A stretch of DNA of 64,000 bases. It comes from Clostridia bacterium (lineage in GTDB: Bacteria > Bacillota > Clostridia > Oscillospirales > CAG-272). The notes below the pieces were generated by a model. The model searched no databases and was not told the origin of the DNA. It saw only the letters and a program-made list of their open reading frames with translations. Shown here one piece after another: positions 1 through 64,000 of the stretch. Made by a program: the position numbers and the translations under genes. Numbering within the stretch: position 1 is the first letter of the stretch; the number at the start of each line of letters is the position of its first letter. The DNA lies in the NCBI GenBank assembly GCA_017536635.1, contig JAFXHA010000070.1, forward strand, positions 5,826 through 69,825. The letters are read 5' to 3'.

Positions 1-578
1 TCGACCTCTTCGAGAGTTATATTTCTTTGAGCAAGCATACGAGCCTTCTTTTCATCAGCCTGTGCCTGCCAATCGGTGTTCTTTATTTCTTCCTTTTTGT
101 TGATGCTCTGAAGCTCCTCAAGCTCTTCCTCTGTGGTAAAGCAGGGGTAAGCCTTGCCTTCCTTTACGAGCTGCTTTGCAAATACCTGATATATTTCTTT
201 TCTGCGGCTCTGTCTGTAAGGTCCGTATGCGCCCTTATCAGAGATGTTGCCGTTCTCATCGAGTATTGCGCCCTCGTCGAAATTTACGCCGTAGGTAGCT
301 AGTGTTTTTATGAGTCCTTCAGCGGCACCGGGAACCTCTCTCTTTGCATCTGTGTCCTCGATTCTCAGAAACAGCACGCCGCCGCTCTGGTGAGCAAGGC
401 GCTCGGCAACGGTGGAAGGGAAAAGTCCGCCAAAGTGTACGAATCCCGTGGGGCTGGGAGCAAAACGGGTAACCTTTGCGCCCTCGGGGAGCTTTCTCGG
501 TTCAAATTCAGCTTCCATATCCGCGGGAGTTTTAGTAACGTTGGGATAGAGAAGCTCAGCAAGCTTTAAGTAATCCAT
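1..578 (-). CDS. gltX: Glutamate--tRNA ligase, N-terminal part (3' end lies beyond window start)
   Basis: Not in the ORF track because it runs off the edge. My minus-strand translation from the ATG at 578-576 gives MDYLKLAELLYPNV...KVTRFAPSPTGFVHFGGLFPS...VLFLRIEDTDAKRE, which carries the class-I HIGH region and the RIEDTD signature of GluRS. Confidence 0.85.
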   Translation of the reverse strand, partial: MDYLKLAELLYPNVTKTPADMEAEFEPRKLPEGAKVTRFAPSPTGFVHFGGLFPSTVAERLAHQSGGVLFLRIEDTDAKREVPGAAEGLIKTLATYGVNFDEGAILDENGNISDKGAYGPYRQSRRKEIYQVFAKQLVKEGKAYPCFTTEEELEELQSINKKEEIKNTDWQAQADEKKARMLAQRNITLEEV

Positions 579-619
579 TATATAAAGTCCTTTCGGTAAA
601 TAAATTTTAAGGTTTAATT

Positions 620-1234
620 TTAAAAGTAGTAAGCGGAATTGTCAAGGGCGATCCCGAGCCGTTCGGGCGCGCCGTGCCCCGCATATATCATAAGTGAAGG
701 ATCAAGCTCTCGCAGTCTTGTGAGTGATGCGGCAAGCTCCGAGCTGCTGCCGCCCCAAAGATCGCATCTGCCTACCGTATCGGCGAAAAGTGTATCGCCC
801 GTGATGAGAAATCCATCGCAAAGCAGGCATATCGAGCCCTTGGAATGTCCCGGCGTGTGAATGATCTTGATCTCGGAGTTTCCGAGGCTTATCACGTCTT
901 TGTCGTGCAAAAGCCTATCTGCCGGATTGTACGCGCGGTCTCTGCCGAAAAAGGTAAGAAACGCGTTTTTTGCGCCGTCGGTCAGCATTTCGGCATCGTT
1001 CTCGTGAATATATACGGGAGCGCCCGTTGCCTCTCGCAGTGTATCTATTGCGGCAATATGGTCAAAATGTCCGTGTGTGAGTACTATCGCGTCAATGACC
1101 GCGCCTTCTTCAACCACCGCCGAGGTGATAGCACCAACGGTTACCGATGGGTCGATTATAATGGCGTGTCCGTCGGATATTATGGCGTATGTGTTTGCGC
1201 CGAATGAGTATGGCGCTATGGGAAGTATCTTCAA
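620..1234 (-). CDS. MBL-fold metallo-hydrolase (hydroxyacylglutathione-hydrolase-like)
   Basis: 204 aa with the LTHGHFDH metal motif and later HTPGHS and GHG motifs. Lies 41 nt upstream of gltX on the same strand. Confidence 0.85.
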   Translation of the reverse strand: MKILPIAPYSFGANTYAIISDGHAIIIDPSVTVGAITSAVVEEGAVIDAIVLTHGHFDHIAAIDTLREATGAPVYIHENDAEMLTDGAKNAFLTFFGRDRAYNPADRLLHDKDVISLGNSEIKIIHTPGHSKGSICLLCDGFLITGDTLFADTVGRCDLWGGSSSELAASLTRLRELDPSLMIYAGHGAPERLGIALDNSAYYF

Positions 1235-1323
1235 AACATCACCAACCTATCGCAAAAAATAAAACTTCATATTATTATATCACACAAGCGCCCAAAAGTC
1301 TATATTTTAAGGATAATTTTTAT

Positions 1324-1361
1324 AAAAAAATCAGCAAAACTCGCAGTTTTGCTGATTTTTT
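1324..1361. terminator. Rho-independent terminator (A-run / hairpin / T-run, bidirectional)
   Basis: aaaaaaatcagcaaaac-tcgca-gttttgctgattttt, located directly 3' of the minus-strand gene 1369..2082. Confidence 0.7.
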
Positions 1362-1368
1362 AATGATT

Positions 1369-2082
1369 TTAAACAAAGAACAGGCTTCCGACGTCAAGTA
1401 GCGGCATATCGGATAGGACGGTTATTTGCTTGCCGTGTTTTTCGCAGAAATCTATTATCGCGTTGCCGTCGGGGTGAAGCTTGGGGTCTCCCGCAAAGAA
1501 TATTCGGCTTTCATCCACTCCGCCACAGCCGCCGATAAATCCGTAACCGTATCCGTCAAGACGTATATTTCCCTCGCTGATTGACAGCACGTCGATCCCG
1601 ACACGAGCGCAGGCTTTTGCGATAGACGCATCGGCGGTGATGACCGAACTATCGTCGACTATCAGCGTTGAGCATTTGGCATAGCCTTGATTGACGTGCA
1701 GCACCGAAATTTGATTTTCCTTTGCCACATTCGCTATGAGAGGGGAGAGCGCCGCGATATTGGCAATAAGAAAATTTCCTACGAGCGCACAGTTGAGCGG
1801 CACGTCTGACGGATATTTTTTAGAGATTATTTGCTCCGAGAGAACCATCTCGTACCCGCTTTTTTCAAGTGTCTCAAACACCGAGCGTGCAAGCGGATAA
1901 TATTCGGCGTGCGTGATTATCTTTTTTTCGTATATCCATACGAGCATATCGGGATGAGCCGCGACGGGTGTATCCAACTTGTCAAAAGGGGGTAGGGAAA
2001 GCACCTCGTATCCAAGAGCTTTCAGCGGTTCGGATATATATTTTTCGGCACGTCCGTCGATAAGAACGAATTTTTTAGACAT
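1369..2082 (-). CDS. Conserved hypothetical protein (possible pentein/GME-fold; C-terminal GFIGGCGG motif)
   Basis: 237-aa ORF with no competing frame. I cannot assign a family with confidence. Confidence 0.5.
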   Translation of the reverse strand: MSKKFVLIDGRAEKYISEPLKALGYEVLSLPPFDKLDTPVAAHPDMLVWIYEKKIITHAEYYPLARSVFETLEKSGYEMVLSEQIISKKYPSDVPLNCALVGNFLIANIAALSPLIANVAKENQISVLHVNQGYAKCSTLIVDDSSVITADASIAKACARVGIDVLSISEGNIRLDGYGYGFIGGCGGVDESRIFFAGDPKLHPDGNAIIDFCEKHGKQITVLSDMPLLDVGSLFFV

Positions 2083-2166
2083 GATTACCTCACAAAAGCA
2101 GAAAATGGACGCGCCGCGCCCATTTCCCGAAGTCTGAGACTCTTTTAAGAGTATCTATTAACAAAA

Positions 2167-2352
2167 TTACACTCTGGTTACTTTTCCCGAACGCAAGCAG
2201 TGCGAGCAAACGGCAACAGTCTTAGGAGTTCCGTTTACGATAGCTCTTACCTTGCGGATGTTGGGCTTCCAAGTTCTGTTGGTCTTACGGTGCGAGTGAG
2301 ATACAGCCTGACCGAAAACAACGCCCTTTCCACATACACAACATTTTGCCAT
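2167..2352 (-). CDS. rpmB: 50S ribosomal protein L28
   Basis: 61 aa, MAKCCVCGKG...SHSHRKTNRTWKPNIRKVR..., a typical L28 sequence. Confidence 0.9.
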   Translation of the reverse strand: MAKCCVCGKGVVFGQAVSHSHRKTNRTWKPNIRKVRAIVNGTPKTVAVCSHCLRSGKVTRV

Positions 2353-2550
2353 AATGACACCTCCTTAATGCCTGAATCAGCATATAACTTTCATAAAAAA
2401 TCTTAAATATATCGAACAGAAGACATTATATCACAATAATCAGAAAAATGCAAGAGTTTTTTTATGTTTTTTCAAAAAAATCAGTTTTTTTAATAAAAAA
2501 GTTTGATTTCAGGGCAAAATTGCCTAAAAATTTCCATAAAAACAGCTCTT

Positions 2551-3888
2551 TCAACAAATTTTTGCGAATATTTTATCCCCGTCGGTCTCTAAAAAGAGAA
2601 CTTTTTTAAATTCGGCGTGAAGCGGCGCATCGCTTTTTGCCCATATTTCCAGAAAATCCTCGGTATGACCTATTGCCCAGCCGTTCTCAAAGCTCTCGAA
2701 CAGTACCGTTCTGTAAAGCGGCTCGGGCGAGCTTCTTACCTCGTAGACCTCGCCTTGCAGTATCTCGGCTTTTATTTTTGTGCATTCCTCGGACAGAATT
2801 TTCAGTCTGCGGCTCTTTTCATCCTTTGGTATCTGAGCGTCCATCTCGGCGGCAGGTGTGCCCTTGCGCTTGGAGTAGGGAAAGATGTGAGCGTGTAAAA
2901 ACCTCGCTTTTTTCACGAAATCAAGCGTTGCCTCAAAATCCTGCTCCGTTTCACCGGGAAAGCCCACGATTATATCGGTAGTGAATTTTACGCGCGGAAT
3001 GCTCTCTCGAAGCAGCTCGATCGCGTCAAGCGCCATTTTTGAATTATATTTACGTCGCATAAGTGCTAAAACTCGGTCGCTTCCGCTTTGCAGAGAAAGA
3101 TGAAAGTGGGGGGCGAGCGAGCTGAGCGGAGAAATTTTTTCAACGAAGTGTTGCTTTATAAGCGATGGGTCGAGCGAGCCGAGGCGCACTCTGCCGATAC
3201 CGTCTATCTTGTCGACCTTGCAAAGAACCGATGCCAGATCGATATTCCCGAGATCTCTGCCGTAGGAAGCGGTCTCGATTCCCGTGAGTACCACCTCGCG
3301 ACAGCCGCCGCGTACGAGCGCCTCGACCTCGGAGATAAGCTCGGTCGGCTCCTTTGAGCGAACCTTTCCGCGTGCCGAGGGGATTATGCAGTATGAGCAG
3401 TGATTCTCACATCCATCCTCTATCTTTACGTACGCACGCGTGCGTTCAAATTTCGTAATGCTCATTTTTTCAAAGCCTGCGGTATCGAGCTCTGACGGAT
3501 ATACGACGGGAGCCGCGTTTTTCTTGCCTGATTGGAGCAGCTCGATGACCGCCCTCGTCGCGCGGAGCTTTTCGCAGTTGCCTATTACCGCATCGACGCC
3601 CTCAATTCCCGCTACCTCGTCGGGCGAGCTCTGCGCAAGACAACCCGTAACGATTATGACAGCCTGCGGATTTTTTGCGATAAGGCGGCGAATGAGCTGA
3701 CGGGCCTTTCGGTCGGATTCTGCGGTTACCGTGCAGGTGTTTATTATATACGCGTCGCATACGTCGGACGCGCTCTTTATTTCTATTCCGCTTTTTTCAA
3801 GCTCCTCGGAGATAGCCTCGGATTCGTACTGATTGACCTTGCAGCCGAGTGTTGCTATCGCCGCGGTATATTTTTTAGTCGAGTTCAT
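2551..3888 (-). CDS. mtaB: tRNA methylthiotransferase, MiaB/MtaB family (radical SAM)
   Basis: 445 aa with an N-terminal UPF0004 Cys pattern (LGCKVNQYES, NTCTVT), a radical-SAM CENHCSYC motif and a C-terminal TRAM-like region. Confidence 0.8.
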   Translation of the reverse strand: MNSTKKYTAAIATLGCKVNQYESEAISEELEKSGIEIKSASDVCDAYIINTCTVTAESDRKARQLIRRLIAKNPQAVIIVTGCLAQSSPDEVAGIEGVDAVIGNCEKLRATRAVIELLQSGKKNAAPVVYPSELDTAGFEKMSITKFERTRAYVKIEDGCENHCSYCIIPSARGKVRSKEPTELISEVEALVRGGCREVVLTGIETASYGRDLGNIDLASVLCKVDKIDGIGRVRLGSLDPSLIKQHFVEKISPLSSLAPHFHLSLQSGSDRVLALMRRKYNSKMALDAIELLRESIPRVKFTTDIIVGFPGETEQDFEATLDFVKKARFLHAHIFPYSKRKGTPAAEMDAQIPKDEKSRRLKILSEECTKIKAEILQGEVYEVRSSPEPLYRTVLFESFENGWAIGHTEDFLEIWAKSDAPLHAEFKKVLFLETDGDKIFAKIC

Positions 3889-4277
3889 TAAATCACCTCA
3901 ACATATTTTAACACGAAAATGAGATTTTGTAAAGAGGAAATGACGTGTTTTTGATTGAGTATAATATAATCTAAATACGTCGGAACGCAGTGTCCGACTT
4001 ACTTTTCTTGAAAGAAAAGTAAGCAAAAGAACTTCCGGCTATAAAACATATTAAAAATAAAACCCGTCGGAGAGTAGCGTCCGACGGGTTTTTACCTTAA
4101 AAATTCAATAAATTATAGATAACGATGCACGTTATTTCGAGTGATATGTCCACAAGTCCTATCTTGTGGAAAGTTTCTTTGGTTACTTTCTTTTCAAAGA
4201 AAGTAACGTAATCCACTTGCAAAAAAGGTAAAAATACTTTATAATATATATGAATAGTGAGAAGGGAGGTCCTTTGA

Positions 4278-5234
4278 ATGAGAATAATACGCATAATGAA
4301 AAACGACGCGGGGCAGAGACTTGACAAGTTTCTTAGCAAGGCGGTCAAGGGACTGCCTGCATCGATGATGTATAAAAGCATTCGCACCAAGAAGATAAAG
4401 GTCAATCGCAAGCGCGCCGAGCAAAACTACGTGCTTCGAGAGGGCGACGAGATACAGCTGTTTTTGCGCGAGGAATTTTTCGATGCACCGCAAAAGGACG
4501 TCGGCGCTATCGAGCGCATCAAGCCAAAGCTTTCGATCCTTTACGAGGACGAGAATATAATGCTTCTCAATAAGCGTCCCGGAGTGCTCGTGCACGAGGA
4601 TGCCGACGAGGGAGAAAATACGCTCGTTATGCATATGAAGGCTTACTTGTTTGGCAAGGGCGAGTATGATCCGAGAGACGAGCAGTCCTTTGCTCCCGCT
4701 CTTTGTAACAGAATAGACAGAAATACGGGCGGAATAGTTATCGCGGCAAAGAACGCCGAGGCTCTGCGTTGTATGAACGAAAAGATCAAGCGCGGTGAGA
4801 TGAATAAGTATTACCTTTGTCTCGTTCACGGAACGCCTGCGAAAAAAGAGGACAAGCTGCGCGCATTTTTGCGCAAGGACTCAAAGAATAATACCGTCGA
4901 GGTGAGAGATAACGAATTCCCGGGCTCAAAGGAGATAATTACGGGATATAAGGTACTCGAGCGCCGCGGAGATACGTCGCTGCTTGAGGTCCGTCTTTAT
5001 ACGGGACGTACGCATCAGATACGTGCCCACATGGCTCATATCGGACATTCGCTTGTCGGCGACGGAAAATACGGCGTCAACCGAGACGATAAAAAGGACG
5101 GATACAAGTATCAGGCTCTTTACGCCTATAAGCTGATATTTGGCAAGGGCGAGGAGCAAAATTGTCTTTCCTATCTTGACGGCAAGGAGTTCCGACTTGA
5201 CGACCGTGATATATGGTTTTTGAACGAAAATTGA
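4278..5234 (+). CDS. RluA-family 23S rRNA pseudouridine synthase (RluC/RluD-like, N-terminal S4 domain)
   Basis: 318 aa with NRIDRNTGGIV and TGRTHQIRAHMAHIGHSLVGDGKYG motifs. RBS gggagg lies upstream. Confidence 0.85.
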   Translation: MRIIRIMKNDAGQRLDKFLSKAVKGLPASMMYKSIRTKKIKVNRKRAEQNYVLREGDEIQLFLREEFFDAPQKDVGAIERIKPKLSILYEDENIMLLNKRPGVLVHEDADEGENTLVMHMKAYLFGKGEYDPRDEQSFAPALCNRIDRNTGGIVIAAKNAEALRCMNEKIKRGEMNKYYLCLVHGTPAKKEDKLRAFLRKDSKNNTVEVRDNEFPGSKEIITGYKVLERRGDTSLLEVRLYTGRTHQIRAHMAHIGHSLVGDGKYGVNRDDKKDGYKYQALYAYKLIFGKGEEQNCLSYLDGKEFRLDDRDIWFLNEN

Positions 5235-5247
5235 TTTCGGAGGCGTT

Positions 5248-6846
5248 ATGACCGATAAGAAATATAAAAGATTTTTATTGCTGGCTGTCAGCGGATTGCT
5301 CACGGGCCTTACGGTGATCGTTCCGCAGCTGGGATTTTTAGAGTGGATCACACTCGTGCCCGCCGCTATGTTTTTGCTGCTTGAGGCATCGGATCCCGAG
5401 CGCAAGCTGAGAAGCCTTTACGGATACGGACTCTTCTTTTTCCTTGTGTTCTATATGGTGGGATTTCATTGGTTCGTGTCTCTTTATCCGCTTGATTTTA
5501 TTGACGGAATGACACCTGCCGCGGCGCTTGCCGTGGTGCTTGCGGGTTGCGTTGGACTTTCCTTTTTGCAGGCGCTTTTTGGCGGATTTCTTTTTGTGGC
5601 TCTCGGATTGCTTTTCCGAACCAAGCTGCTTGAAAGGCATAGCTTCTTAAAGCCGATCTTACTCGCAACCACCTGGGCGGCGTACGAATGGACGCAAACG
5701 CTCGGTTGGTGGGGAGTCCCGTGGTCGAGATTGCCGCTCGGACAGTCCAAATATATAGTAGGGCTTCAGACGGCTTCGCTTTTCGGCTCCTATTTTATCA
5801 CCTTTGCGCTCGTCGCGGTCAACGCACTTGTCGCTTATGCGATACTTAACCGAAAAAAGATTTCGAGCATAAGATTTTCCGCAATAGCCGCGGCGGCAAT
5901 ACTCGTGTTTCAGTACGGCGTGGGAGCAGCACTTTATTTTGCCTCTCCCGACGGGCAGGAAAAGACCGTCAAGGTCGCGGCGATACAGGGAAATATATCT
6001 TCAAAGGATAAATGGGATTTCGGAACGCTGAAGAAAACGATGAATATTTACAGCGAATATACCTCAAAGGCGGCGTCTGACGGAGCACGGATAGTGGTCT
6101 GGCCCGAAACGGTGATCCCGCAAACGCTCGGGGACGGCTCGCTTTATCATAAGCAGATATCCGAGCTTGCCGATGCGGAGGATATAGTTATTCTCGTGGG
6201 AGCGTTTCACGAATCCGAGGAGCAGAACGGAGATTATAACGCGGTGTTCTGCTACCTGCCTGACGGAAGCGTTCACGAGCAGATATATGCCAAGCGCCGA
6301 CTCGTTCCGTTCGGAGAATTTGTGCCGATGCGCGCGCTCGTAACGGCAATAATTCCGCCACTTGCCGACCTTGTTATGTCGGGCGACGACGTGCTTTGGG
6401 GCGAGGGCGAGGCGATTATGGATACCGAATACGGCAATATCGGTTCGCTTATATGCTTTGATTCCATTTACGAGGAGCTTTCACGCTCAAGCACGCTCGC
6501 CGGTGCCGAGCTGCTCTGCCTTTCGACCAACGACTCGTGGTTCGGCGATTCCGCGGGCGTATATATGCACAATGCGCAGTCTCAGCTTCGCGCGATAGAG
6601 AACGGCCGATTTGTCGTCAGATCGGCAAACACAGGAATATCGACGATAATAGATACCAAGGGTAACGTTAAAGAGGAGCTCGCGCCTCTGGTCGACGGAT
6701 ATATCGTGGGAGAGGTAACGCTTCAGAATGAAACGACACTCTATACGGTGATAGGCAATACCTTCGTGTATCTTGCCCTTATAGCATACACACTTATCGT
6801 CGGCGGCGATATTGTGAAGCGCGTGTCCGAAAAATACAGAAAATAA
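5248..6846 (+). CDS. lnt: Apolipoprotein N-acyltransferase-like (polytopic membrane domain + CN-hydrolase domain)
   Basis: 532 aa with a hydrophobic N-terminal half. The C-terminal half carries a putative E-K-C triad context (VVWPET, KRRLVPFGE, LICFDS). Confidence 0.75.
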   Translation: MTDKKYKRFLLLAVSGLLTGLTVIVPQLGFLEWITLVPAAMFLLLEASDPERKLRSLYGYGLFFFLVFYMVGFHWFVSLYPLDFIDGMTPAAALAVVLAGCVGLSFLQALFGGFLFVALGLLFRTKLLERHSFLKPILLATTWAAYEWTQTLGWWGVPWSRLPLGQSKYIVGLQTASLFGSYFITFALVAVNALVAYAILNRKKISSIRFSAIAAAAILVFQYGVGAALYFASPDGQEKTVKVAAIQGNISSKDKWDFGTLKKTMNIYSEYTSKAASDGARIVVWPETVIPQTLGDGSLYHKQISELADAEDIVILVGAFHESEEQNGDYNAVFCYLPDGSVHEQIYAKRRLVPFGEFVPMRALVTAIIPPLADLVMSGDDVLWGEGEAIMDTEYGNIGSLICFDSIYEELSRSSTLAGAELLCLSTNDSWFGDSAGVYMHNAQSQLRAIENGRFVVRSANTGISTIIDTKGNVKEELAPLVDGYIVGEVTLQNETTLYTVIGNTFVYLALIAYTLIVGGDIVKRVSEKYRK

Positions 6847-6885
6847 AAAAGAGCTGTTGCAACGCAACAGCTCAAATTTTTTTTA
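6846..6885. terminator. Bidirectional terminator between convergent lnt and the lipoprotein gene
   Basis: aaaaaagagctgttgc-aacg-caacagctcaaattttttt. Confidence 0.75.
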
Positions 6886-7242
6886 CTTATCCTGCTTCTT
6901 GTAGGTGATGATGCCGATCTTAATATCGCCGTCGTCAGTCTCCTCAAAGTCAAATGTTCCGTTGTAGGTCTTAACCTTGTCGGATTCCTTGGAATCCTCG
7001 CTCTCAAACTCAAAGGTGATCTTATCGTCGTCGATGGAGTACTTGCCCTCAACCTCAGCAACAACTGTACCAAGAGCCTTAACGGTAATAGTTACCTTGC
7101 TTCCCTTGAACTCATATTCAGCACCGCTGCCGGCAATGACTGCGGAGTATGTTCCGTTGAGCTTCTTTCCGCAGGAAACAAGCGCAAAGCAGAGCATAAC
7201 AGCTACGAGTGCAAGAGCAACAATTCTAACAGACTTCTTCAT
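6883..7242 (-). CDS. Small lipoprotein, unknown function
   Basis: 119 aa with a signal peptide ending in the lipobox LVSCGKK. Confidence 0.6.
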   Translation of the reverse strand: MKKSVRIVALALVAVMLCFALVSCGKKLNGTYSAVIAGSGAEYEFKGSKVTITVKALGTVVAEVEGKYSIDDDKITFEFESEDSKESDKVKTYNGTFDFEETDDGDIKIGIITYKKQDK

Positions 7243-7441
7243 AATAGTGTCCTCCTGTGAAATTTTTCGGATGATTATCCATAGGATATGATATCATTTT
7301 TTCACTGTTTTGTCAACCGATTTTCAAAAAATAAACACATTTATTTTTTTACAATATTTAAATTTTGAAAACCACTTGATTTTGTTTTTTTGTCGGTGTA
7401 TAATAAAATTACATTAAATTTTAAAACAAAGGAGATTTATT

Positions 7442-8587
7442 ATGGCAAGATTTGTACTCAATGAAACAAGCTATCACGGCAAGGGCGCGATATCTGAGAT
7501 CGTTCCCGAAATAAAGGCAAGAGGCTTCAAAAAGTGCTTCGTTTGCTCCGACCCCGATCTTATAAAGTTCGGTGTTACAGGCAAGGTTACCGATCTTCTT
7601 GACAAGGACGGCGTGGCTTATACCGTTTATTCGGATATCAAGGCGAATCCTACCGTAGAGAACGTTCAGAACGGTGTTGCCGCATTCAAGGCGGCGGGTG
7701 CTGATTGCATTATCGCTATCGGCGGCGGATCGTCAATGGATACCGCAAAGGCAATAGGAATCATCATTACCAATCCCGAGTTTGCTGACGTCGTATCTCT
7801 TGAGGGCGTTGCTCCCACAAAGAATAAATGCGTGCCGATAATCGCTGTACCTACCACCGCAGGAACTGCGGCAGAGGTTACTATCAACTACGTTATCACC
7901 GACGTTGCCAACAACAGAAAGATGGTTTGCGTTGACGTTCACGACATTCCCGTCGTTGCAGTAGTTGACCCCGATATGATGGCAACTATGCCTAAGGGCC
8001 TCACCGCCGCTACGGGTATGGATGCTCTTACCCACGCAATAGAAGGATATATCACCGCAGGCGCTTGGGAAATGAGCGATATGTTCCATATCAAAGCGAT
8101 TGAGATCATCGCAAAGAGCCTTCGCGGCGCGGTAGAGAATACAGATGAGGGCAGAGAGGGAATGGCTCTCGGTCAGTATATCGCGGGTATGGGCTTCTCC
8201 AACGTTGGACTTGGAATCGTTCACTCTATGGCACATCCGCTCGGCGCGCTTTACGATACTCCTCACGGCGTTGCGAACGCTATAATCCTTCCTACCGTTA
8301 TGGAATATAACGCACCCGCTACGGGCGAAAAGTACCGCGATATCGCAAAGGCTATGGGAGTAGAGGGCGTTGACGCTATGACTCTTGACCAGGCGAGAGC
8401 GGCAGCGGTTGCCGCAGTTAAGCAGCTTTCTGCTGACGTTGGAATTCCCGCTGATCTCAAGGCAATAGTTAAGCCCGAGGACGTTGACTTCCTCGCGCAG
8501 TCGGCATTTGACGACGCTTGCCGTCCCGGTAACCCCAGAGCTACCTCTGTTGAGGAGATCAAGGAGCTTTACCTCTCGCTTATGTAA
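7442..8587 (+). CDS. fucO: Lactaldehyde reductase / 1,2-propanediol oxidoreductase (iron-containing ADH)
   Basis: 381 aa, colinear with E. coli FucO as I remember it (NPEFADV.SLEG, PTTAGTAAEVTINYVITD, DALTHAIEGYIT.GAW, GFSNVGLG.VH.MAHPLGA). RBS ggaga and a TTGATT-17-TATAAT promoter lie upstream. Confidence 0.85.
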   Translation: MARFVLNETSYHGKGAISEIVPEIKARGFKKCFVCSDPDLIKFGVTGKVTDLLDKDGVAYTVYSDIKANPTVENVQNGVAAFKAAGADCIIAIGGGSSMDTAKAIGIIITNPEFADVVSLEGVAPTKNKCVPIIAVPTTAGTAAEVTINYVITDVANNRKMVCVDVHDIPVVAVVDPDMMATMPKGLTAATGMDALTHAIEGYITAGAWEMSDMFHIKAIEIIAKSLRGAVENTDEGREGMALGQYIAGMGFSNVGLGIVHSMAHPLGALYDTPHGVANAIILPTVMEYNAPATGEKYRDIAKAMGVEGVDAMTLDQARAAAVAAVKQLSADVGIPADLKAIVKPEDVDFLAQSAFDDACRPGNPRATSVEEIKELYLSLM

Positions 8588-8627
8588 TTAAGCATTCACG
8601 TCTGTCTTTCGGAAAAGGAAATAAAAT

Positions 8628-9179
8628 ATGGATTCAGGATTCAACTCGGGCGGAATTCCGTTCGAATGTGTAGTTGCTCAGAAGAAAACAGCCGCGCTGA
8701 TGGCAAAAAAAGCGGCGCTTGTAATAATTTATATACTGTGGGCGGTTGTGTGGCTCGTCGTCGGAGCGGTAACCAAGCTGATAGCGTATCTGCTTGCGCT
8801 GATCCCGATATCTCTTTGGGTAATAATATTTTTCACCTGGAGATATACCAAGGTGCAGTATGAATATTCCTTTTTTGCGGGCGAGTTGACGGTATCCCGT
8901 ATCTTGAACGACCGCTTCCGAAAGGTTCTTATGACGGTACAGCTCCGTAAGATGACCGCCGTTTTGCCCGTCAATAGCGAAAGCAAGGCGGAAATAGAAC
9001 GCTTCGGCGCCGAAAAGACTGTCTTTGCGGCATCCGACGAGTCGGCAGAAGGTCTTTGCGTCGCTATGTGGACGGATGAGGACAGTGGAGAAAGGATCAG
9101 GCTTTACTTTGAGCCCGATGAAAAATCCCGTAAGATACTTCGCTATTACAATGCGGCAGCAACAATGAAAATGAGATAA
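8628..9179 (+). CDS. Membrane protein, unknown function
   Basis: 183 aa with two clear hydrophobic helices (LVIIYILWAVVWLVVGAV, LLALIPISLWVIIFF). Lies 41 nt after fucO. The overlapping antisense ORF was judged spurious. Confidence 0.45.
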   Translation: MDSGFNSGGIPFECVVAQKKTAALMAKKAALVIIYILWAVVWLVVGAVTKLIAYLLALIPISLWVIIFFTWRYTKVQYEYSFFAGELTVSRILNDRFRKVLMTVQLRKMTAVLPVNSESKAEIERFGAEKTVFAASDESAEGLCVAMWTDEDSGERIRLYFEPDEKSRKILRYYNAAATMKMR

Positions 9180-9315
9180 AGAGAAAGCACTTATGGCGAA
9201 AGCCATAAGTGCTTTTAAAGTTCTTTAATTGTAAACTTTTATGCATCTCTATTGCAAACAAGTTGATAATAAGGTATAATATCTAAATATATGTAAAACC
9301 TTCAAGGAGAGAAAA

Positions 9316-10020
9316 ATGTTTGTATTATCCTTCGGTGATATGCTGCTTCGTGTCGGCGTGGCGATGCTTTGCGGCGGACTTATCGGTATAGACAGAGGAA
9401 GAAAGCGCCGTCCGGCAGGCTTTCGTACTTATATGATAGTATGTGTCGGAGCGGCTATGACCATGATACTCGGTACCTATCTTTCGGTAATGCTTACTGG
9501 CCCTTGGTCAGCGGTAATACCTGCGGATTACGCCAGAACAGACGTATCGCGCTTCGGAGCGCAGGTGATTAACGGAATAGGCTTTCTCGGCGCGGGCACG
9601 ATAATCGTTACGGGACGCCAGCAGGTCAAGGGAATGACCACGGCGGCAGGTCTTTGGGCATCTGCCTGTATGGGACTTTGCATCGGCGCGGGATTTTATA
9701 CGGCAGCGCTTATCTGCTGCGGATTCATACTCTTTACGATAATCGTATTTTCAAGGCTTGAGCGCCTGATACTTTCGCACTCGAGAAACGTAAATATTTA
9801 CGTTGAATTCGAGCATACCGATGATATTTCGTATATTATAGAAAAGATAAAATCTCATCAGGTAAGAATATTTGACGTTGAGCTTACCAAGGCAAAATAT
9901 TCGGAGACTCATTATCCGAATGCGATCTTTTCGCTTAAGCTTCCCAAAAAGACGTCCCACACCGTCGTTATGACGGCAATTGCCGAAATTGAATCGGTAA
10001 GAAGCATAGAAGAGCTTTAA
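9316..10020 (+). CDS. MgtC/SapB family membrane protein
   Basis: 234 aa with GIDRGRKRRPAGFRTY and the GIGFLGAGTII motif typical of MgtC. Confidence 0.8.
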   Translation: MFVLSFGDMLLRVGVAMLCGGLIGIDRGRKRRPAGFRTYMIVCVGAAMTMILGTYLSVMLTGPWSAVIPADYARTDVSRFGAQVINGIGFLGAGTIIVTGRQQVKGMTTAAGLWASACMGLCIGAGFYTAALICCGFILFTIIVFSRLERLILSHSRNVNIYVEFEHTDDISYIIEKIKSHQVRIFDVELTKAKYSETHYPNAIFSLKLPKKTSHTVVMTAIAEIESVRSIEEL

Positions 10021-10030
10021 GGAGGCAGAT

Positions 10031-10726
10031 ATGTTAGAATGCTTGAATTTTTTAAGAGGAGCTAATCTTGATTGGATATCGGTTACCGTCAGACTTGCTC
10101 TTGCGGTAATATGCGGTGGATTTATTGGTATAGAACGCGAGAGAAAGCGCCGCCCCGCAGGCTTCCGTACGCATATACTTATTTGCTTGGGTGCGGCTAT
10201 GGCAACACTAACCAGCCAATTTCTCGTGCTTGAGATTGGGCTTTATACTGATATGGCGCGCCTTGGCGCGCAGGTCATCGCCGGCATTGGCTTTATCGGC
10301 GCGGGAACGATAATCATCACAAAGCGCCGTCAGGTCAAGGGGCTCACAACTGCGGCAGGTCTTTGGACGGCGGCAATAGTCGGACTTTGCTGCGGCGCAG
10401 GATATTTCGAGGGCGCGGTAATAACGACTCTTGTGGTAATCCTTGCCGAGCTCGTTTTCGCAAGGCTTGAATATTATCTTTTGTCAAATGCGCGTGCATT
10501 TAATATTTTCGTTGAATATTCGGAGAGCGGAAAGCTTGGAAACATAGTTGATACGATAAAGAAAAAGGGCGCGTACATAATCGACCTTGAAATAACGAAA
10601 AACGCATCCGAGGGCAGAAACCCCTGCGCTACGTTTTCGATACAAACGCCAAGAAAGGTCTCGCGTCAGGCGCTTATGGAAGTTATCGCAAATCTCGACG
10701 GAGTAGTCTCAGTCGAGGAGCTTTAA
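10031..10726 (+). CDS. MgtC/SapB family membrane protein (tandem paralog)
   Basis: 231 aa with GIERERKRRPAGFRTH and GIGFIGAGTII motifs, colinear with the upstream gene. Confidence 0.8.
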   Translation: MLECLNFLRGANLDWISVTVRLALAVICGGFIGIERERKRRPAGFRTHILICLGAAMATLTSQFLVLEIGLYTDMARLGAQVIAGIGFIGAGTIIITKRRQVKGLTTAAGLWTAAIVGLCCGAGYFEGAVITTLVVILAELVFARLEYYLLSNARAFNIFVEYSESGKLGNIVDTIKKKGAYIIDLEITKNASEGRNPCATFSIQTPRKVSRQALMEVIANLDGVVSVEEL

Positions 10727-10742
10727 TTTAAATATGGACGTA

Positions 10743-10778
10743 TAAAAAATCCCAACAGAGAGCTGTTGGGATTTTTTT
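10743..10778. terminator. Bidirectional terminator between convergent mgtC-like and GH95 genes
   Basis: aaaaaatcccaacag-agag-ctgttgggattttttt. Confidence 0.75.
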
Positions 10779-10789
10779 GTTTTTTATAA

Positions 10790-13069
10790 TTATCTTTGAG
10801 AAACCTCTATCTTGCCGGCATCCTGATCCCAGACGATGTCCACCGTCTTGCCGCCGCGGGCGCGAAGTCCCTTTACAGAGCCTTTTCTCCAAGCCTTTGG
10901 AAGCGCGGGAAGAATTTTGAGCTCTCCGTCGCGTGTGGTCTGAAGCAGCATTTCGGCGATACCCGCGCAAGCGCCGTAGTTTCCGTCTATCTGAAAGGGT
11001 GGGTGCGCATCGAGCAGATTCAGATAGGTTCCTCCGCCGTTTCTGTAATTCAGATCGTCGCCGCGTTTGATATTATGTCCGCCGACAGCGCGGAGCTGTA
11101 TGTCAAGAAGCTTCAGCGCGCGATCTCCGTCGCCAAGCCTTGCCCATTGATTGATACGCCAGCCCATAGCCCAGCCCGTGCTTTGATCGCCTCTGCGCTC
11201 AAGCGAGATGCGGCACGCTTCTGCAAGCTCGGGAGTGCCCTCGGGAGTTATTTGCCTTGCGGGATGCAGAGCATACAGATGAGAGATGTGTCTGTGATGT
11301 ATCTCGTTTTCCGTAGGATTTTCTGCCCATTCGAGAAGCTCGCCATCCTTACCTGTTCCAAGCGGCTTGAGCCTCGGCAAAATAGTAGTCAGTTCCTTTG
11401 AAAGCTCGTCAATGCCGAGCACATCTTCCGCTTCGATGCATATTTCGAAAACGTCGCGGATTATCGCCTGAGTCATCGCCGTCGTAGCTGAGATCGGGCA
11501 TCTTATTCCGTCCTCTGTCAAAAAGCAATTCTCGGGAGAGGTTGAAGGCGCCATTATCAGCGTTCCGTCGCGATCCTCAACCAACGTATCGATATAGAAC
11601 TCGGCAGCCTTTTTGATGATAGGCAAGCCCTTTTCACTGAGCCACTGTTTATCCTGAGTATATTCGTAATACTCCCAGATATGTCTCATAAACCATCCCG
11701 AAGCAAGCGGCCAGAACGCAAAGACGGTACATCCTTTCCGGTGCGCTCCTACGGGTGTCGTCATTCTCCAAAGATCAGTATTGTGATGCGTGACGAATCC
11801 TCTCGCCCCATAATACTCTCGTGCGGTACGCTCACCGCTGACGGATATCTCATCTATCAGTCTGAGAAGCGGCTCATAGCATTCCGGAAGTCCTGTCATA
11901 AGCGTTGGCCAATAGTTCATTTCGGTGTTTATGTTGGTCGTATAATTGCTATTCCACGGCGGAATCAAATGATCGTTCCATATGCCCTGAAGGTTGGTCG
12001 CCTGAGTACCCTCACGCGATGCGGCTATCGTCAGATATCTGCCGAAATTGAAATAAAGCGTGTAAAGCGCGAGATCTTCTTTACCCTCGTCGTGCGCATA
12101 AAGTCGTTCATCGGTAGGAGCGAGCTTTTCATCGCCGCCTCCGAGGTCAAGCTCGACGCGGCCGTAAAGCTCACTGTGGTCGGCGATATGAGCAGCCTTG
12201 AGCTCCTCATAATCCTTCTCCTGTGCGGCGCGCAGCTCCTCAAGGCAGGGCTCAACGTAAGGCTTGCCTTGGATTACGGGATGCTTATCCCAACCGTTAA
12301 AGCTTGTGCGAACGTTGAAATAAATCACCGCACTGTCAGCCTTTTCCACACGCAGTCCACCTCGCAAAAGGCTTTTGTCTCCGTTCAGGGATACGCGCGC
12401 CTCGGCATAATAACCGATACCCTTGTCCTCATCGGATTCTCCGTATCTGACAACACCGCGCTCAGAATTCTTTGCCCCAAATTGACGGTCAAAGATCGGG
12501 CAGTTACCCTGTATAGACGTTGCGGTATTAGTTTTCTTAGATATAGCCTCAAGCGTAGGATCAAGAGACATTGAAAATGTAAGCGCACCCTCACGGTCTG
12601 CCGTGAGGCGCATAGCCATAATATTATCGGGATAGCTAACGAAGCACTCCCTCGTATAATGCACTCCGTTACAGTAGTACTCTACCGTATGAATGCCCGT
12701 GGAAATATCGAGCTCGCGGCGGTAGTTTTCCACCGAATCGCTATGCTCCATATCTATACGAAGCTCTCCGAGCGGCATATATACCTGCGACCAAAGATTT
12801 GTGAACTCGGTCTCTAAAAGCTTTTCAGCCTCTATGTATTTGCGATCGAGCGCAAGCTCGCGCGCTCTTTTGAACACCTCTGCGCCATTGGGATTTTCGT
12901 AAAACGTCGGCTTTCCGCTCCACATCGTATCTTCGTTGATTGATATTCTTTCGTGCGCCGCCCCACCGTATATCATAGCACCGATACGACCGTTGCCGAG
13001 AGGAAGAGCCTCGTTCCAATTCATAGCGCTCTGCCGATACCATAAGATATTTGTGCCGTTATTTTTCAT
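10790..13069 (-). CDS. Glycoside hydrolase family 95 (alpha-L-fucosidase-type)
   Basis: 759 aa with an N-terminal [31 protein letters not shown] region and a later NLQGIWN block typical of GH95. No signal peptide is visible. Confidence 0.8.
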
Positions 13070-13162
13070 ATTCTTCTCCTTTTGCGAGATAGTGATAAGT
13101 ATATTATAATTTTTAAAAAATCAAGATGCTATAATGTAAGTGTGATTTTTATTGTTTTGTAG

Positions 13163-13696
13163 TTACCTTTTGATTTCTTTATATACCGAGTAGGTTCCAA
13201 GCCTTCCGCTTTGCGATCTGCCTATAAGAAAGCGGTCTGCAACGAGTTTTTGCGGCAGGGAAGCGTCCTTTACAAGCTCAAAGGCATCGTTTATCTTGTC
13301 CGTATTGCCGTCCATAAAGAGCGTGGTATGGAACTTGTAGTCTGCATCGTATTCGTGAAGTCCGACGCCGTATTTGCTCAGCAAGAGCTCGTTGAGATCG
13401 TCGTGTATTTTGTTGAGCCTCTCGCTCTCGCGCATTCGCACCCAAATGATGACCTGCTCATTTTCAATACCCTTTATATCTATTTCAAAGGGCTCGATAG
13501 TGGCGTAATAGCTTTCAATATCGGCAACCACCTCGTCAAATTTACCGTCATCAACGTAAAACGACATCTTCAGCGAAATATGAAATGGAAGCGTGTAGCA
13601 GAAATTTTCAAATTCAAGTTTTTTGTTGACCTCATACGCTCTGTCTCTGACCTCTCTGAGCTGCTCGTCAACGTTTATTCCTAACCAAATATACAT
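13163..13696 (-). CDS. 2H phosphoesterase superfamily protein (LigT/2'-5' RNA ligase-like)
   Basis: 177 aa with two H-x-(S/T)-x motifs in the expected spacing (PFHISLKM and KFHTTLFM). Confidence 0.6.
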   Translation of the reverse strand: MYIWLGINVDEQLREVRDRAYEVNKKLEFENFCYTLPFHISLKMSFYVDDGKFDEVVADIESYYATIEPFEIDIKGIENEQVIIWVRMRESERLNKIHDDLNELLLSKYGVGLHEYDADYKFHTTLFMDGNTDKINDAFELVKDASLPQKLVADRFLIGRSQSGRLGTYSVYKEIKR

Positions 13697-13785
13697 AAGT
13701 ACCTCTCAAATCTTTATATTTCGATTATAACACAAATTCGGCAGAGACGCAATATCTCTGCCGAATTATCGGATTTTATTTTGAG

Positions 13786-14475
13786 TTATTTTAATGCCGT
13801 AAGCGAGTTGAATATGTTGGTAACCAATGCAGGGTCAGATACCCCTTCGGTTACCGTAACGAAGTAGGTTTTATTGCCCACGTTAGTTAGATACATAGTT
13901 TGCTTCATGGTGTTTCCCGACATTGTGTTATTGAAAGATATTTTTGTTATCTTCAAACCATTATCATTAGAAGTTTGCGATACGCTTGCGTTTGATATAG
14001 ACATACCCATATTTTCATACATCGGCTTCATCTCGCTGTTGAAGGCCTGGATGGTCAGTTTCTCATAATAATCTGTCTTTGCTTGGTATGCAAGTGTCAT
14101 ATTATTACCGTTCTTTGTTCCGCTAAATATGGTTACGCTTCCCTCGGTAACAGTCCAATCGGAAGGATACGCAACGGAAATGTCGCCGTTGCTATACGTT
14201 TTATATCCTTGCGGAGCATCGGGCTCAGCTTTAACGGTAGTTTCCGCCGTGGTTTCCGCGGTCGTCTCTGCCGAAGTATTCGCGGTAGTTTCAGCACTTG
14301 TTGCGGCGCTTGTCGTCGCACTCGTCTCGACGGTAGTCGTTTCAACAGTGGTCTCAACAGTAGTTTCTGCCGAGGTGTCAATGCTTTCCGTTCCGTTATC
14401 GCAAGACATTATAACAAAAGACATCAATATCATAACAATGCACAAGGAAAAAGCTAAAAATTTCTTCATATTCAC
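13786..14475 (-). CDS. Lipoprotein with Thr/Glu/Ala-rich linker
   Basis: 229 aa with lipobox IMSCDNG, an (ETTA/ETTV)n low-complexity linker of about 55 aa, then a globular domain. Confidence 0.6.
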   Translation of the reverse strand: MNMKKFLAFSLCIVMILMSFVIMSCDNGTESIDTSAETTVETTVETTTVETSATTSAATSAETTANTSAETTAETTAETTVKAEPDAPQGYKTYSNGDISVAYPSDWTVTEGSVTIFSGTKNGNNMTLAYQAKTDYYEKLTIQAFNSEMKPMYENMGMSISNASVSQTSNDNGLKITKISFNNTMSGNTMKQTMYLTNVGNKTYFVTVTEGVSDPALVTNIFNSLTALK

Positions 14476-14546
14476 TCTCCTTAAAAGATTTTGTTTTTGT
14501 TATTATATCACAGAAGCATTGACCAATGGTTAACAAGTTGTGAATT

Positions 14547-15239
14547 TCAGGCACCTTGCAGCTCTTTTACTATTCTGTCGATCTCCTTTATAAAGGTATC
14601 CGTTTCGACGTTGTCCTGTGCGGTTATAATTATGGGCTCGCCGCTTGCGGTCTCTATTACGAGGTTGATATTCTTTGCGCGGAAAAGCTTTTTGCCAAAG
14701 GTGATATCCTCGGTGCTCTCTACTGTTTCGATTTTTTTGATGTCGGCATACGGTATCTCCTGCTCCGTGTCCTGATGATCGTGCTCGGCGATAAGAAGCG
14801 TGCGATGACGAACAAGGATCGCCGTGTCAAGCGGGTAGAGAACTGTTTTTGAATATACCGACGAATTCAAGGATCCTTTTTTGGTCTTTTTAACCATAAC
14901 GTCCGCGTTGAACACGAATCCGCTTGCCACAAGGGGATAGGGGAGTGAGCGAAGCCTCTTTTTCAGCGCCTTTTCCTCTACGTCTATTTCGCACGCGCCG
15001 TCGGTGTTCTTGGCAATATATTCTGATATTTCCGCTTCGCTCACACGTCCCGACGAGCCGACGATAAAGAGCACGAGCCCGACGACGAGTCCTATGCAGG
15101 AAATGATGTAGCCGATATAAGTCCTGCCGAGGAAAAATTCCACGCCCGAGGCTATCAGGATGATTATACCTGCTATTTTGAGCGTTTCGGTCTTTGTGAA
15201 GTAATTTGCATTGGTTTTTGTCTTTTTGTTGTCTTTCAT
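14547..15239 (-). CDS. Membrane protein, unknown function
   Basis: 230 aa with two N-terminal TM helices followed by a soluble domain. Confidence 0.5.
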   Translation of the reverse strand: MKDNKKTKTNANYFTKTETLKIAGIIILIASGVEFFLGRTYIGYIISCIGLVVGLVLFIVGSSGRVSEAEISEYIAKNTDGACEIDVEEKALKKRLRSLPYPLVASGFVFNADVMVKKTKKGSLNSSVYSKTVLYPLDTAILVRHRTLLIAEHDHQDTEQEIPYADIKKIETVESTEDITFGKKLFRAKNINLVIETASGEPIIITAQDNVETDTFIKEIDRIVKELQGA

Positions 15240-15419
15240 GGCGATTCTCCTTTGAGTGTTCTATATATATAGTGTCAAATTTCTCAAAAAGGTTTGAGCT
15301 TTACATAAAAATTATAAAATATTTTTCCGGGAGAGTCAATAAACTTGTAGTTTAGCGTACTATCGCATTAGTTGAGAGGAGAAGCCTAATTTACATTTGT
15401 GCTCGAAGCGGCGGATAAA

Positions 15420-15450
15420 CAAAAAAGCAGACAGGCACCGCCTGTCTGCT
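15420..15450 (-). terminator. Terminator of the aspS-gatCAB operon
   Basis: The minus strand reads gcagacaggcggtgcctgtctgctttttt directly after the gatB stop. Confidence 0.75.
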
Positions 15451-15460
15451 TTGAATTTAA

Positions 15461-16903
15461 TTACATATTGTTGATAGTGTCGATGAGGATCTTACGGAGT
15501 ACCTGCGGATCGCAGTTGCCGCGAAGCTCCTTCATACACTTTCCAAAGATGGACATTATAGCCTTTTCCTTGCCACTCTTATAGTCGCTGACTGCCTTGG
15601 GATCAGCCTCGATAGCCGCCTTGACCGTCTTTTCTATAAGTCCCGTATCGTTGGAAACGATAAAGCCGTTAGCCTCTGCGTACTTTTCGGGCAGGATCGT
15701 GTTGTCATCAAACATAGCCGCGAGGATCTTCTTGCCGTTTGCGCGTCCGACCTTGCCGCTCGAAACGAGAACTATAAGCTCGCCGAGCGCACGTCCGTTG
15801 ATGTCGAGCATATCGTAGGTCATCTTGCGCGCGTTGAGAATGCTCATAACCTCGGAGATCATCCAGTTTGCCGCATCCTTTGCGCTGCCGCAGGCCTCGT
15901 ACGCCGTCTCAAAGCACTCGCAGAGCGCGATGCTCTTGGTGAGCTGATCGGCGTCGTATTCGCCAAGACCCAGCTCCTCGGTGTATCTTGCCTTTTTAAC
16001 CTCAGGGAATTCGGGAAGGGTAGCGCTGATAGACTCGAACCACTCGTCGTCAATGACTACGGGCATTACGTTGGGATCGGGGAAGTAGCGGTAATCGCCC
16101 GCGGTTTCCTTAGTTCTCATCGCAAAGCTCTTGCCCTTGATGTCGTCCCAGCGTCTCGTTTCCTGAACGAGAACCTCGGTTCCGTTTTCAAGTGCGTCGA
16201 TATGTCTTGCAGTTTCGTACTCGATTGCGCGCTTGATAGCCTCTACCGAGTTCATATTCTTCATCTCGGTACGAACGCCGAGCTTGTCGCTTCCCTCGGG
16301 GCGAACCGAAAGGTTTACGTCGCAGCGCATCGTTCCGTGTGCCATCTCGCACTCGGCGACCTTTGCGTAGCGGAGAAGCATCTTGAGTCTCTCAAGATAA
16401 GCCTCTACCTCTTCCGCGCTTGAAAGGTCGGGCTGGCTGACTATCTCGATCAGCGGAACGCTTGTACGGTTGAAGTCAACGTGCGTTGTATCCTCGCGGA
16501 TATCGTGCACGAGCTTACCTGCGTCCTCTTCCATGTGTATCTGCTTGATACGAACGTTTTTCTTACCCTTAGAGGTCTCGATCTCAACAAGACCGTTTAC
16601 CGCAACGGGAGCAAACCACTGAGTAGTCTGATATGCCGCGGGCAGATCGGGGTAGTAATAGCTTTTTTTATCAAAGGTAGTAGTGCGGTTGATGTGGCAG
16701 TTCAGCATAAGGCCCGCCTTCATACCGTAGTCGACCACGCGTCTGTTTACAACAGGGAGCATACCGGGCATACCGCAGCAAGCGGGGCATACGTGATCGT
16801 TAGGCTCTGCTCCGAAGGAATGTGCCGAGCAGGAGCAGAATATTTTGGATTTGGTCGCGAGCTCAACGTGGACCTCGAGACCGATGACAGTTTCATATCT
16901 CAT
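15461..16903 (-). CDS. gatB: Asp-tRNA(Asn)/Glu-tRNA(Gln) amidotransferase subunit B
   Basis: 480 aa, MRYETVIGLEVHVELATKSKIFC..., full-length canonical GatB. RBS aaggaggg. Confidence 0.95.
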   Translation of the reverse strand: MRYETVIGLEVHVELATKSKIFCSCSAHSFGAEPNDHVCPACCGMPGMLPVVNRRVVDYGMKAGLMLNCHINRTTTFDKKSYYYPDLPAAYQTTQWFAPVAVNGLVEIETSKGKKNVRIKQIHMEEDAGKLVHDIREDTTHVDFNRTSVPLIEIVSQPDLSSAEEVEAYLERLKMLLRYAKVAECEMAHGTMRCDVNLSVRPEGSDKLGVRTEMKNMNSVEAIKRAIEYETARHIDALENGTEVLVQETRRWDDIKGKSFAMRTKETAGDYRYFPDPNVMPVVIDDEWFESISATLPEFPEVKKARYTEELGLGEYDADQLTKSIALCECFETAYEACGSAKDAANWMISEVMSILNARKMTYDMLDINGRALGELIVLVSSGKVGRANGKKILAAMFDDNTILPEKYAEANGFIVSNDTGLIEKTVKAAIEADPKAVSDYKSGKEKAIMSIFGKCMKELRGNCDPQVLRKILIDTINNM

Positions 16904-16905
16904 AG

Positions 16906-18099
16906 TTATTTGCCCTCCTTCTCACATGTTTTTGCAAGGTCAAGAAGCGCCATTTCCGAGAAGGATCTGCCAACCATCTGCGCGCCGCCGAATACTACTG
17001 CGGGAAGTCCCGTGATCGATGCGGGAGCGGTATAGAAGTTCTCCTCGAAAACAAGGTATTTGTTTTCCTTTATATCTGCCTCGGTATATGCAAGTGCCGA
17101 GCAAGCGGGCATAAGGATCGCATCAAAGCTCTCAAATATTTTTGCGAACGCCTCGACTATCACTCTGCGGATGCGGAGCGCTTTGTCGTATACCTTCATG
17201 TAGTTGTCGGTCGAAAGTGTTTCCGAGCCAAAGAGAATGGTCGACTTGAGAAGCTCGCCAAAGGCTTCGGTGCGGCTGTTGGTGTAGAGCTCGTCAATAT
17301 TCGAAAAGCTCTGTGCACGGTAGCCGTACTTTACGCCGTCATAGCGCGAAACGTTGTTGCAGAGCTCTGCGCTCATAAGGATATTCCACGCAACTCTTGC
17401 TGTGGGGATCACTTCATTATCTATTTCGCATACTTCAACTCCGTTAGCGGTGAGAGCCGCCTTGACAGAGTCGAGCTTTGCGAGCACGTCTGCATCGGCA
17501 CCCTTTGTCATAGAGGTGAGAATGGCGACGCGGCGGATAGCGGGTGCGCTCTTTACCTTCTCGCAGGAAGCGGTGGGAAGGCTTGTGCCGTCCTTGTCAT
17601 CGTGGCCTGCGATCGCATCAAGGATCTCTCGGCAGCTATCAGCTGTCGTCGACGTAACGCTGACCGTCTCTCCCGAGCAAGCAACGGGAACCGTGCCGTA
17701 GCGCGATACGGTGCCGTAGGTAGGCTTTATGCTGACAAGTCCGTTCTGCGCGGCAGCGCGGCGAGTCGAGCCGTTGACGTCCATATTCAAGGTTGCCATA
17801 GCCTCACCTGCCTTGAGTATCTCGGCAGATGCGGTGGTCAGCTTGCCGTCAGAGATAACGGCGCCGTTGTAAGAGGTCTCGCCGATAAGATCGAACGCGA
17901 ACTCTCCTACGTCTGCCTTGCCGCCGAGCACGTAGCCCTTGTCGGAAAGGCGTGTGAGCACCTCGGCGTCAAAAAGGCTCATATAGCCGTCAAGCATCTT
18001 CGAGCCTGCCGCCGTGGGCATATCTTTTGTAAGGAACATATCGTCGGCAACGACAACGCGTGCCGAATCGGTATCTACTTTTGAAGTGTAAATTTTCAT
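16906..18099 (-). CDS. gatA: GatA-like amidotransferase subunit A, short and divergent (amidase signature degenerate)
   Basis: 397 aa located between gatC and gatB with a good RBS (ggagg). Homology is clear in KPTYGTVSRYG, AGHDDKDGTS and SRYDGVKYGY. The Gly/Ser-rich GGSSGGS block is replaced by DGKLTTAS, and about 60 N-terminal residues are absent (see findings). Confidence 0.75.
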   Translation of the reverse strand: MKIYTSKVDTDSARVVVADDMFLTKDMPTAAGSKMLDGYMSLFDAEVLTRLSDKGYVLGGKADVGEFAFDLIGETSYNGAVISDGKLTTASAEILKAGEAMATLNMDVNGSTRRAAAQNGLVSIKPTYGTVSRYGTVPVACSGETVSVTSTTADSCREILDAIAGHDDKDGTSLPTASCEKVKSAPAIRRVAILTSMTKGADADVLAKLDSVKAALTANGVEVCEIDNEVIPTARVAWNILMSAELCNNVSRYDGVKYGYRAQSFSNIDELYTNSRTEAFGELLKSTILFGSETLSTDNYMKVYDKALRIRRVIVEAFAKIFESFDAILMPACSALAYTEADIKENKYLVFEENFYTAPASITGLPAVVFGGAQMVGRSFSEMALLDLAKTCEKEGK

Positions 18100-18115
18100 T
18101 TGCGTACCTCCTCGA

Positions 18116-18397
18116 TCATTCTACTACACGGGGAACGCACCAATATCCCTCGTCGGTCTCGGGAGCACCCTGCTGGAGCGCTTCGCGAGAGAAGGTCTTG
18201 ATGATCACGTCATCGCGGACGACGGTCATTATGGGCATTACGTGTACCATTCTTTCGGTGTCGGAGGTGTCTATTGCTTCAAGAGTCTTAAGCTCTGCGT
18301 CTCTTGCGGCAAAGAAGGCGATAACGTCCTCCTTCTGTGCATCGGTGAGACTGAGCTGGTTTAACATCTCAAGTCTTCTGAGCGTATCTCTTTCCAT
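18116..18397 (-). CDS. gatC: Asp-tRNA(Asn)/Glu-tRNA(Gln) amidotransferase subunit C
   Basis: 93 aa with operon position and GatC-like sequence (LSLTDAQKEDV...MVHVMP...R.D). RBS aaggag. Confidence 0.85.
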   Translation of the reverse strand: MERDTLRRLEMLNQLSLTDAQKEDVIAFFAARDAELKTLEAIDTSDTERMVHVMPIMTVVRDDVIIKTFSREALQQGAPETDEGYWCVPRVVE

Positions 18398-18427
18398 ATA
18401 ATAAACTCCTTTAAAATTTCGTAAGAT

Positions 18428-20203
18428 TTAGTCTCTTACTTTGATGTGGACCTCACGGAGCTGCTGCTCGGTAACTTCGCCGGGAGCGCCCATCATAAGA
18501 TCCTGTGCATTTCCGTTGAGCGGGAACGCGATAACGTCGCGGATAGTCTCCTCTCCTGCGATGAGCATTATCATTCTGTCAACGCCGGGAGCCATTCCTG
18601 CGTGAGGAGGCGCACCGTAAGCAAACGCGGTGTAAAGCGCGCCGAACTTAGCCTTGAGATCTGCCTCGCCGTAGCCTGCGATCTCAAACGCCTTTCTCAT
18701 TATTTCGGGATTGTGGTTACGAACCGCACCCGAGGAGAGCTCTACGCCGTTACATACGATGTCGTACTGATAAGCAAAGATTTCAAGCGGATCCTTGTTC
18801 ATAAGAGCGTCCATACCGCCCTGAGGCATAGAGAAGGGATTATGGGTAAAGTCTATCTTGTTTGTTTCGGGATTGAGCTCGTACATCGGGAAATCAACTA
18901 TAAAGCAGAACTCAAAGGAATCGTCCTTTACAAGTCCGAGCTCGGTGCCTATCCAGGTTCTCATCTCGCCCGCAAGCTTGTTGATAACAGAAGCGCTGTC
19001 GCTGATGAAGAAGAGCGAATCTCCTTCCTTGATTCCGCAAAGCTCGCAGAGCTCAGCCTTCTGCTCGTCGGTAAGGAACTTCGCGATCGGGCCCTTGAAC
19101 TCTCCGCCCTCAAGCGTGATGTATCCGCAGCCGAATTTCATTCCGATGCTTCTGGAATAAGCGTCGATAGCCTTTTCGAACGCCTTCTTTCCGTCTCCCT
19201 CGCCGTCCTTCTTTACAAGGTAGTTAGCAACGATACCGCGAACGAGCTTGTTCTTGAAGGGAACGGTTCTGCCGTTGACGGTGAGGAATTCGTGCTTTGC
19301 GAAGAAGTCGGTGAGATCCTCAATGATGAGAGGGTTGCGAAGGTCGGGCTTATCGGAGCCGTACTTGAGCATAGCATCAGCAAAGGTGATGCGACGGAAG
19401 GGGGGCTTGGAAACCTTTTTGTCCGAGAATTCCTTGAAGGTGTTATAAACTACCGTCTCGGCAACCTCGAATACGTCCTCCTGCGTTGCAAAGGACATCT
19501 CAAAGTCGAGCTGATAAAATTCTCCGGGCGAACGGTCCTGACGCGCGTCCTCGTCTCTGAAGCAGGGAGCTATCTGGAAGTAACGGTCAAAGCCCGAAGC
19601 CATCAGAAGCTGCTTGAACTGCTGGGGAGCCTGGGGAAGCGCGTAAAATTTGCCCTTGTGCTTACGGCTGGGCACGAGATAGTCGCGCGCACCCTCGGGA
19701 GAGGAAGCCGTAAGGATAGGAGTCTGTATCTCCATAAATCCGAGGTCCTCCATCTGACGACGCAGATAGCTGAGGATCTTGGAGCGGAGAACTATATTAT
19801 CGTGTATCTTGCGATTTCGAAGGTCGAGGTATCTGTATTTAAGTCTTACCTCTTCTCTGGTCTGGGTGGAAGCATCGATCTCAAAGGGAAGTCCGAGCTG
19901 ACAGGGACCGAGCACCTCGATCTTGCTTGCGCGCACCTCGATGAGTCCGGTAGCGATCTTGGGGTTTACGGTGTCCTCGTCTCTCTTGGTAACCGTTCCT
20001 TCAACTAAAATGACGGTCTCCTTGGACATTCCGGCGATCATAGAGTCGTCGGAAAATACGATCTGTGTTACTCCGTAGTGGTCGCGAAGGTCAACGAAAA
20101 GTACGCCTCCGTGGTCGCGGACGGTGTCCATCCAACCGGTAAGCGTTACGCTCTGACCGATATGCTCGGTGCTGAGCTCGTTGCAGGTATGTGTTCTCAA
20201 CAT
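18428..20203 (-). CDS. aspS: Aspartate--tRNA ligase (bacterial type; probably non-discriminating given the gatCAB context)
   Basis: Canonical AspRS sequence (MLRTHTCNEL..., FRDED.R.DR.PEF.Q.D.E, GAPPHAG.A.G.DR). I moved the start to the ATG at 20203, which has ggagg 8 nt upstream. The track start at 20218 is a TTG. Confidence 0.95.
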   Translation of the reverse strand: MLRTHTCNELSTEHIGQSVTLTGWMDTVRDHGGVLFVDLRDHYGVTQIVFSDDSMIAGMSKETVILVEGTVTKRDEDTVNPKIATGLIEVRASKIEVLGPCQLGLPFEIDASTQTREEVRLKYRYLDLRNRKIHDNIVLRSKILSYLRRQMEDLGFMEIQTPILTASSPEGARDYLVPSRKHKGKFYALPQAPQQFKQLLMASGFDRYFQIAPCFRDEDARQDRSPGEFYQLDFEMSFATQEDVFEVAETVVYNTFKEFSDKKVSKPPFRRITFADAMLKYGSDKPDLRNPLIIEDLTDFFAKHEFLTVNGRTVPFKNKLVRGIVANYLVKKDGEGDGKKAFEKAIDAYSRSIGMKFGCGYITLEGGEFKGPIAKFLTDEQKAELCELCGIKEGDSLFFISDSASVINKLAGEMRTWIGTELGLVKDDSFEFCFIVDFPMYELNPETNKIDFTHNPFSMPQGGMDALMNKDPLEIFAYQYDIVCNGVELSSGAVRNHNPEIMRKAFEIAGYGEADLKAKFGALYTAFAYGAPPHAGMAPGVDRMIMLIAGEETIRDVIAFPLNGNAQDLMMGAPGEVTEQQLREVHIKVRD

Positions 20204-20271
20204 AATTTTTTCCTCCAAAATTTATATGATATTATATTATCCTGATTTAATGATAATCGATTCAGGCGGAC

Positions 20272-20535
20272 GAAAAATAAAAATACCTTTCGTCCCGTAT
20301 GGGACGAAAGGTAAACTTCCGCGATACCACCCAAATTGACCGTATATCAATACAGCCCTCTTCATTACATCTTGACGCGATAAACGTGCGGTTCTAATTA
20401 CTCGACGAGCGAGCTTTCTTCCGCAAGCTCCGAAGTGTTTTTCCCGCAACTGCTTTGCCGTCTTCTCAGCGCCGACGGCTCTCTGTGAAAGTTTTGTTTG
20501 CAGTACTCTCTTCATCACAGCCTATTATAACATTG
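20272..20535 (-). promoter_or_regulatory. T-box riboswitch leader with terminator, upstream of aspS-gatCAB
   Basis: The minus strand shows the T-box core TGGGTGGTATCGCGG (plus coordinates 20319-20333). This is followed by the terminator hairpin cctttcgtccc-atac-gggacgaaagg plus tatttttattttt (20273-20311). An AGAGAGTA Stem-I motif lies near the 5' end. A TTGACA-17-TACAAT promoter sits at 20567-20539. Confidence 0.85.
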
Positions 20536-20618
20536 TTTATTGTATCACACTTTTTTTTTGATGTCAAGAGATTTTTCTGAAAATATTGCGGTAATATTTG
20601 TATAAATATGTAAAGAGA

Positions 20619-21896
20619 TCAATATTTTGCGGGGTAATGGGTCTCGTAAAGATGGCGCAAACGGGCATATACCGCATCGTCGATCTCAGGCGTGCCGTTA
20701 ACGGAGGTCGGAAGCAGCATATCTCCCGCTACCTCGGGATCGGTGCAGGCTGTGTCGTTTCTCCACAGATCGCGCTCGGCTTTGTTGCGGAGATTCGGGA
20801 TATCCTTGGGTGCGCTGTTGTCAAGAATGGAGCGGAACGCAAACATTCCCGGCAGAGCCATATCCATAGCCTCGTAAACGTCGATAATGTCGGCCTCGGG
20901 ATTGCCCTTTATTTTTTCAATAAAGTGCCACATACAGTAAAAATCACTGCCGCCGTGTCCGTATCCCTTTGCCAGATGGTCAAGAGACAATTTTGGACTG
21001 TAATGTTCTTCCTTAGGATTGAAATAATCTCCCGAAAATTCATCGTAACGCACGTGAAGATCAAAGGTCTGCACGTAGTCGTTAGGATGCGCGTCTATGG
21101 GATTGTGCACGTTGCGGTTGCATTCCATAGAACCCTTCGAGCCGTACATACAGTACCAGGTAGAATCCTTATAAAGTCCGCCGTTAATGCCCTTTATAAT
21201 TCCACCGTTTTCAAGTGTTACCAGCATAAGTCCGAACGCGCCCGCCTTACTGCCGACACGCAGTTTTCTTTCAGTTTTCGTTCCCTCAATGCCGATTACC
21301 TTGACGGGTCGCAGGCCGGTAGCGTGTATTATCGGGCCGAGCGAATGTGTGCAGTAATAAGTAGAGTATACGTTATTTCTCCAATGGTTGGGCTCACCAT
21401 AAGTCAGAACGTGGGCACCGCCTTCGGTGTTGTGTATGTATTCACACTCACCGTACTCAAACTCTCCTATTTTGTTTTGCGCGTAAAGCTTTTTCATTTC
21501 ATAAGGAGCTCGCATATAGCAGTAGTTTTCGCCGTAGGCATATATCATCCCTGTTTCTTCAACGGCTTCTACGAGCTGGACCGCTTCCTTCATTGTCTGG
21601 CAGGGAAGCACCTCGGAGAAAACGTGTTTTCCGGCTCTCATTGCCTTTATCGCAAAGGGTGCGTGCTGATGAGCATAGTTTGCGAGCACGACACCGTCCA
21701 TATCGTGCTTTATGAATTCATCAAAATCCGCATAAAACGCAATATCCATACCTGCAAGATTTTTCTTCTGACGCTCAAGCACGTCGGGGTTTTTATCGCA
21801 TATCGCGACGATCTCGGCGTTTTGTGCAGATTTGCAGTATTGGATCATACTGTTTCCGCGGAAGCCTCCAAGCACACCTATTTTTACTTTTTTCAT
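20619..21896 (-). CDS. Gfo/Idh/MocA family oxidoreductase
   Basis: 425 aa with an N-terminal Rossmann region MKKVKIGVLGGFRG and a VFSEVLP motif (EKP-like). Confidence 0.8.
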   Translation of the reverse strand: MKKVKIGVLGGFRGNSMIQYCKSAQNAEIVAICDKNPDVLERQKKNLAGMDIAFYADFDEFIKHDMDGVVLANYAHQHAPFAIKAMRAGKHVFSEVLPCQTMKEAVQLVEAVEETGMIYAYGENYCYMRAPYEMKKLYAQNKIGEFEYGECEYIHNTEGGAHVLTYGEPNHWRNNVYSTYYCTHSLGPIIHATGLRPVKVIGIEGTKTERKLRVGSKAGAFGLMLVTLENGGIIKGINGGLYKDSTWYCMYGSKGSMECNRNVHNPIDAHPNDYVQTFDLHVRYDEFSGDYFNPKEEHYSPKLSLDHLAKGYGHGGSDFYCMWHFIEKIKGNPEADIIDVYEAMDMALPGMFAFRSILDNSAPKDIPNLRNKAERDLWRNDTACTDPEVAGDMLLPTSVNGTPEIDDAVYARLRHLYETHYPAKY

Positions 21897-22060
21897 AGTT
21901 TATATCTCCTTTCTCGTTGAGATCAATTATATCTTAACATTGAATTCGTCAAAAGTAAAGGGATTTTTTCCTCGTTTATCTGTAAAAAAGTTAGATAGAG
22001 CTTGATTTGTTATAAGCGTTATGATATAATAAAAAAGATAAATCTTGAACGGAGATAGAT

Positions 22061-22870
22061 ATGAGAGATAATATATGTCATTTTGTACCTTACCGTAAGG
22101 AATACGATTCTATACACACGATAAATTTCGTGCTCGAATCCGAGGGGAAGCCGCTTGATAAGCTCAAGGCGGAATCAGTTTATAAGATATATTACGTAAA
22201 TGGCGGAACCGGAAGGATTCATACGCCGGGTAAGATCACCGAGATCTCCGAGGGTGATATTTTCTTTACCTTCCCCGCGGCGCCGTTTTGCATTGAATCG
22301 GTCGAGGAGCTTTCGTATATGTATATCAGCTTTCTCGGCACACGGGCAAATATGATACTTGATATGTATAATATACGTGCCGATAATTTTATCTTTAAGG
22401 ATTTCAGAGAGATCGAGGCACATTGGACGAGCTGCCTTGGATTCGGATCCGGAATTTCGGATATGTCCAGTGAGAGTGCCTTGCTTTATGCCTTTGCCTG
22501 TATAGGAAAAAGACTTGCGGTTGAAGACGCATACGAACGAAACAAGGAAGAAACTGTTTCTGTGGTTAAAAAATATATAGACGATAACTTTTGCGATGCG
22601 GATATATCACTTGCCAAGATAGGCAAAAACGTCAATTACAATGAAAAATATATATCCTCGCTTTTCAAGTCTTATCTTAAGATCGGCGTGATAGATTACG
22701 TTAACACGCTTCGTATGCAATATGCCTGCACGCTGATGCAGCAGGGGCATAGGAGCATAAAGGATATATCAAATATGTGCGGATATACCGATCCGAACTA
22801 TTTTTCAAGACTTTTTAAAAAGAGAATGGGCGTTTCTCCAAAAGAATATATCTCCTCGATATTTTCATAA
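22061..22870 (+). CDS. AraC family transcriptional regulator
   Basis: 269 aa with a cupin-like N-terminus and a C-terminal double HTH (GYTDPNYFSRLFKKRMGVSPKEY). Confidence 0.85.
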   Translation: MRDNICHFVPYRKEYDSIHTINFVLESEGKPLDKLKAESVYKIYYVNGGTGRIHTPGKITEISEGDIFFTFPAAPFCIESVEELSYMYISFLGTRANMILDMYNIRADNFIFKDFREIEAHWTSCLGFGSGISDMSSESALLYAFACIGKRLAVEDAYERNKEETVSVVKKYIDDNFCDADISLAKIGKNVNYNEKYISSLFKSYLKIGVIDYVNTLRMQYACTLMQQGHRSIKDISNMCGYTDPNYFSRLFKKRMGVSPKEYISSIFS

Positions 22871-22939
22871 AAGGAGGACGGTGCTTTGCCCATATACGTT
22901 TTACGTACGTGGCGGAGCACCGTCATTTATGTTTTGAAT

Positions 22940-23698
22940 TTATTGTGCTCCGAGCGAATCGAATGTTATCTTACGGTACGCCGAGGGAGATACGCCGCTT
23001 CTCGATTTAAAAACGCGCGAAAAATAGTTATAGTCGCTAAATCCGACGGCGGCGGCTACCTGAGAAAGCGAGTAGCTGTCGTCGGGCAATAGCTTTTTGG
23101 CACGCTCTATTCTTTCGTCTATCAGGTAATCTATTATCGACTTCCCGATATCGCGCTTGAATACTGCGTCGCAATATATGGGTGAGAAGAATGTAAGAGC
23201 GCCTATGTCGTCAAGCGTTATCTTTTTATCGAGGTTCGAGTGAAGATACTTTATTATTTTGATCGTGAGCACGTTATAATGCCGTGCCTGCGCTCTGTCC
23301 TCAAGCACCGAAATGATGCAGGCAAGTATATGCGCGTTTTTTTCTTTATTATCAAGATAGGTCCTTCGGTTTATTTTGTCAAACGCCGAGATGAGCATAA
23401 GCGTTTCGCTATGTACGGCATCCTTTAAAAATACGGGAAGCTCTATTTTATCATCCGTATAAAAATTGAAGCTGATATACTCTACGTTGTCCGTCGAGTT
23501 CTTTCGAACGTAGGTGGTTCCGGGTGGCATAAATATCATATCTCCGTCGAAAAGCGTGTACGTTTTGCCGTTTACAGTGTATTCAAGAGAGCCTTTTAGA
23601 ACCAACGTCAGGTCATTGAATTTTATTTGAACTAACGACGAATGTCGGGGTGGGGCGTTGATATTATGCCTCGCTAAGATAATATCCAGGTTTTTCAT
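22940..23698 (-). CDS. AraC family transcriptional regulator
   Basis: 252 aa with a cupin-like N-terminus and a C-terminal HTH (GFSDYNYFSRVFKSRSGVSPSAY). Confidence 0.85.
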   Translation of the reverse strand: MKNLDIILARHNINAPPRHSSLVQIKFNDLTLVLKGSLEYTVNGKTYTLFDGDMIFMPPGTTYVRKNSTDNVEYISFNFYTDDKIELPVFLKDAVHSETLMLISAFDKINRRTYLDNKEKNAHILACIISVLEDRAQARHYNVLTIKIIKYLHSNLDKKITLDDIGALTFFSPIYCDAVFKRDIGKSIIDYLIDERIERAKKLLPDDSYSLSQVAAAVGFSDYNYFSRVFKSRSGVSPSAYRKITFDSLGAQ

Positions 23699-23817
23699 GT
23701 TAATATTGTGCTATAATCCTTTATTTTCGTTAAGATTTTACATTGATTTTTATTGAAAAAGTGCTATAATTATTATAACAAGCAAAAATATGTATGTCAA
23801 TAGGAAGGAGAACTTTT

Positions 23818-24672
23818 ATGATAAGACTTTCTGCGTTTGCAGATGAGGCGTCGCCATCTCTTGACGGACAGATCGCGGCTATGAAAAGAAACGGTATAGA
23901 TTATCTTGAAATACGCGGCGTGAACGGGGAGAATATTTTAAATATATCCTTTGAAAATGCGAGAATATACGCAGATCAGCTTGCCGAAGCCGGTATCAAG
24001 GTATGGTCGATAGGCTCGCCGATCGGCAAGGTAAAGATAAGCTCGGATCTTGAGGAGCACAGAAATAAGCTTCGACACATTTGTGAGCTTGCAAAAATAT
24101 TCGGAACTGATAAGGTGCGTATTTTCAGCTTTTTTGAAGCGTATGAGTGCGAGGATAAGGTGTTCTCGGAGCTCTCCGAGATGGTAAAGATTGCCGCCGA
24201 ATACGGCGTTGGGCTTTATCACGAAAACGAAAAGCACATATACGGAGACACGCTTGAAAGAGTTCTTCGCATAATGGACAGAGTTGAGGGGCTGAAGCTC
24301 GTATACGATCCCGCGAACTTCCTCGAGGTTGGTGAGGATAGTGAAAAAACGCTCGAGGCTCTTCATTCAAGGACGGATTATTTTCATATCAAGGACGTTA
24401 TTTCCGAGACACGAACGCTTGTCCCTGCGGGACACGGAGACGGTCGCATCGACGAGCTGATCGCGAGGATATCGCCCGATGAGGACAAAACTCTCACTCT
24501 TGAGCCGCATCTGAAGGTTTTCAAGGGCTACGCCGAGATAGATGCCACAGAGATGAAAAACAAATTTGAGTACGCGACCAACGACGACGCTTTCGACGCG
24601 GCGGCACAGGCGCTTATATCTCTGATCAAGGCACAGGGATATAAAAAGGTTGAGGGCGGCTATAATAAATAA
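23818..24672 (+). CDS. Sugar phosphate isomerase/epimerase (xylose isomerase-like TIM barrel)
   Basis: Start moved to the ATG at 23818, with RBS ggaaggag at 23803-23810. The sequence MIRLSAFADEASPSL...LYHENE...FHIKD...LEPH gives the AP-endonuclease-2/TIM-barrel pattern. Confidence 0.8.
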   Translation: MIRLSAFADEASPSLDGQIAAMKRNGIDYLEIRGVNGENILNISFENARIYADQLAEAGIKVWSIGSPIGKVKISSDLEEHRNKLRHICELAKIFGTDKVRIFSFFEAYECEDKVFSELSEMVKIAAEYGVGLYHENEKHIYGDTLERVLRIMDRVEGLKLVYDPANFLEVGEDSEKTLEALHSRTDYFHIKDVISETRTLVPAGHGDGRIDELIARISPDEDKTLTLEPHLKVFKGYAEIDATEMKNKFEYATNDDAFDAAAQALISLIKAQGYKKVEGGYNK

Positions 24673-24690
24673 ACAATCAGAGGAGGATTT

Positions 24691-25545
24691 ATGATAAGAC
24701 TTGCAGCGTTTGCCGATGAGGCGTCTCCGTCTTTGGAGAGGCAGATAGCGGCGCTTAAAAGAAACGGCATAGAGTATATTGAATTAAGAGTCATAAACGG
24801 AGCAAATATTGCGAAATATTCGCTCGAGGAAGCCAAAATATACGCAAAGCAGCTTGAAGACGCTGGTATAAAGGTCTGGGCTATCGGCTCGGGTATCGGT
24901 GTTATCAGCATAAACGCCGATCTGGATGAGCATAAAAACCAGCTTCGCCACGTTTGTGAGATTGCAAAAATATTCGGAACCGATAAGATAAGAATGTTCA
25001 GCTTCCACGAAGCGAATGACAGCGAGGACAAGGTCTTTTCGGAGCTTAATGAAATGGTCGCGATCGCTAACGAATACGGTATCGGTCTTTATCACGAGAA
25101 TGAAAGAGCTATGTACGGTAACACGCTTGAAAGAATACAACGGTTGATGGAAAACGTTCAGGGCTTGCACTACGTGTATGATCCGTCAAACTTTCTTCAA
25201 ACGGGAGAGGATAGCGCGGTAACGCTTGAGGCTCTTCACTCGAAAACCGATTATTTTCATATCAAGGACTTTGTGTCAAGCACAAGAAGCGTAGTCCCCG
25301 CGGGATACGGCGACGGACGCATATCCGAGCTTATCGACAGAATATCCCCCGATGATGATATGACGCTGACCGTTGAGCCCCATCTCAGGGTCATCAAGGA
25401 AGGATCTGAAATGGATAAGGCGGAGATGAAAAACAAATTCTGTTATGCTACGGGCGACGAAGCGTTCGATGCGGCGGCACAGGCGTTGATCGCTTTGCTT
25501 GAAGCGCAAGGATATAAAAAGATTGACGGAGGTTATAAAAAGTAA
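24691..25545 (+). CDS. Sugar phosphate isomerase/epimerase (tandem paralog of 23818..24672)
   Basis: 284 aa, colinear and highly similar by eye to the preceding gene (MIRLAAFADEASPSL...GYKKIDGGYKK). Confidence 0.8.
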   Translation: MIRLAAFADEASPSLERQIAALKRNGIEYIELRVINGANIAKYSLEEAKIYAKQLEDAGIKVWAIGSGIGVISINADLDEHKNQLRHVCEIAKIFGTDKIRMFSFHEANDSEDKVFSELNEMVAIANEYGIGLYHENERAMYGNTLERIQRLMENVQGLHYVYDPSNFLQTGEDSAVTLEALHSKTDYFHIKDFVSSTRSVVPAGYGDGRISELIDRISPDDDMTLTVEPHLRVIKEGSEMDKAEMKNKFCYATGDEAFDAAAQALIALLEAQGYKKIDGGYKK

Positions 25546-26330
25546 TGGAATTCGGACTTAATTTATATTCGATAAGAAATCTTATAAAAGAGGAAGATAT
25601 GTTTCTTGATACCGCGCATAAGCTTCGCGAGATGGGATATGATTTCCTTCAGTTTTCGGGAGCGCCCTTTGACGCGGATCTTATAGCGCGTGTCAGCCGC
25701 GAGAGCGGACTTGAGACCGTGCTTACACACGTTCCGATGGACAGAGTTATAAACGAGCCAGAGCTGCTGGTTCGCGAGCACGCTAAATTCGGATGTACGA
25801 GGATCGGCATCGGCGGAATGGGCGGAAAAATAATGTCGGACGACAAGGCGTTCGTCGAGACTGTGGAAAAGCTGGAGCAGGCTGCCAAAATAATGGCGGA
25901 AAACGGCGCGACCTTCTTTTATCATAATCATCATTACGAGTTCCGCAAGATCGGAGACGTTACGCTTCTTGAGTATATGCTTGAAAACGCACCCCACGTA
26001 AATTTCACGCTTGATACGTATTGGGCGCAGTACGGCGGTGTGAGTGTTATTGATACAGTCAAAAAATTTGCGGGAAGAATAGAATGTGTGCATCTGAAGG
26101 ATTATATGGTCAATTTCAAGACAGGCGATGACGGCAAGCTCAGTGTTGCGCCCGTCTACGCTCCCGTTGGCGACGGAAATATTGATTTCAAGTCGGTCAT
26201 TTCCGAGATGCAGAAGTCAGGAGCGAAATTCTTCATCGTCGAGCAGGACAACGCGGCAGATTTGCCCGATACGCTCGGACAGGTAGAGCGCAGTATTAAA
26301 TATCTAAAAAAATTAAAAGGAGAATTTTAA
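25545..26330 (+). CDS. Sugar phosphate isomerase/epimerase family TIM-barrel protein
   Basis: 261 aa with FYHNHHYEF, VHLKD and FIVEQD motifs. Its start overlaps the upstream stop (TAATG). Confidence 0.75.
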   Translation: MEFGLNLYSIRNLIKEEDMFLDTAHKLREMGYDFLQFSGAPFDADLIARVSRESGLETVLTHVPMDRVINEPELLVREHAKFGCTRIGIGGMGGKIMSDDKAFVETVEKLEQAAKIMAENGATFFYHNHHYEFRKIGDVTLLEYMLENAPHVNFTLDTYWAQYGGVSVIDTVKKFAGRIECVHLKDYMVNFKTGDDGKLSVAPVYAPVGDGNIDFKSVISEMQKSGAKFFIVEQDNAADLPDTLGQVERSIKYLKKLKGEF

Positions 26331-26331
26331 A

Positions 26332-27498
26332 ATGGAAAAGGTAAGATACGGTATTATAGGACTTGGAAATCAGGGATCTCATTATGCGTTGAAGATATTT
26401 GACGCGGGGAAAGCCGTTGATGCTTACGTCAGCGCAATGTGCGATATCAATCCCGCAAAGATCAAGGCTATGAAAGAGAAAACGGCAAACAAGGATGCCG
26501 TATATTTTGAGAATTACATAGAGATGCTCGACAGCGGTCTTTGCGATGCTGTGATCGTCGCGGTGCCGCATTATCAGCATCCCGAAATGGTAATAGAGTG
26601 TCTCAAACGCGGCATCAACGTCATTTGTGAAAAGCCCGCGGGCGTTTACGCGAAGCAGGTAAGAGAGATGAACGAGGTCGCAAAAGAGTCAAAGGCAAAA
26701 TTCGGAATGATGTTCAACCAGCGTACCAACTGCCTCTACCGTAAGATGCGCGAGATGATCGCTAACGGAGATATAGGTGAGCTTCAGAGAGTTACCTGGA
26801 TAATCACCAACTGGTACAGAACGCAGGGCTATTACGATAACGGAAGCTGGCGCGCTACCTGGGAGGGTGAAGGCGGTGGAGTTCTCATCAACCAGAGCCC
26901 TCACCAGCTTGACCTTGTTCAGTGGATAGTCGGCAAGCTTCCCAAGTACGTAAACGGCTTCTGTCAGTACGGCAAGTGGCACGATATTGAGGTCGAGGAT
27001 GACGTAACCGCATACTTTGAGTATGATAACGGCGCTACGGGAGTGTTCATCACCACGACAGGTGAGGCGCCCGGTACTAACCGCCTTGAGATATCGGGTA
27101 CTCTCGGAAAGCTTCTGTGCGAGGGTGGAAAGCTTTGGCTCTACAAGAACGACACCGATTCGCGCGAATTCTCCAAGAGTTGCGTCGGATTCGGTCAGCC
27201 GAAGGCTGAAAAGATAGAGGTTGAGACCGACGGACTCAATAAGCAGCACGCAGGTATCGTTGATAACTTTACCCGCACGCTTCTTGGAAAAGAAGAATTG
27301 TTCGTTGACGGTATCGAGGGTATCCGCGGCGTTGAGCTGATGAATGCTATCGAGCTTTCGGGCTGGCGCGGCGGCGTTAGGGTTGAGCTTCCCGTGAACG
27401 AGGAAGAATATCTTGCCGAGCTTAATAAGCATCGAGCAACGTCGCGCTTTAAAGAAAGCTTCACGGATACGGTTGCGGATACGGCGGGAACCTTCTGA
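26332..27498 (+). CDS. Gfo/Idh/MocA family oxidoreductase
   Basis: 388 aa with YGIIGLGNQG, a VICEKP motif and GGGVLINQSPHQLD. Confidence 0.85.
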   Translation: MEKVRYGIIGLGNQGSHYALKIFDAGKAVDAYVSAMCDINPAKIKAMKEKTANKDAVYFENYIEMLDSGLCDAVIVAVPHYQHPEMVIECLKRGINVICEKPAGVYAKQVREMNEVAKESKAKFGMMFNQRTNCLYRKMREMIANGDIGELQRVTWIITNWYRTQGYYDNGSWRATWEGEGGGVLINQSPHQLDLVQWIVGKLPKYVNGFCQYGKWHDIEVEDDVTAYFEYDNGATGVFITTTGEAPGTNRLEISGTLGKLLCEGGKLWLYKNDTDSREFSKSCVGFGQPKAEKIEVETDGLNKQHAGIVDNFTRTLLGKEELFVDGIEGIRGVELMNAIELSGWRGGVRVELPVNEEEYLAELNKHRATSRFKESFTDTVADTAGTF

Positions 27499-27506
27499 GG
27501 TGCAGT

Positions 27507-28484
27507 ATGAGAAGTGCTATAATAGGACTTGGCGTAATAGGTAAGGTGCACGCCAAGGTGCTCAGCTCACAGCAAAAGATGGTCGCAGCTCTTTGCGATA
27601 TAGATATCGGCGCAGCTGAACGCGTACGGGAGCAGTTTGCGCCCGATGCGGTGATATATTCGGATTACAGGCTGATGCTTGACGAAATAAAGCCCGACGT
27701 CGTACATATCTGCACACCGCACTACCTGCACGCAGAAATGGTAATAGCGGCGCTTGACAGGGGAATAAACGTTCTTTGCGAAAAGCCGCTTTGCATCAGA
27801 CGTGAGGATATCGGAAGAATCCTTGATGCAGAGAGCCGATCGACAGCACAGCTCGGGGTTTGTCAGCAGAACAGATATCTTGAGGTAAATGAGTTCGTCA
27901 AGGAATATCTCGCCGATAAAAAGATCGTCGGCGCGCACGGCTCTGTCGCTTGGAGCAGAGATGCGGATTATTATAATTCTGCCGAGTGGCGCGGAACACA
28001 GGATCAGGAGGGCGGTGGAGTGCTTATAAATCAGGCGCTTCATACGCTTGATCTCGTGCAGTGGTTCTGCGGAGAGCCGACTGAGGTAGTAGCAAGCAAG
28101 GACGCCCTTATGCTTGGTGATGTGATCGAGGTCGAGGACACTCTGTCAGCGCGGTATTTCGGCGAAAATCCCTTCAGCTTTTTCGCAACGAATTGCGCAC
28201 CTTGCGGTTTCCCCGTGCAGATCAATATACTGCTTTCCAACAAAGAAAAGCTGACCGTTCTTCCAAGTGTTCTTTTGATAAACGACGAGGTCAAGCTGCG
28301 CAAGGGACAGAAACAGGTGCTCGGCAAGGCGTGTTACGGAAACGGCCACGAGGCGCTGATCGACGACTTTTACGATTGCGTCGCCACGGGGCGTCATTTC
28401 ACGATCGACGGCGCAGAGGCTGCCAAGGTCGTGCGTATGATACTTGCCGCGTACGAGAGCAACGGAGAGAGAGTAAGCGTTTAA
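27507..28484 (+). CDS. Gfo/Idh/MocA family oxidoreductase
   Basis: 325 aa with AIIGLGVIGKVH, VLCEKP and GGGVLINQALHTLD motifs. Confidence 0.85.
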   Translation: MRSAIIGLGVIGKVHAKVLSSQQKMVAALCDIDIGAAERVREQFAPDAVIYSDYRLMLDEIKPDVVHICTPHYLHAEMVIAALDRGINVLCEKPLCIRREDIGRILDAESRSTAQLGVCQQNRYLEVNEFVKEYLADKKIVGAHGSVAWSRDADYYNSAEWRGTQDQEGGGVLINQALHTLDLVQWFCGEPTEVVASKDALMLGDVIEVEDTLSARYFGENPFSFFATNCAPCGFPVQINILLSNKEKLTVLPSVLLINDEVKLRKGQKQVLGKACYGNGHEALIDDFYDCVATGRHFTIDGAEAAKVVRMILAAYESNGERVSV

Positions 28485-28485
28485 T

Positions 28486-28520
28486 AAAAAGGCACGAAGA
28501 TCATATCTTCGTGCCTTTTG
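28486..28520. terminator. Bidirectional terminator
   Basis: aaaaaggcacgaaga-tcat-atcttcgtgcctttt, between convergent genes. Confidence 0.75.
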
Positions 28521-28524
28521 CCAT

Positions 28525-29469
28525 TTAATTAAGTACGTCTGCAAAGAAATCGCCGAGCTCGGTTACGTATTTTTCCATAGCTGCGGGGAAACAGAGACCG
28601 TGCTCTGCACCCTCGATGATCACAAGTCTCTTTTTATCCGAGACGCAGGCTTCAAAATTTTGCTCGCTCATATAGCAGGGAACGTAGCTGTCGGTATCTC
28701 CGTGAAAGAAGATTATCGGTAGGCGGCATTTCTTCATAGCCTCTATCGGAGAGAATTCGTCAAGATCAAAGCCGCCGAACAATCTTGCGCCAAGTCTCGC
28801 AAAGGGATAAAGCAGATCTGCGGGTAGCTTCATATCACGCATAACCTTTTTGATGATATCCTCGGACGAGGTGTATCCGCAATCGGCAAGCACACCCACG
28901 ACGTTGCTCGGCAGATCCATTGCCGACATCATCATAACAGTTGCCGCGCCCATCGATATACCCGTGATAATTATTTTTGCGTCCGCGTCAATGTTGTTGA
29001 TGGCAAAATTTACCCAATCAACGCAATCACGTCGCTCCTTTATTCCAAAGGTGATAACTTTGCCCTCGCTGTGTCCGCTCGCTCTGTGGTCGACGATCAG
29101 CGCGTTATGTCCAAGCTCGAAGCATCTGTAAACGCCGCCGCTGAGATCGCGCTCGGCAGAGCCTCGGTGCCCGTGGAAAAGTATTTCAAGGGGTGCGCCC
29201 TTTTTGTATTCGTAGTATTTTCCGCAAAGCTTCAGCCCATCGGACGAGGTGATGGATACGTCGGTGTGCGGCAGCTCGCGCGCGCCCTTTACCCAGGCGA
29301 TAAGCTGCTCGCGGCGCTCCGCGTAGGCTTTGCCGTCGGGAATCGGAAATTCATCCTCACATTTTTTGCGAGGTGAATAAAATATTCTGAAAAAGCAGAC
29401 GTATGCTGTGGCAAGCGTTGCGATCAATATTACTGCGATAATTATCAAGGGAATGAGCCAATATAACAT
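28525..29469 (-). CDS. Alpha/beta hydrolase with N-terminal membrane anchor
   Basis: 314 aa with an N-terminal TM helix, the nucleophile elbow GISMGAA and a late HG pair. Confidence 0.75.
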   Translation of the reverse strand: MLYWLIPLIIIAVILIATLATAYVCFFRIFYSPRKKCEDEFPIPDGKAYAERREQLIAWVKGARELPHTDVSITSSDGLKLCGKYYEYKKGAPLEILFHGHRGSAERDLSGGVYRCFELGHNALIVDHRASGHSEGKVITFGIKERRDCVDWVNFAINNIDADAKIIITGISMGAATVMMMSAMDLPSNVVGVLADCGYTSSEDIIKKVMRDMKLPADLLYPFARLGARLFGGFDLDEFSPIEAMKKCRLPIIFFHGDTDSYVPCYMSEQNFEACVSDKKRLVIIEGAEHGLCFPAAMEKYVTELGDFFADVLN

Positions 29470-29619
29470 TTAGTGTCCTCCGTTAACCTTATGCATATAT
29501 ATTAGCACTAAATATTTTATTTTTCAACGTATATTTGTAAAAAATAAAAAACTTGCTTTTTTGATAGAGGTATGATATAATTTTTTTAGACCATCAAATA
29601 AATCTTCAAAGGAGCTTGT

Positions 29620-30936
29620 ATGACTTCGGGCGGAAATATTGACGTTAACTATAAAAACAAAAAAAGGTACAATAACGCAAAGTATCCGATTCGTCAGCCT
29701 CTGTTTTTTGTGTGGCTGATCTGGGTGCTTTCGAAAATTATGCTGATCGGCAAGAAATACAAGGTCGAAAAGATCAATATGGAAGGGCTCAAACCACCGT
29801 ATATGGTGCTTTCGAATCATATGCATTTCATAGACTTTGAGCTTGCCGCGATGGCGACCTATCCTCATCGCGTGAATAACGTTGTGGCGCTCGACGGCTT
29901 CCACGGACGCCCTTGGCTTATGGAGCTTATCGGATGCATCGGCACACGTAAATTCACGTCGGATTTTTCTCTTGTAAAGTCTATATATAAGGTCCTGCGC
30001 CGCGGAGACGTGCTTTGTATGTATCCCGAGGCACGCTACTCACCCTGCGGAATAACCTCGTATATGCCCGATTCGCTCGGTATGCTTGTCAAGCGATGTA
30101 AGGTTCCTGTCGTTGCGATAGTTCACAGAGGAAATTATCTGCACACGCCCTTCTGGAATTTCAGAAAAAAGCGTAAGGTGCCGTTTCATACCACGGCTAC
30201 GAAGATACTCACTGCCGAGGAGATCGCAAATATGTCGGCGGACGAGATCAACACGGCGATAAGAGAGGTGCTGACATACGACGAGTATGCGTATCAGAAG
30301 GAAAACGGTATTCTCATAACGGAAAAATACCGCGCCGAAGGTCTGCACAAGATACTGTATCAGTGTCCGCACTGTCTTGCCGAGTCAAAAATGTCGTCGC
30401 AGGGCGCGCAGATCTTTTGTACGGAGTGCGGAAAGCATTGGACACTCGGAGAGGACGGAACGCTCAGCGCAAACGAGGGCGAGACCGAATTCGAGAGAAT
30501 TCCCGATTGGTTCCTTTGGGAGCGCGAGCAGGTAAAGGCGCAGATAGAGCGCGGAGAATACTCGTTTGAGGACGAGGTGGACGTATATTCTCAGCCACGA
30601 TGCTGGAAATTCGATCATCTTGGAAAGGCGAAGATATCTCACGACGCCGAGCTCGGATTTTTGCTTGAGGGTGAATATAGAGGGGAGATCTACCGAATAC
30701 ACCGCGCACCGCTGGATATCAACAGCCTGCACGTTGAGTACGATTGGTGTCGCGTAAAGCCCTTTGATTGCTTTGATATATCAACAGAGAATGATTCGTT
30801 CTTCTGCTATCCCACACAGCAGAATGTCATCACCAAGCTCGGCTTTGCAACCGAGATAATATATGAAAGAAGCGCGGCTCAGCTAAAGCAGAGCAGATCG
30901 GATAAAAAGAGAACGGCAAGCGCGGCAAAGGAATAA
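29620..30936 (+). CDS. Lysophospholipid/glycerol-3-phosphate acyltransferase family protein with C-terminal zinc-ribbon-containing extension
   Basis: 438 aa with the H(X)4D acyltransferase motif NHMHFIDF, a later CPHC...CTEC ribbon, and RBS aaggag. Confidence 0.7.
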   Translation: MTSGGNIDVNYKNKKRYNNAKYPIRQPLFFVWLIWVLSKIMLIGKKYKVEKINMEGLKPPYMVLSNHMHFIDFELAAMATYPHRVNNVVALDGFHGRPWLMELIGCIGTRKFTSDFSLVKSIYKVLRRGDVLCMYPEARYSPCGITSYMPDSLGMLVKRCKVPVVAIVHRGNYLHTPFWNFRKKRKVPFHTTATKILTAEEIANMSADEINTAIREVLTYDEYAYQKENGILITEKYRAEGLHKILYQCPHCLAESKMSSQGAQIFCTECGKHWTLGEDGTLSANEGETEFERIPDWFLWEREQVKAQIERGEYSFEDEVDVYSQPRCWKFDHLGKAKISHDAELGFLLEGEYRGEIYRIHRAPLDINSLHVEYDWCRVKPFDCFDISTENDSFFCYPTQQNVITKLGFATEIIYERSAAQLKQSRSDKKRTASAAKE

Positions 30937-30937
30937 G

Positions 30938-30973
30938 AAAAACGCACCGCAAGTAATCTTGCGGTGCGTTTTT
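30938..30973. terminator. Bidirectional terminator between the acyltransferase gene and sigK
   Basis: aaaaacgcaccgcaag-taat-cttgcggtgcgttttt. Confidence 0.75.
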
Positions 30974-31649
30974 ATAGTGCTGCGCGGAGCTTTTCAAGCG
31001 CGGTCTTTTCGATTCGGCTGACGTATGAGCGGGAAATTTTGAGGCTTTCGGCAACCTCGCGTTGAGTGAGTGCCTTTTTGCCCGCGAGACCGTAGCGAAG
31101 CAGTATTATCTGCCTTTCTCGCGGAGAAAGAATTGTGTTTACGAGGCGCATAGCCTTTGCCGATGAGATCTTTCGCTCGATCTCTGTCTCGATCGATTCG
31201 TCGCTGCTGATGACGTCTATGTAGGTTAATGGGTTGCCGTTGTGATCGACGTCGATCGTGTCGTCAAGCGATACCTCGGCGGAAAATTTCTTTTTTGCGC
31301 GCATGCTCATCAGTATCTCGTTCTGAATGCAGCGCGCCGCGTAGGTCGCGAATTTCGTTCCCGTTTCCACCTTGAAGCTGTCGACCGCCTTTACGAGTCC
31401 GAGCGTGCCGATAGATACGAGATCCTCGCTGTTTTTTGCCGTTGAATAATATTTGCGCACGATGTGCGAGACAAGACGCAGATTGTGCAGTATCAGCTTT
31501 TGTCGGGCGTCCTCGTCGCCTGCTTCCTTTTTTATAAAGCAATCCTTTTCTTCTTCGGCAGACAGCGGCGGCGGAAAGCTCTGCGGTGTGTTGATGCCGA
31601 GTATCAGATGAATGAAATTGGTGAGTATGGCAATAAGAGCGGCAAGCAT
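30972..31649 (-). CDS. sigK: Sporulation sigma factor, pro-sigma-K-like
   Basis: Start set at the ATG at 31649, with RBS aaggagg 7 nt upstream. A short hydrophobic pro-sequence is followed by FPPPLS. The blocks HNLRLVSHIVRKY, ATYAARCIQNEILM and ISRSYVSRIEK match SigK better than SigE from my memory of the B. subtilis proteins. A CATACTAT sporulation-type -10 lies upstream. Confidence 0.65.
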   Translation of the reverse strand: MLAALIAILTNFIHLILGINTPQSFPPPLSAEEEKDCFIKKEAGDEDARQKLILHNLRLVSHIVRKYYSTAKNSEDLVSIGTLGLVKAVDSFKVETGTKFATYAARCIQNEILMSMRAKKKFSAEVSLDDTIDVDHNGNPLTYIDVISSDESIETEIERKISSAKAMRLVNTILSPRERQIILLRYGLAGKKALTQREVAESLKISRSYVSRIEKTALEKLRAAL

Positions 31650-31731
31650 AGTATCCTCCTTAAAACGTTTGTGATAAATAGTATGCCGCAAAAGTCAAAT
31701 AAATCCGTGTTGTCGGGGAGTTTAAAAAATG

Positions 31732-31760
31732 TTGACAAATCTTGCCTTTCGTGTTATAAT
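31732..31760 (+). promoter_or_regulatory. Perfect sigma-A consensus promoter (TTGACA-17-TATAAT), divergent from sigK
   Basis: ttgaca at 31732-31737, an exactly 17-nt spacer, and tataat at 31755-31760. Confidence 0.7.
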
Positions 31761-31766
31761 AAAAAT

Positions 31767-31853
31767 ACAGAAGAAATCCCGACAACACGCTTGCCGAGAA
31801 AAATAAAAAATCAACGCACAGAGTTGTCGCAAGGGATACTCTGTGCGTTTTTG
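31767..31853 (+). ncRNA. Candidate small RNA / orphan leader (consensus promoter to intrinsic terminator, about 85 nt)
   Basis: The predicted TSS is about 31767. The terminator is acgcacagag-(15-nt loop)-ctctgtgcgt plus ttttt at 31814-31852. No ORF with an RBS lies in between. This call is purely structural. Confidence 0.35.
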
Positions 31854-32138
31854 CATCCTGTAATAAGACCGCGTCCGATGATACGTCCGATACGATGGAC
31901 GCCGAAACCTCGGACGAAGAAACAACTGCACAAACGTTAGCAGAAGCTACGGCTGCTACTTGGCTAAGATGTACCTATGATTTAAAAGAATAATAATTAT
32001 AACAGAGCGTAATCTAAATGATGCGCTCTTTTTTATGTTACGAACGACATTATAGGGACATTAGCAACAAATACAACGATGCTTGTTTGTGCAAAGTTCT
32101 AAAAATTGGTTTCTTTTGTGAAAAATATCCAAAAAGTC

Positions 32139-32167
32139 TTGACATTTTTTTTTTTTTTTGTTAAAAT
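32139..32167 (+). promoter_or_regulatory. Promoter TTGACA-17-TAAAAT whose spacer is a T15 homopolymer
   Basis: ttgaca at 32139-32144, t(15) at 32145-32159, then g t, then taaaat at 32162-32167. It lies 100 nt upstream of the TetR start. Confidence 0.65.
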
Positions 32168-32266
32168 GACGATAATGCCTATTATAAACAAGTGCCATCT
32201 CTTAGGCAGACGCTTGTTTGTTTTGGAATTTCAATAATCCGATAGTTTTGTAGAAGGAGCTCGGCA

Positions 32267-32875
32267 ATGCAGCGCGAACAAGAAATTCGAGAAATCCTTA
32301 TAAACAACACCATACATCTTATCGCTGAAGGCGGGTTTGAAAAGGCAACCACTCACGCTATCGCGTTTAGCGGAGTACAACCGTCAACTTTCAAAATGAA
32401 CGAAGTATATATTTATCGTTTTTTTGGTGGCAAAGAAAAGCTGTATGCTGCGGCATTTGCAAAATTGGACACCGAGATCCATTTGGCTTTATGTGGCTAT
32501 ACCGATTTTCGTCCGTATCCCGAGCAAGATGTCAAATCGCAATTATACGAGGCTTTTTTGAAGACGTGGGGCTACATATTAACTAATGAAGCTTACTGCC
32601 GATGCTACGCTCGGTATTATTATTCGGTGTATTTCAAGGACGAGTCATTCCAAACTCACAACCGTCTCTTTGATGGAATTGTTGAAAGGTTTGCCCCTCT
32701 CTTCAAGGAAGGTACAGACGTAAAATTTATTATGCACGGTGTATTTACCACCATGATTGATTATGCCGTTTGGGTGCATAACGGAGATTTTAAAAACACA
32801 GCAAACACTACCGAGCATGTTTTTAACGTTACTTACGGAATGATGGCAACGTTTTTAAAAGATGCAAAAATATAA
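32267..32875 (+). CDS. TetR/AcrR family transcriptional regulator
   Basis: 202 aa with an N-terminal HTH pattern (IREILINNTIHLIAEGGFEKATTHAIAFSGV...IYRFFGGKEKLY). RBS gaaggag. Confidence 0.7.
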   Translation: MQREQEIREILINNTIHLIAEGGFEKATTHAIAFSGVQPSTFKMNEVYIYRFFGGKEKLYAAAFAKLDTEIHLALCGYTDFRPYPEQDVKSQLYEAFLKTWGYILTNEAYCRCYARYYYSVYFKDESFQTHNRLFDGIVERFAPLFKEGTDVKFIMHGVFTTMIDYAVWVHNGDFKNTANTTEHVFNVTYGMMATFLKDAKI

Positions 32876-33103
32876 AACTACATACTAGGCTATGACTTGA
32901 AAATAATATTTTTACAGAACGCATGAGCGTTACTGTTGGTGTGCCACCGATACGGTAGGCACTTATTATATGTTTATACATCTTTTCTTGCTATAAATTT
33001 TCTGAACATTCAGATATTAAATAATGATTTTAACTCGAATGCTTGAACATAAATTGCAAATGTTGTTTTCAGAGGGAGTCGAAATTGAAAGGAGATTTTT
33101 CAT

Positions 33104-34774
33104 ATGAAAATGAAAAACGCAAAACGAATATTGGCAGTATTTTTGACGCTGCTTATGATACTGCCGTCCGCGGCACTTGTAGGATGCAGCAAGCGCTATT
33201 TGAGCAATGAAGATATGCCTACGGCTAACTCCCAGAGCAACAATGCTTTTGATGCCGAGTATGTAACTCCGGTTGAAGTCGAGGAAGACGAAATTACCTC
33301 GGACGCTGAAAAAGAGGAAGCCGAAAGCGCAAAGGAAACCGTTGCGGCTGAAAATAACAATCAGTCGAACCTTTCGGATGCGTTGGCAGGAGGTGTTGCG
33401 GCTGACCCCGATCCTACTATCAGCTTGTCTGAGCTTAGCCAGTATAAAATCATATATTACAATTCCGCTTACGCAAAGCTTTGTGCCGAGAAGGTGCAGA
33501 CCGCTATCAAGGATGCTACGGGTATTGAGCTTGCATTAGGAGTTGATGCCGAGACGGCCGTATCAACCAAAGAGATCCTCGTCGGTAAGACTAACAGAGA
33601 CGAGAGTATTGCCGTAAGATCGGACTATTCCCGTCATAACGTTTACTACGATATCAAGGTCGTCGGAACAAAGCTGGTCATTATGGCAGAGGGCTACAAA
33701 ACTCTTGAATACGTGACCAAAGAGTTTGAGCAGTATATGGCAAAATCCCAGCCCTTTGTTGGATCTGTTATCTCGGGAGACATCTCTGCAGCTATCGATA
33801 TTGTCGGAACGAGTATGTTTAACCGCGCAAGCGGGACCAGCCTTCGCGTGTTCCACTGGAACGTTGGCGCTCCGCTTCTGGCGCTTACTCCGGGAATACT
33901 TAACGTAACCGATATTCCGAGTAATACGCACCGCGGAGAAGTCGTCGCTGACATAATTCTTCAGCTTGATCCCGATATTATAACCACGAACGAGATATAT
34001 TACGGCCATGCATCAGGTAAGTTCTATGATGCGTTTATTACTGAGATCTCCGAGTTTTATAACATTCTCGACAATGATTATTATGCTTCGGCATCGTCTT
34101 CGGTATGTTCTTCTTCTTCCGGATATGAAACGGGATATCCCACAAAATATCCTAATCCTGTCGTAGGCGCGTATAAGAGCGGTGAAATATCGATTCCCGA
34201 AAACATACTTTATAAAAAGAGTCTTGGACTTACCGTTACCTATTCCGGTTGGAGATATCTTGATGAGGATACGGGAACTGTAACCACCAATAACCCTTCC
34301 GGTGCAGTATATTTCCACGGATATCACACGGCAGTATTTAAGACCTCGGCAGGCAAGAGCTTTATTATCTCTGTCGGCCATTACGGCTCGGCAAAAACGG
34401 ACAACAAATTTGCCGCTGATCACTATACCGCTATTTCTTATGCGGCAAACAAGGCGGGCGTTACGCTTTCTTCCACACCCACGATAGTTACGGGAGATAT
34501 GTTTACCTGGAATGCAACGAATTGTAACGCAGGTTATAATTATTGGAGCTCTACGAAGGGATTTAACGATTCCCAGCTCAAAGCCAAAACAAACGCCAAC
34601 GGCAATACGACTCACGGCACCTTCCATACGGCGGGCGTCAGAAAGCCCGGCGTTAGCGAAGACTTTGTATGGTATAAGAATTTTACGTCAGCTCTTTGCT
34701 TTAAAGTTTTGGTTTCTATGGAGATCGACGATTGCAGCGACCATTATCCCGTTATGTCGGATCTTAAGTTTTAA
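33104..34774 (+). CDS. Secreted lipoprotein with C-terminal endonuclease/exonuclease/phosphatase (EEP) domain
   Basis: 556 aa with lipobox ALVGCSK and an acidic linker. EEP landmarks are LRVFHWNVG, IITTNEIY and a terminal DCSDHYPVMSDLKF. RBS aaaggaga. Confidence 0.7.
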   Translation: MKMKNAKRILAVFLTLLMILPSAALVGCSKRYLSNEDMPTANSQSNNAFDAEYVTPVEVEEDEITSDAEKEEAESAKETVAAENNNQSNLSDALAGGVAADPDPTISLSELSQYKIIYYNSAYAKLCAEKVQTAIKDATGIELALGVDAETAVSTKEILVGKTNRDESIAVRSDYSRHNVYYDIKVVGTKLVIMAEGYKTLEYVTKEFEQYMAKSQPFVGSVISGDISAAIDIVGTSMFNRASGTSLRVFHWNVGAPLLALTPGILNVTDIPSNTHRGEVVADIILQLDPDIITTNEIYYGHASGKFYDAFITEISEFYNILDNDYYASASSSVCSSSSGYETGYPTKYPNPVVGAYKSGEISIPENILYKKSLGLTVTYSGWRYLDEDTGTVTTNNPSGAVYFHGYHTAVFKTSAGKSFIISVGHYGSAKTDNKFAADHYTAISYAANKAGVTLSSTPTIVTGDMFTWNATNCNAGYNYWSSTKGFNDSQLKAKTNANGNTTHGTFHTAGVRKPGVSEDFVWYKNFTSALCFKVLVSMEIDDCSDHYPVMSDLKF

Positions 34775-34846
34775 CCTTAGTTGGCTATTATATTGGATCA
34801 AAGTAATTATGACGGCTACACGAGCCAAATTGAAAGGAGAGCTTTT

Positions 34847-37800
34847 ATGAAAATGAAAGCTTTAAAAAGAATACTGTCAATGCTTATGACGGTGTTGATG
34901 CTTGCGGGAACGTTTTCGATGATGTTTACTCACGTCGAAGCAGCCGATACGCAGGTCACTTCACCTAAAACATATAGTAGCGCCGCAAACGGTGATAAGC
35001 TTCTGGACGTTGACTTTACTCAACATTTTACGGCAGTTGACGACACCTCTACCGCTTTTACAACTAACGGTACAAAGTATAATTCAAGCGGAACTGCGGT
35101 CAGTACCGCTACAAATGCTTGGAGAAAGAGCCTTGTTGCTTCTCCTTCGGTAGCTACTTCCAACGAGCTTAAGATAGAGTATGCTGACACTACTACCGAT
35201 GCGACAGACCACAGATACATCGGCTACATTCCCGCATACGATCTTGATAACAAAACCGTAACTATGGAATTTGAGTATTTCCGTTCAAGCGGTATAAAGT
35301 CCAAATTCTACTTTGGTAAGGGTTCTTTTATATATGGCACGGACACAGATGATATCGTAAGTGGTGGAACAGATGCCGATATGCCCAACCTTGGTCTCGA
35401 GGTCAAAGCCGGTACTGCCGGATACCGACTTATGAGACAGAGTGCCGCAATAACGGCAGGCGTAACTACGGCAAAGTCCGGCATCGTTACCTCTAACGGC
35501 GAGCAGAGTACAACGTTTAAGGTCATACTTAAGGGCGGTACCAAGGTTACCAAGACCTTGTATGAGGGAAAAGAATGTCAAACAGCCAACGTTGAAAGAT
35601 GGACCGGATCGATCATTCCCGTATCCTACGCGATAGTTGAGATTACTTCAAGCGGCAGCGTTATAAACGTTGTCAGTGGTACTTTCTATCAGCCCTCGGG
35701 TATCGGCATAGTATTCGGTATAGGTGAGTACGATGCATTGGCATCGGGCGCGTATTACGGTGTCAGAAATCTTGCTATTTACAAGGGATGTACTACCTGC
35801 GTGGATGCGGATAAGGATCATTCGTGTGATTTCTGCTCCAAAGCGGTGGGAACTCACCTTGAACCCGCAAATTCGCACACCTGTGCGTATTGCGGCAAGG
35901 CGGCAGGCACCTGCTTTGATGCCGATCCCGTAGATCACAAGTGTGATAAGTGCGGAGCGGCATACGGTACTCACACTATTGCTACCGGCAAGCACGTCTG
36001 CGCACATTGTGGAAAGACACATTACGTTGATTGGACATCTACACATACGACAGATGACACTGCCAATATTTTTTCGGCTACTACAGATACAATAACATGT
36101 AATAGCAAAGCTAATGACGATATTTATTACAGAGTGGATTCTTTAGCGAGCTATACTATTCCGGGTAACGTGTATGAAGTCGATTACTGGATAGAGCAGA
36201 CGAGCTTTAGTTACCGTATCGGTTTCCAGCCTGTAAGCGCTCCCAGCGTAACGGGTAGCGGAACTACAGTACGAATAGGTTGGACGACGTGTGTCGTTGG
36301 GAAAAATCCTACCCCGTCTAATAATGATTATATGTGCCTGTTAGAAAACGGCTCTTTGAAAAATACATCACAAGCTGTAGAGGCACCTCGTGATATTGAC
36401 ACGAGTAATAATAATCGTCAGCATTTTAAAATAAAGGTTGACGGTATCAACAACAACATGACGCTTTATGTCAAGTATAATGGGGAATTTGTTGAGGCTG
36501 ATAGTGTTGCCGTGGACTTCTCAAATAGTACGGCTAAGTATTTAAGACCCACTTTCTTCATATATGATGCTATTCCTTCGGGAGAGAAGGTAACGATCGG
36601 CGGAGTTACAGTAACGAAGCTTTGCGTTGATACTAACAGCGACCATATTTGCGATTATGACGGATGCGGCGGAAAGGTCGGCGAATGCTCTGATTCGGAC
36701 ACCGATAGCGATCATATTTGCGATCTTGGCTGCGGAAGCGTTGCATCCGATTGCTATGACGGTTCTGTAATCGATCACAAGTGTGAGCTCTGCGGCGCCA
36801 AGATTCGCTCGCTTTGCGACGACGGTTCTACCGTTGACCACAAGTGTGACGTGTGCGGAACGAGAATGATCTCCGAATGTGTTGACAATAAGAAGGCAAA
36901 CGGCAGCGCAGGCAAGGATCACCTTTGTGATGTTTGCGGCGTTGCGATCGGATCTCTTCTTGACCTTACCGGAGTTAGCACTATCTCGGGCTATGCTTCG
37001 CAGGCAGGCACCCTCGTTGACAGCGGCCTCGGATATATCAAGATTTACAATAAGACTATCGCAAACGGCGATATGTACGGTAAGGATACCGGCAAGCTCA
37101 TTAAAAATCATAAATATGAGATAACTTATACCATTAACAAGGGAGTAGCTAATCAATCCCGAATAACGATGAACTTCCTTTACGGCTCGTATCTGAGAAG
37201 TGACGGCGTTACGAGAGCGGGACAGCTCGGTTGGGTTATTGGAACCGACGGCAGGATATCGAAAGCCTCGGGTTACGCTATCAATGAAGAATCAAACGGT
37301 AACTACGATTGGAAGATCGTTGACCGTGATATAGATACGTCAAGCGATAACGAGCAGCAGTTCAAGGTAGTTATCGACGGCTTTGGATGTCAGCTCTTGC
37401 TCTACGTTATGAAGAATGGTGAATGGGTAGAGTGTGAGGACCTTTCGATTCCGTTTACTATTGCGGACAATGCTACGTTGATTCCTGGATTCGGAACTTA
37501 CGATGCCGTTACCGGAGACAATTATATCAGGATGAGTGACGTAACTCTCCACGAGCTCTGCGGCTACAACGATAGCCATATCTGTACCGTGTGCGGAGCG
37601 AAGGTGAGCTCGTACGTTGATTTCAGAACCGAAAGAGATGATTGGGCATACGAGAACTGGAGCACAGAGATTGTAGAAAGAGAGAGCGGCTCCATTAAGG
37701 TATCCAATAAGGATACAGCCGGCGGCGGTTTTTACGGTATAAAGACCAATTATGAAGTACCCGGAAACGTATATGAGATAACCTATACGGTAAAGATTCC

Positions 37801-39277
37801 GAGCATGACCTCAACCGGCGCTCGCGCGAGAATGTCATTCGTCAACGGAACCTTCCATCTCGCTAACAGTGGTGATGCTAAGGGAGAGATCGGTTGGATA
37901 CTTTACCGATCGAGCGATAAGAGCGGCGCGGGTTTGAATTATATAACTCCTACCGCGACAAATAACATAAAGCATAATGACGCCTTTGAGGCAATCAGAG
38001 ATATAGACACTGCTAACGATAACGAGCAAAAGTTCAAGGTTATCGTCGACGGTATCAATTACACAATGACACTTTATGTCGTTCGAAACGGAGATTATTT
38101 TTGGGTTGCAACTCAGAGCTTCAGCATCAATGGCGCTGATACAAAGCTCAGAGTTCTTACGGGCTCTTATGATGCCATAACGGGCGATAACTATATTGAG
38201 CTTAGCGATGTGCTTATCACTCGCGGATGCTCTGTAACAAAGGGTGATACAACGCATAAGTGTTCTATTTGCGGAAAAACGTGTGGAACACATAGCACAG
38301 GACACTCCTGTCTGATATGTATGAAGGCAACCTCTTGCTCGGATGGTGACAGCGATCACCTTTGCGACACCTGCGGACTTCGTCTCAGCAATTGTGCGGC
38401 GGCATCGGGTAAGCATACGTGTAGTACGTGTGGCGCGATTCTGTCTATGTGTGACGACACTAATCTGGACCATAAGTGCGACAGATGTTCCGTTGTGCTT
38501 CATCCTTGTTACGATACCAAGGGCGACGGAGACCATAAGTGCGACTGGTGTAATAAGACGGAGCTGGATACGTATGCATGCGCGGATAATGACAAGGATC
38601 ACCGTTGTGATGACTGTTATAAGACCGGATTCGGAACTCACGAAGATGGCACGCCGGTTGACGGCAAGTGTGAATACTGCGGTAAATTCGCAGACCATAC
38701 CTGCGTAGATGAACCGGATGACGGCGACCACGAATGTGATTACGAAATTTGTGTTGGGATCGAAAACGCTTGCGTAGATTCCAATAAGGACCACGTATGT
38801 GATAACGACAGCGCTTGTGAGGTATACAGCTCGGGCGAAAACGCGCACGAGGATAACAATAGCGACTATAAGTGTGATTACTGTGGCAAGTGGACCGATC
38901 CATTTATTTCAGTCGACGTGGTATGGACGGAGATGTCTTTTACCTTTGAAGAAACCGATTGGAATGTTGCAACGCACACCTACGGCAACCGCAGCTGGAC
39001 GGTCGCCGAGAACGGCGGTACGTTGACGGTTACCAATAACAGCAACGTCCACGTGTTAGCAAGCTTTTCATATCTCGCCAACGCGGGCTTCGAGAGCATA
39101 GGCGCGGAGTTCCATATTGAGGAAGAATCCGTTGAAGCACAAAATATACCGATCAATGAAACTATTACTGTAACGGTTCATCCTACGGGTGTGCCTAACG
39201 AACATTTTGGATCTGCCGCAATTGGCACGATGACCATAACGATCACTAAAAATGGGGAGGTTGTTAACGATGAGTAA
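34847..39277 (+). CDS. Giant secreted Cys/His-knuckle repeat protein (1476 aa), unknown family
   Basis: Start moved to the ATG at 34847 (RBS aaaggaga at 34833-34840); the track start is a TTG. The signal peptide is MKMKALKRILSMLMTVLMLAGTFSMMFTHVEA|AD. It has about 21 C-x(4-12)-H-x-C-x(2-4)-C motifs in 4 blocks, three repeated domains of about 200 aa and a distinct C-terminal domain. I recognise no LPXTG, SLH or other anchor. Confidence 0.85.
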   Translation: MKMKALKRILSMLMTVLMLAGTFSMMFTHVEAADTQVTSPKTYSSAANGDKLLDVDFTQHFTAVDDTSTAFTTNGTKYNSSGTAVSTATNAWRKSLVASPSVATSNELKIEYADTTTDATDHRYIGYIPAYDLDNKTVTMEFEYFRSSGIKSKFYFGKGSFIYGTDTDDIVSGGTDADMPNLGLEVKAGTAGYRLMRQSAAITAGVTTAKSGIVTSNGEQSTTFKVILKGGTKVTKTLYEGKECQTANVERWTGSIIPVSYAIVEITSSGSVINVVSGTFYQPSGIGIVFGIGEYDALASGAYYGVRNLAIYKGCTTCVDADKDHSCDFCSKAVGTHLEPANSHTCAYCGKAAGTCFDADPVDHKCDKCGAAYGTHTIATGKHVCAHCGKTHYVDWTSTHTTDDTANIFSATTDTITCNSKANDDIYYRVDSLASYTIPGNVYEVDYWIEQTSFSYRIGFQPVSAPSVTGSGTTVRIGWTTCVVGKNPTPSNNDYMCLLENGSLKNTSQAVEAPRDIDTSNNNRQHFKIKVDGINNNMTLYVKYNGEFVEADSVAVDFSNSTAKYLRPTFFIYDAIPSGEKVTIGGVTVTKLCVDTNSDHICDYDGCGGKVGECSDSDTDSDHICDLGCGSVASDCYDGSVIDHKCELCGAKIRSLCDDGSTVDHKCDVCGTRMISECVDNKKANGSAGKDHLCDVCGVAIGSLLDLTGVSTISGYASQAGTLVDSGLGYIKIYNKTIANGDMYGKDTGKLIKNHKYEITYTINKGVANQSRITMNFLYGSYLRSDGVTRAGQLGWVIGTDGRISKASGYAINEESNGNYDWKIVDRDIDTSSDNEQQFKVVIDGFGCQLLLYVMKNGEWVECEDLSIPFTIADNATLIPGFGTYDAVTGDNYIRMSDVTLHELCGYNDSHICTVCGAKVSSYVDFRTERDDWAYENWSTEIVERESGSIKVSNKDTAGGGFYGIKTNYEVPGNVYEITYTVKIPSMTSTGARARMSFVNGTFHLANSGDAKGEIGWILYRSSDKSGAGLNYITPTATNNIKHNDAFEAIRDIDTANDNEQKFKVIVDGINYTMTLYVVRNGDYFWVATQSFSINGADTKLRVLTGSYDAITGDNYIELSDVLITRGCSVTKGDTTHKCSICGKTCGTHSTGHSCLICMKATSCSDGDSDHLCDTCGLRLSNCAAASGKHTCSTCGAILSMCDDTNLDHKCDRCSVVLHPCYDTKGDGDHKCDWCNKTELDTYACADNDKDHRCDDCYKTGFGTHEDGTPVDGKCEYCGKFADHTCVDEPDDGDHECDYEICVGIENACVDSNKDHVCDNDSACEVYSSGENAHEDNNSDYKCDYCGKWTDPFISVDVVWTEMSFTFEETDWNVATHTYGNRSWTVAENGGTLTVTNNSNVHVLASFSYLANAGFESIGAEFHIEEESVEAQNIPINETITVTVHPTGVPNEHFGSAAIGTMTITITKNGEVVNDE

Positions 39278-39788
39278 AAGAATATTGATAAGCATTATTG
39301 CGCTTTCCGTTGCTTTTGTAATATCGGTTTCGGTTTCTATATGGGCAATTTTCTTTAGAGATAGGGACGAGGTGCTACCTCCCGATTATTCGCCTCAGGA
39401 TACCGACGATAATCAGATCCCCATCCCCGACGATCCGGGAGGTGAAATTCAAACGCCTGAGGGGGGCAGCGCGGTGAATATTACCTATGCCGAAAACGTA
39501 ACGGTTGATTTGTCGGATGAGAAAGCAACTCTTTATTACGCCAATCCCTCGAGATCCGGTCAGAACGTAGCTATTGCTGTCGTGGTTGGCGAGGAGGTAG
39601 TATTAAGATCCGAGCTGATCACTCCGGGCAATATGGTTACAAGCCTTCCTCTTGCTGACAGAGCGAAGAAGAAACTTACCGTAGGCAGTTATAACGCCGA
39701 AATTATCGTTTATTGCTATCATCCCGAAACAGGTGAAAAGGCAATGGTCGATACCAAAGGTACGGTCATTTTGACCGTGTCTGAATAA
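39270..39788 (+). CDS. Single-pass membrane protein with extracytoplasmic beta-rich domain, unknown family
   Basis: Start set at the ATG at 39270 (RBS gggagg 9 nt upstream), which overlaps the giant gene's stop by 8 nt. It has TM helix ILISIIALSVAFVISVSVSIWAIFF, a Pro/Asp linker and a domain of about 100 aa. Confidence 0.65.
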   Translation: MSKRILISIIALSVAFVISVSVSIWAIFFRDRDEVLPPDYSPQDTDDNQIPIPDDPGGEIQTPEGGSAVNITYAENVTVDLSDEKATLYYANPSRSGQNVAIAVVVGEEVVLRSELITPGNMVTSLPLADRAKKKLTVGSYNAEIIVYCYHPETGEKAMVDTKGTVILTVSE

Positions 39789-39850
39789 CAAAATATATTG
39801 GCAGTTGCCATTATATAAAAAATTTTAAAAAAACAAAAAGGAGAGAAAAA

Positions 39851-40384
39851 ATGAAAAAAATTCTCGCAATCGCACTCACTCTTGCACTTGCTCTTTGCTT
39901 GGCAGTGCCCGCATTCGCAGACGAGGCTACCCTCTCAAGTAACACCACCCTTACTAAAAACATTACCGTTAGCGGTACATACGATGAAAATCCCACTGGA
40001 GAAGTCATTTCCGTTGACGTATCTTGGGGCACTATGAGCTTTACGTACACCCCTGCTAATGACGGTACTTGGAATCCTGCAACTCACGCCTATACCAACG
40101 TTCCGGATCCTGTCTGGACTCCGACCGGTAACACGATCACCGTAACCAACCACTCCAATACCGCTGTTGATGCTGAGCTGAGCTTCGCAAAGGCTGTTGA
40201 TACCATCACAGGTACTTTCACTGAGACTTCCGGTACTGCTAACAATGGCAAATTAGAGCTTGCTACCGCAGAAGATACGGAAGTTAATGAGGCTCCCACC
40301 GCTACCGCTACATTCACCGTTTCCGGTTCTATTGCCGAGAGCGACGACCTCGGTACCATTACCGTTACAATCGTTAACAAGTAA
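39851..40384 (+). CDS. Small secreted protein, paralog of the giant protein's C-terminal domain
   Basis: 177 aa with signal peptide MKKILAIALTLALALCLAVPAFA|DEA and RBS aaaggagag. The sequence ISVDVSWGTMSFTYT...ATHAYT...ITVTNHSN...GTITVTIVNK aligns to the giant's residues ISVDVVWTEMSFTFE...ATHTYG...LTVTNNSN...GTMTITITKNG. Confidence 0.75.
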   Translation: MKKILAIALTLALALCLAVPAFADEATLSSNTTLTKNITVSGTYDENPTGEVISVDVSWGTMSFTYTPANDGTWNPATHAYTNVPDPVWTPTGNTITVTNHSNTAVDAELSFAKAVDTITGTFTETSGTANNGKLELATAEDTEVNEAPTATATFTVSGSIAESDDLGTITVTIVNK

Positions 40385-40888
40385 TTGAAAAACACAAAAG
40401 AAAATAAGCTTGTGCTCGTGCTTTCTTTGGCGTGCGTTGTTGCGGTCATCGTTATGATCGTTTCGCTATGCATGCCAAAGGAGGCGGAGCAGAAGTCTTT
40501 TGTCCCCCCTCCGTTTGATGACGGGGCCGCGGTCGGAGAGCCCACCGTGCCCGATCATCTTGGGTACAGTATTCTTTACCAAGAAGGTATGTCCTTCAAA
40601 GTGGGAATTTGCGGAAAGATCAACGTTACGAACGGTTCTGCCGACGTTTATCTTACTAACGTTTCCGAAAATAACGTGTGGCTAAAGGTGAGGTTTTACG
40701 ACCGATCAGGCGACATTGTTGGAGAAAGCGGATTGATAAAGCCCGGCGAGTATTTGCAAAGCGTAACATTGAATGATATATCCGACACGGATAATATAAC
40801 CGTAAAAGTAATGTCTTACGAGCCTGATACGTACAAAAGTATGGGCGCAATTACACTGAACCCCAAAATATCAATTTTAACTACATAA
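40385..40888 (+). CDS. Single-pass membrane protein, distant paralog of 39270..39788
   Basis: 167 aa with a TTG start abutting the upstream TAA stop. It has TM helix LVLVLSLACVVAVIVMIVSL, a Pro-rich linker and then a domain sharing the L-Y-x-N-x-S...S-x-L-I-x-P-G...Y-x-P-(E/D)-T pattern with 39270..39788. Confidence 0.55.
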   Translation: MKNTKENKLVLVLSLACVVAVIVMIVSLCMPKEAEQKSFVPPPFDDGAAVGEPTVPDHLGYSILYQEGMSFKVGICGKINVTNGSADVYLTNVSENNVWLKVRFYDRSGDIVGESGLIKPGEYLQSVTLNDISDTDNITVKVMSYEPDTYKSMGAITLNPKISILTT

Positions 40889-40895
40889 GCAAACA

Positions 40896-40934
40896 AAATA
40901 AATATCCCCCCGTTTCATGGGGGGATATTTATTT
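40896..40934. terminator. Strong bidirectional terminator closing the surface locus
   Basis: aaataaatatcccccc-gtttcat-ggggggatatttattt, a 16-bp stem. Confidence 0.8.
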
Positions 40935-41016
40935 GCACGTCAAATAAATAGTAAGCCGTTGACATATTTTGAAATATATGATAAAATAAACTATCAAAGT
41001 CGTACGGAGGATAATT

Positions 41017-42258
41017 ATGTCGAATATGAAGAATGCCATTGTAGGACAGTCGGGTGGCCCCACCGCGGCGATAAATGCCACGCTTGCGGGAGTTATTGAG
41101 GGAGCGCTCGCGTCTGAAAAAATAAATGCCGTTTACGGAATGAGATACGGAATCGAGGGGTTGCTCGCGGAGAACACCGTTCGCCTTGACGAGATATTCG
41201 GTACGGGCGACGAAAACCTGAAGCTGCTCAAGCAGACACCTGCGGCATATCTTGGATCTTGCAGAAAAAAGCTGCCCTCGCCTACGTCTGATAAGCCTGA
41301 GGATATTGCGCTTTACGAGAAGCTTTTTGCAATACTTGAAAAGCTGAATATCGGATATTTCTTTTACATAGGCGGTAACGATTCTATGGATACCGTCGCA
41401 AAAATGTCGGTATATGCCGAAAAGATCGGCTCGGATATAAGGCTTATAGGCGTTCCAAAGACGATAGATAACGATCTTATGGCAACCGACCACACCCCCG
41501 GCTTTGGCTCGGCAGCAAAATATATAGCTACCGTAGCGCAGGAAATAATCCGCGATTGCGCCGTTTATACCGTCAAGGCGGTTACGGTAATAGAGGTAAT
41601 GGGACGTGATGCAGGCTGGCTTACCGCGGCATCGGCGATCGGCAGGGAAGTAAGCGGATATGCGCCCGATTATGTATATCTGCCCGAGGTAGCTTTCGAT
41701 ATGGAAGCATTCCTCGAGGACGTTGCGGCGGCGTTTGAAAAGCATCCCAACGTAGTTATAGCGGTATCCGAGGGAGTGCGTCTGGCTGACGGCAGATACG
41801 TCGGCGAGGCAACGCAGAGCGGAAGCGTGGATATTTTCGGGCATAAATATCTCGGCGGTACGGGTGATACGCTGATCGACGCAGTAAAGGCGCGCTTTGG
41901 CTGTAAGGTGCGCGCGGTCGAGCTCAATCTTCCGCAGAGATGCGCGGGACATCTTCTCTCGAAAACGGATATCGAGGAGTCGGTACGCATAGGTGCGTCG
42001 GCAGTCGAGGCGGCGACAAACGGTATCAGCGGCGAGATGATGCTCTTTGAAAGAGCGCAGGGAAGTGAATACGTTTGCTCGATAGGTCATAAGAGCGTTA
42101 TGGATATAGCCAACGCGGCGAGATGCGTTCCGCGCGAATTTATCAACGAGCGCGGCAATAACGTAACAGACGCTTGCGTGGATTACCTCAAGCCGCTCAT
42201 CGCGGGCGAATATCCTGTGATCTTCAAGGGCGGAATCCCTGAGCATATTTGCCTTTAA
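41017..42258 (+). CDS. pfk: 6-phosphofructokinase family protein (phosphoryl donor ATP vs PPi not decided)
   Basis: 413 aa with GQSGGPTAAINA, IGGNDSMDT, PKTIDNDL and MGRDAGWL motifs. Confidence 0.8.
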   Translation: MSNMKNAIVGQSGGPTAAINATLAGVIEGALASEKINAVYGMRYGIEGLLAENTVRLDEIFGTGDENLKLLKQTPAAYLGSCRKKLPSPTSDKPEDIALYEKLFAILEKLNIGYFFYIGGNDSMDTVAKMSVYAEKIGSDIRLIGVPKTIDNDLMATDHTPGFGSAAKYIATVAQEIIRDCAVYTVKAVTVIEVMGRDAGWLTAASAIGREVSGYAPDYVYLPEVAFDMEAFLEDVAAAFEKHPNVVIAVSEGVRLADGRYVGEATQSGSVDIFGHKYLGGTGDTLIDAVKARFGCKVRAVELNLPQRCAGHLLSKTDIEESVRIGASAVEAATNGISGEMMLFERAQGSEYVCSIGHKSVMDIANAARCVPREFINERGNNVTDACVDYLKPLIAGEYPVIFKGGIPEHICL

Positions 42259-42265
42259 TAAATAC

Positions 42266-42298
42266 AAAAACGAACCCAAATTTTTGGGTTCGTTTTTT
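42266..42298. terminator. Bidirectional terminator after pfk
   Basis: aaaaacgaacccaaa-ttttt-gggttcgtttttt. Confidence 0.75.
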
Positions 42299-42300
42299 GT

Positions 42301-42377
42301 CGGTGCGAGTAATATGACATACTGGAACCTGCACGAAGGGCAGCCTCATTAGAACCTGATGGTAACGTTGCCTGATG
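42301..42377 (-). repeat. tRNA-Leu 3'-half-like repeat, copy 1 (most degenerate)
   Basis: The minus strand reads aacgttaccatcaggttctaatgaggctgcccttcgtgcaggttccagt...actcgcaccg. It matches tRNA-Leu(60517..60602) from the anticodon loop through the T-arm, and it abuts the AraC stop codon. Confidence 0.6.
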
Positions 42378-43184
42378 TTATTTTTTCAATATTTCTTTTT
42401 CCTTGGACGGTGAATATCCCCAAAAAGCTATATAATTACGATAGAACGTGGTATAATCTCCAAATCCGCAACGTTCACAAACCATCGTGGGCTTTTCACC
42501 GTCTCGGATCATTTTTTGCGCTAAAAGAAGTCGCTTTTCCATGATGTATTTCTTCGGTGTCTGATGAAGCTCCTTTTGAAACAGGCGGAAAAGATAGCTT
42601 TCACTTACAAAAAGATGCTCTGCTATCTCGTCTATACCCGTAATAGTGCAAAGATTGTCATTTGTATATTTGAGAGCTTTTGAGATTAAAGGAGATAGAG
42701 TAGTAGTTTTTTTTGAAAGCGAATATGGAAACAAAATGATGTTATAAAACAGCTCGGAGAGCAAATGAGCCAATATTTTTTCAAATGTGTCTATGTCGCT
42801 TTTTTGATAATACAGATCGCATTTGCGAAAGATGCCCTCAATGATATCGTTTCCCGCAAGGTTTATTACCTCCATATCGTTCGGTATAAGTCTTGCGCTT
42901 TCTACGTTATGCTTTTCCGCGTCAAAGAGAATATCATATCGCTCATATCTTGACGGTGCATCGATTTGAATAAAATGGTATTGAAATGGGCGTATTAGAA
43001 TAAGATCGCCTTTTTTTAACTTGTATTTTTTATCCTCTATAACGTGTGTCGCATTGCCGTCCAAAAAGTATATCAATTCATATGTATTGTGCGTGTGCAT
43101 GGAATAAGTGTTACACGGAAGATCCTCGGATACTTCATGCTTGAAAAACATTCGGTCTGTTGTCCATATATAATCGGTTGTCAT
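42378..43184 (-). CDS. AraC family transcriptional regulator
   Basis: 268 aa with a cupin N-terminus and a C-terminal HTH (GFGDYTTFYRNYIAFWGYSPSKE). Confidence 0.85.
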   Translation of the reverse strand: MTTDYIWTTDRMFFKHEVSEDLPCNTYSMHTHNTYELIYFLDGNATHVIEDKKYKLKKGDLILIRPFQYHFIQIDAPSRYERYDILFDAEKHNVESARLIPNDMEVINLAGNDIIEGIFRKCDLYYQKSDIDTFEKILAHLLSELFYNIILFPYSLSKKTTTLSPLISKALKYTNDNLCTITGIDEIAEHLFVSESYLFRLFQKELHQTPKKYIMEKRLLLAQKMIRDGEKPTMVCERCGFGDYTTFYRNYIAFWGYSPSKEKEILKK

Positions 43185-43332
43185 AATATTGCTCCATACT
43201 TTTTATTATTTAGTATTGTATCATATATGTTCAGTTTTTGCAATATAAAAATTCATAATTTGCCATTTACATTTCAAAAAGTTTATTCTATAATAATAAC
43301 AGCAATAAAATATTTGCAAAAGGAGCAGGTTT

Positions 43333-44403
43333 ATGAAAAAGTTAAATGTTGCTATTATAGGACAGGGGAGAAGCGGTAAGGATATTCACGGAAAGTACTA
43401 TCGAAGCACAGATAATCAATATTATAACGTGAAGTACGTGGTTGATGGTGATGAGTATCGCAGAAGTGTATCTGAGAAGATATATCCGAGTTGTAAGACG
43501 TTTGCAAATTATGAAGAATTATTTGCACTTGATGACGTTGATCTTGTAGTGAATGCCACGTATTCCGAAATGCACTATCCCATAACGAAGGATCTTCTTT
43601 TACACGGAAAGAATGTCCTTGTAGAAAAGCCCTTTGGACGCTCACGTTATGAGTGTGATGATCTCATAAAAACGGCTAAGGATAAGGGGGTAGTTCTCGC
43701 GGTATTCCAACAGACCTTTTTAGCTCCGTTTTATCAATTTGTATATGATACGATAAGTTCGGGAAAGCTTGGCGACGTCAAGCAGATAAACATTCGTTAT
43801 AACGGTTTTTCTCGCCGTTGGGATTGGCAGACCTTGCAGAAGAAATGCGCGGGCAGCACCTACAATACAGGCCCTCACCCGATAGGTATGGCTCTTGGAT
43901 TTTTGGATTTTGACAAAGATGCGAGAGTGGTTTACAGTAAGCTTGATACCGCGCTCACAAGCGGAGATGCCGACGACTATGCAAAAATTCTCATCACTGC
44001 GCCCAATAAGCCGTTGATCGACGTTGAAATTTCGGCTATCGACGCATACACCGATTACAATATTAAGGTTCAAGGAAGTAAAGGAACGCTCAAGGCAAAG
44101 CCGTCGGTATATGATATGGTATATATTTGCGACGGCGAGAACCCCGAAAGACCCGTTATTGAGGAATTTCTTAAGGATAACAATGGCAATCCCATTTACT
44201 GCTCGGAAAATCTCATCAAGCATATTGAATCGGAAAAATTCGCTGGTACGGCATTTGATATAGGTACGGCAAAGCTTTACGAACAGCTTTATTTTAAGAT
44301 TACTGAGGGTAGAGATATGACCGTAACACCCGAAATGGCAGCTGATATTATTTCGGTAATTGAGACGGTGCATGCACAGAACCCCTTGCCGTTGAAATAT
44401 TGA
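43333..44403 (+). CDS. Gfo/Idh/MocA family oxidoreductase
   Basis: 356 aa with VAIIGQGRSG and the VLVEKP motif. Confidence 0.8.
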   Translation: MKKLNVAIIGQGRSGKDIHGKYYRSTDNQYYNVKYVVDGDEYRRSVSEKIYPSCKTFANYEELFALDDVDLVVNATYSEMHYPITKDLLLHGKNVLVEKPFGRSRYECDDLIKTAKDKGVVLAVFQQTFLAPFYQFVYDTISSGKLGDVKQINIRYNGFSRRWDWQTLQKKCAGSTYNTGPHPIGMALGFLDFDKDARVVYSKLDTALTSGDADDYAKILITAPNKPLIDVEISAIDAYTDYNIKVQGSKGTLKAKPSVYDMVYICDGENPERPVIEEFLKDNNGNPIYCSENLIKHIESEKFAGTAFDIGTAKLYEQLYFKITEGRDMTVTPEMAADIISVIETVHAQNPLPLKY

Positions 44404-44428
44404 GTTGATACATATGGAGAATATAATT

Positions 44429-45298
44429 ATGAAAAAGATTGCGATACTTGGTTGTGAAAACTCGCATGCAAACGCGTTTTTGAATTTTATAAAAGAAAAA
44501 GAAGAATTTTCAGATGTTGAAGTTGTCGGCGTATACAGCGATGAAAGAGAAGCGGCAGAAAAGCTGAACGACAAATTTGGAGTTCCTGTAATGGACGGTT
44601 ACGCGGATGCCGTCGGAAAGATAGACGGCCTGGTTATCACAGCCCGTCACGGAGACAACCACTATAAATATGCGAAGCCGTATATTGACAGCGGCATTCC
44701 TATGTTTATTGATAAGCCGATCACAATCGACGAAACGGAAGCCGTCGAATTTATGAGACAGCTTCAAGATAAAAAAATTCGTATATCTGGCGGATCTTCC
44801 TTGAAACAGGACGTATTTATTCGTGAGCTGAAGCGGGACGCCGAAAGCAACGCAGACGGCGCTACTCTCGGCGGTTTCGTACGCGCCCCTTATCAGAGTT
44901 CGAACGAATACGGCGGCTTCTATTTCTACGCACAGCACCTTGTTGAGATGGTCTGCGAGATATTTGGCAGATTTCCTATCTCGGTGATAGCTAAGCAAAA
45001 CGGAAATCAGCTTCACGTTCTCTTCCATTATGAAGCTTACGACTGCGTTGGACTCTTCTGTGACAATAATTATCTCTATTATGCCTCACGTATGGCTGAA
45101 AAGGCTTCAAAATCCTTTGTTATTCCCACGACTAACGACTGGTTTTATGAGGAATTCAAGGAATTCTACGAGCTTCTTCAAGGCGGCGAACAAGCTGTAA
45201 AATACGATGAGTTTATTTCACCCGTTTTCATTATGAATGCTATTGAGCGCTCCATTGCAAGCGGCAAGGAAGAGCTTTTGAGAAAGATAGAGCTTTAA
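44429..45298 (+). CDS. Gfo/Idh/MocA-like oxidoreductase
   Basis: Start set at the ATG at 44429 (ggaga 8 nt upstream); the track start is a TTG. Motifs are MKKIAILGCENSHA and MFIDKP. Confidence 0.65.
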   Translation: MKKIAILGCENSHANAFLNFIKEKEEFSDVEVVGVYSDEREAAEKLNDKFGVPVMDGYADAVGKIDGLVITARHGDNHYKYAKPYIDSGIPMFIDKPITIDETEAVEFMRQLQDKKIRISGGSSLKQDVFIRELKRDAESNADGATLGGFVRAPYQSSNEYGGFYFYAQHLVEMVCEIFGRFPISVIAKQNGNQLHVLFHYEAYDCVGLFCDNNYLYYASRMAEKASKSFVIPTTNDWFYEEFKEFYELLQGGEQAVKYDEFISPVFIMNAIERSIASGKEELLRKIEL

Positions 45299-45307
45299 GG
45301 AGAAACT

Positions 45308-46147
45308 ATGAGTAAATTGTTGATTTCCGCCTTTGCCGACGAATACGCCAACTTATTTGAGGAGCAGCTGCAGGCTCTCAGAGGCTTTGGTATAGGGCAT
45401 ATTGAGCTGCGCCACCTCGATGGAAAGAACATTTCACTCCTCGGAGAGAAAGAGGTTAAGAATGCAAAAGCTATGCTTGATGCCTTTGGTATTAAGGCTT
45501 CGGCTATCGGCTCTCCACTCGGAAAGATAAAGCTTGACGGTGATATTAACGCCCATATGGAGACGGCGCGCCGAGTTTTTGAATCGGCAAATATTCTGGA
45601 TGTCAAACTTATTCGTATATTCAGCTTTTACGCGCCCGACGGAAAAGAGATTTCCGATATGAAAGGCGAGGTGCTCGATTCTCTTGAAAAGCTTGTCGTG
45701 CTTGCAAGAAAATATGGGGTCACACTGTGTCATGAAAACGAGGCTAAGATATACGGGGATACTCCACATCGTTGCAAAGAGCTTCTGGAATATTTCGAGG
45801 GAGAGCTTAAATGCGTATTCGATATGGGAAATTTCGTTTTAGAGGGAGTAGACCCATATGCTGCATATGAGTTGCTAAAAGATGATATTGCCTATTTTCA
45901 TATCAAGGACGCGCTCTTTGAGGGAGCTATCGTGCCTGCGGGCAAGGGGGATGCAAAGATACAGGAGATACTCTTGGCGCACAGAGAATATGCAAGCGAA
46001 GACTTCTTCGTGTCGCTTGAACCGCATTTGCAGACCTTTTCGGGACTTAATGCTCTCGTAGGGCGTTCCTATGCAAATCCGTATCAATATGTGGATCAAA
46101 AAGCCGCATTTACCGATGCAGTAACTAAATTTAAGGAGTTGATATGA
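45308..46147 (+). CDS. Sugar phosphate isomerase/epimerase (xylose isomerase-like TIM barrel)
   Basis: 279 aa, same family as 23818..24672 and 24691..25545 (ISAFADEYA...LCHENE...FHIKD...LEPH). Confidence 0.8.
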   Translation: MSKLLISAFADEYANLFEEQLQALRGFGIGHIELRHLDGKNISLLGEKEVKNAKAMLDAFGIKASAIGSPLGKIKLDGDINAHMETARRVFESANILDVKLIRIFSFYAPDGKEISDMKGEVLDSLEKLVVLARKYGVTLCHENEAKIYGDTPHRCKELLEYFEGELKCVFDMGNFVLEGVDPYAAYELLKDDIAYFHIKDALFEGAIVPAGKGDAKIQEILLAHREYASEDFFVSLEPHLQTFSGLNALVGRSYANPYQYVDQKAAFTDAVTKFKELI

Positions 46148-46906
46148 ATGAAGATCTTTACAAAAGATTTTTTGAAAATAAATGTTTATAAAACGAGAAA
46201 GGAAATGGGAGAGGCTGCCGCCAAGGATATCAAATCGTGTATTCTTTCGCTTCTACAAAAAAAGGAAACGATCAATATGATCTTTGCCGCCGCACCGTCG
46301 CAAAACGAGGTGCTGTCAGCTCTTGCAACGGATACGGATATCCCGTGGCATAGAGTTAATGCGTTTCATATGGATGAATATATCGGGCTTCCTGCCGATG
46401 CACCGCAGGGGTTTGGAAACTTTTTAAAGGCTCACATCTTCGGAATTGTCGATTTCAAGAGCGTAAACTATATCGATATTTCCGCAGCCGATGCCGAGAT
46501 CGAATGTGCGCATTACACTGAGCTTTTGAAACGATATCCCACAGATATCGTCGTTATGGGGATAGGAGAGAACGGACATATCGCCTTTAACGATCCGCCC
46601 GTGGCGGATTTCAACGATCCCAAAGCTGTCAAACCGGTAGCGCTTGATGATATCTGCCGTAATCAGCAGGTGAACGACGGTTGCTTCGCTAAGCTCGATG
46701 ACGTACCGAAAACGGCTATCACCTTGACCGTCCCCACGCTTTTCGCGGGAGAATATTTATTCTGTATCGTTCCCGCAAAAACCAAAGCAAACGCGGTTCG
46801 AGCCACGCTTTGCAATGATATCAACGAAAAATGTCCCGCCACTATTTTGCGCCGTCATAAAAATGCCGTTCTTTATCTTGACGGAGACAGCAGCAGTCTT
46901 TTGTAA
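46148..46906 (+). CDS. nagB: Glucosamine-6-phosphate deaminase family protein
   Basis: 252 aa with FHMDEY and GIGENGHIAFNDP motifs. Confidence 0.75.
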   Translation: MKIFTKDFLKINVYKTRKEMGEAAAKDIKSCILSLLQKKETINMIFAAAPSQNEVLSALATDTDIPWHRVNAFHMDEYIGLPADAPQGFGNFLKAHIFGIVDFKSVNYIDISAADAEIECAHYTELLKRYPTDIVVMGIGENGHIAFNDPPVADFNDPKAVKPVALDDICRNQQVNDGCFAKLDDVPKTAITLTVPTLFAGEYLFCIVPAKTKANAVRATLCNDINEKCPATILRRHKNAVLYLDGDSSSLL

Positions 46907-46914
46907 TTTGCACT

Positions 46915-48060
46915 ATGAACAGAATAAAATCCAATAAAATCATACTCGAAGAAGGTCTCTTTGACGGCTACGTTTATTTTGACAACGGAAAAATTACGGA
47001 TGTAACAGCAAACGAATTTCCCGTTTCCGAGGAATACGATATGACAGACTATTACGTCAGTGCAGGCTTTATAGATATCCATACTCACGGCGGCGCCGGC
47101 AACAGATTCGAAGGAAGCGTAGATGAGATAGTAGACGGCTGCAATTTTCATCTGATGCACGGAACGACAACGATATGTCCTACCATATCTGCAGCATCCT
47201 TTGAAAGCATGGCGGATTCGGTGTCCAATATCGAACGTGCTATGAGCGATCCTCGTGTGAAGGGAACTATAATAGGCGCACATATGGAAGGGCCGTATCT
47301 TTCCGAAAGGCAAGCGGGAGCGCAGTGTCCTGAATATATAACTTCGCCTATCGAAAAAGACTACTTGCCGTTTATAGAGAAAAATTCGTCTGCCATCGCG
47401 AGATGGACGTACGCGCCGGAAAACGACATCGGAGATGAATTTGCGAAAGTACTGAAAAAATATGGTATCGTGGCTTCCGCAGGACATACCGACGCGATAT
47501 ATTCGGATATGCTTCATGCTTTTGAAAATGGTTGCCAACTCGTAACGCACCTGTATTCATGTACGTCTACGATCACGCGCGATCACGGATTTCGCCGGCT
47601 TGGCGTAATAGAAACAGCATATCTTCTTGACGATATGTACGTAGAGATAATATGCGATGGAAAGCACCTGCCGCCCGAGCTGATAAAGCTCATATATAAG
47701 ATCAAGGGCGCAGATAAAATAGCCCTTATAACCGACAGCCTTGCCCTTGCGGGAACTGATCAGATACACGGATTTATGCAGGCTACCGAATTTATTATCG
47801 AGGACGGTGTTTGCAAGCTTATGGATAGAAGCGCATTTGCAGGCAGTATAGCTACAGCGGATACATTGGTTCGCGTTGCCGTAAAGGAAGCAGATATACC
47901 GCTTTTAGATGCGGTCAGAATGATCACAGCGACTCCCGCGAAGATCATGAGGCTTTCGAAAAAAGGGAAAATAGCGCGCGATATGGACGCTGATTTCGCT
48001 GTTTTTGATGAAAATATATCAATACAAGCGGTTTTTGCCCGTGGAAAATTGATTAAATAA
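46915..48060 (+). CDS. nagA: N-acetylglucosamine-6-phosphate deacetylase
   Basis: 381 aa with GFIDIHTHGGAG, GAHMEGP, AGHTDA and THLY motifs. Confidence 0.8.
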   Translation: MNRIKSNKIILEEGLFDGYVYFDNGKITDVTANEFPVSEEYDMTDYYVSAGFIDIHTHGGAGNRFEGSVDEIVDGCNFHLMHGTTTICPTISAASFESMADSVSNIERAMSDPRVKGTIIGAHMEGPYLSERQAGAQCPEYITSPIEKDYLPFIEKNSSAIARWTYAPENDIGDEFAKVLKKYGIVASAGHTDAIYSDMLHAFENGCQLVTHLYSCTSTITRDHGFRRLGVIETAYLLDDMYVEIICDGKHLPPELIKLIYKIKGADKIALITDSLALAGTDQIHGFMQATEFIIEDGVCKLMDRSAFAGSIATADTLVRVAVKEADIPLLDAVRMITATPAKIMRLSKKGKIARDMDADFAVFDENISIQAVFARGKLIK

Positions 48061-48131
48061 AAGATATTTAAAGTGGCAGACACGTAACATAAGCTAATGA
48101 ATAGCGATTGCGTGTCTGCCAAGACTTTTTT

Positions 48132-48274
48132 GGTTCAGCGTCTATAACCTCGGTCAAAAAAGAAATAGACAGCAAAAGCTGTCTATCTCTTTTTGGTGCG
48201 GGTAACAGTACTTGAACCTGCACGAAGGGCAGCCTCACCGGAATCTGATGGTAACGTATCCTCGGTGAAAGGTT
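48132..48274 (-). repeat. Composite repeat: T2 fragment + terminator + tRNA-Leu 3'-half copy 2
   Basis: 48132-48160 matches the 5' 30 nt (minus-strand sense) of the T2 element. 48165-48193 is the terminator atagacagc-aaaa-gctgtctat plus T-run. 48194-48274 reads, on the minus strand, cctttcaccgagg...accatcagattccggtgaggctgcccttcgtgcaggttcaagtactgttacccgcacca. Confidence 0.7.
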
Positions 48275-48290
48275 AAAATAAAATCTAATG

Positions 48291-49589
48291 CTACTTTAGT
48301 GCATACATAGCTGCGCCAACTGCGCCGCTGTGCGGACCGAACGTTACGTTTACAGGTACTCCAAATGTCTCTGAAAGCACCTCTCTCCAAACAGGGCTTA
48401 CGGATGGACCTCCGCACATTGTAATACGTTCTATCTTGACCATATCGCCCATACGTGTTTTCAACGCATTTGCAACACCTTCCATAAGTGCGCGTGCAAT
48501 ATTTTGCTTACTGTATGCGGCAAGATCTGGAACTTCCTCCATAGGATTGAAAGAAAGTCCGTCTGCCCCCGAAGGAGCTGCTGCGGAAAGCTCGTCCAAA
48601 AGTACGAATTTGTTATCATCCGCGCTGATATATTTATCCACGATCTCCTTGATACGCTCGCTTGCTCGCGAAAGTGAGCACATAGCGCCCCAAGGTCCCT
48701 CGGGTGTCAGAAAAGGATCGGTTAAAAGTAAATGAGAAACTATCTTATTTCTATCGTTCATAGGGAAGAAGCACACCCAAGACGTACCGCACGAGATCAA
48801 TAGATCCCCCTCTTTTTCAATGTTACAAGCACGTGCGGCTGTGGGATGGTCAAAGGAACCGACATACACGCAAGAGCCTGCGGGAAGACCTGTGTCGGCA
48901 GCCCCATCATCTGTCATTTTGCCAAGCAGATCGCCGCTTTCGAGCAATTTGGGAAGCTTATGCTCTGGAATACCGAGTTTCTCAAGAGCTTCCGTATTCC
49001 ATACACGCTTTTTCTGGTCAAACAATCTGGACGGGGTAGCCGTGGAAACGTCAACGCCCCAAACTCCCGTCATACGATGCAATACGTATTCGGTAGCCAT
49101 ACACACAACGTCTGCACTGTCAAGTATTTCAGGAGCGTGAACTCTCAAATGCGCCAGCTGTGCTGCGGGGAACGAAAGAGAAAATCCCCATCCTGCATAT
49201 TCTCTGACATTCGAAATGAACTCTTCGCCGAACACTGCGTATGCTTCCTCGCTCATAGGGGGAGTGAGCCACGAATAAGCATCTATCAAAGCATTTCCTT
49301 CTTTGTCGCAGAGAACACCGTTACCCGATGCGCTCGCCATAGCTATGCCTCCGAAATCCGCGTCCTTCGGCAGCTTCTTTGCAAGATTCTTCAAGACCGA
49401 GCAAATCGTGCGATAGAAATTTTCCATATTTATGCCCAAATACTCACTGCCATCGGGCAATTTAGCGGGGGCATACGTAAAGTCGGCTGAATCCTTGGCA
49501 ATAACGCCCGTTTCCATTGAAAACAGAACAGCTTTTACCGAGGACGTACCGAGGTCAAGACCAATAGCAAATTTTCCCATAGCGCTCAT
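48291..49589 (-). CDS. FGGY-family carbohydrate kinase (short form)
   Basis: 432 aa with the N-terminal ATPase motif FAIGLDLGTSSVKAVLF and a C-terminal GGPSVSP motif. Confidence 0.75.
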   Translation of the reverse strand: MSAMGKFAIGLDLGTSSVKAVLFSMETGVIAKDSADFTYAPAKLPDGSEYLGINMENFYRTICSVLKNLAKKLPKDADFGGIAMASASGNGVLCDKEGNALIDAYSWLTPPMSEEAYAVFGEEFISNVREYAGWGFSLSFPAAQLAHLRVHAPEILDSADVVCMATEYVLHRMTGVWGVDVSTATPSRLFDQKKRVWNTEALEKLGIPEHKLPKLLESGDLLGKMTDDGAADTGLPAGSCVYVGSFDHPTAARACNIEKEGDLLISCGTSWVCFFPMNDRNKIVSHLLLTDPFLTPEGPWGAMCSLSRASERIKEIVDKYISADDNKFVLLDELSAAAPSGADGLSFNPMEEVPDLAAYSKQNIARALMEGVANALKTRMGDMVKIERITMCGGPSVSPVWREVLSETFGVPVNVTFGPHSGAVGAAMYALK

Positions 49590-50971
49590 ATTAAGGTAAC
49601 CTTCATATCGAGCGTTTTTGCAAACAACGCAAGTGATTTTGCGCTGACGCCGTATACAAGCGCACTGTGATGAGTGCCGCCGAGCTGGCTATACTTTTCA
49701 AGAAACTCTGCAAGATCGCTCTTAGGCTTAAACCAACCGTTCATATTTGTGGGAAGATTCTTGATTGTATCGGGAAGCTGAAGCATCTCTCCCTCCGCGA
49801 TAATTACGTCAAACCAGCCATCAGCATTGGGAAGAAGATTGAATACGCAAACGTCTCCGGCGACCATATGACCAAGGATACAGGTGGGATCAAGTCCTTC
49901 TACGTACGGGAACGGCTTAATAACGGTTTTTTTGTTTTCAAGAAGCTTCAGATTGCTCTCGCCCATATGACTCATATAAATTGAATTTCCATTCCAATCG
50001 GGGCAGAACATTTCTGTAAAATTGACCTTGTCGAAGGTCTTTGAAAGCGCCCCTACAAGAGCTGCAGTGAGAACGTCGCCCTCACCTGCATATCCGATGC
50101 CGCGCGCCATAGCCTTTGAGCTTTCAGAGAAGGGCATCGTATCAAATCCGCCAACCTTTCCTGCAGAAAGGAATGTCATCGTGAACGCACCGAGACCGTT
50201 CTTGTCTATCCACTTACGAATGGCAAGACCTATGCGCTCCGTATAGGCATACTGATCATACGTAACGGCATCAGCACCGTGCTCTGCACAGTCCTTTTCG
50301 TACTCGGTGCGGATCTCTTCATCGGTAACGCTGTCGCGTAAAGCGGCAAGCTCGTCGCCGTCGCATACTACGGTTTTTACGCCAAGACGCTCCATAGCCT
50401 TTTCATCGGGAATAAAATCGCCCATTCCCGCAAAAGAACCGCCTATCTGACCTACTTTCATACCCTCAAAACTCTTTGCAGCTTTTATTGCTTTAGCCGC
50501 ATCTGCTACTCGGGTCACAACGTCGCTTTCGATAAAATGTCCTGCGAAAACAGTATAATCTTTACCGCGGCGGCGCAAAAGATTACACATATCCTGAACG
50601 CCGTGTATACCGTGATTGAAACCAACGCCTCCTTCTATTATGTCAAATCCGAAATTGAATTCCCGGGTCGTATCCATAATAAGAATAGGAAGCTCGGTTG
50701 CCGCCAGAGCATCGATGCACTCCAGCGACGGAGAATAAGCCAAATGCACCGTAACTATAGCGTCTACGCCTTCTTTTTCAAATTTCTCGATTGCGGTCTT
50801 AAATTCAGGTGCTAAGCGGCAGATATCCGCCTTTACTATATCAAGTCCGTTTTTTTCAAGCAAGGCACACAGATCTGCACTATAAGCCTCGATAACAGGA
50901 CGTCGAGCGGGAATACTGTCGTCATAAAGCTTTAAATATAAAGGGAGAAACCCAATTTTTACTTTTTCCAT
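49586..50971 (-). CDS. L-arabinose isomerase family protein
   Basis: 461 aa. GIGYAGEGDVLTAAL and GGTHHSALV match the AraA blocks GFAGEGDWKTAAL and GGAHHTV as I recall them. Confidence 0.65.
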   Translation of the reverse strand: MEKVKIGFLPLYLKLYDDSIPARRPVIEAYSADLCALLEKNGLDIVKADICRLAPEFKTAIEKFEKEGVDAIVTVHLAYSPSLECIDALAATELPILIMDTTREFNFGFDIIEGGVGFNHGIHGVQDMCNLLRRRGKDYTVFAGHFIESDVVTRVADAAKAIKAAKSFEGMKVGQIGGSFAGMGDFIPDEKAMERLGVKTVVCDGDELAALRDSVTDEEIRTEYEKDCAEHGADAVTYDQYAYTERIGLAIRKWIDKNGLGAFTMTFLSAGKVGGFDTMPFSESSKAMARGIGYAGEGDVLTAALVGALSKTFDKVNFTEMFCPDWNGNSIYMSHMGESNLKLLENKKTVIKPFPYVEGLDPTCILGHMVAGDVCVFNLLPNADGWFDVIIAEGEMLQLPDTIKNLPTNMNGWFKPKSDLAEFLEKYSQLGGTHHSALVYGVSAKSLALFAKTLDMKVTLI

Positions 50972-51041
50972 AATGATCTCTATTCCGCCGCCGAAAAGGC
51001 GGCATAATTATTTATAAAATTCAGAGATGGTGCAAATTAAA

Positions 51042-51536
51042 TTATTCGCCCATAACTGTCAGGCGAAGCTTACGCTGACGCTGTCTTGTGGTGTCAAAAT
51101 CGATAAGAAATGCGTGGCCAAAGGTTCCAAGATCGGGAGCACCGTCAAGAACGGCGATCGTTTCGCTGCGACCGATGAGCTGAGAGCGCAGATGCGCGTC
51201 TGTGTTATGACATCCGCGTGCATCCTCGTCGTATTTTTCGGCAAAAGCGAGAGCCTTAGGACCGGGATGCAAATAAATTCCTTCGCGTACGCAATCGGGC
51301 ATTATTTTCTGAAGCGCTTCGACGAAATCCTGCTGAAGCGTTTCAAGCCCCGTTACACAACGGTCAAACGCAAGCTCCTGAGTACATATCGAGCAGGTGG
51401 TGTGAGGGGTATAAACGTTTACGATACCCGTTTTAATACCACTTTCGGCAACCGCCTTTTTAACCTCATCTGTAACGTCATGGAACGTAACCTTGCGGTC
51501 ATCAGACAAAAGCTGAACTGTTTTTGCATATACCAT
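51042..51536 (-). CDS. YjbQ/UPF0047 family protein
   Basis: 164 aa with VYTPHTTCSI and NTDAHLRSQLIGRS motifs. Confidence 0.75.
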   Translation of the reverse strand: MVYAKTVQLLSDDRKVTFHDVTDEVKKAVAESGIKTGIVNVYTPHTTCSICTQELAFDRCVTGLETLQQDFVEALQKIMPDCVREGIYLHPGPKALAFAEKYDEDARGCHNTDAHLRSQLIGRSETIAVLDGAPDLGTFGHAFLIDFDTTRQRQRKLRLTVMGE

Positions 51537-51538
51537 TT

Positions 51539-52243
51539 TTACTTACCTTCTTTCTTTAAATCGTCAGCGGCACGGCGTACGGCGCCTATCATCTCATCTA
51601 TCATAGCGATCGGGTCCTTAGCGTTGATAATGCCCGATGCTGCGCCTGCAGCGTCAGAGCCCGCCATAATAAAATCGTATACCTGCTGACCGTTGGTAAT
51701 ACCCGCTGCTTGCTCAACGAGTATGTCGTCATAAACGCTCTTGATAGCCTCAACCGATTCTCTGACGTATCCCATGTCGCTCGCCTCAGAGCCGCCTATA
51801 AGCGCACTGGGTTCGGGATTGAGTATGTCCGGATGAAGCTGTGCGATCGCCTTTGCCTCGGCAATGGTATCAGCGCACGCAAATACGAGAAAGTCGAGCT
51901 CTCTTGCGCGATCGATGGTCTTTTTGATCTGGGGAACAGACATAGGCTTTTCGCAGTGATTGACAACGACGCCCTTAGCGCCTGCCGCCTTGAGTCCTTC
52001 GGGCAAAACGTCCGCCATACCGCGTCCGGGACGCAGAGTATCCATATAAGGTGCCAGCACTATAAGGTGCTTTGTATTCTCGCAAATACGGCGTATCTCA
52101 ACGGCGGGAGCAATAAATAATACGTCAATATCGTATTTTTCGGCAGCCTTGTCCGCAGCAATAGCGTACTCAAGCACGGTGTCTCCATAAATGTAATTCT
52201 TTACTCCTACCTCAAAGTAGGGTGTTCTGATTTTCGGTTTCAT
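51539..52243 (-). CDS. Triose-phosphate isomerase family protein (divergent paralog)
   Basis: 234 aa. K (GVKNY), H (VVNHCEKP) and E (NPEPSALIGG) sit at TIM-like positions. It is not the housekeeping type (no NWKMN). Confidence 0.6.
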   Translation of the reverse strand: MKPKIRTPYFEVGVKNYIYGDTVLEYAIAADKAAEKYDIDVLFIAPAVEIRRICENTKHLIVLAPYMDTLRPGRGMADVLPEGLKAAGAKGVVVNHCEKPMSVPQIKKTIDRARELDFLVFACADTIAEAKAIAQLHPDILNPEPSALIGGSEASDMGYVRESVEAIKSVYDDILVEQAAGITNGQQVYDFIMAGSDAAGAASGIINAKDPIAMIDEMIGAVRRAADDLKKEGK

Positions 52244-52270
52244 CTTTTTCTCCTTAATTACTATGTGGCA

Positions 52271-53305
52271 TTATTTTACACTGTCGCACAGTTTTTTTGC
52301 GTTGGTGTACATGATCTTTTCAATTTCTGTGTCGGTGAGTTTAAGTTCTGCAGCACTGCGCTTGAAAGCAAGCAGCTGCTCGTAAACCATAATAGAAATT
52401 TGGTCGTTTTCTTCCTCACGCATATGAGCCTGACCTGTTACGTCCCCGTAATAACCCTTGGGAACTACGTTGAAGTAGTTGCCGTTCTCAACGATACGGT
52501 ACATGCGCATTATCGAGATAGGCAGGTCGGTTCCGTACATAAAACGATCCACACCAACCGTCTTTATTCCCTCTGTTATAGCGGGGGTGAACAGATTTGC
52601 CGTGAAATCAAACATCATATTTTTGGTGTTTTTCAATATTTCAAAAGCATTTCCAAAGTCAGCCTCGCTATAAGCGCGTCCAACGTGAGCTACTATCAGC
52701 TTGACATTGGGATACTTTTCTTCAATTTCCATAATCTGAGCGATATTTACGGGGTCGCCGAGACGCTTGTTGCGCGGAATATGGAGCATAACTATCCAAC
52801 CGTTTTTGTTAGCCACCTCTAAATGTGACGGGGGCAAGAAGTCATAAATACGCACCTCATTGGAAGGAATATAAGGTGGACAGTTTGCCAAATAAGGCTT
52901 AAGTCCGATAAATCCACCAGCCTTTACGCGCTCTTCCATAGCATCGGCATCCTCTGAATAGTCGGTACGGTATAACATAGGAAATCCATATTCCTTGTTG
53001 GAATCAATAATGAATTGATTGTTCTCAAACGTGTCTTTGCGAGCCACACCGAACATCAGCGCCTCAAGCTTTCTTCCGGGAAACATAGCATTGTTTATCT
53101 CTAAGAATTTGGCAATGCTCATATCCCTAGTAATATAATTCGTCCATGTAGAGCCGCCGTTATATGAACCGTAATTTTTGAGTTCATCACTGGATATGTG
53201 AACATGCACATCAAATATTTTATCCGGCAGAAAATCCTTGAGCTCACGCTCATAAAGTGCGCGGTCGCACTCTCTGTATTCGAACCCTTTTATTATTTCG
53301 GACAT
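52271..53305 (-). CDS. Amidohydrolase family protein (amidohydrolase-2-like)
   Basis: 344 aa with DVHVHI near the N-terminus, VAHVGR and GTDLP motifs. Confidence 0.65.
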   Translation of the reverse strand: MSEIIKGFEYRECDRALYERELKDFLPDKIFDVHVHISSDELKNYGSYNGGSTWTNYITRDMSIAKFLEINNAMFPGRKLEALMFGVARKDTFENNQFIIDSNKEYGFPMLYRTDYSEDADAMEERVKAGGFIGLKPYLANCPPYIPSNEVRIYDFLPPSHLEVANKNGWIVMLHIPRNKRLGDPVNIAQIMEIEEKYPNVKLIVAHVGRAYSEADFGNAFEILKNTKNMMFDFTANLFTPAITEGIKTVGVDRFMYGTDLPISIMRMYRIVENGNYFNVVPKGYYGDVTGQAHMREEENDQISIMVYEQLLAFKRSAAELKLTDTEIEKIMYTNAKKLCDSVK

Positions 53306-53376
53306 TTTTCTTTACACTCCTTTTCATAATTATATATGTTATAGGTATGCATTCAAACGCCAACAAACCTATAAAT

Positions 53377-54051
53377 TTAAAAATCTTTAATGGTCTTATC
53401 TCCGTAAACGCTCTTCCAATCCTTCTCGAAGCCCGCAACAGCCGCATCGGTCATAGGATGGCTGATAAGCATTTTGAGAATATCAGCGGTAACGGTTACG
53501 CTGTGGCAAGCAACGGACGCACACTTGTGTACCTGCTCGGCATTCTTGAAGCTTGCCGCAAGAACTTTACAGTCCGAGCCGTAATTTTCAAGTTGGCTGA
53601 CGATCTCAGCAACGACCTCACAGCCGTCACCTATGATATTGTCGAGTCTGTTAACGTAAGGGGCGACAAAATCTGCGCCTGCCATTGCGGCCATAAGTGC
53701 TTGGGTGGGTGTGAAAATGGCAGTCATAGTTACGCCGATACCAATCTTTTTCAGCATCATAGTAGCTTTGAGCCCCTCTTCGCCGATCGGGATCTTTACA
53801 AAGAAAGAACCGCCGAGTCTTTCCTGAAGAAGCTTTGCCTCCTCCACTATATCTTCAGCCTTTTCCTTGGTGGTCTGAACGTGGAGCATCTTGTCAGGTC
53901 CTATAATGTTTCTGATCTCCTCAACGAGAGGCCAGAAATCTGTGTTTGCCTTGGCAATAATTGAAGGATTGGTGGTAACACCTGCCAAGGGATAAAATTC
54001 GTTGCAATGCTTTATTGCCGCAAGATCTGCGGTGTCAAGAATATAAATCAT
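53377..54051 (-). CDS. Fructose-6-phosphate aldolase / short transaldolase (TalC/Fsa type)
   Basis: 224 aa, MIYILDTADLAAIK...GVTTNPSII...FVKIP. Confidence 0.8.
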   Translation of the reverse strand: MIYILDTADLAAIKHCNEFYPLAGVTTNPSIIAKANTDFWPLVEEIRNIIGPDKMLHVQTTKEKAEDIVEEAKLLQERLGGSFFVKIPIGEEGLKATMMLKKIGIGVTMTAIFTPTQALMAAMAGADFVAPYVNRLDNIIGDGCEVVAEIVSQLENYGSDCKVLAASFKNAEQVHKCASVACHSVTVTADILKMLISHPMTDAAVAGFEKDWKSVYGDKTIKDF

Positions 54052-54116
54052 ATCAGTAACTTCCTTTATCTGTTTTTTACAATCTCAAAAAAGTAATTTC
54101 AAGGATATCTCGCAAA

Positions 54117-54737
54117 TTAGCGCTGCTGCTGAAGATCGAAGTGGATATCGTACGCCTTTTCCTCTTCAGTAAACTTACGTCTGGTGTCGATTACCTGACC
54201 GTCATTCCACTTTCTGTCGTTAACGTCCTCGGTAGTACCCATAATAGTAACGTTTACCTGACGGTGACGGGCAATAACGTGGTCCCAGTCAATAAAATAG
54301 ATGTGAGCAAAAAGACCGAGGTCGAGCTTGCCGTCTTTGATGGTGAGGGTCTCACTTCTGCCGAAGAAAACAGAACGAAGGTGAGCGTCGGTATTCATCG
54401 AAGAGTAGTCTCCGGGCTCGTTTACGTATCTACCGTACTGAGAGTGGATAGGACCGGGATGACGGTACTGATGCTCCTCTGCAAAATCGGGAATCATCTT
54501 TCTCATAATGTCAAGCAGGTCGTGCTGAAGATACTCAAGGTCAAAAGAGTCTATATCGTGCGAGCATTCCTGAACCATTACAGAGCAAGTGGTGTGGTGA
54601 GAAACGATAGAAACGGTACCGTTCTTGATGCCGGAGTCCTCTACCATTTCAAGTATCTCTTTTCTGATGTCGTGGAAGGTAGGGATCCAACCTCTGGACT
54701 GAAGCTCGAGTTCTTTCTGATAAATTTTGAATTCCAT
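54117..54737 (-). CDS. YjbQ/UPF0047 family protein (second copy, C-terminally extended)
   Basis: 206 aa with SHHTTCSV and NTDAHLRSVFFGRS motifs. Confidence 0.75.
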   Translation of the reverse strand: MEFKIYQKELELQSRGWIPTFHDIRKEILEMVEDSGIKNGTVSIVSHHTTCSVMVQECSHDIDSFDLEYLQHDLLDIMRKMIPDFAEEHQYRHPGPIHSQYGRYVNEPGDYSSMNTDAHLRSVFFGRSETLTIKDGKLDLGLFAHIYFIDWDHVIARHRQVNVTIMGTTEDVNDRKWNDGQVIDTRRKFTEEEKAYDIHFDLQQQR

Positions 54738-54780
54738 AATAAAAATCTCCTTTTGTTTTTATAAAAATTTTTTATTGATT

Positions 54781-55374
54781 TTATTTGTTTAATCTCTCAC
54801 CGACCGCTCCGCCGGGATGAATGAGGGCAAACTGCTCGTTTTTGTAGTCTGTTTCCTCGATAAGCGCGGTTTGAAGCGCGTGGAATATCATACACAGCGC
54901 AGTGGACGAAGTAGTTCCCTGAGAATTGTATTTATCTGTTTCGCGATTTACGTACTGCTTCAGTACCACATCGGCGCCCGTTGCTAAGGGAGACTCAAGA
55001 TTCTCAGTAATGGTGATAACCTTTACGCCTTTTCGCTTACAAATATCGAGAATTGGAAGCAGTTCTTTTGTCTTTCCGCCTCGCGAGGCAAAGACCATAA
55101 CGTCGCCTTCTTGTAAGAATCCCATTCCTCCGTGGACAGCCTCGGCGGGAGAAACGAACTTTGCGGGCTGCTCAATGCAGCACATAAGGTGAGCAAAATG
55201 CTGACAAATAATTCCCGAATGACCGCAACCGCTCGCTCCGATGCGAGGCGCGTTTTTCAAAAGCTCAACAGCCTTGGCAAATGCGTCGTCATCGAGATAA
55301 TCAAGCATCTCCTTGATACACTCGTATTCAATCTCGTATGCCGCTTTAGCGGCAGCCAATGCTTCTTTTTTCAT
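54781..55374 (-). CDS. SIS-domain phosphosugar isomerase
   Basis: Start set at the ATG at 55374 (ggagg upstream). Motifs are GASGCGHSGI and FASRGGKT. Confidence 0.7.
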   Translation of the reverse strand: MKKEALAAAKAAYEIEYECIKEMLDYLDDDAFAKAVELLKNAPRIGASGCGHSGIICQHFAHLMCCIEQPAKFVSPAEAVHGGMGFLQEGDVMVFASRGGKTKELLPILDICKRKGVKVITITENLESPLATGADVVLKQYVNRETDKYNSQGTTSSTALCMIFHALQTALIEETDYKNEQFALIHPGGAVGERLNK

Positions 55375-55612
55375 ATACTCCTCCGCCACCTTAAAAAGAA
55401 GGCTCAATGTCAATTTTTTAAGCTATGATACATTATTGTATCATACAAACTTATACAATCACATTATACAATCACGTTATTTTAATGTCAAGAAAAATTT
55501 TTCTTTAACTTTCGCTTTTTTAAAATGAACAGTAAAACCGAAAGCTGTATTGACAAAAACGAAAGAAAATGGTATATTAAAGTATAATATATGGTATAAG
55601 GAGAAAATTTTT

Positions 55613-56371
55613 ATGAATTCGGAGCAAAGAAAACAAAAAATACTCGACCTTCTTAAAGAAAATGACTCGGTAAGAGTTACCAATCTTTCTCGTATGTTTG
55701 GCGTAAGTGAGGTAACTGTTCGTACCTATCTTGAGGATATGGAAAAAAAGGGGCTTCTCTCTCGTGTACACGGAGGCGCGGTCAGTTCATATAAACCGTA
55801 TTACAGTATGAATCTCAATCAACGCCTTGAAACAAACCAAACGGCAAAGGTTGCTATAGCTGAACGGGTTGCAGAGCTTATTCAACCCAATGATACAGTC
55901 ATGCTCAATTCGGGAACAACTACGCTTCTCGTGTTTCGAAAATTTCCTGCCAACTATAGCCTGAACATCGTTACAAATTCTATATCTATTGCTCTTGAAG
56001 CGTCGGGGAATCCCAACTACAATGTGATTCTCGTTGGAGGATCTGTTAATACAAAGTATCAGTTTACATACGGTAACGACGCAATATGTCAGATAAAAAA
56101 ATATCATGCCGATAAGCTTGTTCTGTCGGTAGACGGTATTTCCGCCGAGCATGGATTCACGACCTATTATGATAAGGAGGCCACCGTGGACGTTGCGATG
56201 ATGGAGCAATCCGAGTGTAGAATTATTGCCGCTGATCACTCTAAATTCGGGCATAGCGCATTTGCAAAGATAAAAGACCTTCAGGCAGTAGATTATATTG
56301 TTACAAACGCACAGCTATCCTCAAATCTTGCCGAAAAGCTAAATGAAAACGGGGTTACGGTATTGTTGTAA
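55613..56371 (+). CDS. DeoR family transcriptional regulator
   Basis: Start set at the ATG at 55613 (RBS aaggaga). It has N-terminal HTH RKQKILDLLKENDSVRVTNLSRMFGVSEVTVRTYLEDMEKKGLL and a DeoR C-terminal sensor domain. Confidence 0.85.
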   Translation: MNSEQRKQKILDLLKENDSVRVTNLSRMFGVSEVTVRTYLEDMEKKGLLSRVHGGAVSSYKPYYSMNLNQRLETNQTAKVAIAERVAELIQPNDTVMLNSGTTTLLVFRKFPANYSLNIVTNSISIALEASGNPNYNVILVGGSVNTKYQFTYGNDAICQIKKYHADKLVLSVDGISAEHGFTTYYDKEATVDVAMMEQSECRIIAADHSKFGHSAFAKIKDLQAVDYIVTNAQLSSNLAEKLNENGVTVLL

Positions 56372-56387
56372 TTCAATCATAGAACAA

Positions 56388-56418
56388 CAAAAAAGAGAGC
56401 CGAAGCTCTCTTTTTTTT
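56388..56418. terminator. Bidirectional terminator aaaagagagc-cgaa-gctctctttttttt (same hairpin recurs at 58769-58796)
   Basis: Perfect 7-bp GC-containing stem flanked by A- and T-runs. Confidence 0.75.
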
Positions 56419-56420
56419 GT

Positions 56421-56501
56421 TGGTGCGGGTAACAGGACTTGAGCCTTCACCGAGGAACCCCGACTAGAACCTGATGGTAACGTTACCTCGGTGAAAGGTT
56501 A
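56421..56501 (-). repeat. tRNA-Leu 3'-half-like repeat, copy 3 (hybrid)
   Basis: The minus strand reads taacctttcaccgaggtaacgttaccatcaggttctag...ctcaagtcctgttacccgcacca. It starts at the stop codon of the 714-aa lipoprotein gene. Confidence 0.65.
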
Positions 56502-58643
56502 GCCTTTTCCGTTGGGATACTCATTACTTTCCCATGATACTTCAAGTGGTGAAAACTCAATCTTTGTCTTGGGATTGTCCTCAAAATATTTCAAAATTTC
56601 TTCCTGTGTTACCTGTTTGCCGTCAATATAATATTCAGCATTCGGCTCTCCATCATTAACAATGCGCCAAAGCTCTTTTGTCCTTAATTCTGCGCCGTCA
56701 AAAGCAAGTTGATCTTCTCCGTATTCAAAGTTAACTCCGGTGTCATTCCAAGAATACGAACCGTCGGTATGCAAATTGTTTATTCCTCTAAATGTAAACG
56801 GATAAACGTAAACGCATCCCTCGTAATAACGCAAAATCAAGGTGTCTCCGCAATCGATCACGAGTTCGTTTATCGAGTCACCGTCAAGATCAACATATGC
56901 GTATCCTAAATTTTCGCATTCGCAAAGAGGAATGCCAGAGTAAGGCGTTGTGTAAGACGCAAGACCACTCAATGTTTGCTCGTACATTTCCATAGTGCGC
57001 TCGCTATCTGTATATTCTCGGCATTCACCCGTAATAGCATCTACAAATAATTCCTTATGTATAATAACGTTCTCCGGCGGTAGACTGTACGGGGGATCGG
57101 GTACGTGATTACGATATCCTTCCCACTGCCAAGAAATACGATATCCCTGTGTATCGCTATTAGGTTTTTCTAATATAACTATTTTGTGTAATATTTGTGT
57201 TCCTGCAGCACCCTCGCTCATTCCGTTTTCAATTTTCCAATAATTTGAAGCAATCTCACAGGCTTTTTCCGAAGATATCGGGTACTCACACGAAATATCA
57301 AGTGGAGAGAAGATCACTAATGTTCCGGATTTATGATAATCCAAAAATTCTTCTCTCGTGATCTGCTTGCCATCTACGTAAAATTCAAGGTTTTCATAAA
57401 AATCGAAGGGAGTTATATGTTTTATTCTGTATATTTCTTTGATATTTAGCGATTCTCCGTCAAATGTGATCTGATTTAATCCGTGAGTCCAATTTTCAGA
57501 TTCATAAGAATCACTCCAATAAAAAGAGCCGTCGGCATTTAAATTGTAGAAATTATTCTTATCAAAGCAATAGCTGAAAACCTTTCCGCCATAGTAGTGT
57601 AAAACGATATGATCTTTGTCGGGCGATTGAATAACGTACTCGTTGATCCCGTCCCCATCCAAATCCAGAATGGCTTTCGTAAGTAATTTACACTCATCTA
57701 TCCTTGCATTATTGCTTGGAAAGCGGCAGGCTTTCAGCTTGATCTCGCCCAAATGTTCATCAATAACGCAGATTTTATCATTGATCGCCGCTTCGTACAT
57801 TTCCATAGCGATCTCTGCTTCGGTATAAAGAGAAGTGAATGTCAGCTTGGCAGATACCATGGTTATATTACCCGCCTCGTCTGCATTGATAGGATTTCCG
57901 TATTGACGATCAAGCTCGGCTACTTCTTGTTCGGTAATGAAAACGGTGTTGTCATGGATGGTTTGGTATAATTTTCCGACAATCACTCCATTTTCTCTGA
58001 AAATATCATAGCCGTATGTACAAAGCTCAATCAAATGTCCGTTGGAAATCTCGAAAATGCTGTGATGATAAAGGTCGAGACCATCCGTCCTTACAACATG
58101 AATACGCCCCTCGGCATCAATCCAGTTTCGGAACGACCACCCCAAATCCCTCTTGATATAGCTTCCCAATAACGTGGGGATATCATTGATTAAAGAGTAT
58201 ACAGCGATGATCCTATACTCATCGGTTAGCAACACAAGCTCGTCCACGCCGTCACCGTTGAGGTCCTTTATGGCATATCCACATCCAAGCTTATAGTGTG
58301 GGGATAGACTATCCTCTTGCTCTCTGCTGGGATAAAATTGGTGGATCGAGGAATATAGCCTCAAAAATGATTCCTTTTCGCCCTCATCTTGAATACCAAG
58401 CTCAAATGCCAACGCTCTAGGATTTTGGTTTACAATAGGAATTTTCTCTACAATAAGACGGTATATTTCCAATACGGAGTCATAATTTGCACTTTTGGAA
58501 TTATTTGAAACATTATTTGAGATGTTTTCTGTAATTTCATTTTGATCTTGTTTGTTTGTATCTTGACTTATGTTTTCTTTACCGCAGGAAAATAATGATA
58601 ATATCATAATCAAGCAAAGCAAAAAAGCGATGTATTTTTTCAT
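56499..58643 (-). CDS. Large lipoprotein with internal duplication and DxDGD(G/S)xxE Ca-binding-like loops
   Basis: 714 aa with lipobox LFSCGKE and three D-L-(N/D)-G-D-(G/S) loops. Two modules of about 170 aa are homologous (EIAMEMYEAAIN... versus RTMEMYEQTLSG...). A TTGACA-17-TATACT promoter lies upstream. Confidence 0.7.
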   Translation of the reverse strand: MKKYIAFLLCLIMILSLFSCGKENISQDTNKQDQNEITENISNNVSNNSKSANYDSVLEIYRLIVEKIPIVNQNPRALAFELGIQDEGEKESFLRLYSSIHQFYPSREQEDSLSPHYKLGCGYAIKDLNGDGVDELVLLTDEYRIIAVYSLINDIPTLLGSYIKRDLGWSFRNWIDAEGRIHVVRTDGLDLYHHSIFEISNGHLIELCTYGYDIFRENGVIVGKLYQTIHDNTVFITEQEVAELDRQYGNPINADEAGNITMVSAKLTFTSLYTEAEIAMEMYEAAINDKICVIDEHLGEIKLKACRFPSNNARIDECKLLTKAILDLDGDGINEYVIQSPDKDHIVLHYYGGKVFSYCFDKNNFYNLNADGSFYWSDSYESENWTHGLNQITFDGESLNIKEIYRIKHITPFDFYENLEFYVDGKQITREEFLDYHKSGTLVIFSPLDISCEYPISSEKACEIASNYWKIENGMSEGAAGTQILHKIVILEKPNSDTQGYRISWQWEGYRNHVPDPPYSLPPENVIIHKELFVDAITGECREYTDSERTMEMYEQTLSGLASYTTPYSGIPLCECENLGYAYVDLDGDSINELVIDCGDTLILRYYEGCVYVYPFTFRGINNLHTDGSYSWNDTGVNFEYGEDQLAFDGAELRTKELWRIVNDGEPNAEYYIDGKQVTQEEILKYFEDNPKTKIEFSPLEVSWESNEYPNGKG

Positions 58644-58798
58644 TTATAATCTCCAAATTTATATTGATAAAACAAGTATAGCATACGCTAAAAAGTGTGT
58701 CAATAAGGTGGGGAAAAGATTTTTTAGAAGGCACTTTTTGACGAGAAAGTGGTGTAAAAAAACTAAAACAAAAAGAGAGCCGAAGCTCTCTTTTTTGT

Positions 58799-59063
58799 TG
58801 GTGCGGGTAACAGGACTTGCGAACCTCGCTTTGCGCCGGCGTATATTTGTTGATGAAAATAATTTGTGCGCAAAGCAATCCAACTCTGCGAGTTGGAGAG
58901 GTTCAGCGTCTATAAACTCGATCAAAAAATAAATAGACGGCAAAAGCCGTCTATCTCTTTTTGGTGCGGGTAACAGGACTTGAACCTGCACCTCCTTGCA
59001 AAGACTAGAACCTGATGGTTGTGTCACTTTAGCGACACGTCATCATACTCGGTGAAAGGTTTA
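58799..59063 (-). repeat. Composite repeat block: T2 element (58799-58923) + terminator (58933-58962) + tRNA-Leu 3'-half copy 4 (58962-59063)
   Basis: The first roughly 190 bp of this block (58799 to about 58990) appears about 95% identical by eye to the corresponding part of 60354-60602. The two diverge at the variable arm and anticodon loop. Confidence 0.75.
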
Positions 59064-59228
59064 GTCTTTTCCGTCGGGATATTTGCTTACTGAGATCTCT
59101 CCCGTTTCAATATTTACCGAAGTAATTTCAAGATGCTCGTGATAGCTATTGATTGCCGCCTCATACATTTCCATAGCGATCTCGGACTCTGTAATATGTG
59201 TATCGGTGGTATCGTTTGCGCGATCCTT
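59061..59228 (-). pseudogene. Remnant of a paralog of the 714-aa lipoprotein gene (internal + C-terminal fragment, no start)
   Basis: The minus-strand frame reads KDRANDTTDTHITESEIAMEMYEAAINSYHEHLEITSVNIETGEISVSKYPDGKD*. Compare EAEIAMEMYEAAINDK... and the C-terminal ...EYPNGKG* of 56499..58643. An upstream in-frame TAG is present, and no ATG with an RBS. Confidence 0.65.
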
Positions 59229-59302
59229 CTAAATCTAGTCAGAAGGGGGATTCTCGTTTTGTGACGGAGCATAGGTGGAAAAAACGGTGTGTTACAATAT
59301 CA

Positions 59303-60151
59303 TTAAAGTTTTTCAAAAAAAGCCCTGGTTTTCCCGTAAAGATCAAAGGAATGCCACGCGATGGCAATGTTTTCATTGTAATTTATATAAAGACATTGCC
59401 CCCTCATTCCGCCTTTTGCATAGCCTTTTCCTTTTTTACTGAATTCATAACCGCGATCCAGTACAAGGTCGATCCATTCTTGTGATAGGATTCTTTCTCC
59501 GTTCCATAAGCCGTTATTCAAATAAATACGCCCAAGCTTTACTACGTCCTCTGTGCGCAAATAAAGTCCGGTTGCTCCAACAGGATAGTTTTTAGGGCAT
59601 TTTGACCACGCAACTTCACGACAGCATATTTTATTAAAAAGACGATCCATAAGAAACTCATCAAGCTTCTCACCGCATATTTTGGTTACAATACGGGAAA
59701 TAAGATAGTATGCGGCATCCGAATAAACCCTGATCGTTCCCGGATCATACGTTAACTCGTGGTCAAGTACAATAAATAGAAAATCATCCGTAGGGTAGGT
59801 TGTAATGTCTTCTGTGTCAATATCGAGAAAGCCTTTGGAAAAGCCAATTTCATGACGCAAAACATGATCGATCGTAACATGTTCCCATTTTTTTTGAGGA
59901 ATTCCATACTGCTTTAGCTCATCAGCAAAAATATCCGCGATCGTTGTATTTGTTGAGAGCTTCTTTTCGTCAAAAAGCATTCCAATTGCCGTTACGCAGA
60001 AAACCTTGGCGACTGAATAACAGTTTTGGCAAGGATTTGCCGGTATTCTTTCAAGAGTCTCGATTCCTTTTTCTGTAGAAACACTAAAACAGTATGTATT
60101 TATATCATCTTTTTGGGCAATATTATTAAGCTTTGTCAGTATATCTAACAT
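59303..60151 (-). CDS. Serine hydrolase (class-C beta-lactamase/PBP-like family)
   Basis: Start set at the ATG at 60151 (ggaga upstream). S-x-x-K motif is in CYSVAKVF, and a YSDAAY motif follows. Confidence 0.65.
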   Translation of the reverse strand: MLDILTKLNNIAQKDDINTYCFSVSTEKGIETLERIPANPCQNCYSVAKVFCVTAIGMLFDEKKLSTNTTIADIFADELKQYGIPQKKWEHVTIDHVLRHEIGFSKGFLDIDTEDITTYPTDDFLFIVLDHELTYDPGTIRVYSDAAYYLISRIVTKICGEKLDEFLMDRLFNKICCREVAWSKCPKNYPVGATGLYLRTEDVVKLGRIYLNNGLWNGERILSQEWIDLVLDRGYEFSKKGKGYAKGGMRGQCLYINYNENIAIAWHSFDLYGKTRAFFEKL

Positions 60152-60353
60152 TTTTTCTCCAATCAAGTAAGTGTGATTATTGTATCGATGTGGCAGAGAT
60201 GCTTTTTATCATTTATAGTATAGCATAAAAGAAAGGAAAAAGCAAGGGAAATGCGCAAACATTGCCTGCTACCAACTTCTTGCGTTGGGAAATTTCTGCG
60301 AGCCGATCACTCAGACCAAAACAATAGGGACGGCTTTGTCGTCCCTATTGTTT

Positions 60354-60516
60354 TGGTGCGGGTAACAGGATTTGCGAACCTCGCTTTGCGCCGGCGTATA
60401 TTTGTTGATAAAAATAATTTGTGCGCAAAGCAATCCAACTCTGCGAGTTGGAGAGGTTCAGCGTCTATAAGCTCGGTCAAAAAAGAAATAGACAGCAAAA
60501 GCCGTCTATCTCTTTT
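60354..60516 (-). repeat. T2 element (60354-60478) + terminator (60488-60516) immediately 3' of tRNA-Leu
   Basis: Near-identical to 58799-58962. The T2 3' end (minus strand) ...ggttcgcaaatcctgttacccgcacca repeats the last 17 nt of the tRNA including CCA. Confidence 0.75.
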
Positions 60517-60602
60517 TGGTGCGGGTAACAGGACTTGAACCTGCACGAAGTTGCCTCACTAGAACCTGAATCTAGCGCGTCTGCCAATTCCGCCATACCC
60601 GC
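60517..60602 (-). tRNA. tRNA-Leu (anticodon CAG), CCA-encoded
   Basis: The 86-nt minus-strand sequence folds by hand into a class-II cloverleaf. It has acceptor stem gcgggta/tacccgc, a 3-bp D stem, anticodon stem ctaga/tctag with loop ttCAGgt, a 14-nt variable arm, T arm gcagg-ttcaagt-cctgt and a final ACCA. Confidence 0.9.
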
Positions 60603-60826
60603 GAATGAAGTGAGCGTGGTATGGCGATGCCCAAAGAACGTCCTCGTTCTTTGCTTGTGCGTAGCACAAAGATACCCGCATATGAAGTAATAGGTAAGAG
60701 TGAATAGTGAAGAAGTCGCTCTCGCTATTACGTTTTGTCCTTTAATTTTTACACGGAGCGAGGTCTCCGAAGCAGAGCTTGCTTTCAAATGAATTTTACT
60801 GTTCAGCTTATTCTGCGTACCTTAAT

Positions 60827-60855
60827 ATGATACAACATTTTTTAATGTTTGTCAA
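60827..60855 (-). promoter_or_regulatory. Promoter TTGACA-17-TATCAT, about 220 nt upstream of tRNA-Leu
   Basis: The minus strand reads ttgaca aacattaaaaaatgttg tatcat. It sits just downstream of the hom terminator ccccttgacg-taaaaat-cgtcaagggg. Confidence 0.55.
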
Positions 60856-60906
60856 GACCTTTTTAGAAATCCCCTTGACGATTTTTACGTCAAGGGGATC
60901 GTGTCA

Positions 60907-62109
60907 TTATAAAATTCTATAAGCTGAAACTGCTTTGTCCGAAAGCTTTGCCAAAAGTGCATTCGCGTCCTTTTCGCTCATAGGTGCATCGGTAACGCAT
61001 GCGGTCATTCCGTTTACAGCCTTCGTCTTGCACTCGGGCATTCCGCAGGGAACATCGCCCTCTACGACGAACATTCTTCTGCACTCGTAGCCCTCGAAGT
61101 CTGCAAGATCCTCCTCGGTCGCCTCTTCCCATACGATAGGCTTTGCCTCGAAATCCATATTCGCGATGATATCAATGATATCTGCCACGACAGCACTTGC
61201 GGTGGGAAGCTTTCCTGCGCCGGGGCCGTAGAACATTACCTCGCCGACCATATTAGCCGATACGAGAACGCCGTTGAAAACTCCGTCGATGGTGGACAGA
61301 GGATTGGACAGGGGAACCATGCGGGGAGAAACGAATGCAAATACCTTGCCGTCCTTTATCTCGGTATATCCGATGAGCTTTATAGTATATCCGAATTCCT
61401 TGGCGCACGCAACGTCCTCAAGCGTTATCTCGGTGATGCCCTTAGTGTATATGGCTTTGGGAGATATGAGCTTTCCCGAAGCGAGTGCGGAAAGAATTAC
61501 TATCTTTCTTGCGGCGTCGATGCCATCAACGTCAGCCGAGGGATTCGCCTCGGCATATCCGAGCTTCTGAGCCTCTGCGAGTACCTCGGAGAAATCCGAG
61601 CCCTTATCGCGCATAGATGTGAGTATATAGTTTGTGGTTCCGTTGAGGATACCGCATATTTTTGTAACCTTGTTCGACGAAAGGTCGTTGATAAGCGGTC
61701 TGATTATCGGGATACCGCCGCCAACGCTTGCTTCGAAAAGATATCTGACTCCGTGCTCTCTCGCGATAGCGCAGAGCTCCACGCCAAAGGTGGAGACTAC
61801 CTCTTTGTTAGAGGTAACAACGCTCTTGCCCGCCATAAGTGCCGCCTTGGTGAAATCATACGCGGGATGCGAGCCGCCCATCATCTCGGCAACGATAGAT
61901 ACCTCGCTGTCGTTAAGTATTATATTGAAATCGTGGACTATCTTATCCGCGAAGGGAGAATCGGGGAAATCACGAAGATCAAGGATATATTTGATATTGT
62001 ATTCCTTGCCCAAGCGCTCCTCGATTATAGCTTTATTTTCGGTAAGTACCTCGGCTGTTCCGCTTCCAACGACTCCGAAGCCGAGAATTGCAATGTTTAT
62101 CATAATCAA
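60907..62109 (-). CDS. hom: Homoserine dehydrogenase
   Basis: 400 aa with an N-terminal GFGVVGSG Rossmann motif, the central block NGTTNYILT and a C-terminal ACT-like region. Confidence 0.85.
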   Translation of the reverse strand: MIMINIAILGFGVVGSGTAEVLTENKAIIEERLGKEYNIKYILDLRDFPDSPFADKIVHDFNIILNDSEVSIVAEMMGGSHPAYDFTKAALMAGKSVVTSNKEVVSTFGVELCAIAREHGVRYLFEASVGGGIPIIRPLINDLSSNKVTKICGILNGTTNYILTSMRDKGSDFSEVLAEAQKLGYAEANPSADVDGIDAARKIVILSALASGKLISPKAIYTKGITEITLEDVACAKEFGYTIKLIGYTEIKDGKVFAFVSPRMVPLSNPLSTIDGVFNGVLVSANMVGEVMFYGPGAGKLPTASAVVADIIDIIANMDFEAKPIVWEEATEEDLADFEGYECRRMFVVEGDVPCGMPECKTKAVNGMTACVTDAPMSEKDANALLAKLSDKAVSAYRIL

Positions 62110-62237
62110 AAACCTTTCGCAAAAATTAAACTTATATTATATAATAACACATTTTACGATAAATTGCAAATAAATATTGAAAAAAAATATAAAATATGTT
62201 AAAATGTTTTTTAAGGAAAGAAAAAGGGAGAAAAACT

Positions 62238-62783
62238 ATGGGTTCTCATATAGGAAGTATTACCAACGTAAAGATATTCGTTCTGTATCTTATGGAAAAT
62301 ATAAATTATCCGCTTGACTTTATCACTATCAATGATATAGTTATGCAAACGGATTACGTTATGTATCTGGATTTTGCAGAGGCGTTCAACTCGATGCTTG
62401 ACGGCGGACTTGTTGAAAAGCTGGTCGAGGACGGAGAAGAGAAGTACCGTGTTACCGACAAGGGTGCGATCGTTGCGCGCGAGCTCAAGAGCGACATCAT
62501 CAAGAGTATCCTTGATCAGTCTCTTGCCGCGGCGTTCAGATATCTTGATTTTAAGAAACGCGGAATATCTATAAAATGCACGGTCGAGAAGAACGAGGCG
62601 GGAAAATATGACGTTTGCTGTACCTTCCACGAGCGCGGGGTGTGCATTTTTAAGCAATTCGTTACCGTTGATACGCTTCAGCGTGCCAATGCAATGAAGG
62701 AAAACTTTTACGAGCGTCCCGAGGCAATATTCAGGGGTGTGCACGCATTGCTCGCAGGAAACGTGAATTATCTTTTTAACTAA
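62238..62783 (+). CDS. DUF4364-like protein
   Basis: Start set at the ATG at 62238 (RBS agggag). The sequence resembles the small Clostridial family usually annotated DUF4364. This is from memory only. Confidence 0.5.
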   Translation: MGSHIGSITNVKIFVLYLMENINYPLDFITINDIVMQTDYVMYLDFAEAFNSMLDGGLVEKLVEDGEEKYRVTDKGAIVARELKSDIIKSILDQSLAAAFRYLDFKKRGISIKCTVEKNEAGKYDVCCTFHERGVCIFKQFVTVDTLQRANAMKENFYERPEAIFRGVHALLAGNVNYLFN

Positions 62784-62938
62784 ATCAATGATCAAGGACC
62801 GAGGGCTTTTACCGTGTTTTTATATTGGAGCATAAAAATATGGTGATATCTTACAAAAGCCCTCGTCTTTTTATGTTTAAAAACACAAGCAGGTGAGATT
62901 TTTGTCGAAAAAACACAAAAAATATTTCAAAAAAACTA

Positions 62939-62966
62939 TTGACAATGTGCAAAATAATGATATAAT
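62939..62966 (+). promoter_or_regulatory. Promoter TTGACA-16-TATAAT for the sigma factor gene
   Basis: ttgaca at 62939-62944 and tataat at 62961-62966. Confidence 0.6.
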
Positions 62967-63006
62967 TAAATTACGAAATGCAGTTGCCGAAAAGGTCGGG
63001 GGTAGA

Positions 63007-63582
63007 ATGGGCTTTAATACTGATAGACAAAAGGTGCGAGAGCTGATAGTTGATTTCCGCGCGGGAGATCAAAAGGCTTTCGGAGAGCTTCTTGAGATGT
63101 ACTCCCCTCTTATTGAGGCTTCGGTCGCCAAGTACGCAGGCACGTACGAGTCGAGTGCGGATATTGATGATCTCCGCCAGGAAGCGACGGTTGTATTTTA
63201 TAATTCTGTTATGACCTACGAATTGGATCAAAACGAGGTTGAATTCGGACTGTACGCCAAGATATGCATAACGAATGCTCTGATATCACAGCTTCGCGCG
63301 CATAAAAAGCACGAGTCCGAGCGGCTATCTGACAGTTTGAGCGATGATTTCTTCGCCGGTGATTCGGAGGACCCATTAGGAAAAATATTGGAGCAGGAGA
63401 GCATAAAGGCGCTCTACTCGGTGATCAGAAAAAATCTTTCGGATTTTGAGTACCGTGTGTGGCAGCTTTATATGTCGGGACGAAGCGCCAGGGAGATCGG
63501 CGAGCTTGTCGGCAAGGACGAAAGGTCGGTAAGCAACGCGATATACCGTATAAGAGTAAAGCTTCGTGAAACGCTCCGATAA
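63007..63582 (+). CDS. Sigma-70 family RNA polymerase sigma factor, SigH-like
   Basis: Start set at the ATG at 63007, downstream of the promoter. Region 2 (DDLRQEATVVFYNSV, FGLYAKICITNALISQLR) and region 4 (LSDFEYRVWQLYMSGRSAREIGELVGKDERSVSNAIYRIRVKL) are arranged as in the B. subtilis SigH I remember. Confidence 0.6.
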   Translation: MGFNTDRQKVRELIVDFRAGDQKAFGELLEMYSPLIEASVAKYAGTYESSADIDDLRQEATVVFYNSVMTYELDQNEVEFGLYAKICITNALISQLRAHKKHESERLSDSLSDDFFAGDSEDPLGKILEQESIKALYSVIRKNLSDFEYRVWQLYMSGRSAREIGELVGKDERSVSNAIYRIRVKLRETLR

Positions 63583-63689
63583 AATAATCTATGAATGATG
63601 CGGGAAACCGAATCAGATATGCCTCTCTGGCTGTCCATAAACAGAGGGGACAACACAAAACCAATTACAACAAGAGAGGTAAACAACCA

Positions 63690-64000
63690 ATGAACGAAGA
63701 AGTAAAGATCGTTGCCGAGACCGAAGAATTTGCAGATGAGACACTTGTATGTAAGGAGTGCGGAAACGAATTCGTATTCACAGCAGGCGAACAGAGATTC
63801 TACAAAGAGAAAGGATTTTTGAATAAGCCAAAGAGCTGCAAGGCTTGCCGTGATGCAAAGAAAAATGCAGGCAGAGCTCCTCGCGAGTACTTCACAACGG
63901 TATGCGCAAAGTGCGGCGGAGAGGCAAAGGTTATCTTCCAGCCCTCTGAGGACAGACCTGTATACTGCAGCGCTTGTTTCGAAGAAATGAAGAACAGCCA
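63690..64000 (+). CDS. Zinc-ribbon domain protein (partial, runs off window end)
   Basis: Not in the track. ATG at 63690 with RBS agagagg. My translation is MNEEVKIVAETEEFADETLVCKECGNEFVFTAGEQRFYKEKGFLNKPKSCKACRDAKK...CAKCGGEAKVIFQPSEDRPVYCSACFEEMKN, with two CxxC...CxxC pairs. Confidence 0.65.
   Translation, partial: MNEEVKIVAETEEFADETLVCKECGNEFVFTAGEQRFYKEKGFLNKPKSCKACRDAKKNAGRAPREYFTTVCAKCGGEAKVIFQPSEDRPVYCSACFEEMKNS

Follow-up and report, generated by a model that had tools for sequence, protein, structure and literature searches.

Twenty-one Cys/His knuckle units of a secreted Clostridia protein belong to a large extracellular repeat family and may form metal-held spacers

A secreted multidomain protein of 1,476 aa, encoded in the 64-kb stretch of DNA analysed here (the window), carries 21 short units rich in Cys, His and Asp. 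Judged by their sequences, these units belong to a large extracellular repeat family that matches none of the curated models or solved structures searched, and they most likely form metal-stapled rigid spacers, held by zinc and perhaps also calcium, between globular modules. The fuller proposal, in which the units would be self-contained mini-domains, held by a zinc-type and probably also a calcium site and joined into stiff rods between the modules, is on balance probably correct.

Organisation of the gene and protein

An AAAGGAG Shine-Dalgarno sequence lies approximately 7 nt 5' of ATG 34847, which is likely the start codon rather than TTG 34781 of the longest ORF (34781..39277; 1,498 aa), by which residues are numbered below. 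An identical copy of the 1,476-aa protein (P0001) is present in ENA metagenome data. Its parts are as follows:

34847..39277, + strand: ORF of the secreted multidomain protein, 1,476 aa
34847..34942, + strand: Sec signal peptide MKMKALKRILSMLMTVLMLAGTFSMMFTHVEA, cut before AD, read from the sequence by its basic n-region, hydrophobic core and V-E-A cleavage motif
34943..35788, + strand: domain A, ~280 aa, of unknown fold and with a homologue at the P0005 N-terminus (30% identity, E 1e-25, P0005 aa 1-261)
35789..36022, + strand: array 1, 4 units (aa 337-414; His 347, 366, 386, 405)
36023..36622, + strand: module B1, ~200 aa, globular, with B2 and B3 as paralogues (alignment A5)
36623..36937, + strand: array 2, 5 units (aa 615-719; His 622, 645, 666, 687, 714)
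36938..37558, + strand: module B2 (alignment A5)
37559..37594, + strand: array 3, single unit C927-x5-H933-x-C935-x2-C938 (aa 927-938)
37595..38227, + strand: module B3 (alignment A5)
38228..38884, + strand: array 4, 11 units (aa 1150-1368; His 1159, 1175, 1193, 1212, 1231, 1252, 1274, 1317, 1338)
38885..39274, + strand: C-terminal domain, ~130 aa, paralogue of a downstream secreted protein (ORF 39851-40384; 37% identity, E 8e-12)

The alignment of modules B1-B3 (A5) contains an invariant R-D-I-D-T..N-x-Q-x-F-K...D-G signature. Domain A gave no match in a Pfam search and module B1 none in Pfam or PDB, while B3 has a marginal Pfam match to Pam3_gp18 (aa 1075-1109 of the 1,498-aa ORF). Since the protein lacks a recognisable anchor, which of its ends is proximal to the cell is a guess.

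The knuckle units are a conserved protein-level pattern

A sequence-only reading of the window had reported about 21 knuckles in arrays of 4, 5, 1 and 11, and a regular-expression search of the translated ORF 34781..39277 confirmed this layout, with array coordinates agreeing to within a few bases. The ORF holds 21 units of the form [C/H]-x(5-13)-H-x-C-x(2-5)-C, with all four ligands present in 19; the two His-less units noted earlier (GKCEYC and YKCDYC) were borne out and lie at 1295 and 1363 in array 4. The reported 19 copies of H-x-C-x(2-4)-C stand for 18 of them, the nineteenth (HVCDNDSAC) having five residues between its Cys. Similarly, the upstream Cys described for 17 units was recovered (16 at a distance of 6-11 residues, one at 14), and the remaining four have a His at the equivalent position (distances 7, 7, 8 and 7), so that all 21 keep Cys or His as ligand 1. 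Successive units are spaced 16-27 residues apart, and in array 1 acidic and acid-less units alternate, with C, H, C and H as their respective first ligands.

Shuffling the protein 2,000 times yielded a mean of 0.22 motifs and a maximum of 4, against 21 in the real sequence, and the rest of the window contains only 6 scattered chance matches over six frames. Tandem Repeats Finder detected no DNA-level repeat in the gene; the periodicity is thus a conserved protein pattern, neither a recent duplication nor an assembly artefact, and the earlier concern that it might be an artefact of counting by eye can be set aside.

Many related proteins in uncultured gut Clostridia

A 36-position profile (A2), seeded with units from the 1,476-aa protein, retrieved 1,138 protein clusters at E<=1e-3; 681 of them reach 1e-10 and 262 reach 1e-30, with 6-70 units per protein among the top 150 matches. 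A protein with this many units, earlier considered unusual, is consequently no rarity, its family counting over 1,100 protein clusters. Nearly all members are secreted proteins from uncultured gut Clostridia, at least 120 genome loci (nearly all in gut Clostridia MAGs) carry the family, and source names, where given, read 'hypothetical protein'. The 1,476-aa protein is itself matched by the profile, shares the tandem arrangement (its period of 16-27 residues spanning the family mode of 19-20) and has a signal peptide. Searches of Pfam, NCBIfam, PDB sequences and PDB folds returned no match to the repeat, and the possibility that it maps to an already described repeat family with known structure was thereby not borne out.

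Ligand conservation points to a zinc-type site

The family consensus, with a period of 19, is [LIVM]-[ST]-x-[C/H]-x-D-x-[DN]-x-[DN]-H-x-C-D-x-C-G-x-x, placing the ligands [C/H], H, C and C at spacings of about 6, 1 and 2-3; the H-x-C-x2-C part brings three putative ligands within six residues, an uncommon arrangement. Over 157 proteins with 2,770 units, ligand 1 is Cys in 67%, His in 31% and neither in 1.6%. Where the search pattern left the residue free, His makes up 96.6% of ligand 2 and Cys 100% of ligand 3, and ligand 1 is then C in 57%, H in 41% and D in 2%, all of which are zinc ligands. Only two positions per 19 residues are hydrophobic. We propose that a tetrahedral metal site, most likely of Zn2+, holds each unit together in the near absence of a hydrophobic core, its ligands being ligand 1 (Cys/His), the invariant His and both Cys from a C-x-x-C-G knuckle of the rubredoxin type.

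The main competing view is that the repeats are stabilised, like thrombospondin type 3 or LDL-A modules, by disulfides and calcium, without zinc. Eukaryotic extracellular Cys-rich repeats are mostly disulfide-bonded, and an exported Cys-rich protein with a D-x-[DN]-x-[DN] loop would suit such a scheme. Pairing is nevertheless difficult to reconcile with three Cys in most units and two in the 31% in which ligand 1 is His, with the random Cys parity in the family (181 odd vs 202 even clusters) or with the odd counts in all four arrays of the 1,476-aa protein (11, 15, 3 and 31). It also leaves the near-invariant His unexplained, the hosts are strict gut anaerobes, and neither TSP_3 nor Ldl_recept_a was matched in the Pfam search. 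We therefore regard disulfide stabilisation as rather unlikely: the Cys/His exchange, the near-invariant His, the random Cys parity and the scarcity of hydrophobic residues favour a predicted zinc-type site, and this comparative evidence supports the four-ligand (Cys/His, His, Cys, Cys) knuckle suggested earlier.

The complete unit of array 3, with no Cys or His downstream of C938, shows that one unit can be self-contained. In the family, the state of ligand 1 co-varies with the following loop and core (MI 0.15-0.22) but not with the preceding core (MI <=0.05 at most positions), values that relatedness among repeats inflates. Another Cys or His follows 79% of array-last units, so an inter-unit rather than within-unit ligand register is possible.

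An acidic loop and a putative second cation

Acidic residues occupy the loop at positions 1 (D, 87%), 3 ([DN], 83%), 5 ([DN], 89%) and 9 (D, 89%), with His at position 6. They are lost together (D+2 vs D+10: odds ratio 20, Fisher p 2e-52, both inflated by relatedness among repeats), and in the acid-less units ligand 1 is mostly His. The joint loss of four acidic residues in one subtype fits a second, Ca-like site: in the common subtype that keeps them, these Asp/Asn are spaced 1-3-5-9 as in EF-hand-like loops, and on the strength of that spacing they would probably bind another cation (Ca2+).

The likeness to thrombospondin type-3 repeats raised earlier holds for the shared D-x-D-x-D pattern, with Asp/Asn at 1, 3, 5 and 9 in a Cys-containing extracellular tandem repeat. 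It fails in that no TSP_3 or calcium-repeat model matches. The canonical calcium loop motif is Dx[DN]xDG (PMC3123361); its position-6 Gly is an invariant His in the units, and their Cys parity speaks against the TSP3 disulfide pattern. Membership of the thrombospondin type-3 family (PF02412) was rejected on the absence of a TSP_3 match at E<=1 in the 1,476-aa protein and on this Gly-to-His replacement.

Taken jointly, the two sites raise the speculative idea, to which we give only a small chance, that each unit folds around two metals in a manner not seen before, its Zn-type Cys/His and Ca-type Asp sites interlaced in 13 residues, and that the rods are intact only in the anoxic, metal-replete gut lumen and so act as an environmental switch. 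If this were true, O2 (through thiol oxidation) or metal withholding by the host would collapse or shorten the surface layer, a built-in switch specific to anaerobic Clostridia.

Arrays as putative spacer rods

The linker between units is 6 residues long in 86.9% of family cases, and with this fixed length the arrays would be stiff, probably protease-resistant rods. In the 1,476-aa protein the proposed rods begin 1-2 residues past each globular module and would space domain A and B1-B3 apart, the longest (11 units) adjoining the C-terminal domain, its presumed attachment end. Arrays lie flush between domains or adjoin membrane anchors; signal-peptide-like N-termini occur in 139 of the 157 proteins and C-terminal membrane anchors in 40, in which the last unit lies a median of 109 residues from the end. 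In another family member, two alleles that are 99.4% identical (P0012 and P0179) differ by exactly 5 units (94 aa). The partner domains (LRR_5, Flg_new, Laminin_G_3, Big_2/3, Glug, pectinesterase, CWB2 and cohesin) are diverse, unrelated surface modules, which suggests a generic role for the repeat. Among the roles put forward by the sequence-only reading, a rigid stalk is best supported, by array placement, the fixed linker, the whole-unit indel and a relative that joins the N-terminal domain to the EEP enzyme and is free of units (described below).

A comparable arrangement is found in Periscope proteins and fibrillar adhesin stalks, where surface tandem arrays space functional domains from an anchor (PMC8201768, PMC9210967). 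The fixed linker and the whole-unit copy-number difference between near-identical family alleles are further likenesses; unlike the 80-100-residue Ig-like or SHIRT domains of such stalks, the units have 19 residues, are putatively metal-dependent and, in the 1,476-aa protein, are interspersed between modules. The 1,476-aa protein was not classed as a Periscope protein, its units having diverged at the DNA level without a DNA tandem repeat and the indel being found only in P0012 vs P0179, though by analogy its arrays may act like a periscope stalk.

Alternatively, the arrays could be a sink at the cell surface that captures, stores or buffers Zn2+ or other cations, either competing with host or neighbours or detoxifying metals. 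In keeping with this, there are up to 70 putative sites per protein, metal ligands and acidic residues are packed very densely, and the proteins are located at the cell surface. Tetrahedral Cys/His sites of this type are, however, usually structural and slow to exchange, a sponge needs neither a fixed linker nor placement at domain boundaries and anchors, and no linkage to a metal transporter was seen within the window; a sink is accordingly improbable.

Tandem repeats of surface proteins are frequently adhesive, and the units might instead bind a host glycan or protein, a polyanion or extracellular DNA, a view encouraged by the neighbouring EEP-family gene. The neighbours concerned are:

33104..34774, + strand: upstream lipoprotein with lipobox LVGC and an EEP-type domain (Exo_endo_phos in Pfam, E 1.6e-4; its 21.9 bits fall short of the gathering score, 24.5)
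39851..40384, + strand: ORF of a small secreted protein sharing the C-terminal domain of the 1,476-aa protein (37% identity)
39252-39788 and 40385-40888: two small membrane-protein ORFs flanking 39851-40384, from the ORF list

The EEP lipoprotein matches the last 450 aa of P0005 with 47% identity (E 4e-123); P0005 fuses its domain A homologue to an EEP domain without any knuckle units. This fusion links domain A functionally to the lipoprotein, with which the 1,476-aa protein probably acts together. The units are, however, strongly acidic, which is unfavourable to DNA or polyanion binding, their surface positions are variable apart from the ligand and acidic ones, and the domains that accompany the repeat, binding as well as enzymatic, are many and unrelated. 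An adhesive or binding role is thus improbable, and the earlier suggestion that the units bind nucleic acids or polyanions in connection with the EEP enzyme found no support, given the many unrelated partners and the knuckle-free P0005.

Comparison with known metal-binding folds

It is very improbable that the units hold redox-active centres, of copper or of rubredoxin-like iron, that would transfer electrons outside the cell or sense oxygen or redox state: C-x-x-C-G is the classic rubredoxin knuckle, the small family member P0170 has a precomputed Rubredoxin Pfam match and the gut is anoxic and Fe2+-rich, but Cys3His/Cys2His2 sites with Cys/His exchange are typical of Zn rather than of rubredoxin Fe(Cys)4, the 1,476-aa protein has no Pfam rubredoxin match and no redox partners were seen nearby.

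Returning to the zinc-type site, the units share with zinc knuckles, rubredoxin-type knuckles and zinc ribbons a C-x-x-C-G turn that caps a short beta-hairpin in the model, a set of four Cys/His ligands in approximately 13 residues, Cys/His interchange and a scant hydrophobic core. Unlike zinc ribbons, which have two C-x-x-C, they have one, in [C/H]-x6-H-x-C-x2-C; moreover, they are extracellular, follow one another head to tail in arrays that reach 70 units, and each embed an acidic loop. Zinc ribbon or rubredoxin membership was rejected on this single C-x-x-C plus His and [C/H] and the lack of a Pfam match, TIGR04104 reaching only E 0.17.

A local similarity to C2H2 zinc fingers, between D-H-K-C-D-x-C-G-K and the finger linker and first knuckle K-P-[HY]-K-C-x-x-C-G-K, accounts for sub-threshold PDB matches and, in one family member, for a summed zf-C2H2_6 score that is spurious. 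The units differ from C2H2 fingers in lacking the H-x3-5-H half and, in the model, the helix, in their period (19 vs 28) and in being extracellular and bacterial. Membership (C-x2-4-C-x12-H-x3-5-H) was rejected, with no Pfam match at E<=1 and PDB profile matches to the first knuckle only (E>=0.02). LITAF is a single cytosolic eukaryotic domain that has another CxxC and inserts into the membrane through a hydrophobic segment. The string H-x-C-x-x-C also occurs in passages of papers on the LITAF/SIMPLE-like domain (PMC3033906, PMC5343772); the likeness is of the motif string only, with no sequence match between that domain and the repeat units.

AlphaFold2 modelled aa 1183-1246 (nt 38327-38518) from 104 family rows with a pLDDT of 90.9 and a pTM of 0.64, and in the model, which contains no helix, a beta-bridge connects His+1 with ligand 4+3, in line with a knuckle hairpin. 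Array 2 (aa 612-726), modelled from a shallow alignment, gave a pLDDT of 63.7.

Tandem Cys/His units in a large secreted protein

A regular-expression search of the translation revealed 18 copies of H-x-C-x(2-4)-C in the large secreted protein of 1,476 residues, together with one further unit in which five residues separate the two cysteines (HVCDNDSAC) and two His-less units (GKCEYC and YKCDYC). The resulting 21 units fall into arrays of 4, 5, 1 and 11, which reproduces exactly the layout described in the sequence-only reading and confirms its observation of repeat arrays. The same reading had noted an upstream Cys in 17 of the 21 units; this count stood, but the other four are not ligand-less, since they carry a His at the equivalent position. 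Ligand 1, the first of four candidate metal ligands per unit ([C/H], H, C, C), is thus Cys (17) or His (4) in every unit. The features of the locus are as follows.

Features of the large protein and its surroundings (window coordinates unless given as residues, aa)
33104-34774, + strand: lipoprotein gene with an EEP-type domain
34781-39277, + strand: open reading frame containing all arrays, from the ORF listing (mechanical start TTG 34781)
34847-35788: signal peptide and domain A
aa 337-414: array 1, 4 units
36023-36622: module B1
aa 615-719: array 2, 5 units
36938-37558: module B2
aa 927-938: array 3, 1 unit
37595-38227: module B3
aa 1150-1368: array 4, 11 units
38885-39274: C-terminal domain, 130 aa
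39252-39788: small ORF with a single N-terminal hydrophobic segment
39851-40384: small secreted protein, two genes downstream
40385-40888: small ORF with a single N-terminal hydrophobic segment
26332-28484, 30972-31691, 41017-42258, 42378-43184 and 43333-45298: ordinary flanking genes

The true start of the protein is almost certainly ATG 34847, where a typical Sec signal peptide opens (MKMKALKRIL...THVEA/AD). As a strong Shine-Dalgarno sequence (AAAGGAG) precedes this codon at a suitable distance, the first 22 codons of the mechanical frame (within 34781-34849) are probably untranslated.

Across 2,000 shuffles of the protein, the motif occurred 0.22 times on average and at most 4 times, and the six frames of the remaining window contained just six matches, scattered and attributable to chance. 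The shuffles, in combination with the conservation across the family, rule out an artefact of chance or low complexity. Tandem Repeats Finder detected no DNA-level tandem repeat in the gene, which rules out recent duplication or misassembly and indicates that the units are old and diverged, with their pattern maintained by selection. Heme c binding is likewise ruled out, as the motif reads H-x-C-x-x-C and not C-x-x-C-H.

Other modules and neighbouring genes

The three globular modules B1-B3 (approximately 200 aa each) are paralogous, with 28-29% identity and a common invariant signature, R-D-I-D-T..N-x-Q-x-F-K...D-G...L-Y-V..N-G. Neither a three-paralogue profile against PDB sequences nor each paralogue against Pfam gave a significant match, B3 alone yielding a marginal one to Pam3_gp18 (25.2 bits, cut-off 24.2). 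Domain A has a homologue in P0005, a Clostridia MAG protein of 1,589 aa (30% identity, E 1e-25), whose C-terminal EEP domain is 47% identical to the upstream EEP lipoprotein (E 4e-123). This fusion constitutes a Rosetta-stone link, suggesting that the two adjacent genes probably act together. The C-terminal domain is 37% identical to the small secreted protein, and no family match was found for these two or the small flanking ORFs (38885-39274, 39252-40888), which together may form a surface-attachment or assembly set. Around this locus lie genes typical of a chromosome, which encode four GFO/IDH/MocA oxidoreductases, a sigma-70 family factor, a phosphofructokinase and an AraC-type regulator, and there is no sign among them of mobile-element or metal-transport genes.

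A family of unannotated surface proteins

A whole-protein search returned only seven relatives, five of which carry the unit within architectures of a very different kind (Glug, pectinesterase/Big_3, Flg_new, C-terminal membrane anchors), and a five-unit alignment retrieved only 20 small fragments, every name given being 'hypothetical protein'. In an exhaustive search of 1.84 billion representative proteins, a di-unit profile of 36 positions (consensus xxCxDxDxDHxCDxCGxxx twice) matched 1,138 at E<=1e-3, 681 at <=1e-10 and 262 at <=1e-30. The best 150 of the 1,138 contain 6-70 units each (median 16), and 61 of these 150 have two or more separate arrays, like the large protein. Source names, where present, read 'hypothetical protein [Clostridia bacterium]'. 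No Pfam-A or NCBIfam model covers the repeat in the large protein or in twenty other members, and the databases searched contain neither a curated family nor a solved fold that matches it, which speaks against an already described repeat family of known structure. In P0038, a family member, weak knuckle matches sum to 53.5 bits for Pfam zf-C2H2_6 over the whole protein (cut-off 25), with no single stretch significant; such members could be mislabelled as C2H2 zinc fingers by automatic annotation.

In species-representative genomes, a fixed-gap DNA pattern for two adjacent units matched at least 120 loci. Nearly all among the matches listed are Clostridia gut MAGs from humans, ruminants, deer, horse, rabbit and chicken (Eubacteriales, Oscillospiraceae, Christensenellaceae, Acutalibacteraceae, Ca. 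Scatosoma, Ca. Stercoripulliclostridium, Faecousia, Ruminococcus, Lachnospiraceae), and to that extent the family appears restricted to poorly known gut anaerobes. A few loci (L040, L049, L061, L091) lie in other bins, namely Bifidobacteriaceae, Muribaculaceae (a 1.4-kb contig), Bacillales and Coriobacteriaceae, and may reflect mis-binning or horizontal transfer.

The literature searched contained no paper describing this repeat, nor any description of tandem zinc-finger-like modules as building blocks of surface proteins; zinc-finger-like modules outside the cell are rare in bacteria. The unit occurs in more than 1,000 large surface proteins of uncultured gut Clostridia that lack annotation (Oscillospiraceae, Christensenellaceae, Ca. 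Scatosoma, Faecousia and others). A definition of it would bring annotation to a considerable part of microbiome dark matter and put an end to the C2H2-finger mislabelling.

A conserved cap, [DP]-H-[IT]-W-x3-[TY]-x5-6-C-x-x-C-G-x-x-x-G, frequently closes the arrays of other members (P0002, aa ~2290-2330; P0003, aa ~415-450 and ~885-920); the large protein lacks it.

Arrays as putative spacers

Arrays 1-4 start 1-2 residues past the final conserved strand of the domain before them (IYKG/C, VTKL/C, LHEL/C, ITRG/C) and continue straight into the next module. Across the family, 86.9% of the linkers between units are exactly six residues long, and the period is 19 or 20 in 75% of cases. Signal-peptide-like N-termini were present in 139 of 157 family proteins and a C-terminal membrane anchor after the last unit in 40, with a median distance of 109 residues from the last unit to the end of the protein. 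The partner domains comprise many unrelated surface modules. P0005 contains no knuckles at all, and since it has domain A and the EEP domain, the units are not needed for the catalytic or binding chemistry. Finally, alleles of P0012, a family member from outside the window, are 99.4% identical and differ by exactly 94 residues, equal to five units, through a clean indel inside the array (versus P0179/P0182). This unit-number polymorphism between metagenome samples resembles the variable stalk length of Periscope proteins (PMC8201768).

Flush placement, fixed linkers, anchors, diverse partners, dispensability and length variation together point to a generic structural role, in which the arrays would serve as stiff spacers stapled by metal and tunable in length. 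The 11-unit array 4 would then probably be a stalk adjoining the attachment end, for which the C-terminal domain is the candidate. If confirmed, the unit would be of interest to protein engineering as a rigid spacer of 19 residues whose length can be tuned genetically. Less probably, the arrays may serve as a metal sponge, a reading which leaves the fixed geometry and the array placement unexplained.

Register and putative ligands of the unit

The state of ligand 1 (Cys or His) shares high mutual information with the loop and core that follow (0.215, 0.209, 0.205 and 0.192 at +2, +6, +11 and +16, counted from ligand 1), versus <=0.05 at most positions of the preceding core. In addition, array 3, which consists of a single unit (C927-x5-H-x-C-x2-C), contains all four ligands when its upstream Cys is included, and neither Cys nor His follows it. 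Both observations favour assigning ligand 1 to the following knuckle, the register originally proposed. Ligand 1 is present in 95% of array-first units, but 79% of units at the end of an array likewise have a Cys or His behind them, so that this register is probable rather than certain.

The logo of 1,407 canonical units (period 19) reads [LIVM]-[ST]-x-[C75/H25]-x-D87-x-[DN]83-x-[DN]89-H-x-C-D89-[IVYL]-C-G61-x-x. In a set of 2,770 units, Cys occupies ligand 1 in 67% and His in 31%, and 1.6% have neither; six residues separate ligand 1 from the His in 2,061, and the Cys pair is C-x2-C in 1,926 and C-x3-C in 688. Where positions were not forced by the search pattern, ligand 2 is His in 96.6%, ligand 3 Cys in 100%, and ligand 1 C in 57%, H in 41% and D in 2%. 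Accepting only Cys, His and rarely Asp, ligand 1 behaves as a zinc ligand rather than a disulfide partner. With only two hydrophobic positions, each unit must owe its cohesion to something besides a core. The Clostridia hosts are strict anaerobes, in which exported thiols can stay reduced. These comparative patterns support the metal-knuckle reading, which raises the question of thiol-metal chemistry outside the cell in strict anaerobes and its response to oxygen and host nutritional immunity. Disulfide-bonded modules that also bind Ca are disfavoured by the Cys/His exchange, the invariant His and the random Cys parity of the clusters (181 odd versus 202 even; the arrays of the large protein are all odd, with 11, 15, 3 and 31).

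About 78% of canonical units are acidic. In the minority subtype, H-x-x-A-x-G-[ST]-H-x-C-[AE]-Y-C, most or all acidic residues have disappeared together, and ligand 1 is mostly His. D+2 and D+10 are strongly associated (odds ratio 20, Fisher p 2e-52, inflated by relatedness). By reading of the unit table, the large protein has 15 acidic and 6 acid-less units, which alternate in array 1. The coordinated loss suggests that the Asp/Asn residues act together, plausibly forming a second, Ca-type site. Their 1-3-5-9 spacing is like that of the EF-hand-like Dx[DN]xDG calcium loops (PMC3123361), although the invariant His stands in place of the Gly. The repeat would represent an extracellular, tandem, possibly two-metal form of a zinc-knuckle mini-domain, employed like stalk repeats.

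Adhesive or DNA-binding repeats, including the nucleic-acid or polyanion binding suggested earlier, are unlikely considering the strongly negative charge of the units, their variable surfaces and promiscuous domain partners. Redox-active Fe centres are a long shot.

Predicted structure

An initial AlphaFold run on aa 612-726 (33 alignment rows; pLDDT 63.7, pTM 0.36), whose shallow-alignment model gave no Foldseek matches, was superseded by a second on aa 1183-1246 (pLDDT 90.9, pTM 0.64), for which the alignment comprised 104 three-unit windows free of gaps, taken from at most 72 proteins. Foldseek found no solved structure resembling the second model (best E 5.7), and sequence-profile searches of the PDB gave only sub-threshold matches, to the first knuckle of C2H2 fingers; the predicted fold is confident and appears novel. 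The model contains no helices and one beta-bridge per unit, from His+1 to ligand 4+3, which would correspond to the hairpin expected around a C-x-x-C-G knuckle.

Follow-up and report, generated by a model that had tools for sequence, protein, structure and literature searches.

A beta-sandwich domain common to a giant and a small secreted protein in a conserved gene cassette of gut Clostridia

The giant secreted protein and the 177-aa secreted protein encoded in the analysed window (a 64,000-nt stretch of DNA from a Clostridia bacterium) have one beta-sandwich domain of about 125 residues in common. Both belong to a cassette of four to six genes that occurs across gut Clostridia and is undescribed; literature searches found no description of it. 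The shared domain is the common building block of the cassette. The best overall explanation, to which we give an even chance, is that the domain is a shared assembly module in which a strand of one molecule pairs in trans with the domain of another to form a polar chain.

The last ~120 aa of the giant (38906–39274) are homologous to the body of the 177-aa protein (40004–40381). In BLASTP, the terminal 126 aa of the giant matched the 177-aa product with 37% identity over 125 aa (E 5e-12). A profile built from small-protein homologues only matched residues 1376–1490 of the giant (ORF starting at 34781; nt 38906–39250) with an E-value of 2e-11, and showed no further match in the six-frame translation of the window. 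Two domain copies were found in the 64 kb by this profile search, and they adjoin one another. The profile–profile comparison (hhalign) of 30 giant-type with 125 small-type copies, all taken from other genomes, gave a probability of 99.9% (E 5.5e-36, 124 columns). The preliminary description had claimed that the giant's C-terminal domain recurs in a stand-alone secreted protein. The BLASTP, profile and profile–profile matches bear this out and its coordinates are right; aligned by profile methods, as that description suggested, the two proteins are significantly similar. It had also called the domain duplicated. The homology is real, but the duplication is not recent: the 37% identity and the class-specific features kept across many genera mark the two copies, as judged by sequence, as old paralogous subfamilies of a large domain family rather than a recent local duplication. 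The span from 38900 to 40384 also includes the in-between gene TM-A (39270–39788).

The features of the window are as follows.
32267–32875, plus strand: TetR-family regulator upstream of the cassette (weak TetR_N match, E 5e-4)
34847–39277, plus strand: giant secreted protein, class U, 1476 aa (ORF; ATG at 34847 as in the same-contig gene call)
38906–39274, plus strand: giant-type (U) domain copy (BLASTP, profile and hhalign U versus D matches given above)
39270–39788, plus strand: TM-A (sequence, gene call and orthologues at other loci)
39851–40384, plus strand: small secreted protein, class D, 177 aa (signal peptide, N-strand and shared domain)
39851–39919, plus strand: signal peptide of the small protein (MKKILAIALTLALALCLAVPAFA, followed by DE), read from the sequence
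39959–39982, plus strand: N-strand motif NITVSGTY, candidate trans-pairing (donor) strand, 8 residues upstream of the domain
40004–40381, plus strand: small-type (D) domain copy, an 11-strand beta-sandwich (homologue alignment and AlphaFold model)
40385–40888, plus strand: TM-B, N-terminal TM helix and extracellular domain, distant paralogue of TM-A
40896–40934, no strand assigned: bidirectional terminator-like hairpin of 16 pairs closing the operon (sequence scan)

The giant has a signal peptide, Cys-rich CxxC spacers (66 Cys and 18 CxxC in the whole protein) and three RDIDT-motif modules. It showed no significant Pfam or NCBIfam match and has no sorting signal, ending in KNGEVVNDE. The shared domain is its extreme C-terminus and lacks a preceding N-strand (the junction reads CGKWTDPF, then ISVDV); the U copy is directly preceded by a CxxCG knuckle (YKCDYCGKWTDPF, then ISVDVVW). 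Counterparts of the giant at other loci carry Flg_new, Calx-beta, GLUG and Filamin domains, and adhesin-type repeats are carried by the large proteins of the cassettes. The ATG of TM-A overlaps the stop codon of the giant. TM-A is predicted to comprise an N-terminal transmembrane helix, a Pro/Gly-rich linker and an extracellular beta-rich domain of ~100 aa. Its conserved motif is PEGGGAVSLTY…YDPxTGEKAMV, no Pfam family was assigned to it, and its orthologues were 49–51% identical in all four first-examined cassettes.

The small-protein gene is preceded by a strong AGGAG ribosome-binding site; its product is identical to protein IKL59_06955 of a MAG Clostridia bacterium and has 276 close homologues. 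Its signal peptide is of the Sec type and ends in AFA before DE; residues M1–K3 and A21-F22-A23 were nearly invariant in an alignment of 50 homologues. The protein has no sorting signal and no membrane anchor, ending in TITVTIVNK, and with its Sec signal peptide the term stand-alone secreted is therefore reasonable. The TTG start of TM-B abuts the small protein's stop codon. TM-B is related to TM-A (BLASTP E 1e-3; hhalign probability 98.9%, E 2.6e-17) and has the conserved motif PPPFD…VYFTN…GLIKPGEY…YEPETY. The closing hairpin is followed by a strong promoter-like site (40959–40987) for the next gene (PFK). A promoter scan placed another promoter-like site at 32139–32167, by the TetR-family gene, and a TetR_N gene is found at the same position in a related cassette (L010). 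The TetR-family gene is a possible regulator of the cassette. An EEP-like lipoprotein gene further upstream (33104–34774) was rejected as a cassette member, since copies of the same genome were the only other place where it turned up. A search of the whole 64 kb for sorting signals found none, and the window holds a minimal version of the cassette without the sortase substrate.

The conserved motifs of the domain family are WxxMxF(T)Y, WN, HxY and TVTNHSN. Residues W59, M62, F64, Y66, W74, H79, W89 and N100-H101-S102-N103 are invariant in the D copy. The invariant NHSN of the small-type copies is absent from giant-type copies, and the TVTNHSN of the small type reads TVTNNSN in the giant-type copy of the window. 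The invariant NHSN and His raised the idea of an isopeptide or ester cross-link, and the homologue alignment showed no invariant Lys, Gln or Thr partner for one. The profile search for the family returned 3,266 representative clusters (50% identity) at E ≤ 1e-3. The family was found here in Clostridia only, and all recovered loci are Clostridia. A search with the giant-type domain profile returned mostly fragments and small proteins, from which no passenger architectures were obtained, and a word-indexed homology search gave no match when the giant's C-terminal domain was the sole query.

Sequence searches of Pfam, NCBIfam and PDB gave no match for the domain, either as a single sequence or as a profile, and no meaningful match for TM-A, TM-B or the sortase substrate. 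AlphaFold modelled residues 50–177 of the small protein with pLDDT >90. Foldseek found no match to this fold at E < 1e-3; its matches were weak and generic, one list being headed by pilin domains and the other by PapD-like/MSP folds. The pilin domains of FimG, FimF, PapG, CsuE and Caf1 were among the top weak structural matches.

A census of 78 GTDB species-level loci covered Oscillospiraceae, Ruminococcaceae, Acutalibacteraceae, Lachnospiraceae and others. Cultured carriers are Ruthenibacterium lactatiformans, Catenibacillus scindens DSM 106146 and Ruminococcus sp. 210702-SL.1.03. One gene order was kept throughout: a large adhesin-like protein ending in the domain, TM-A, one to six secreted strand-plus-domain proteins, TM-B and often a sortase substrate. 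TM-A orthologues are present in 63 of the 78 loci and adjoin the domain genes there; TM-B orthologues were found in 42 of the 78, many of these loci being incomplete. At 28 loci, a large protein with a C-terminal copy lies just upstream of TM-A and small copies lie downstream. Of 34 complete related cassettes, 23 have the sortase substrate; about a third of complete cassettes lack it, the window included. Small-class proteins of other genomes carry passengers, namely ubiquitin-like domains, CBM26, a GDSL-like esterase region, LRR and beta-helix.

The N-strand motif differs sharply between the two classes. It was present in 110 of 125 copies downstream of TM-A versus 2 of 29 upstream (Fisher p 3e-17, with species treated as independent and relatedness uncorrected). 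V40 and G42 of the motif are nearly invariant in the homologue alignment. When N-terminal passengers (ubiquitin, CBM26, GDSL-like and others) are inserted, the motif stays beside the domain and not beside the signal peptide. In the AlphaFold monomer, the strand region was left unplaced, with a pLDDT of ~60 and no strand, versus >90 for the domain, as would be expected of a strand whose partner is a different molecule. In the natural fusion P0176 (2466 aa), a strand-less giant-type domain and a 37-aa linker are followed by the strand and a small-type domain. AlphaFold of its residues 1923–2133 (the giant-type domain and the next strand) gave a confident domain, and a beta-strand at a low pLDDT of 32–47.

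The same kind of strand is found right after the signal peptide in the sortase substrates, which end in xPxTGD, a TM segment and a basic tail. The best match of the strand profile fell within the first 30 mature residues in 19 of 23 sortase substrates. In the hhalign comparison of these proteins with the small proteins, the N-terminal ~29 columns aligned and nothing else did; the body of the sortase substrate showed no similarity to the shared domain. Among the small proteins, one in particular has the strand closest to that of the anchor, for example KDIGVYVKYVDN versus KDISVNAKYVDG. This anchor-like flavour of strand was found in 14 of 23 cassettes with the anchor versus 1 of 11 without it.

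In the explanation that we favour, at even odds, the shared domain of ~125 aa serves a conserved Clostridial cell-surface cassette as its common assembly module. The cassette has three classes of product. The first is a single large adhesin-like protein whose C-terminus consists of the domain without the strand, here the giant. The second is one to six secreted proteins with the strand motif and then the domain, often with extra passengers, here the 177-aa protein. The third is a sortase substrate with the strand and without the domain, in about two-thirds of complete cassettes. This pattern of domain only, strand plus domain, and strand only argues for strand–domain pairing between molecules, as tip, shaft and anchor, and the cassette parts look designed for head-to-tail protein linkage. 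Mechanistically, the likeliest account is donor-strand-like beta complementation, in which a strand contributed by one protein pairs with the domain of a second. The chain would then be polar, from a wall- or membrane-proximal strand donor through one or more small subunits to the giant as a distal, acceptor-only tip. TM-A and TM-B, as core parts, probably hold or anchor the subunits at the membrane after Sec export; since no sortase substrate is encoded in the window, they are the sole candidates for a cell anchor there. Some observations fit the chain less well. The fold matches are weak and generic. The lack of NHSN in giant-type copies is not predicted by a shared acceptor groove and could mean that the strand packs in cis, and the base of the chain is undefined in the cassettes without the sortase substrate, such as that of the window.

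We consider it possible, though somewhat doubtful, that the cassette encodes a WxL-like docking complex without polymerisation, in which the domain is bound by the cell wall or by the ectodomain of a dedicated receptor in the membrane. TM-A would receive the giant-type copy and TM-B the small-type copy, and the N-strand would act in cis as part of the fold. The giant would be displayed by non-covalent C-terminal attachment, with the small protein as an accessory subunit of the same complex. The translational coupling of the giant/TM-A and small/TM-B gene pairs agrees with this, the paralogy of TM-A and TM-B fits two receptor–ligand pairs, and the co-occurrence of NHSN and the strand in one class is compatible with a cis contact. 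The layout also equals that of WxL/Csc clusters, for which peptidoglycan binding and mutual association have been reported (PMC9772566). However, a docking complex leaves unexplained why the strand occurs without the domain in sortase substrates and why the anchor strand goes with one small protein in particular. Although strongly conserved, the strand was not placed in cis by AlphaFold, and no sequence match to WxL, DUF916 or DUF3324 was found.

A role of the small protein as competitor, cap or regulator, occupying the docking site of the giant's C-terminal domain and so limiting or timing the attachment of the giant, is quite improbable. The two proteins have the same fold and are co-transcribed, but the copies fall into separate, anciently diverged classes that differ in conserved surface motifs and N-terminal context. 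Simple competition for one docking site, as raised in the preliminary description, is made unlikely by the N-strand and the invariant NHSN, which occur in the small type and neither of which occurs in the giant type; such non-equivalent copies point to complementary partners rather than rivals. The passengers that the small class bears elsewhere (ubiquitin-like, CBM26, LRR, beta-helix) likewise suggest cargo-bearing subunits rather than inhibitors. A generic Ig-like spacer in a coincidental operon neighbourhood, with no functional link between giant and small protein, would suit the weak scores of broad Ig-like/PapD-like folds but is very improbable, as only two copies occur in 64 kb, side by side, and the census contradicts it with TM-A/TM-B synteny at class-specific positions in 63 of 78 loci of many genera.

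The domain is thus operon-linked and not a ubiquitous, free-floating Ig fold, given its neighbourhood with TM-A and the large/small layout of 28 loci. The preliminary description had proposed a non-covalent attachment or polymerisation module; the synteny and the layout shared with WxL clusters place this in the right class of ideas, but the copies are not equivalent.

Under the trans-pairing explanation, the cassette might go further and represent a new class of Gram-positive surface fibre, which we offer tentatively and rate as rather unlikely. Such a fibre would be Sec-exported and joined by non-covalent donor-strand complementation, with the giant adhesin as acceptor-only tip and a strand-only sortase substrate or TM-A/TM-B as base. 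It would be a modular cargo scaffold of gut Clostridia, with cargo that includes eukaryote-like ubiquitin domains. Oscillospiraceae, Ruminococcaceae and Lachnospiraceae are the dominant groups in the mammalian gut, yet little is known of their surface display of adhesins and enzymes. The cassette comprises five uncharacterised protein families with more than 3,000 sequence clusters, and its cargo includes starch-binding modules and ubiquitin-like domains. If strand–domain pairing is true, the cassette would be a missing Clostridial counterpart of WxL clusters or donor-strand pili, and a simple, testable rule would predict the proteins that belong together at the cell surface.

The cassette resembles chaperone–usher pili (type 1, P, Csu, Caf1), in which the tip adhesin ends in a C-terminal acceptor pilin domain without a donor strand and the shaft subunits have an N-terminal extension followed by a pilin domain. 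The same distribution was found here, the N-strand motif being present in 110 of 125 small-type copies and in just 2 of 29 giant-type copies. Chaperone–usher pili differ in being Gram-negative, in having a two-domain chaperone in the periplasm and an usher in the outer membrane, and have no sequence similarity to the cassette. Nothing of this kind was noticed in passing next to the cassettes, no Pfam match to a PapD-type chaperone or usher was found among the four cassette proteins of the window, and the outer membrane that an usher requires is lacking in a Gram-positive host.

TasA/TapA/SipW fibres, archaeal threads, bundling pili and Tafi have Sec- or Tat-exported beta-sandwich subunits, for which usher-free strand donation has been proposed or shown, as outlined in their reports. 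The Natrinema Tafi pilus was among the weak fold matches. The window proteins and 45 family members showed no match to Peptidase_M73/TasA (PF12389); faint M73 matches occurred only in unrelated neighbours of locus L001. Unlike TasA fibres, the cassette has no SipW-type peptidase in its operon, and its accessory genes (TM-A, TM-B, sortase substrate) differ. Type V pili of Bacteroidia are made from lipoprotein precursors whose strand is freed by an Arg/Lys protease, whereas the signal peptides of the cassette end in AFA and have no lipobox Cys where they are cleaved. The endospore appendages F-ENA, which are widespread in Clostridia and have N-terminal hook peptides, were considered and set aside on their outline description as head–neck subunits tethered by collagen-like proteins, which differ from the beta-sandwich proteins with signal peptides of the cassette.

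Like sortase pili, many related cassettes have a C-terminal xPxTGD sorting signal in their last gene, which makes sortase-mediated attachment of the assembly to peptidoglycan probable. Unlike sortase pili, the small protein and the giant lack a sorting signal, no sortase gene was noticed next to the cassettes, and the subunit linkage would be non-covalent. The Clostridial cohesin–dockerin cellulosomes also place one small module on many cargo types, which suggests modular display on one scaffold. The module here differs in being a single beta-sandwich of ~125 aa plus a strand, and no cohesin or dockerin match was found in the window proteins or 45 family members.

WxL clusters of Lactobacillales and Listeria comprise a small WxL protein, a large WxL protein, a DUF916–DUF3324 membrane protein and a small LPxTG protein (PMC9772566). 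The cassette shares with them a signal peptide-plus-domain protein of ~180 aa and a large protein with passengers and a shorter C-terminal domain copy (177 aa and 1476 aa in the window, and likewise in 28 related loci). It also shares a membrane-anchored protein, often a sortase substrate, and occurrence in gut commensal Firmicutes. In WxL models, too, an N-terminal strand is connected to the domain by a linker (PMC9772566). The WxL domain has two WxL motifs on adjacent strands; the shared domain has none and its conserved motifs differ, with no match to the WxL model (Pfam PF13731) at E ≤ 1 in the window proteins and none at E ≤ 10 among the listed families in 45 family members. TM-A, TM-B and eight orthologues did not match DUF916/DUF3324; these single-pass proteins may be functional analogues, and they differ in having ~170 aa, an N-terminal anchor and two paralogues. 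An LPxTG protein is frequent in WxL clusters and missing from the window; 23 of the 34 complete related cassettes have a sortase substrate. Bacilli account for 99% of the Firmicutes WxL sequences counted in the review (PMC9772566), and the loci recovered here are all from Clostridia.

The giant secreted protein, the single-pass membrane proteins TM-A and TM-B and the small protein form a tight operon on the plus strand:

34847-39277, plus strand: giant secreted protein of 1476 aa with a signal peptide, 66 Cys and 18 CxxC motifs
39270-39788, plus strand: TM-A, whose ATG overlaps the stop codon of the giant by 8 nt (39270-39277)
39851-40384, plus strand: small protein of 177 aa with a strong AGGAG ribosome-binding site
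40385-40888, plus strand: TM-B, with a TTG start directly after the TAA of the small protein (40382-40387)

TM-A is translationally coupled to the giant, and TM-B to the small protein. Automatic gene calls in public copies of TM-B begin at least 11 codons further downstream; the TTG start is favoured because the Lys-rich N-terminus is conserved among orthologues. A 16-pair hairpin (40896-40934) and the strong promoter-like site of the next gene (PFK) mark the end of the unit. Upstream lie genes for a TetR-like protein and an EEP-like lipoprotein. The lipoprotein (33104-34774, plus strand; 556 aa, lipobox LVGC) is immediately 5′ of the giant, showed a weak match to the endonuclease/exonuclease/phosphatase fold (E 1.6e-4) and is not conserved next to related cassettes. 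A 'Clostridia bacterium' MAG encodes a hypothetical protein with exactly the sequence of the small protein.

The preliminary description had proposed that the small protein repeats the C-terminal domain of the giant, and the alignments, including the profile comparison that it called for, confirmed this. The last 126 aa of the giant were 37% identical to the small protein across 125 aa (E 5e-12). A profile built from small-protein homologues only matched the giant at residues 1376-1490, counted from the ORF start at 34781 (E 2e-11), and had no other match in the six-frame translation of the window. Giant-type and small-type alignments from other genomes matched each other in hhalign with a probability of 99.9% (E 5.5e-36, 124 columns). 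The family is a large one: searching 1.84 billion representatives with a profile recovered 3,266 clusters at E ≤ 1e-3 and, at the stricter E ≤ 1e-10, 1,894.

The AlphaFold model, made with 50 homologues, showed residues 50-177 of the small protein as a beta-sandwich of 11 strands with pLDDT above 90. The 25 residues preceding the domain were unplaced (pLDDT ~60), despite a highly conserved motif with the consensus ITVNGTY. No sequence family in Pfam, NCBIfam or the PDB matched the domain, whether it was searched as a single sequence, as 45 individual members or as a profile, and Foldseek against the PDB gave no match with E below 1e-3. For the small protein, phage lambda gpJ led the Foldseek list, followed by many chaperone-usher pilin domains (FimG: probability 0.97, rmsd 3.4 Å, 103 columns). 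PapD-like, MSP and ASH folds were at the top for a giant-type copy. We take the modelled domain to be an Ig-like sandwich in the neighbourhood of pilins and PapD, and claim nothing beyond this.

The CxxC motifs of the giant sit in repeated D-x-D-K-D-H-x-C-D-x-C-G units (e.g., residues 315-385, 646-694 and 1139-1343). These Cys-rich units are probably metal-binding spacers and divide three modules of ~200 aa, each with RDIDT…Q.FK…DG; the spacer/module region matched no family. A CxxCG knuckle immediately before the C-terminal domain was also found in giants from several other genera (loci L031, L052, L054 and L057).

Related loci were taken from contigs with homologues and then from GTDB species representatives (78 loci), in which six-frame ORFs were compared with profiles of the domain, TM-A, TM-B and the last gene. 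All 78 loci were from Clostridia, with members in Oscillospiraceae, Acutalibacteraceae, Emergencia, Ruminococcaceae (Subdoligranulum, Gemmiger, Ruthenibacterium and Angelakisella) and Lachnospiraceae (Acetatifactor, Catenibacillus, Marvinbryantia and Mediterraneibacter). The preliminary description had considered that the domain might be a ubiquitous Ig-like fold without operon linkage. Instead, the gene order was strikingly constant: a large protein whose C-terminus is the domain, TM-A, one to six domain proteins, TM-B and a sortase substrate (the anchor). The proteins between TM-A and TM-B are small or medium-sized and carry the domain close to the N-terminus, and the last gene product is identified as a sortase substrate by its C-terminal xPxTGD, hydrophobic stretch and basic tail. 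TM-A was found in 63 of the 78 loci and TM-B in 42, with many contigs truncated. A minimal form without a sortase substrate accounts for 11 of the 34 complete cassettes, including that of the window. Four loci (L016, L021, L037 and L061) have an extra copy of TM-A or TM-B with further domain proteins in between, which suggests that a unit of domain proteins and membrane protein can duplicate as a block. Our literature search found no paper describing the cassette.

TM-A and TM-B are distant paralogues (hhalign probability 98.9%) and do not resemble the shared domain. Both have a short cytoplasmic N-terminus, a single TM helix, a linker rich in Pro and Gly and a beta-rich ectodomain of ~100 aa with conserved motifs, and each cassette has one of each at fixed positions. 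They may act as a membrane-bound chaperone or platform that tethers subunits just after export. Alternatively, in a rival model, they may themselves be anchors or receptors. No sortase substrate is encoded across the 64-kb window, so TM-A and TM-B are the sole encoded candidates for cell attachment in this organism.

The copies of the domain fall into two classes. A strand motif lies 5-20 residues before the domain in 110 of 125 copies downstream of TM-A versus 2 of 29 upstream (Fisher p 3e-17, with each species counted as independent). The upstream class forms the extreme C-terminus of its proteins (median ORF length 686 aa), gives lower scores with the small-type profile and does not have the NHSN that is invariant in the small class. 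In the window, the giant has YKCDYCGKWTDPF followed by ISVDVVW at the domain boundary and reads TVTNNSN; the small protein has TKNITVSGTYDENPTGEV followed by ISVDVSW and reads TVTNHSN. Some small-class proteins carry N-terminal passengers, namely a ubiquitin-like domain, CBM26, a GDSL-like region or 400 aa of repeats. The strand adjoins the domain and not the signal peptide in these proteins, and thus goes with the domain in function.

In the small class only, NHSN (N100-H101-S102-N103, window 40148-40159) and H79 are invariant and D56 is near-invariant. These residues might bind a metal, take part in catalysis or cross-linking, or contact the N-strand. In many small-class members, a eukaryote-like ubiquitin domain (PF00240/PF11976) lies between the signal peptide and the strand plus domain. 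Examples are the homologues P0030, P0054 and P0082 (255-256 aa) and the loci L010 (8001-8768 and 8862-10472) and L001 (6615-7973), and a single 90% cluster of such proteins holds 487 member sequences. Secreted ubiquitin-like proteins have been described in Bacteroides fragilis (PMC5705921); we found no description of them for gut Clostridia in the literature.

The same kind of strand occurs without the domain in the sortase substrates, directly after the signal peptide (e.g., DIGVYVKYVDN, HVDVYAKYVNN, TIDVFAKAVY and DVDVYAKTIY). For 19 of 23 distinct anchors, the small-protein strand profile had its best match within mature residues 1-30, and shuffled controls never reached the top scores. The hhalign comparison of anchors with small proteins aligned ~29 N-terminal columns and nothing else, and the remainder of the anchors did not resemble the domain, even in unfiltered comparisons. 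The anchor strand was closest to that of one particular small protein of ~185 aa in the same cassette (e.g., KDIGVYVKYVDN versus KDISVNAKYVDG). This strand flavour was present in 14 of 23 cassettes with an anchor versus 1 of 11 without (p 0.008).

If strand and domain pair between molecules, the three architectures (domain only, strand plus domain, strand only) are what a polar head-to-tail assembly would require. The giant, as acceptor only, would be the distal end; in its counterparts elsewhere there are Flg_new, Calx-beta, GLUG and Filamin repeats, which are typical of adhesins. The middle subunits would be bifunctional, and the proximal end would be a donor only, fixed to the wall. The homologue P0176 (2466 aa) carries a strand-less giant-type domain (1959-2082) and, after a linker of 37 aa, the strand FGIYGTY and a small-type domain (2136-2250); a further C-terminal region lies beyond. 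This natural fusion gives a Rosetta-stone-type hint that the two classes are adjacent. When its giant-type domain, linker and next strand were modelled, the domain was confident, and the strand (residues 202-207) had a pLDDT of only 32-47. The strand could also pair with the domain in cis, but this leaves the anchor strand and the strand-less giant domain unexplained. Trans pairing, which we infer from the three architectures in the sequences, leaves the absence of NHSN from the giant-type class unexplained. The domain is probably the assembly module that the proteins of a conserved surface cassette have in common. We consider the chances even for the full statement that includes trans pairing, and it is doubtful that the cassette proteins form a true fibre. 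The earlier interpretation is supported in part: the view of an operon-linked assembly or attachment module is retained, and the small protein resembles a complementary partner or a subunit rather than the competitor once suggested.

The cassette is built from uncharacterised families. Its module logic is like that of chaperone-usher pili, with a FimH-like tip logic, and of the donor-strand fibres of Gram-positives and archaea (TasA, threads and Tafi); no family membership follows from either likeness. Downstream of the related cassette in L001 (9520-15678), several unannotated secreted proteins have faint Peptidase_M73 (TasA/camelysin) matches and could be a second fibre system beside the cassette. 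The nearest match in organisation is the WxL/Csc clusters of Lactobacillales and Listeria, whose layout is closely alike. These encode a small WxL protein of ~180 aa (signal peptide and domain), a large WxL protein that bears passengers and has a shorter domain at its C-terminus, a membrane protein of the DUF916-DUF3324 type and, in many cases, an LPxTG protein; peptidoglycan binding and mutual association have been reported (PMC9772566). However, the defining Pfam models have no match in the cassette, the motifs differ and the taxa barely overlap, so we regard the cassette as resembling WxL clusters in organisation without belonging to them.

Follow-up and report, generated by a model that had tools for sequence, protein, structure and literature searches.

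Integrase-less gene cassettes probably accreted serially downstream of tRNA-Leu(CAG) in a gut Clostridia genome

RESULTS AND DISCUSSION

A half-tRNA repeat delimits a cassette array

The 18 kb downstream of the tRNA-Leu(CAG) gene of a gut Clostridia genome probably form a tandem array of small integrative gene cassettes that lack an integrase. Considered jointly, the data are best accounted for by serial site-specific accretion of such cassettes with the help of a recombinase provided in trans, combined with homologous exchange and decay, a reading that we regard as likely.

The array was identified in a 64-kb stretch of DNA, referred to here as the window. ARAGORN and Rfam (tRNA, 54.5 bits) call a single tRNA-Leu(CAG) gene at 60517-60602 (-), which is intact and anchors the array; the repeated part is its 3' half from U33 (60569-60517). 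The four partial copies that the initial annotation had placed on the tRNA strand were recovered at the same positions (copies A to D), and all of them indeed begin in the anticodon loop, at U33. The total number of tRNA-derived pieces is six, however, since the elements previously set apart as "T2" are two shorter T-arm/acceptor fragments, i.e., truncated or degenerate versions of the 3' half. Statistically, the resemblance to the tRNA is highly significant: a 20-mer junction motif (up to three mismatches) had four matches, compared to none in 100 shuffles, and a 30-mer T-arm/acceptor motif had four matches and none in shuffles. A profile built solely from elements of other genomes and run on the window with nhmmer matched copies A to D with E values of 1e-12 to 1e-24, whereas it matched the tRNA gene only from model position 26, the junction, onward (60569-60517, E 1e-14). 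The same profile matched the short fragments at 60354-60381 and 58799-58826, and no further match was obtained in the 64 kb.

A conserved non-tRNA arm, ACCTTTCACCGAGGTGACGTTACCA, leads into each full copy, and a terminator comes after the copy; terminator-like hairpins were detected 3' of copies A, B, C, and D and of fragment T2'. As described previously, 0 to 20 nt separate a minus-strand stop codon from each copy, and the shared non-tRNA flank ACCTTTCACCGAGG is real, with three matches at junctions on the correct strand. A 205-nt repeat (D2; 58787-58991 and 60342-60546) is 95% identical. Duplication of the downstream flank had been considered to be at odds with serial integration but fits it, because each cassette brings its own 3' half and terminator, which implies that a unit starts with a 3' half and extends as far as the next arm, and not in the reverse sense.

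Organization of the array

Next to the tRNA lies a cargo-less mini-module (60382-60516 (-)) within D2, composed of a bidirectional terminator and about 100 nt with the hairpin TCCAACTCGCAGAGTTGGA; it was likewise found 3' of the tRNA in loci L081 and L023. It is followed by T2 (60354-60381 (-); nhmmer model positions 54-79, E 0.012), a truncated and degenerate 3' half consisting of the T-loop end, the acceptor strand, and CCA. T2 is the left end of the serine hydrolase cassette, and homology to L039, L104, L106, and L110 begins at this point. The body of this cassette (59016-60353 (-)) contains a terminator (60315-60357), a promoter region, the gene for a 282-aa serine hydrolase with a beta-lactamase fold (59303-60151 (-); Pfam Beta-lactamase), a lipoprotein gene remnant (approximately 59064-59200; 46% identity to the 714-aa protein mentioned below, E 2e-6), and a variant arm (59061-59016 (-)). 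This arm, in the flank of copy A, carries an insertion of about 30 nt; copy A itself is a complete 3' half from U33 to CCA (59015-58962 (-)) with the variable arm CTTTGCAAGGAGG.

A second cargo-less mini-module (58827-58961 (-); terminator at 58931-58956 plus about 100 nt) precedes T2' (58799-58826 (-); nhmmer E 0.002), a truncated 3' half that forms the left end of the lipoprotein cassette and is followed by a terminator (58770-58795). This cassette (56475-58798 (-)) comprises the promoter TTGACA-17-TATACT (58703-58675 (-)), a 714-aa lipoprotein-family gene (56499-58643 (-)), and a canonical 26-nt arm (56500-56475 (-)); the family has 18 members across 15 element loci. Copy B (56474-56421 (-)) has the variable arm CGGGGTTCCTCGG and a hybrid T stem (GAAGG/CCTGT), with no strand of the stem lost. 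After its terminator (56389-56416), the DeoR sugar catabolism cassette (48249-56420 (-)) was found by Pfam to encode DeoR, SIS, two UPF0047 proteins, transaldolase, amidohydrolase, TIM, an AraA-like isomerase, and an FGGY kinase, and it ends in an arm at 48274-48249. After copy C (48248-48194 (-)), which has the variable arm GAGGCTGCCCTTCG and A37, come a terminator and 65 nt from the start of the mini-module.

The last cassette, AraC/GlcNAc (42360-48193 (-); Pfam), carries a divergent operon (two GFO/IDH genes, a xylose isomerase-like gene, NagB, and NagA) and AraC (42378-43184). Its terminal arm (42380-42360) is degenerate; at the end of the homologous AraC cassette in L031, the arm is still intact. 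Copy D (42359-42301) has its terminator (42297-42266) in common with the convergent pfk gene (41017-42258); the copy and this terminator together span 42266-42359 (-) and probably correspond to the original chromosomal 3' half and terminator. Copy D is the most decayed of the four, and its T-arm and acceptor, previously listed as retained, are degenerate. The composition of the array is foreign, with a GC3 of 0.456 for its genes, compared to 0.565 in the rest of the window (Mann-Whitney p = 1e-5).

The arm and half-tRNA form a widespread site

Scanning species-representative genomes for the exact pattern yielded 88 loci, and in 41 of these the arm is combined with a 3' half, CCA, and a terminator; all 41 belong to Clostridia, Eubacteriales, Oscillospiraceae, or Ruminococcus. 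In total, the family has 49 elements and 14 adjacent tRNAs, and in 12 of the 41 loci an intact tRNA-Leu(CAG) is located upstream on the same strand at a distance of 0.9 to 2.7 kb. The arm and half-tRNA are a widespread conserved site that is not private to the genome of the window. The junctions previously interpreted as integration scars are real, but they are not scars private to one locus. Scans of viral contigs, phage collections, and plasmid collections revealed no arm-bearing elements. Conservation of the arm is at the level of primary sequence, and there is no covariation between it and the variable arm (permutation p = 0.55), as would be expected of a predicted protein-binding site. 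It shows only weak similarity to the left half-site of the tRNA (CGyTA), so that classical core-site symmetry is not evident.

Cassettes are exchanged between genomes as modules

Different genomes share cassettes at 85 to 100% identity, in otherwise unrelated contexts and at differing array positions, and the near-identity ends exactly at CCA|TCAGGT. In whole-locus comparisons, homology was limited to the cassettes, with 98.1% identity over 1005 nt for L034/L069, 85% over 2038 nt for L041/L078, at different array positions, and 88.6% over 2550 nt for L030/L047. In at least eight pairs, cargo and arm are 97 to 100% identical, but neither the variable arms nor the DNA beyond them are related. 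The junction is sharp: the window and L039 are nearly identical up to CCATCAGGT at copy A, and the variable arm beyond is unrelated. The identical 282-aa serine hydrolase occurs in at least five neighborhoods, and its cassette is 98 to 99.5% identical in L039, L103, L104, L106, L108, and L110, in different contexts. It occupies the third place in the RGIG2028 array (L103/L104), and in L106 (arrays 98% identical) it is inserted precisely at the junction corresponding to copy C of the window. In L108, the 714-aa lipoprotein cassette is missing and T2' is joined directly to the DeoR cassette. The latter is 95 to 98% identical in L036 and L106, without the isomerase gene in L036. These comparisons were made throughout with metagenome-assembled genomes and metagenome contigs, in which repeats can cause mis-joins, yet the same arrangements recur in independent samples. 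The repeated accretion at one tRNA proposed by the initial annotation is supported by this polymorphism exactly at the repeats (L103/L104, L106, and L108), as well as by the distinct GC3 and the significant tRNA similarity.

A possible mechanism of accretion

The mobile unit has a fixed order: the tRNA 3' half (U33 to CCA) comes first, then a terminator, in most cases a promoter, cargo, and the arm of about 25 nt. A putative circular form would bring arm and 3' half together as an attP-like site, and the unit would insert by recombining either with the tRNA gene, in its anticodon loop, or with a junction left by any previous insertion. The incoming 3' half would complete the tRNA and shift the former one downstream, and repeated insertion would build up the array, with the oldest copy (D) at the greatest distance; in keeping with this, the copies are increasingly decayed from A to D. 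The window array contains four types of variable arm, and this heterogeneity argues that the 3' halves arrive with the cassettes, from different donors. Among first-position cassettes, the 3' half of the tRNA is identical to the displaced copy in 6 of 13 cases, although it is lineage-specific, so that accretion requires gene conversion or spread within lineages. Homologous recombination and gene conversion between repeats of 50 to 200 nt may subsequently shuffle, delete, and homogenize cassettes.

The array was noted initially to lack an integrase or other mobility gene, and this observation can be extended. No recombinase domain was detected in the array genes or the other tested genes of the window, no recombinase or mobility gene or gene fragment in any of the 24 complete cassettes, and no recombinase in a motif scan of 229 ORFs around elements or in the 12- to 13-kb loci L103 and L104; the absence extends to the 41 loci. 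A helper element or circular form was likewise not seen in the data analyzed. Because no cassette encodes a recombinase, the enzyme, by elimination, would have to act in trans and may be supplied by the host or an unlinked helper element. Known integrations into tRNA genes suggest, by analogy, that a simple tyrosine recombinase is the most likely candidate.

Alternative explanations

RecA-dependent crossovers alone could integrate, excise, and shuffle DNA acquired from relatives without a dedicated recombinase, acting at blocks such as the arm plus loop (37 nt), the T-arm/acceptor/CCA segment (30 nt), and the terminators, with the arm conserved merely by descent of all cassettes from one ancestral unit. 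The failure to find a recombinase agrees with this. Breakpoints between the variable arm and the CCA/downstream flank (window tRNA versus copy A, the internal pair of L040, and L050/L084) and the indel of the 714-aa cassette, which is bordered by direct repeats of about 50 nt, could both arise through RecA alone. Also in favor are the right joint of L106, which is a mosaic of three window copies, and the 6 of 13 identical halves, which point to active gene conversion. As the sole process, however, it appears unlikely. At an arm-less tRNA, the 3' half is the only homology available, and the tRNA half and displaced copy differ already at position 12 in L069, L084, and the window, requiring a crossover within 12 nt; in L069 and L084 they also differ onward, which places the crossover inside a 12-nt loop/stem core that is too short for RecA. 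Furthermore, partners switch exactly at the loop in 8 of about 12 cargo-sharing pairs, and descent alone can hardly explain an arm that is nearly invariant beside unrelated cargo in 41 loci while the adjoining variable arms diverge freely.

Selection of the arm and CCA-ending 3' half as an RNA, so that repetition reflects function and not recombination, is quite improbable. Such an RNA could be a stabilizer or processing signal in the 3' UTR of cassette mRNAs, or a small RNA, e.g., a decoy for tRNA-targeting enzymes. Most copies keep CCA, and all single-gene cassettes are co-oriented, so that the element would always be transcribed as a 3' end. In seven loci, a canonical promoter (TTGAyt-17-TATGCTATACT) about 25 nt upstream of the arm predicts an RNA of about 110 nt with its own terminator, and in three of these the minimum-free-energy fold allows pairing between a 5' segment and the acceptor strand. 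This pairing, however, occurs in varying registers and, judged from the sequences, is missing from cassettes that follow a gene, and the post-promoter leader resembles the last 15 nt or so of the lipoprotein gene, which suggests internally deleted cassettes rather than RNA genes. Rfam matched only the tRNA family, for the real gene, and the lack of covariation also argues against a functional RNA. The palindromes of the arm cannot form RNA hairpins because they would leave loops of 0 to 2 nt. In addition, the distal copies decay (B and C have T-stem mismatches, and D is degenerate), and a role as RNA would not account for the joining of one cargo, precisely at U33, to 3' halves that differ.

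That each unit is the leftover of a full-size prophage, ICE, or IME whose integrase was deleted is highly improbable: although there is ample documentation of islands in tandem, with displaced fragments of the tRNA, and of degenerate remnants (PMC4383910; 10.1101/2020.12.28.424599) and a large serine recombinase fragment lies directly beyond the L041 array, all 24 complete cassettes are devoid of mobility genes and fragments, many units are single-gene units of about 0.9 kb, the arm is absent from the phage and plasmid records searched, and integrase-free cassettes recur at 98 to 100% identity in different genomes and positions, which shows that they move in this form.

Relation to known systems

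Serial accretion of integrase-less cassettes has partial parallels in several systems. In Islander tandem tRNA islands with a crossover in the anticodon loop ("A") (PMC4383910; Williams 2002 as cited there), the tRNA is likewise regenerated by element-borne sequence, displaced same-strand 3' fragments mark unit borders, a second fragment class begins in the T-loop region, and serial insertion moves older units away from the tRNA. Those islands, in contrast, possess a tyrosine integrase gene by definition, compared to 0 of 24 units here, where units can be as small as 0.9 kb with one gene and a 25-nt arm is conserved over 41 loci. Only 4 tandems of three or more were reported among 3919 islands (PMC4383910), whereas arrays of 4 to 6 junctions occur here.

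Integron cassette arrays without an integrase (CALINs; PMC4889954, PMC11389934) also consist of mostly single-gene, co-oriented cassettes between recombination sites, carry common cassettes in different orders in different genomes, and have no recombinase beside them, mobilization being presumed to occur in trans. Their sites, however, are structured attC palindromes and the integron platform is attI with a Pc promoter, whereas here the site is a tRNA 3' half with a sequence-conserved arm, the platform is a tRNA gene, the cassettes have their own promoters and terminators, and the hosts are Clostridia; no IntI-type integrase is known for the tRNA-Leu cassettes. The Xer-dependent dif modules of Acinetobacter plasmids and IMEX (PMC6449649, PMC13141974) similarly place accessory genes between short recombination sites, lack a recombinase of their own, depend on a host enzyme, and are heavily shuffled in order. 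Their sites alternate in orientation, whereas those described here are not dif-like and are all direct repeats in chromosomal, tRNA-anchored arrays, for which a trans-acting enzyme would be required.

CIMEs that accrete at the att sites of streptococcal ICEs and IMEs (PMC5704250) are likewise att-flanked, devoid of integration and transfer genes, and arranged in tandem at one chromosomal site, but their definition refers to a cognate ICE that integrates beside them and provides the integrase. Neither the loci analyzed here nor the phage and plasmid collections yielded a partner of this kind. Finally, the tycheposon islands of Prochlorococcus (10.1101/2020.12.28.424599) also result from successive integrations next to a tRNA, with partial tRNAs in between, and harbor remnants as well as modules whose cargo serves nutrient use and defense. 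Tycheposons, however, encode a tyrosine recombinase themselves, their remnants include fragmented integrases, and they differ from the arrays described here in phylum, target tRNA, and arm.

A tRNA gene followed by copies of its own 3' half

The sole tRNA gene of the window, tRNA-Leu(CAG) at 60517-60602 on the minus strand, is followed on that strand by four displaced copies of its 3' half, each extending from U33 to the encoded CCA: copy A at 59015-58962, copy B at 56474-56421, copy C at 48248-48194 and copy D at 42359-42301. Two shorter tRNA fragments on the same strand, T2 (60354-60381) and T2' (58799-58826), were detected as profile matches. The likeness of the copies to the tRNA is far above chance. 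A 20-mer spanning the junction and a 30-mer of the T-arm and acceptor each have four matches in the window and none in 100 shuffles, and an element profile built solely from the elements of other genomes, then run on the 64-kb window, matched copies A to D at E values of 1e-12 to 1e-24. This profile matched the tRNA only from the junction (U33) onward and found T2 and T2' but nothing further elsewhere in the 64 kb. The initial annotation had named a non-significant similarity to the tRNA as evidence that would count against it, and these values show the opposite. Its description of the locus was correct overall, but the details of the degenerate copy and of the arms had to be revised: the arm of copy A contains a 30-nt insertion, and six pieces are present rather than four.

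Every full copy is preceded by the arm, a conserved non-tRNA sequence of about 25 nt (consensus ACCTTTCACCGAGGTGACGTTACCA, motif TTTCACCGAGGTGACGTTACCATCAGG) that starts 0-20 nt past a stop codon, and a strong, mostly bidirectional terminator lies 3' of each copy. A 205-nt block consisting of the end of a 3' half, the terminator, about 100 nt and T2 is present twice with 95% identity. The duplicated downstream flank had been seen as a puzzle; it is accounted for by the order of each unit, which is 3' half, terminator, promoter, cargo and arm. The hairpin of the cargo-less mini-module within this repeat is TCCAACTCGCAGAGTTGGA.

The array is flanked by a homoserine dehydrogenase gene (Hom, 400 aa as translated) on one side and a convergent phosphofructokinase gene on the other. 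Its cargo comprises a serine hydrolase with the remnant of a lipoprotein gene, a 714-aa lipoprotein and two gene clusters, one for sugars under the control of DeoR and one of GlcNAc type under the control of AraC. The composition check proposed by the initial annotation set the array apart, the array genes having a mean GC3 of 0.456 versus 0.565 for the other window genes (Mann-Whitney p = 1e-5). Synteny through the upstream hom gene provided no empty-site comparison: relatives with a 76-89% identical Hom (L006-L011; L-numbers denote loci or contigs of other genomes) have neither tRNA-Leu nor an element beside hom. The approximately 170 nt upstream of the tRNA (60603-60770) are 89.5% identical to L091 2625-2793, where the neighbouring genes differ; judging from this alignment, the tRNA may be transferred together with its leader and promoter.

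The arm and half-tRNA in other genomes

A scan of one genome per prokaryotic species with the exact pattern ACGTTACCATCAGRTTC returned 88 loci. By arithmetic, about 100 matches to 17 positions are expected by chance in 6e11 bases, and about half of the loci were unrelated matches in other phyla. The whole element, namely, the rest of the arm, the 3' half, the CCA and the terminator, is carried by 41 of the 88, all of them from gut Clostridia, Eubacteriales, Oscillospiraceae or Ruminococcus. The remaining part of the arm, CCTTTCACCGAGGTG, was outside the scan query, yet it is present in these 41 loci. Twelve of them have an intact tRNA-Leu(CAG) 0.9-2.7 kb upstream, on the strand of the element, and several of the 41 contain two or three elements. 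Since an exact 17-mer was required, divergent arms were missed, any test on the fixed positions (ACGTTACCA) is biased, and their variation cannot be judged from this set; a scan of metagenomes with a relaxed pattern returned only 3 short contigs. What is conserved in the arm is its primary sequence: substitutions are scattered, and the arm does not covary with the variable arm, which makes it suited to be a candidate protein-binding site. An origin in a phage or plasmid was rejected, as three viral-contig scans returned nothing and BLAST searches against phages and plasmids gave generic T-arm matches only.

In other genomes, 20 complete units of 0.9-5.4 kb were delimited, 17 of which contain one gene, and the genes of small units (one to three genes) are co-oriented with the tRNA. 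A lipoprotein family is the most common cargo (18 members in 15 loci); its signal peptide and lipobox (MKKYIAxLLCLxMxLSLxSC) and its C-terminus (...IPYxxxGKG*) are conserved. Its members vary greatly in length (225-714 aa), have no Pfam domain and sometimes occur in tandem (L035); the window holds one at 56499-58643, the 714-aa protein, and the remnant at 59064-59200, in addition to the 15 other loci. Other cargo includes a Fic/DOC with a SWIM protein, an Mrr-nSTAND3 NTPase, an M48-like membrane protein, a YitT membrane protein, XRE regulators and sugar genes. In seven loci (L040, L041, L074, L076, L078, L071 and L077), a canonical sigma-70 promoter (TTGAyt-17-TATGCTATACT) points towards the arm from a distance of about 25 nt. 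From these, the predicted product would be an RNA of about 110 nt composed of the arm and half-tRNA with its own terminator. The promoter of these loci is also recorded as sitting about 60 nt upstream of the arm, and the TTGAyt-17 type drives the hydrolase and lipoprotein genes of the window as well.

Exchange of units between genomes

Homology between genomes is limited to units, as in the pairs L034/L069 (98.1% over 1005 nt), L030/L047 (88.6% over 2550 nt) and L041/L078 (85% over 2038 nt), the shared unit of the last pair being the first after the tRNA in one locus and internal in the other. In at least 8 pairs, cargo and arm are 97-100% identical and are followed by unrelated variable arms and downstream DNA. 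The serine hydrolase unit (60381-58962) is 98% identical to L039, with a perfect alignment up to ...CAACCATCAGGT, after which the variable arm reads CTTTGCAAGGAG in one and GAGGTTACCTCC in the other and the sequences are unrelated. The left edge of this homology lies inside the preceding 3' half, T2 being the degenerate 3' half of the hydrolase unit. The identical 282-aa hydrolase was found on 12 contigs in at least five neighbourhoods. In RGIG2028-type genomes (L103, L104), it comes third in an array located elsewhere in the chromosome, in the order tRNA, two lipoprotein units, hydrolase, YitT and XRE.

As a check, the initial annotation had proposed to compare related genomes for the presence or absence of individual cassettes exactly at the repeat boundaries, and polymorphism of presence and of order was found there. 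L106 carries DeoR and AraC cassettes 98% identical to those of the window, with the hydrolase unit exactly at the junction of copy C: its positions 1-2170, 2170-3649 and 3536-6859 correspond to window positions 50410-48241, 60374-58900 and 48247-44922, respectively. Its left joint (2159-2190), CCATCAGA|TTCAAGTCC, is a deletion between two copies of CAGGTTC, and its right joint (3530-3560), a mosaic of three window copies, contains the 6-nt duplication TCAGG-TCCAGG-TTC. L108 lacks the 714-aa lipoprotein unit, its T2' running straight into the DeoR unit; the indel of this cassette is flanked by repeats of about 50 nt. All comparative sequences are metagenome-assembled genomes or metagenome contigs, in which the 205-nt repeat can break or mis-join assemblies; each arrangement was nonetheless seen again in independent samples. 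That the units are modular and transferable is much more secure than what kind of enzyme would insert them. Within the DeoR cassette, an AraA-like isomerase gene (49586-50971) is precisely absent from the otherwise 95-97% identical L036.

Probable mechanism of insertion

The units are probably integrase-less cassettes that are inserted by a site-specific recombinase acting in trans. The architecture is the one to be expected if a circular unit recombines with the anticodon loop of the tRNA gene, a recognised crossover sublocation of tRNA-gene islands (PMC4383910). Copy D, the most distal, is together with its arm the most decayed, which fits insertion at the tRNA end, and identity between genomes ends at CCA|TCAGGT. 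In L069, L084 and the window, the displaced copy departs from the 3' half of the tRNA as early as position 12; the exchange must therefore lie within the 12-nt core TCAGGTTCTAGT, which is too short for RecA-type recombination. Up to four unrelated types of variable arm occur within one array. A 54-nt target-site duplication was rejected for this reason. Both the variable-arm types and the differences at position 12 argue that the 3' halves arrive with the units and are not copied from the target. Compared by eye, the junction appears unlike the dif sequences on which XerC/XerD act.

A recombinase gene was sought in several ways. As the initial annotation had stated for the array, none is present: the 37 window proteins scanned contain no Phage_integrase (PF00589) and no recombinase domain of any kind. 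Phage_integrase is likewise absent from the cargo proteins scanned, the HxxR..Y catalytic motif of tyrosine recombinases gave no candidate among 229 ORFs around elements, and the called genes of L103-L111 include no integrase. Clustering of the 229 neighbouring ORFs yielded no recurrent mobility gene, only the lipoprotein family. The only traces of a recombinase are the C-terminal fragment of a large serine recombinase (Zn_ribbon_recom), which lies convergently just past the last array element of L041 (52-780, plus strand), and a related 117-aa fragment upstream of the element of L062 (4104-4457, minus strand); given this inconsistent placement, a recurrent neighbour gene as a hidden recombinase was discarded. 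Since no unit, locus or tested window gene encodes a recombinase, the putative enzyme would have to act in trans.

Shuffling of units by RecA only is an unlikely explanation; it would account for many of the rearrangements but leaves the crossovers within 12 nt and the invariance of the arm without explanation. Homologous exchange may nevertheless contribute. Some breakpoints lie between the variable arm and the CCA, and in 6 of 13 loci (L023, L034, L052, L067, L081 and others) the tRNA half is identical to the displaced copy though lineage-specific, which implies gene conversion between repeats or spread of units within a lineage. Together with the mosaic in L106 and the indel between the repeats of about 50 nt, this suggests that homologous recombination and gene conversion act beside the proposed trans-acting recombinase.

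A functional tRNA-like RNA, which would not exclude the other readings, has in its favour the canonical promoter upstream of the arm in seven loci, but it appears improbable. Rfam covariance models of known structured RNA families match the real tRNA only and none of the partial copies even at E <= 1; pairing is inconsistent, arm and variable arm do not covary, the distal copies are decaying, and the leader next to the promoter resembles the end of a lipoprotein gene that has been deleted. Two specific foldings were rejected: a hairpin of the arm with the 3' strand of the variable arm is perfect only for the CGGGGTTCCTCGG type and lacks covariation, and an acceptor-like pairing of the upstream segment has inconsistent registers and is missing after genes. 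That the units are decayed full-size islands is very improbable, as integrase-free units still recur nearly identical in different places.

Relation to known systems and implications

The array resembles tandem tRNA-gene islands and the islands of Prochlorococcus, in which serial integrations are separated by partial tRNAs (10.1101/2020.12.28.424599). Islander islands are recognised by an intact tRNA gene with a same-orientation displaced fragment, by an identity block starting at a recognised sublocation and by a tyrosine integrase (PF00589) in each island, the last being their defining requirement (PMC4383910). The first two features are present in the window (four 3' halves and two shorter fragments; blocks starting at U33 or, for the T2 fragments, in the T loop), whereas its units contain no integrase. 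The organisation is closest to CALINs (PMC4889954, PMC11389934), Xer-dependent dif modules (PMC6449649) and CIMEs (PMC5704250), from all of which it differs in the site used, in the anchor and in the group of hosts. The attC sites of integrons and CALINs are imperfect palindromes recognised as folded single strands; the separators here are direct copies of the tRNA 3' half with a sequence-conserved arm and no covariation. Integron cassettes are mostly promoterless, co-oriented single ORFs; single-gene units predominate in the other genomes, whereas in the window strong promoters and terminators belong to the cassettes themselves, two of which are multi-gene clusters. Like CIMEs, the units are flanked by att-like sites and devoid of recombination and transfer genes; a cognate integrase-bearing ICE or IME at the same att site was not found in the 41 loci, the three viral-contig scans or the phage and plasmid BLAST searches. 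No description of the arm or of the system was found in the searchable literature, the coverage of which is incomplete; it yielded the general concepts of tandem islands, CALINs, dif modules, CIMEs and tycheposons.

A broader reading, which we put forward tentatively, is that gut Oscillospirales possess a tRNA-anchored, integron-like gene-capture platform. In it, the anticodon loop of tRNA-Leu(CAG) would be the insertion point, the arm of about 25 nt and the tRNA 3' half would form a compact cassette recombination site, and cassettes would be inserted, excised and reordered by an unlinked putative recombinase, encoded by the host or by a helper element. The cassettes are insulated by promoters and terminators, are exchanged between species and bring with them surface lipoproteins, defence genes and clusters for sugar utilisation. 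If a dedicated trans-acting recombinase exists, abundant, hard-to-culture gut Clostridia would have a way of capturing cassettes that falls outside the integron paradigm, which would account for single accessory genes crossing species without a mobility gene of their own. Among the cargo seen are variable lipoproteins, Fic and STAND-NTPase defence genes and carbohydrate clusters. Since Islander and integron finders depend on an integrase or on attC sites, such units escape them by design. With a site as compact as this (about 80 bp) and a precise junction, the recombinase would be open to direct testing and could be of use for site-specific insertion. Even if homologous recombination were the sole process, a clear and widespread hotspot architecture would remain, and partial tRNA genes in metagenome-assembled genomes need not be dead scars but can be signs of ongoing gene exchange.

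Additional observations

T2-type partial copies of tRNA-Leu keep only (A)GTCCTGTTACCCGCACCA, that is, the end of the T loop, the acceptor strand and the CCA. Besides the window (60354-60381, 58799-58826), they occur in L081 (~268), L028 (~2216), L104 (~7308), L019, L038, L091, L034 and L069, and other sequence, in part related, precedes them. They suggest either a second type of junction in the T loop or decayed 3' halves. CAGGTTC is present twice per 3' half, in the window tRNA at 60568-60562 (anticodon loop and stem) and 60544-60538 (T stem and loop). The T loop of some displaced 3' halves contains a hairpin-rich insert of about 80-100 nt (L091 ~3760-3860 and ~5310-5410; also L019, L038 and L104), located between GGTTCAAG and TCCTG, with inverted ends AAGTTTG...CAAACTT and a repeated AAG; it has the look of a MITE-like element. 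A degenerate inverted copy of the tRNA T-arm and acceptor (e.g., CAGGACTTGAACC) was seen 3' of terminators in the window (60434-60452, 58879-58897) and in the downstream flanks of L064, L028, L069, L044 and L053; it was rejected as a defining feature, being present in only about 10 of 60 units.

The source organism is an uncultured ruminant-gut Clostridia bacterium. Elsewhere in the window, a T-box leader (20297-20527, minus strand, 123 bits) lies upstream of an aspartyl-tRNA synthetase gene (18428-20218), and a DUF4364 protein of 195 aa is encoded. A 1498-aa secreted protein (34781-39277, plus strand) has many CxxC/CDxCG repeats and repeated modules of about 250 aa, and its gene is followed by those of three small secreted proteins.
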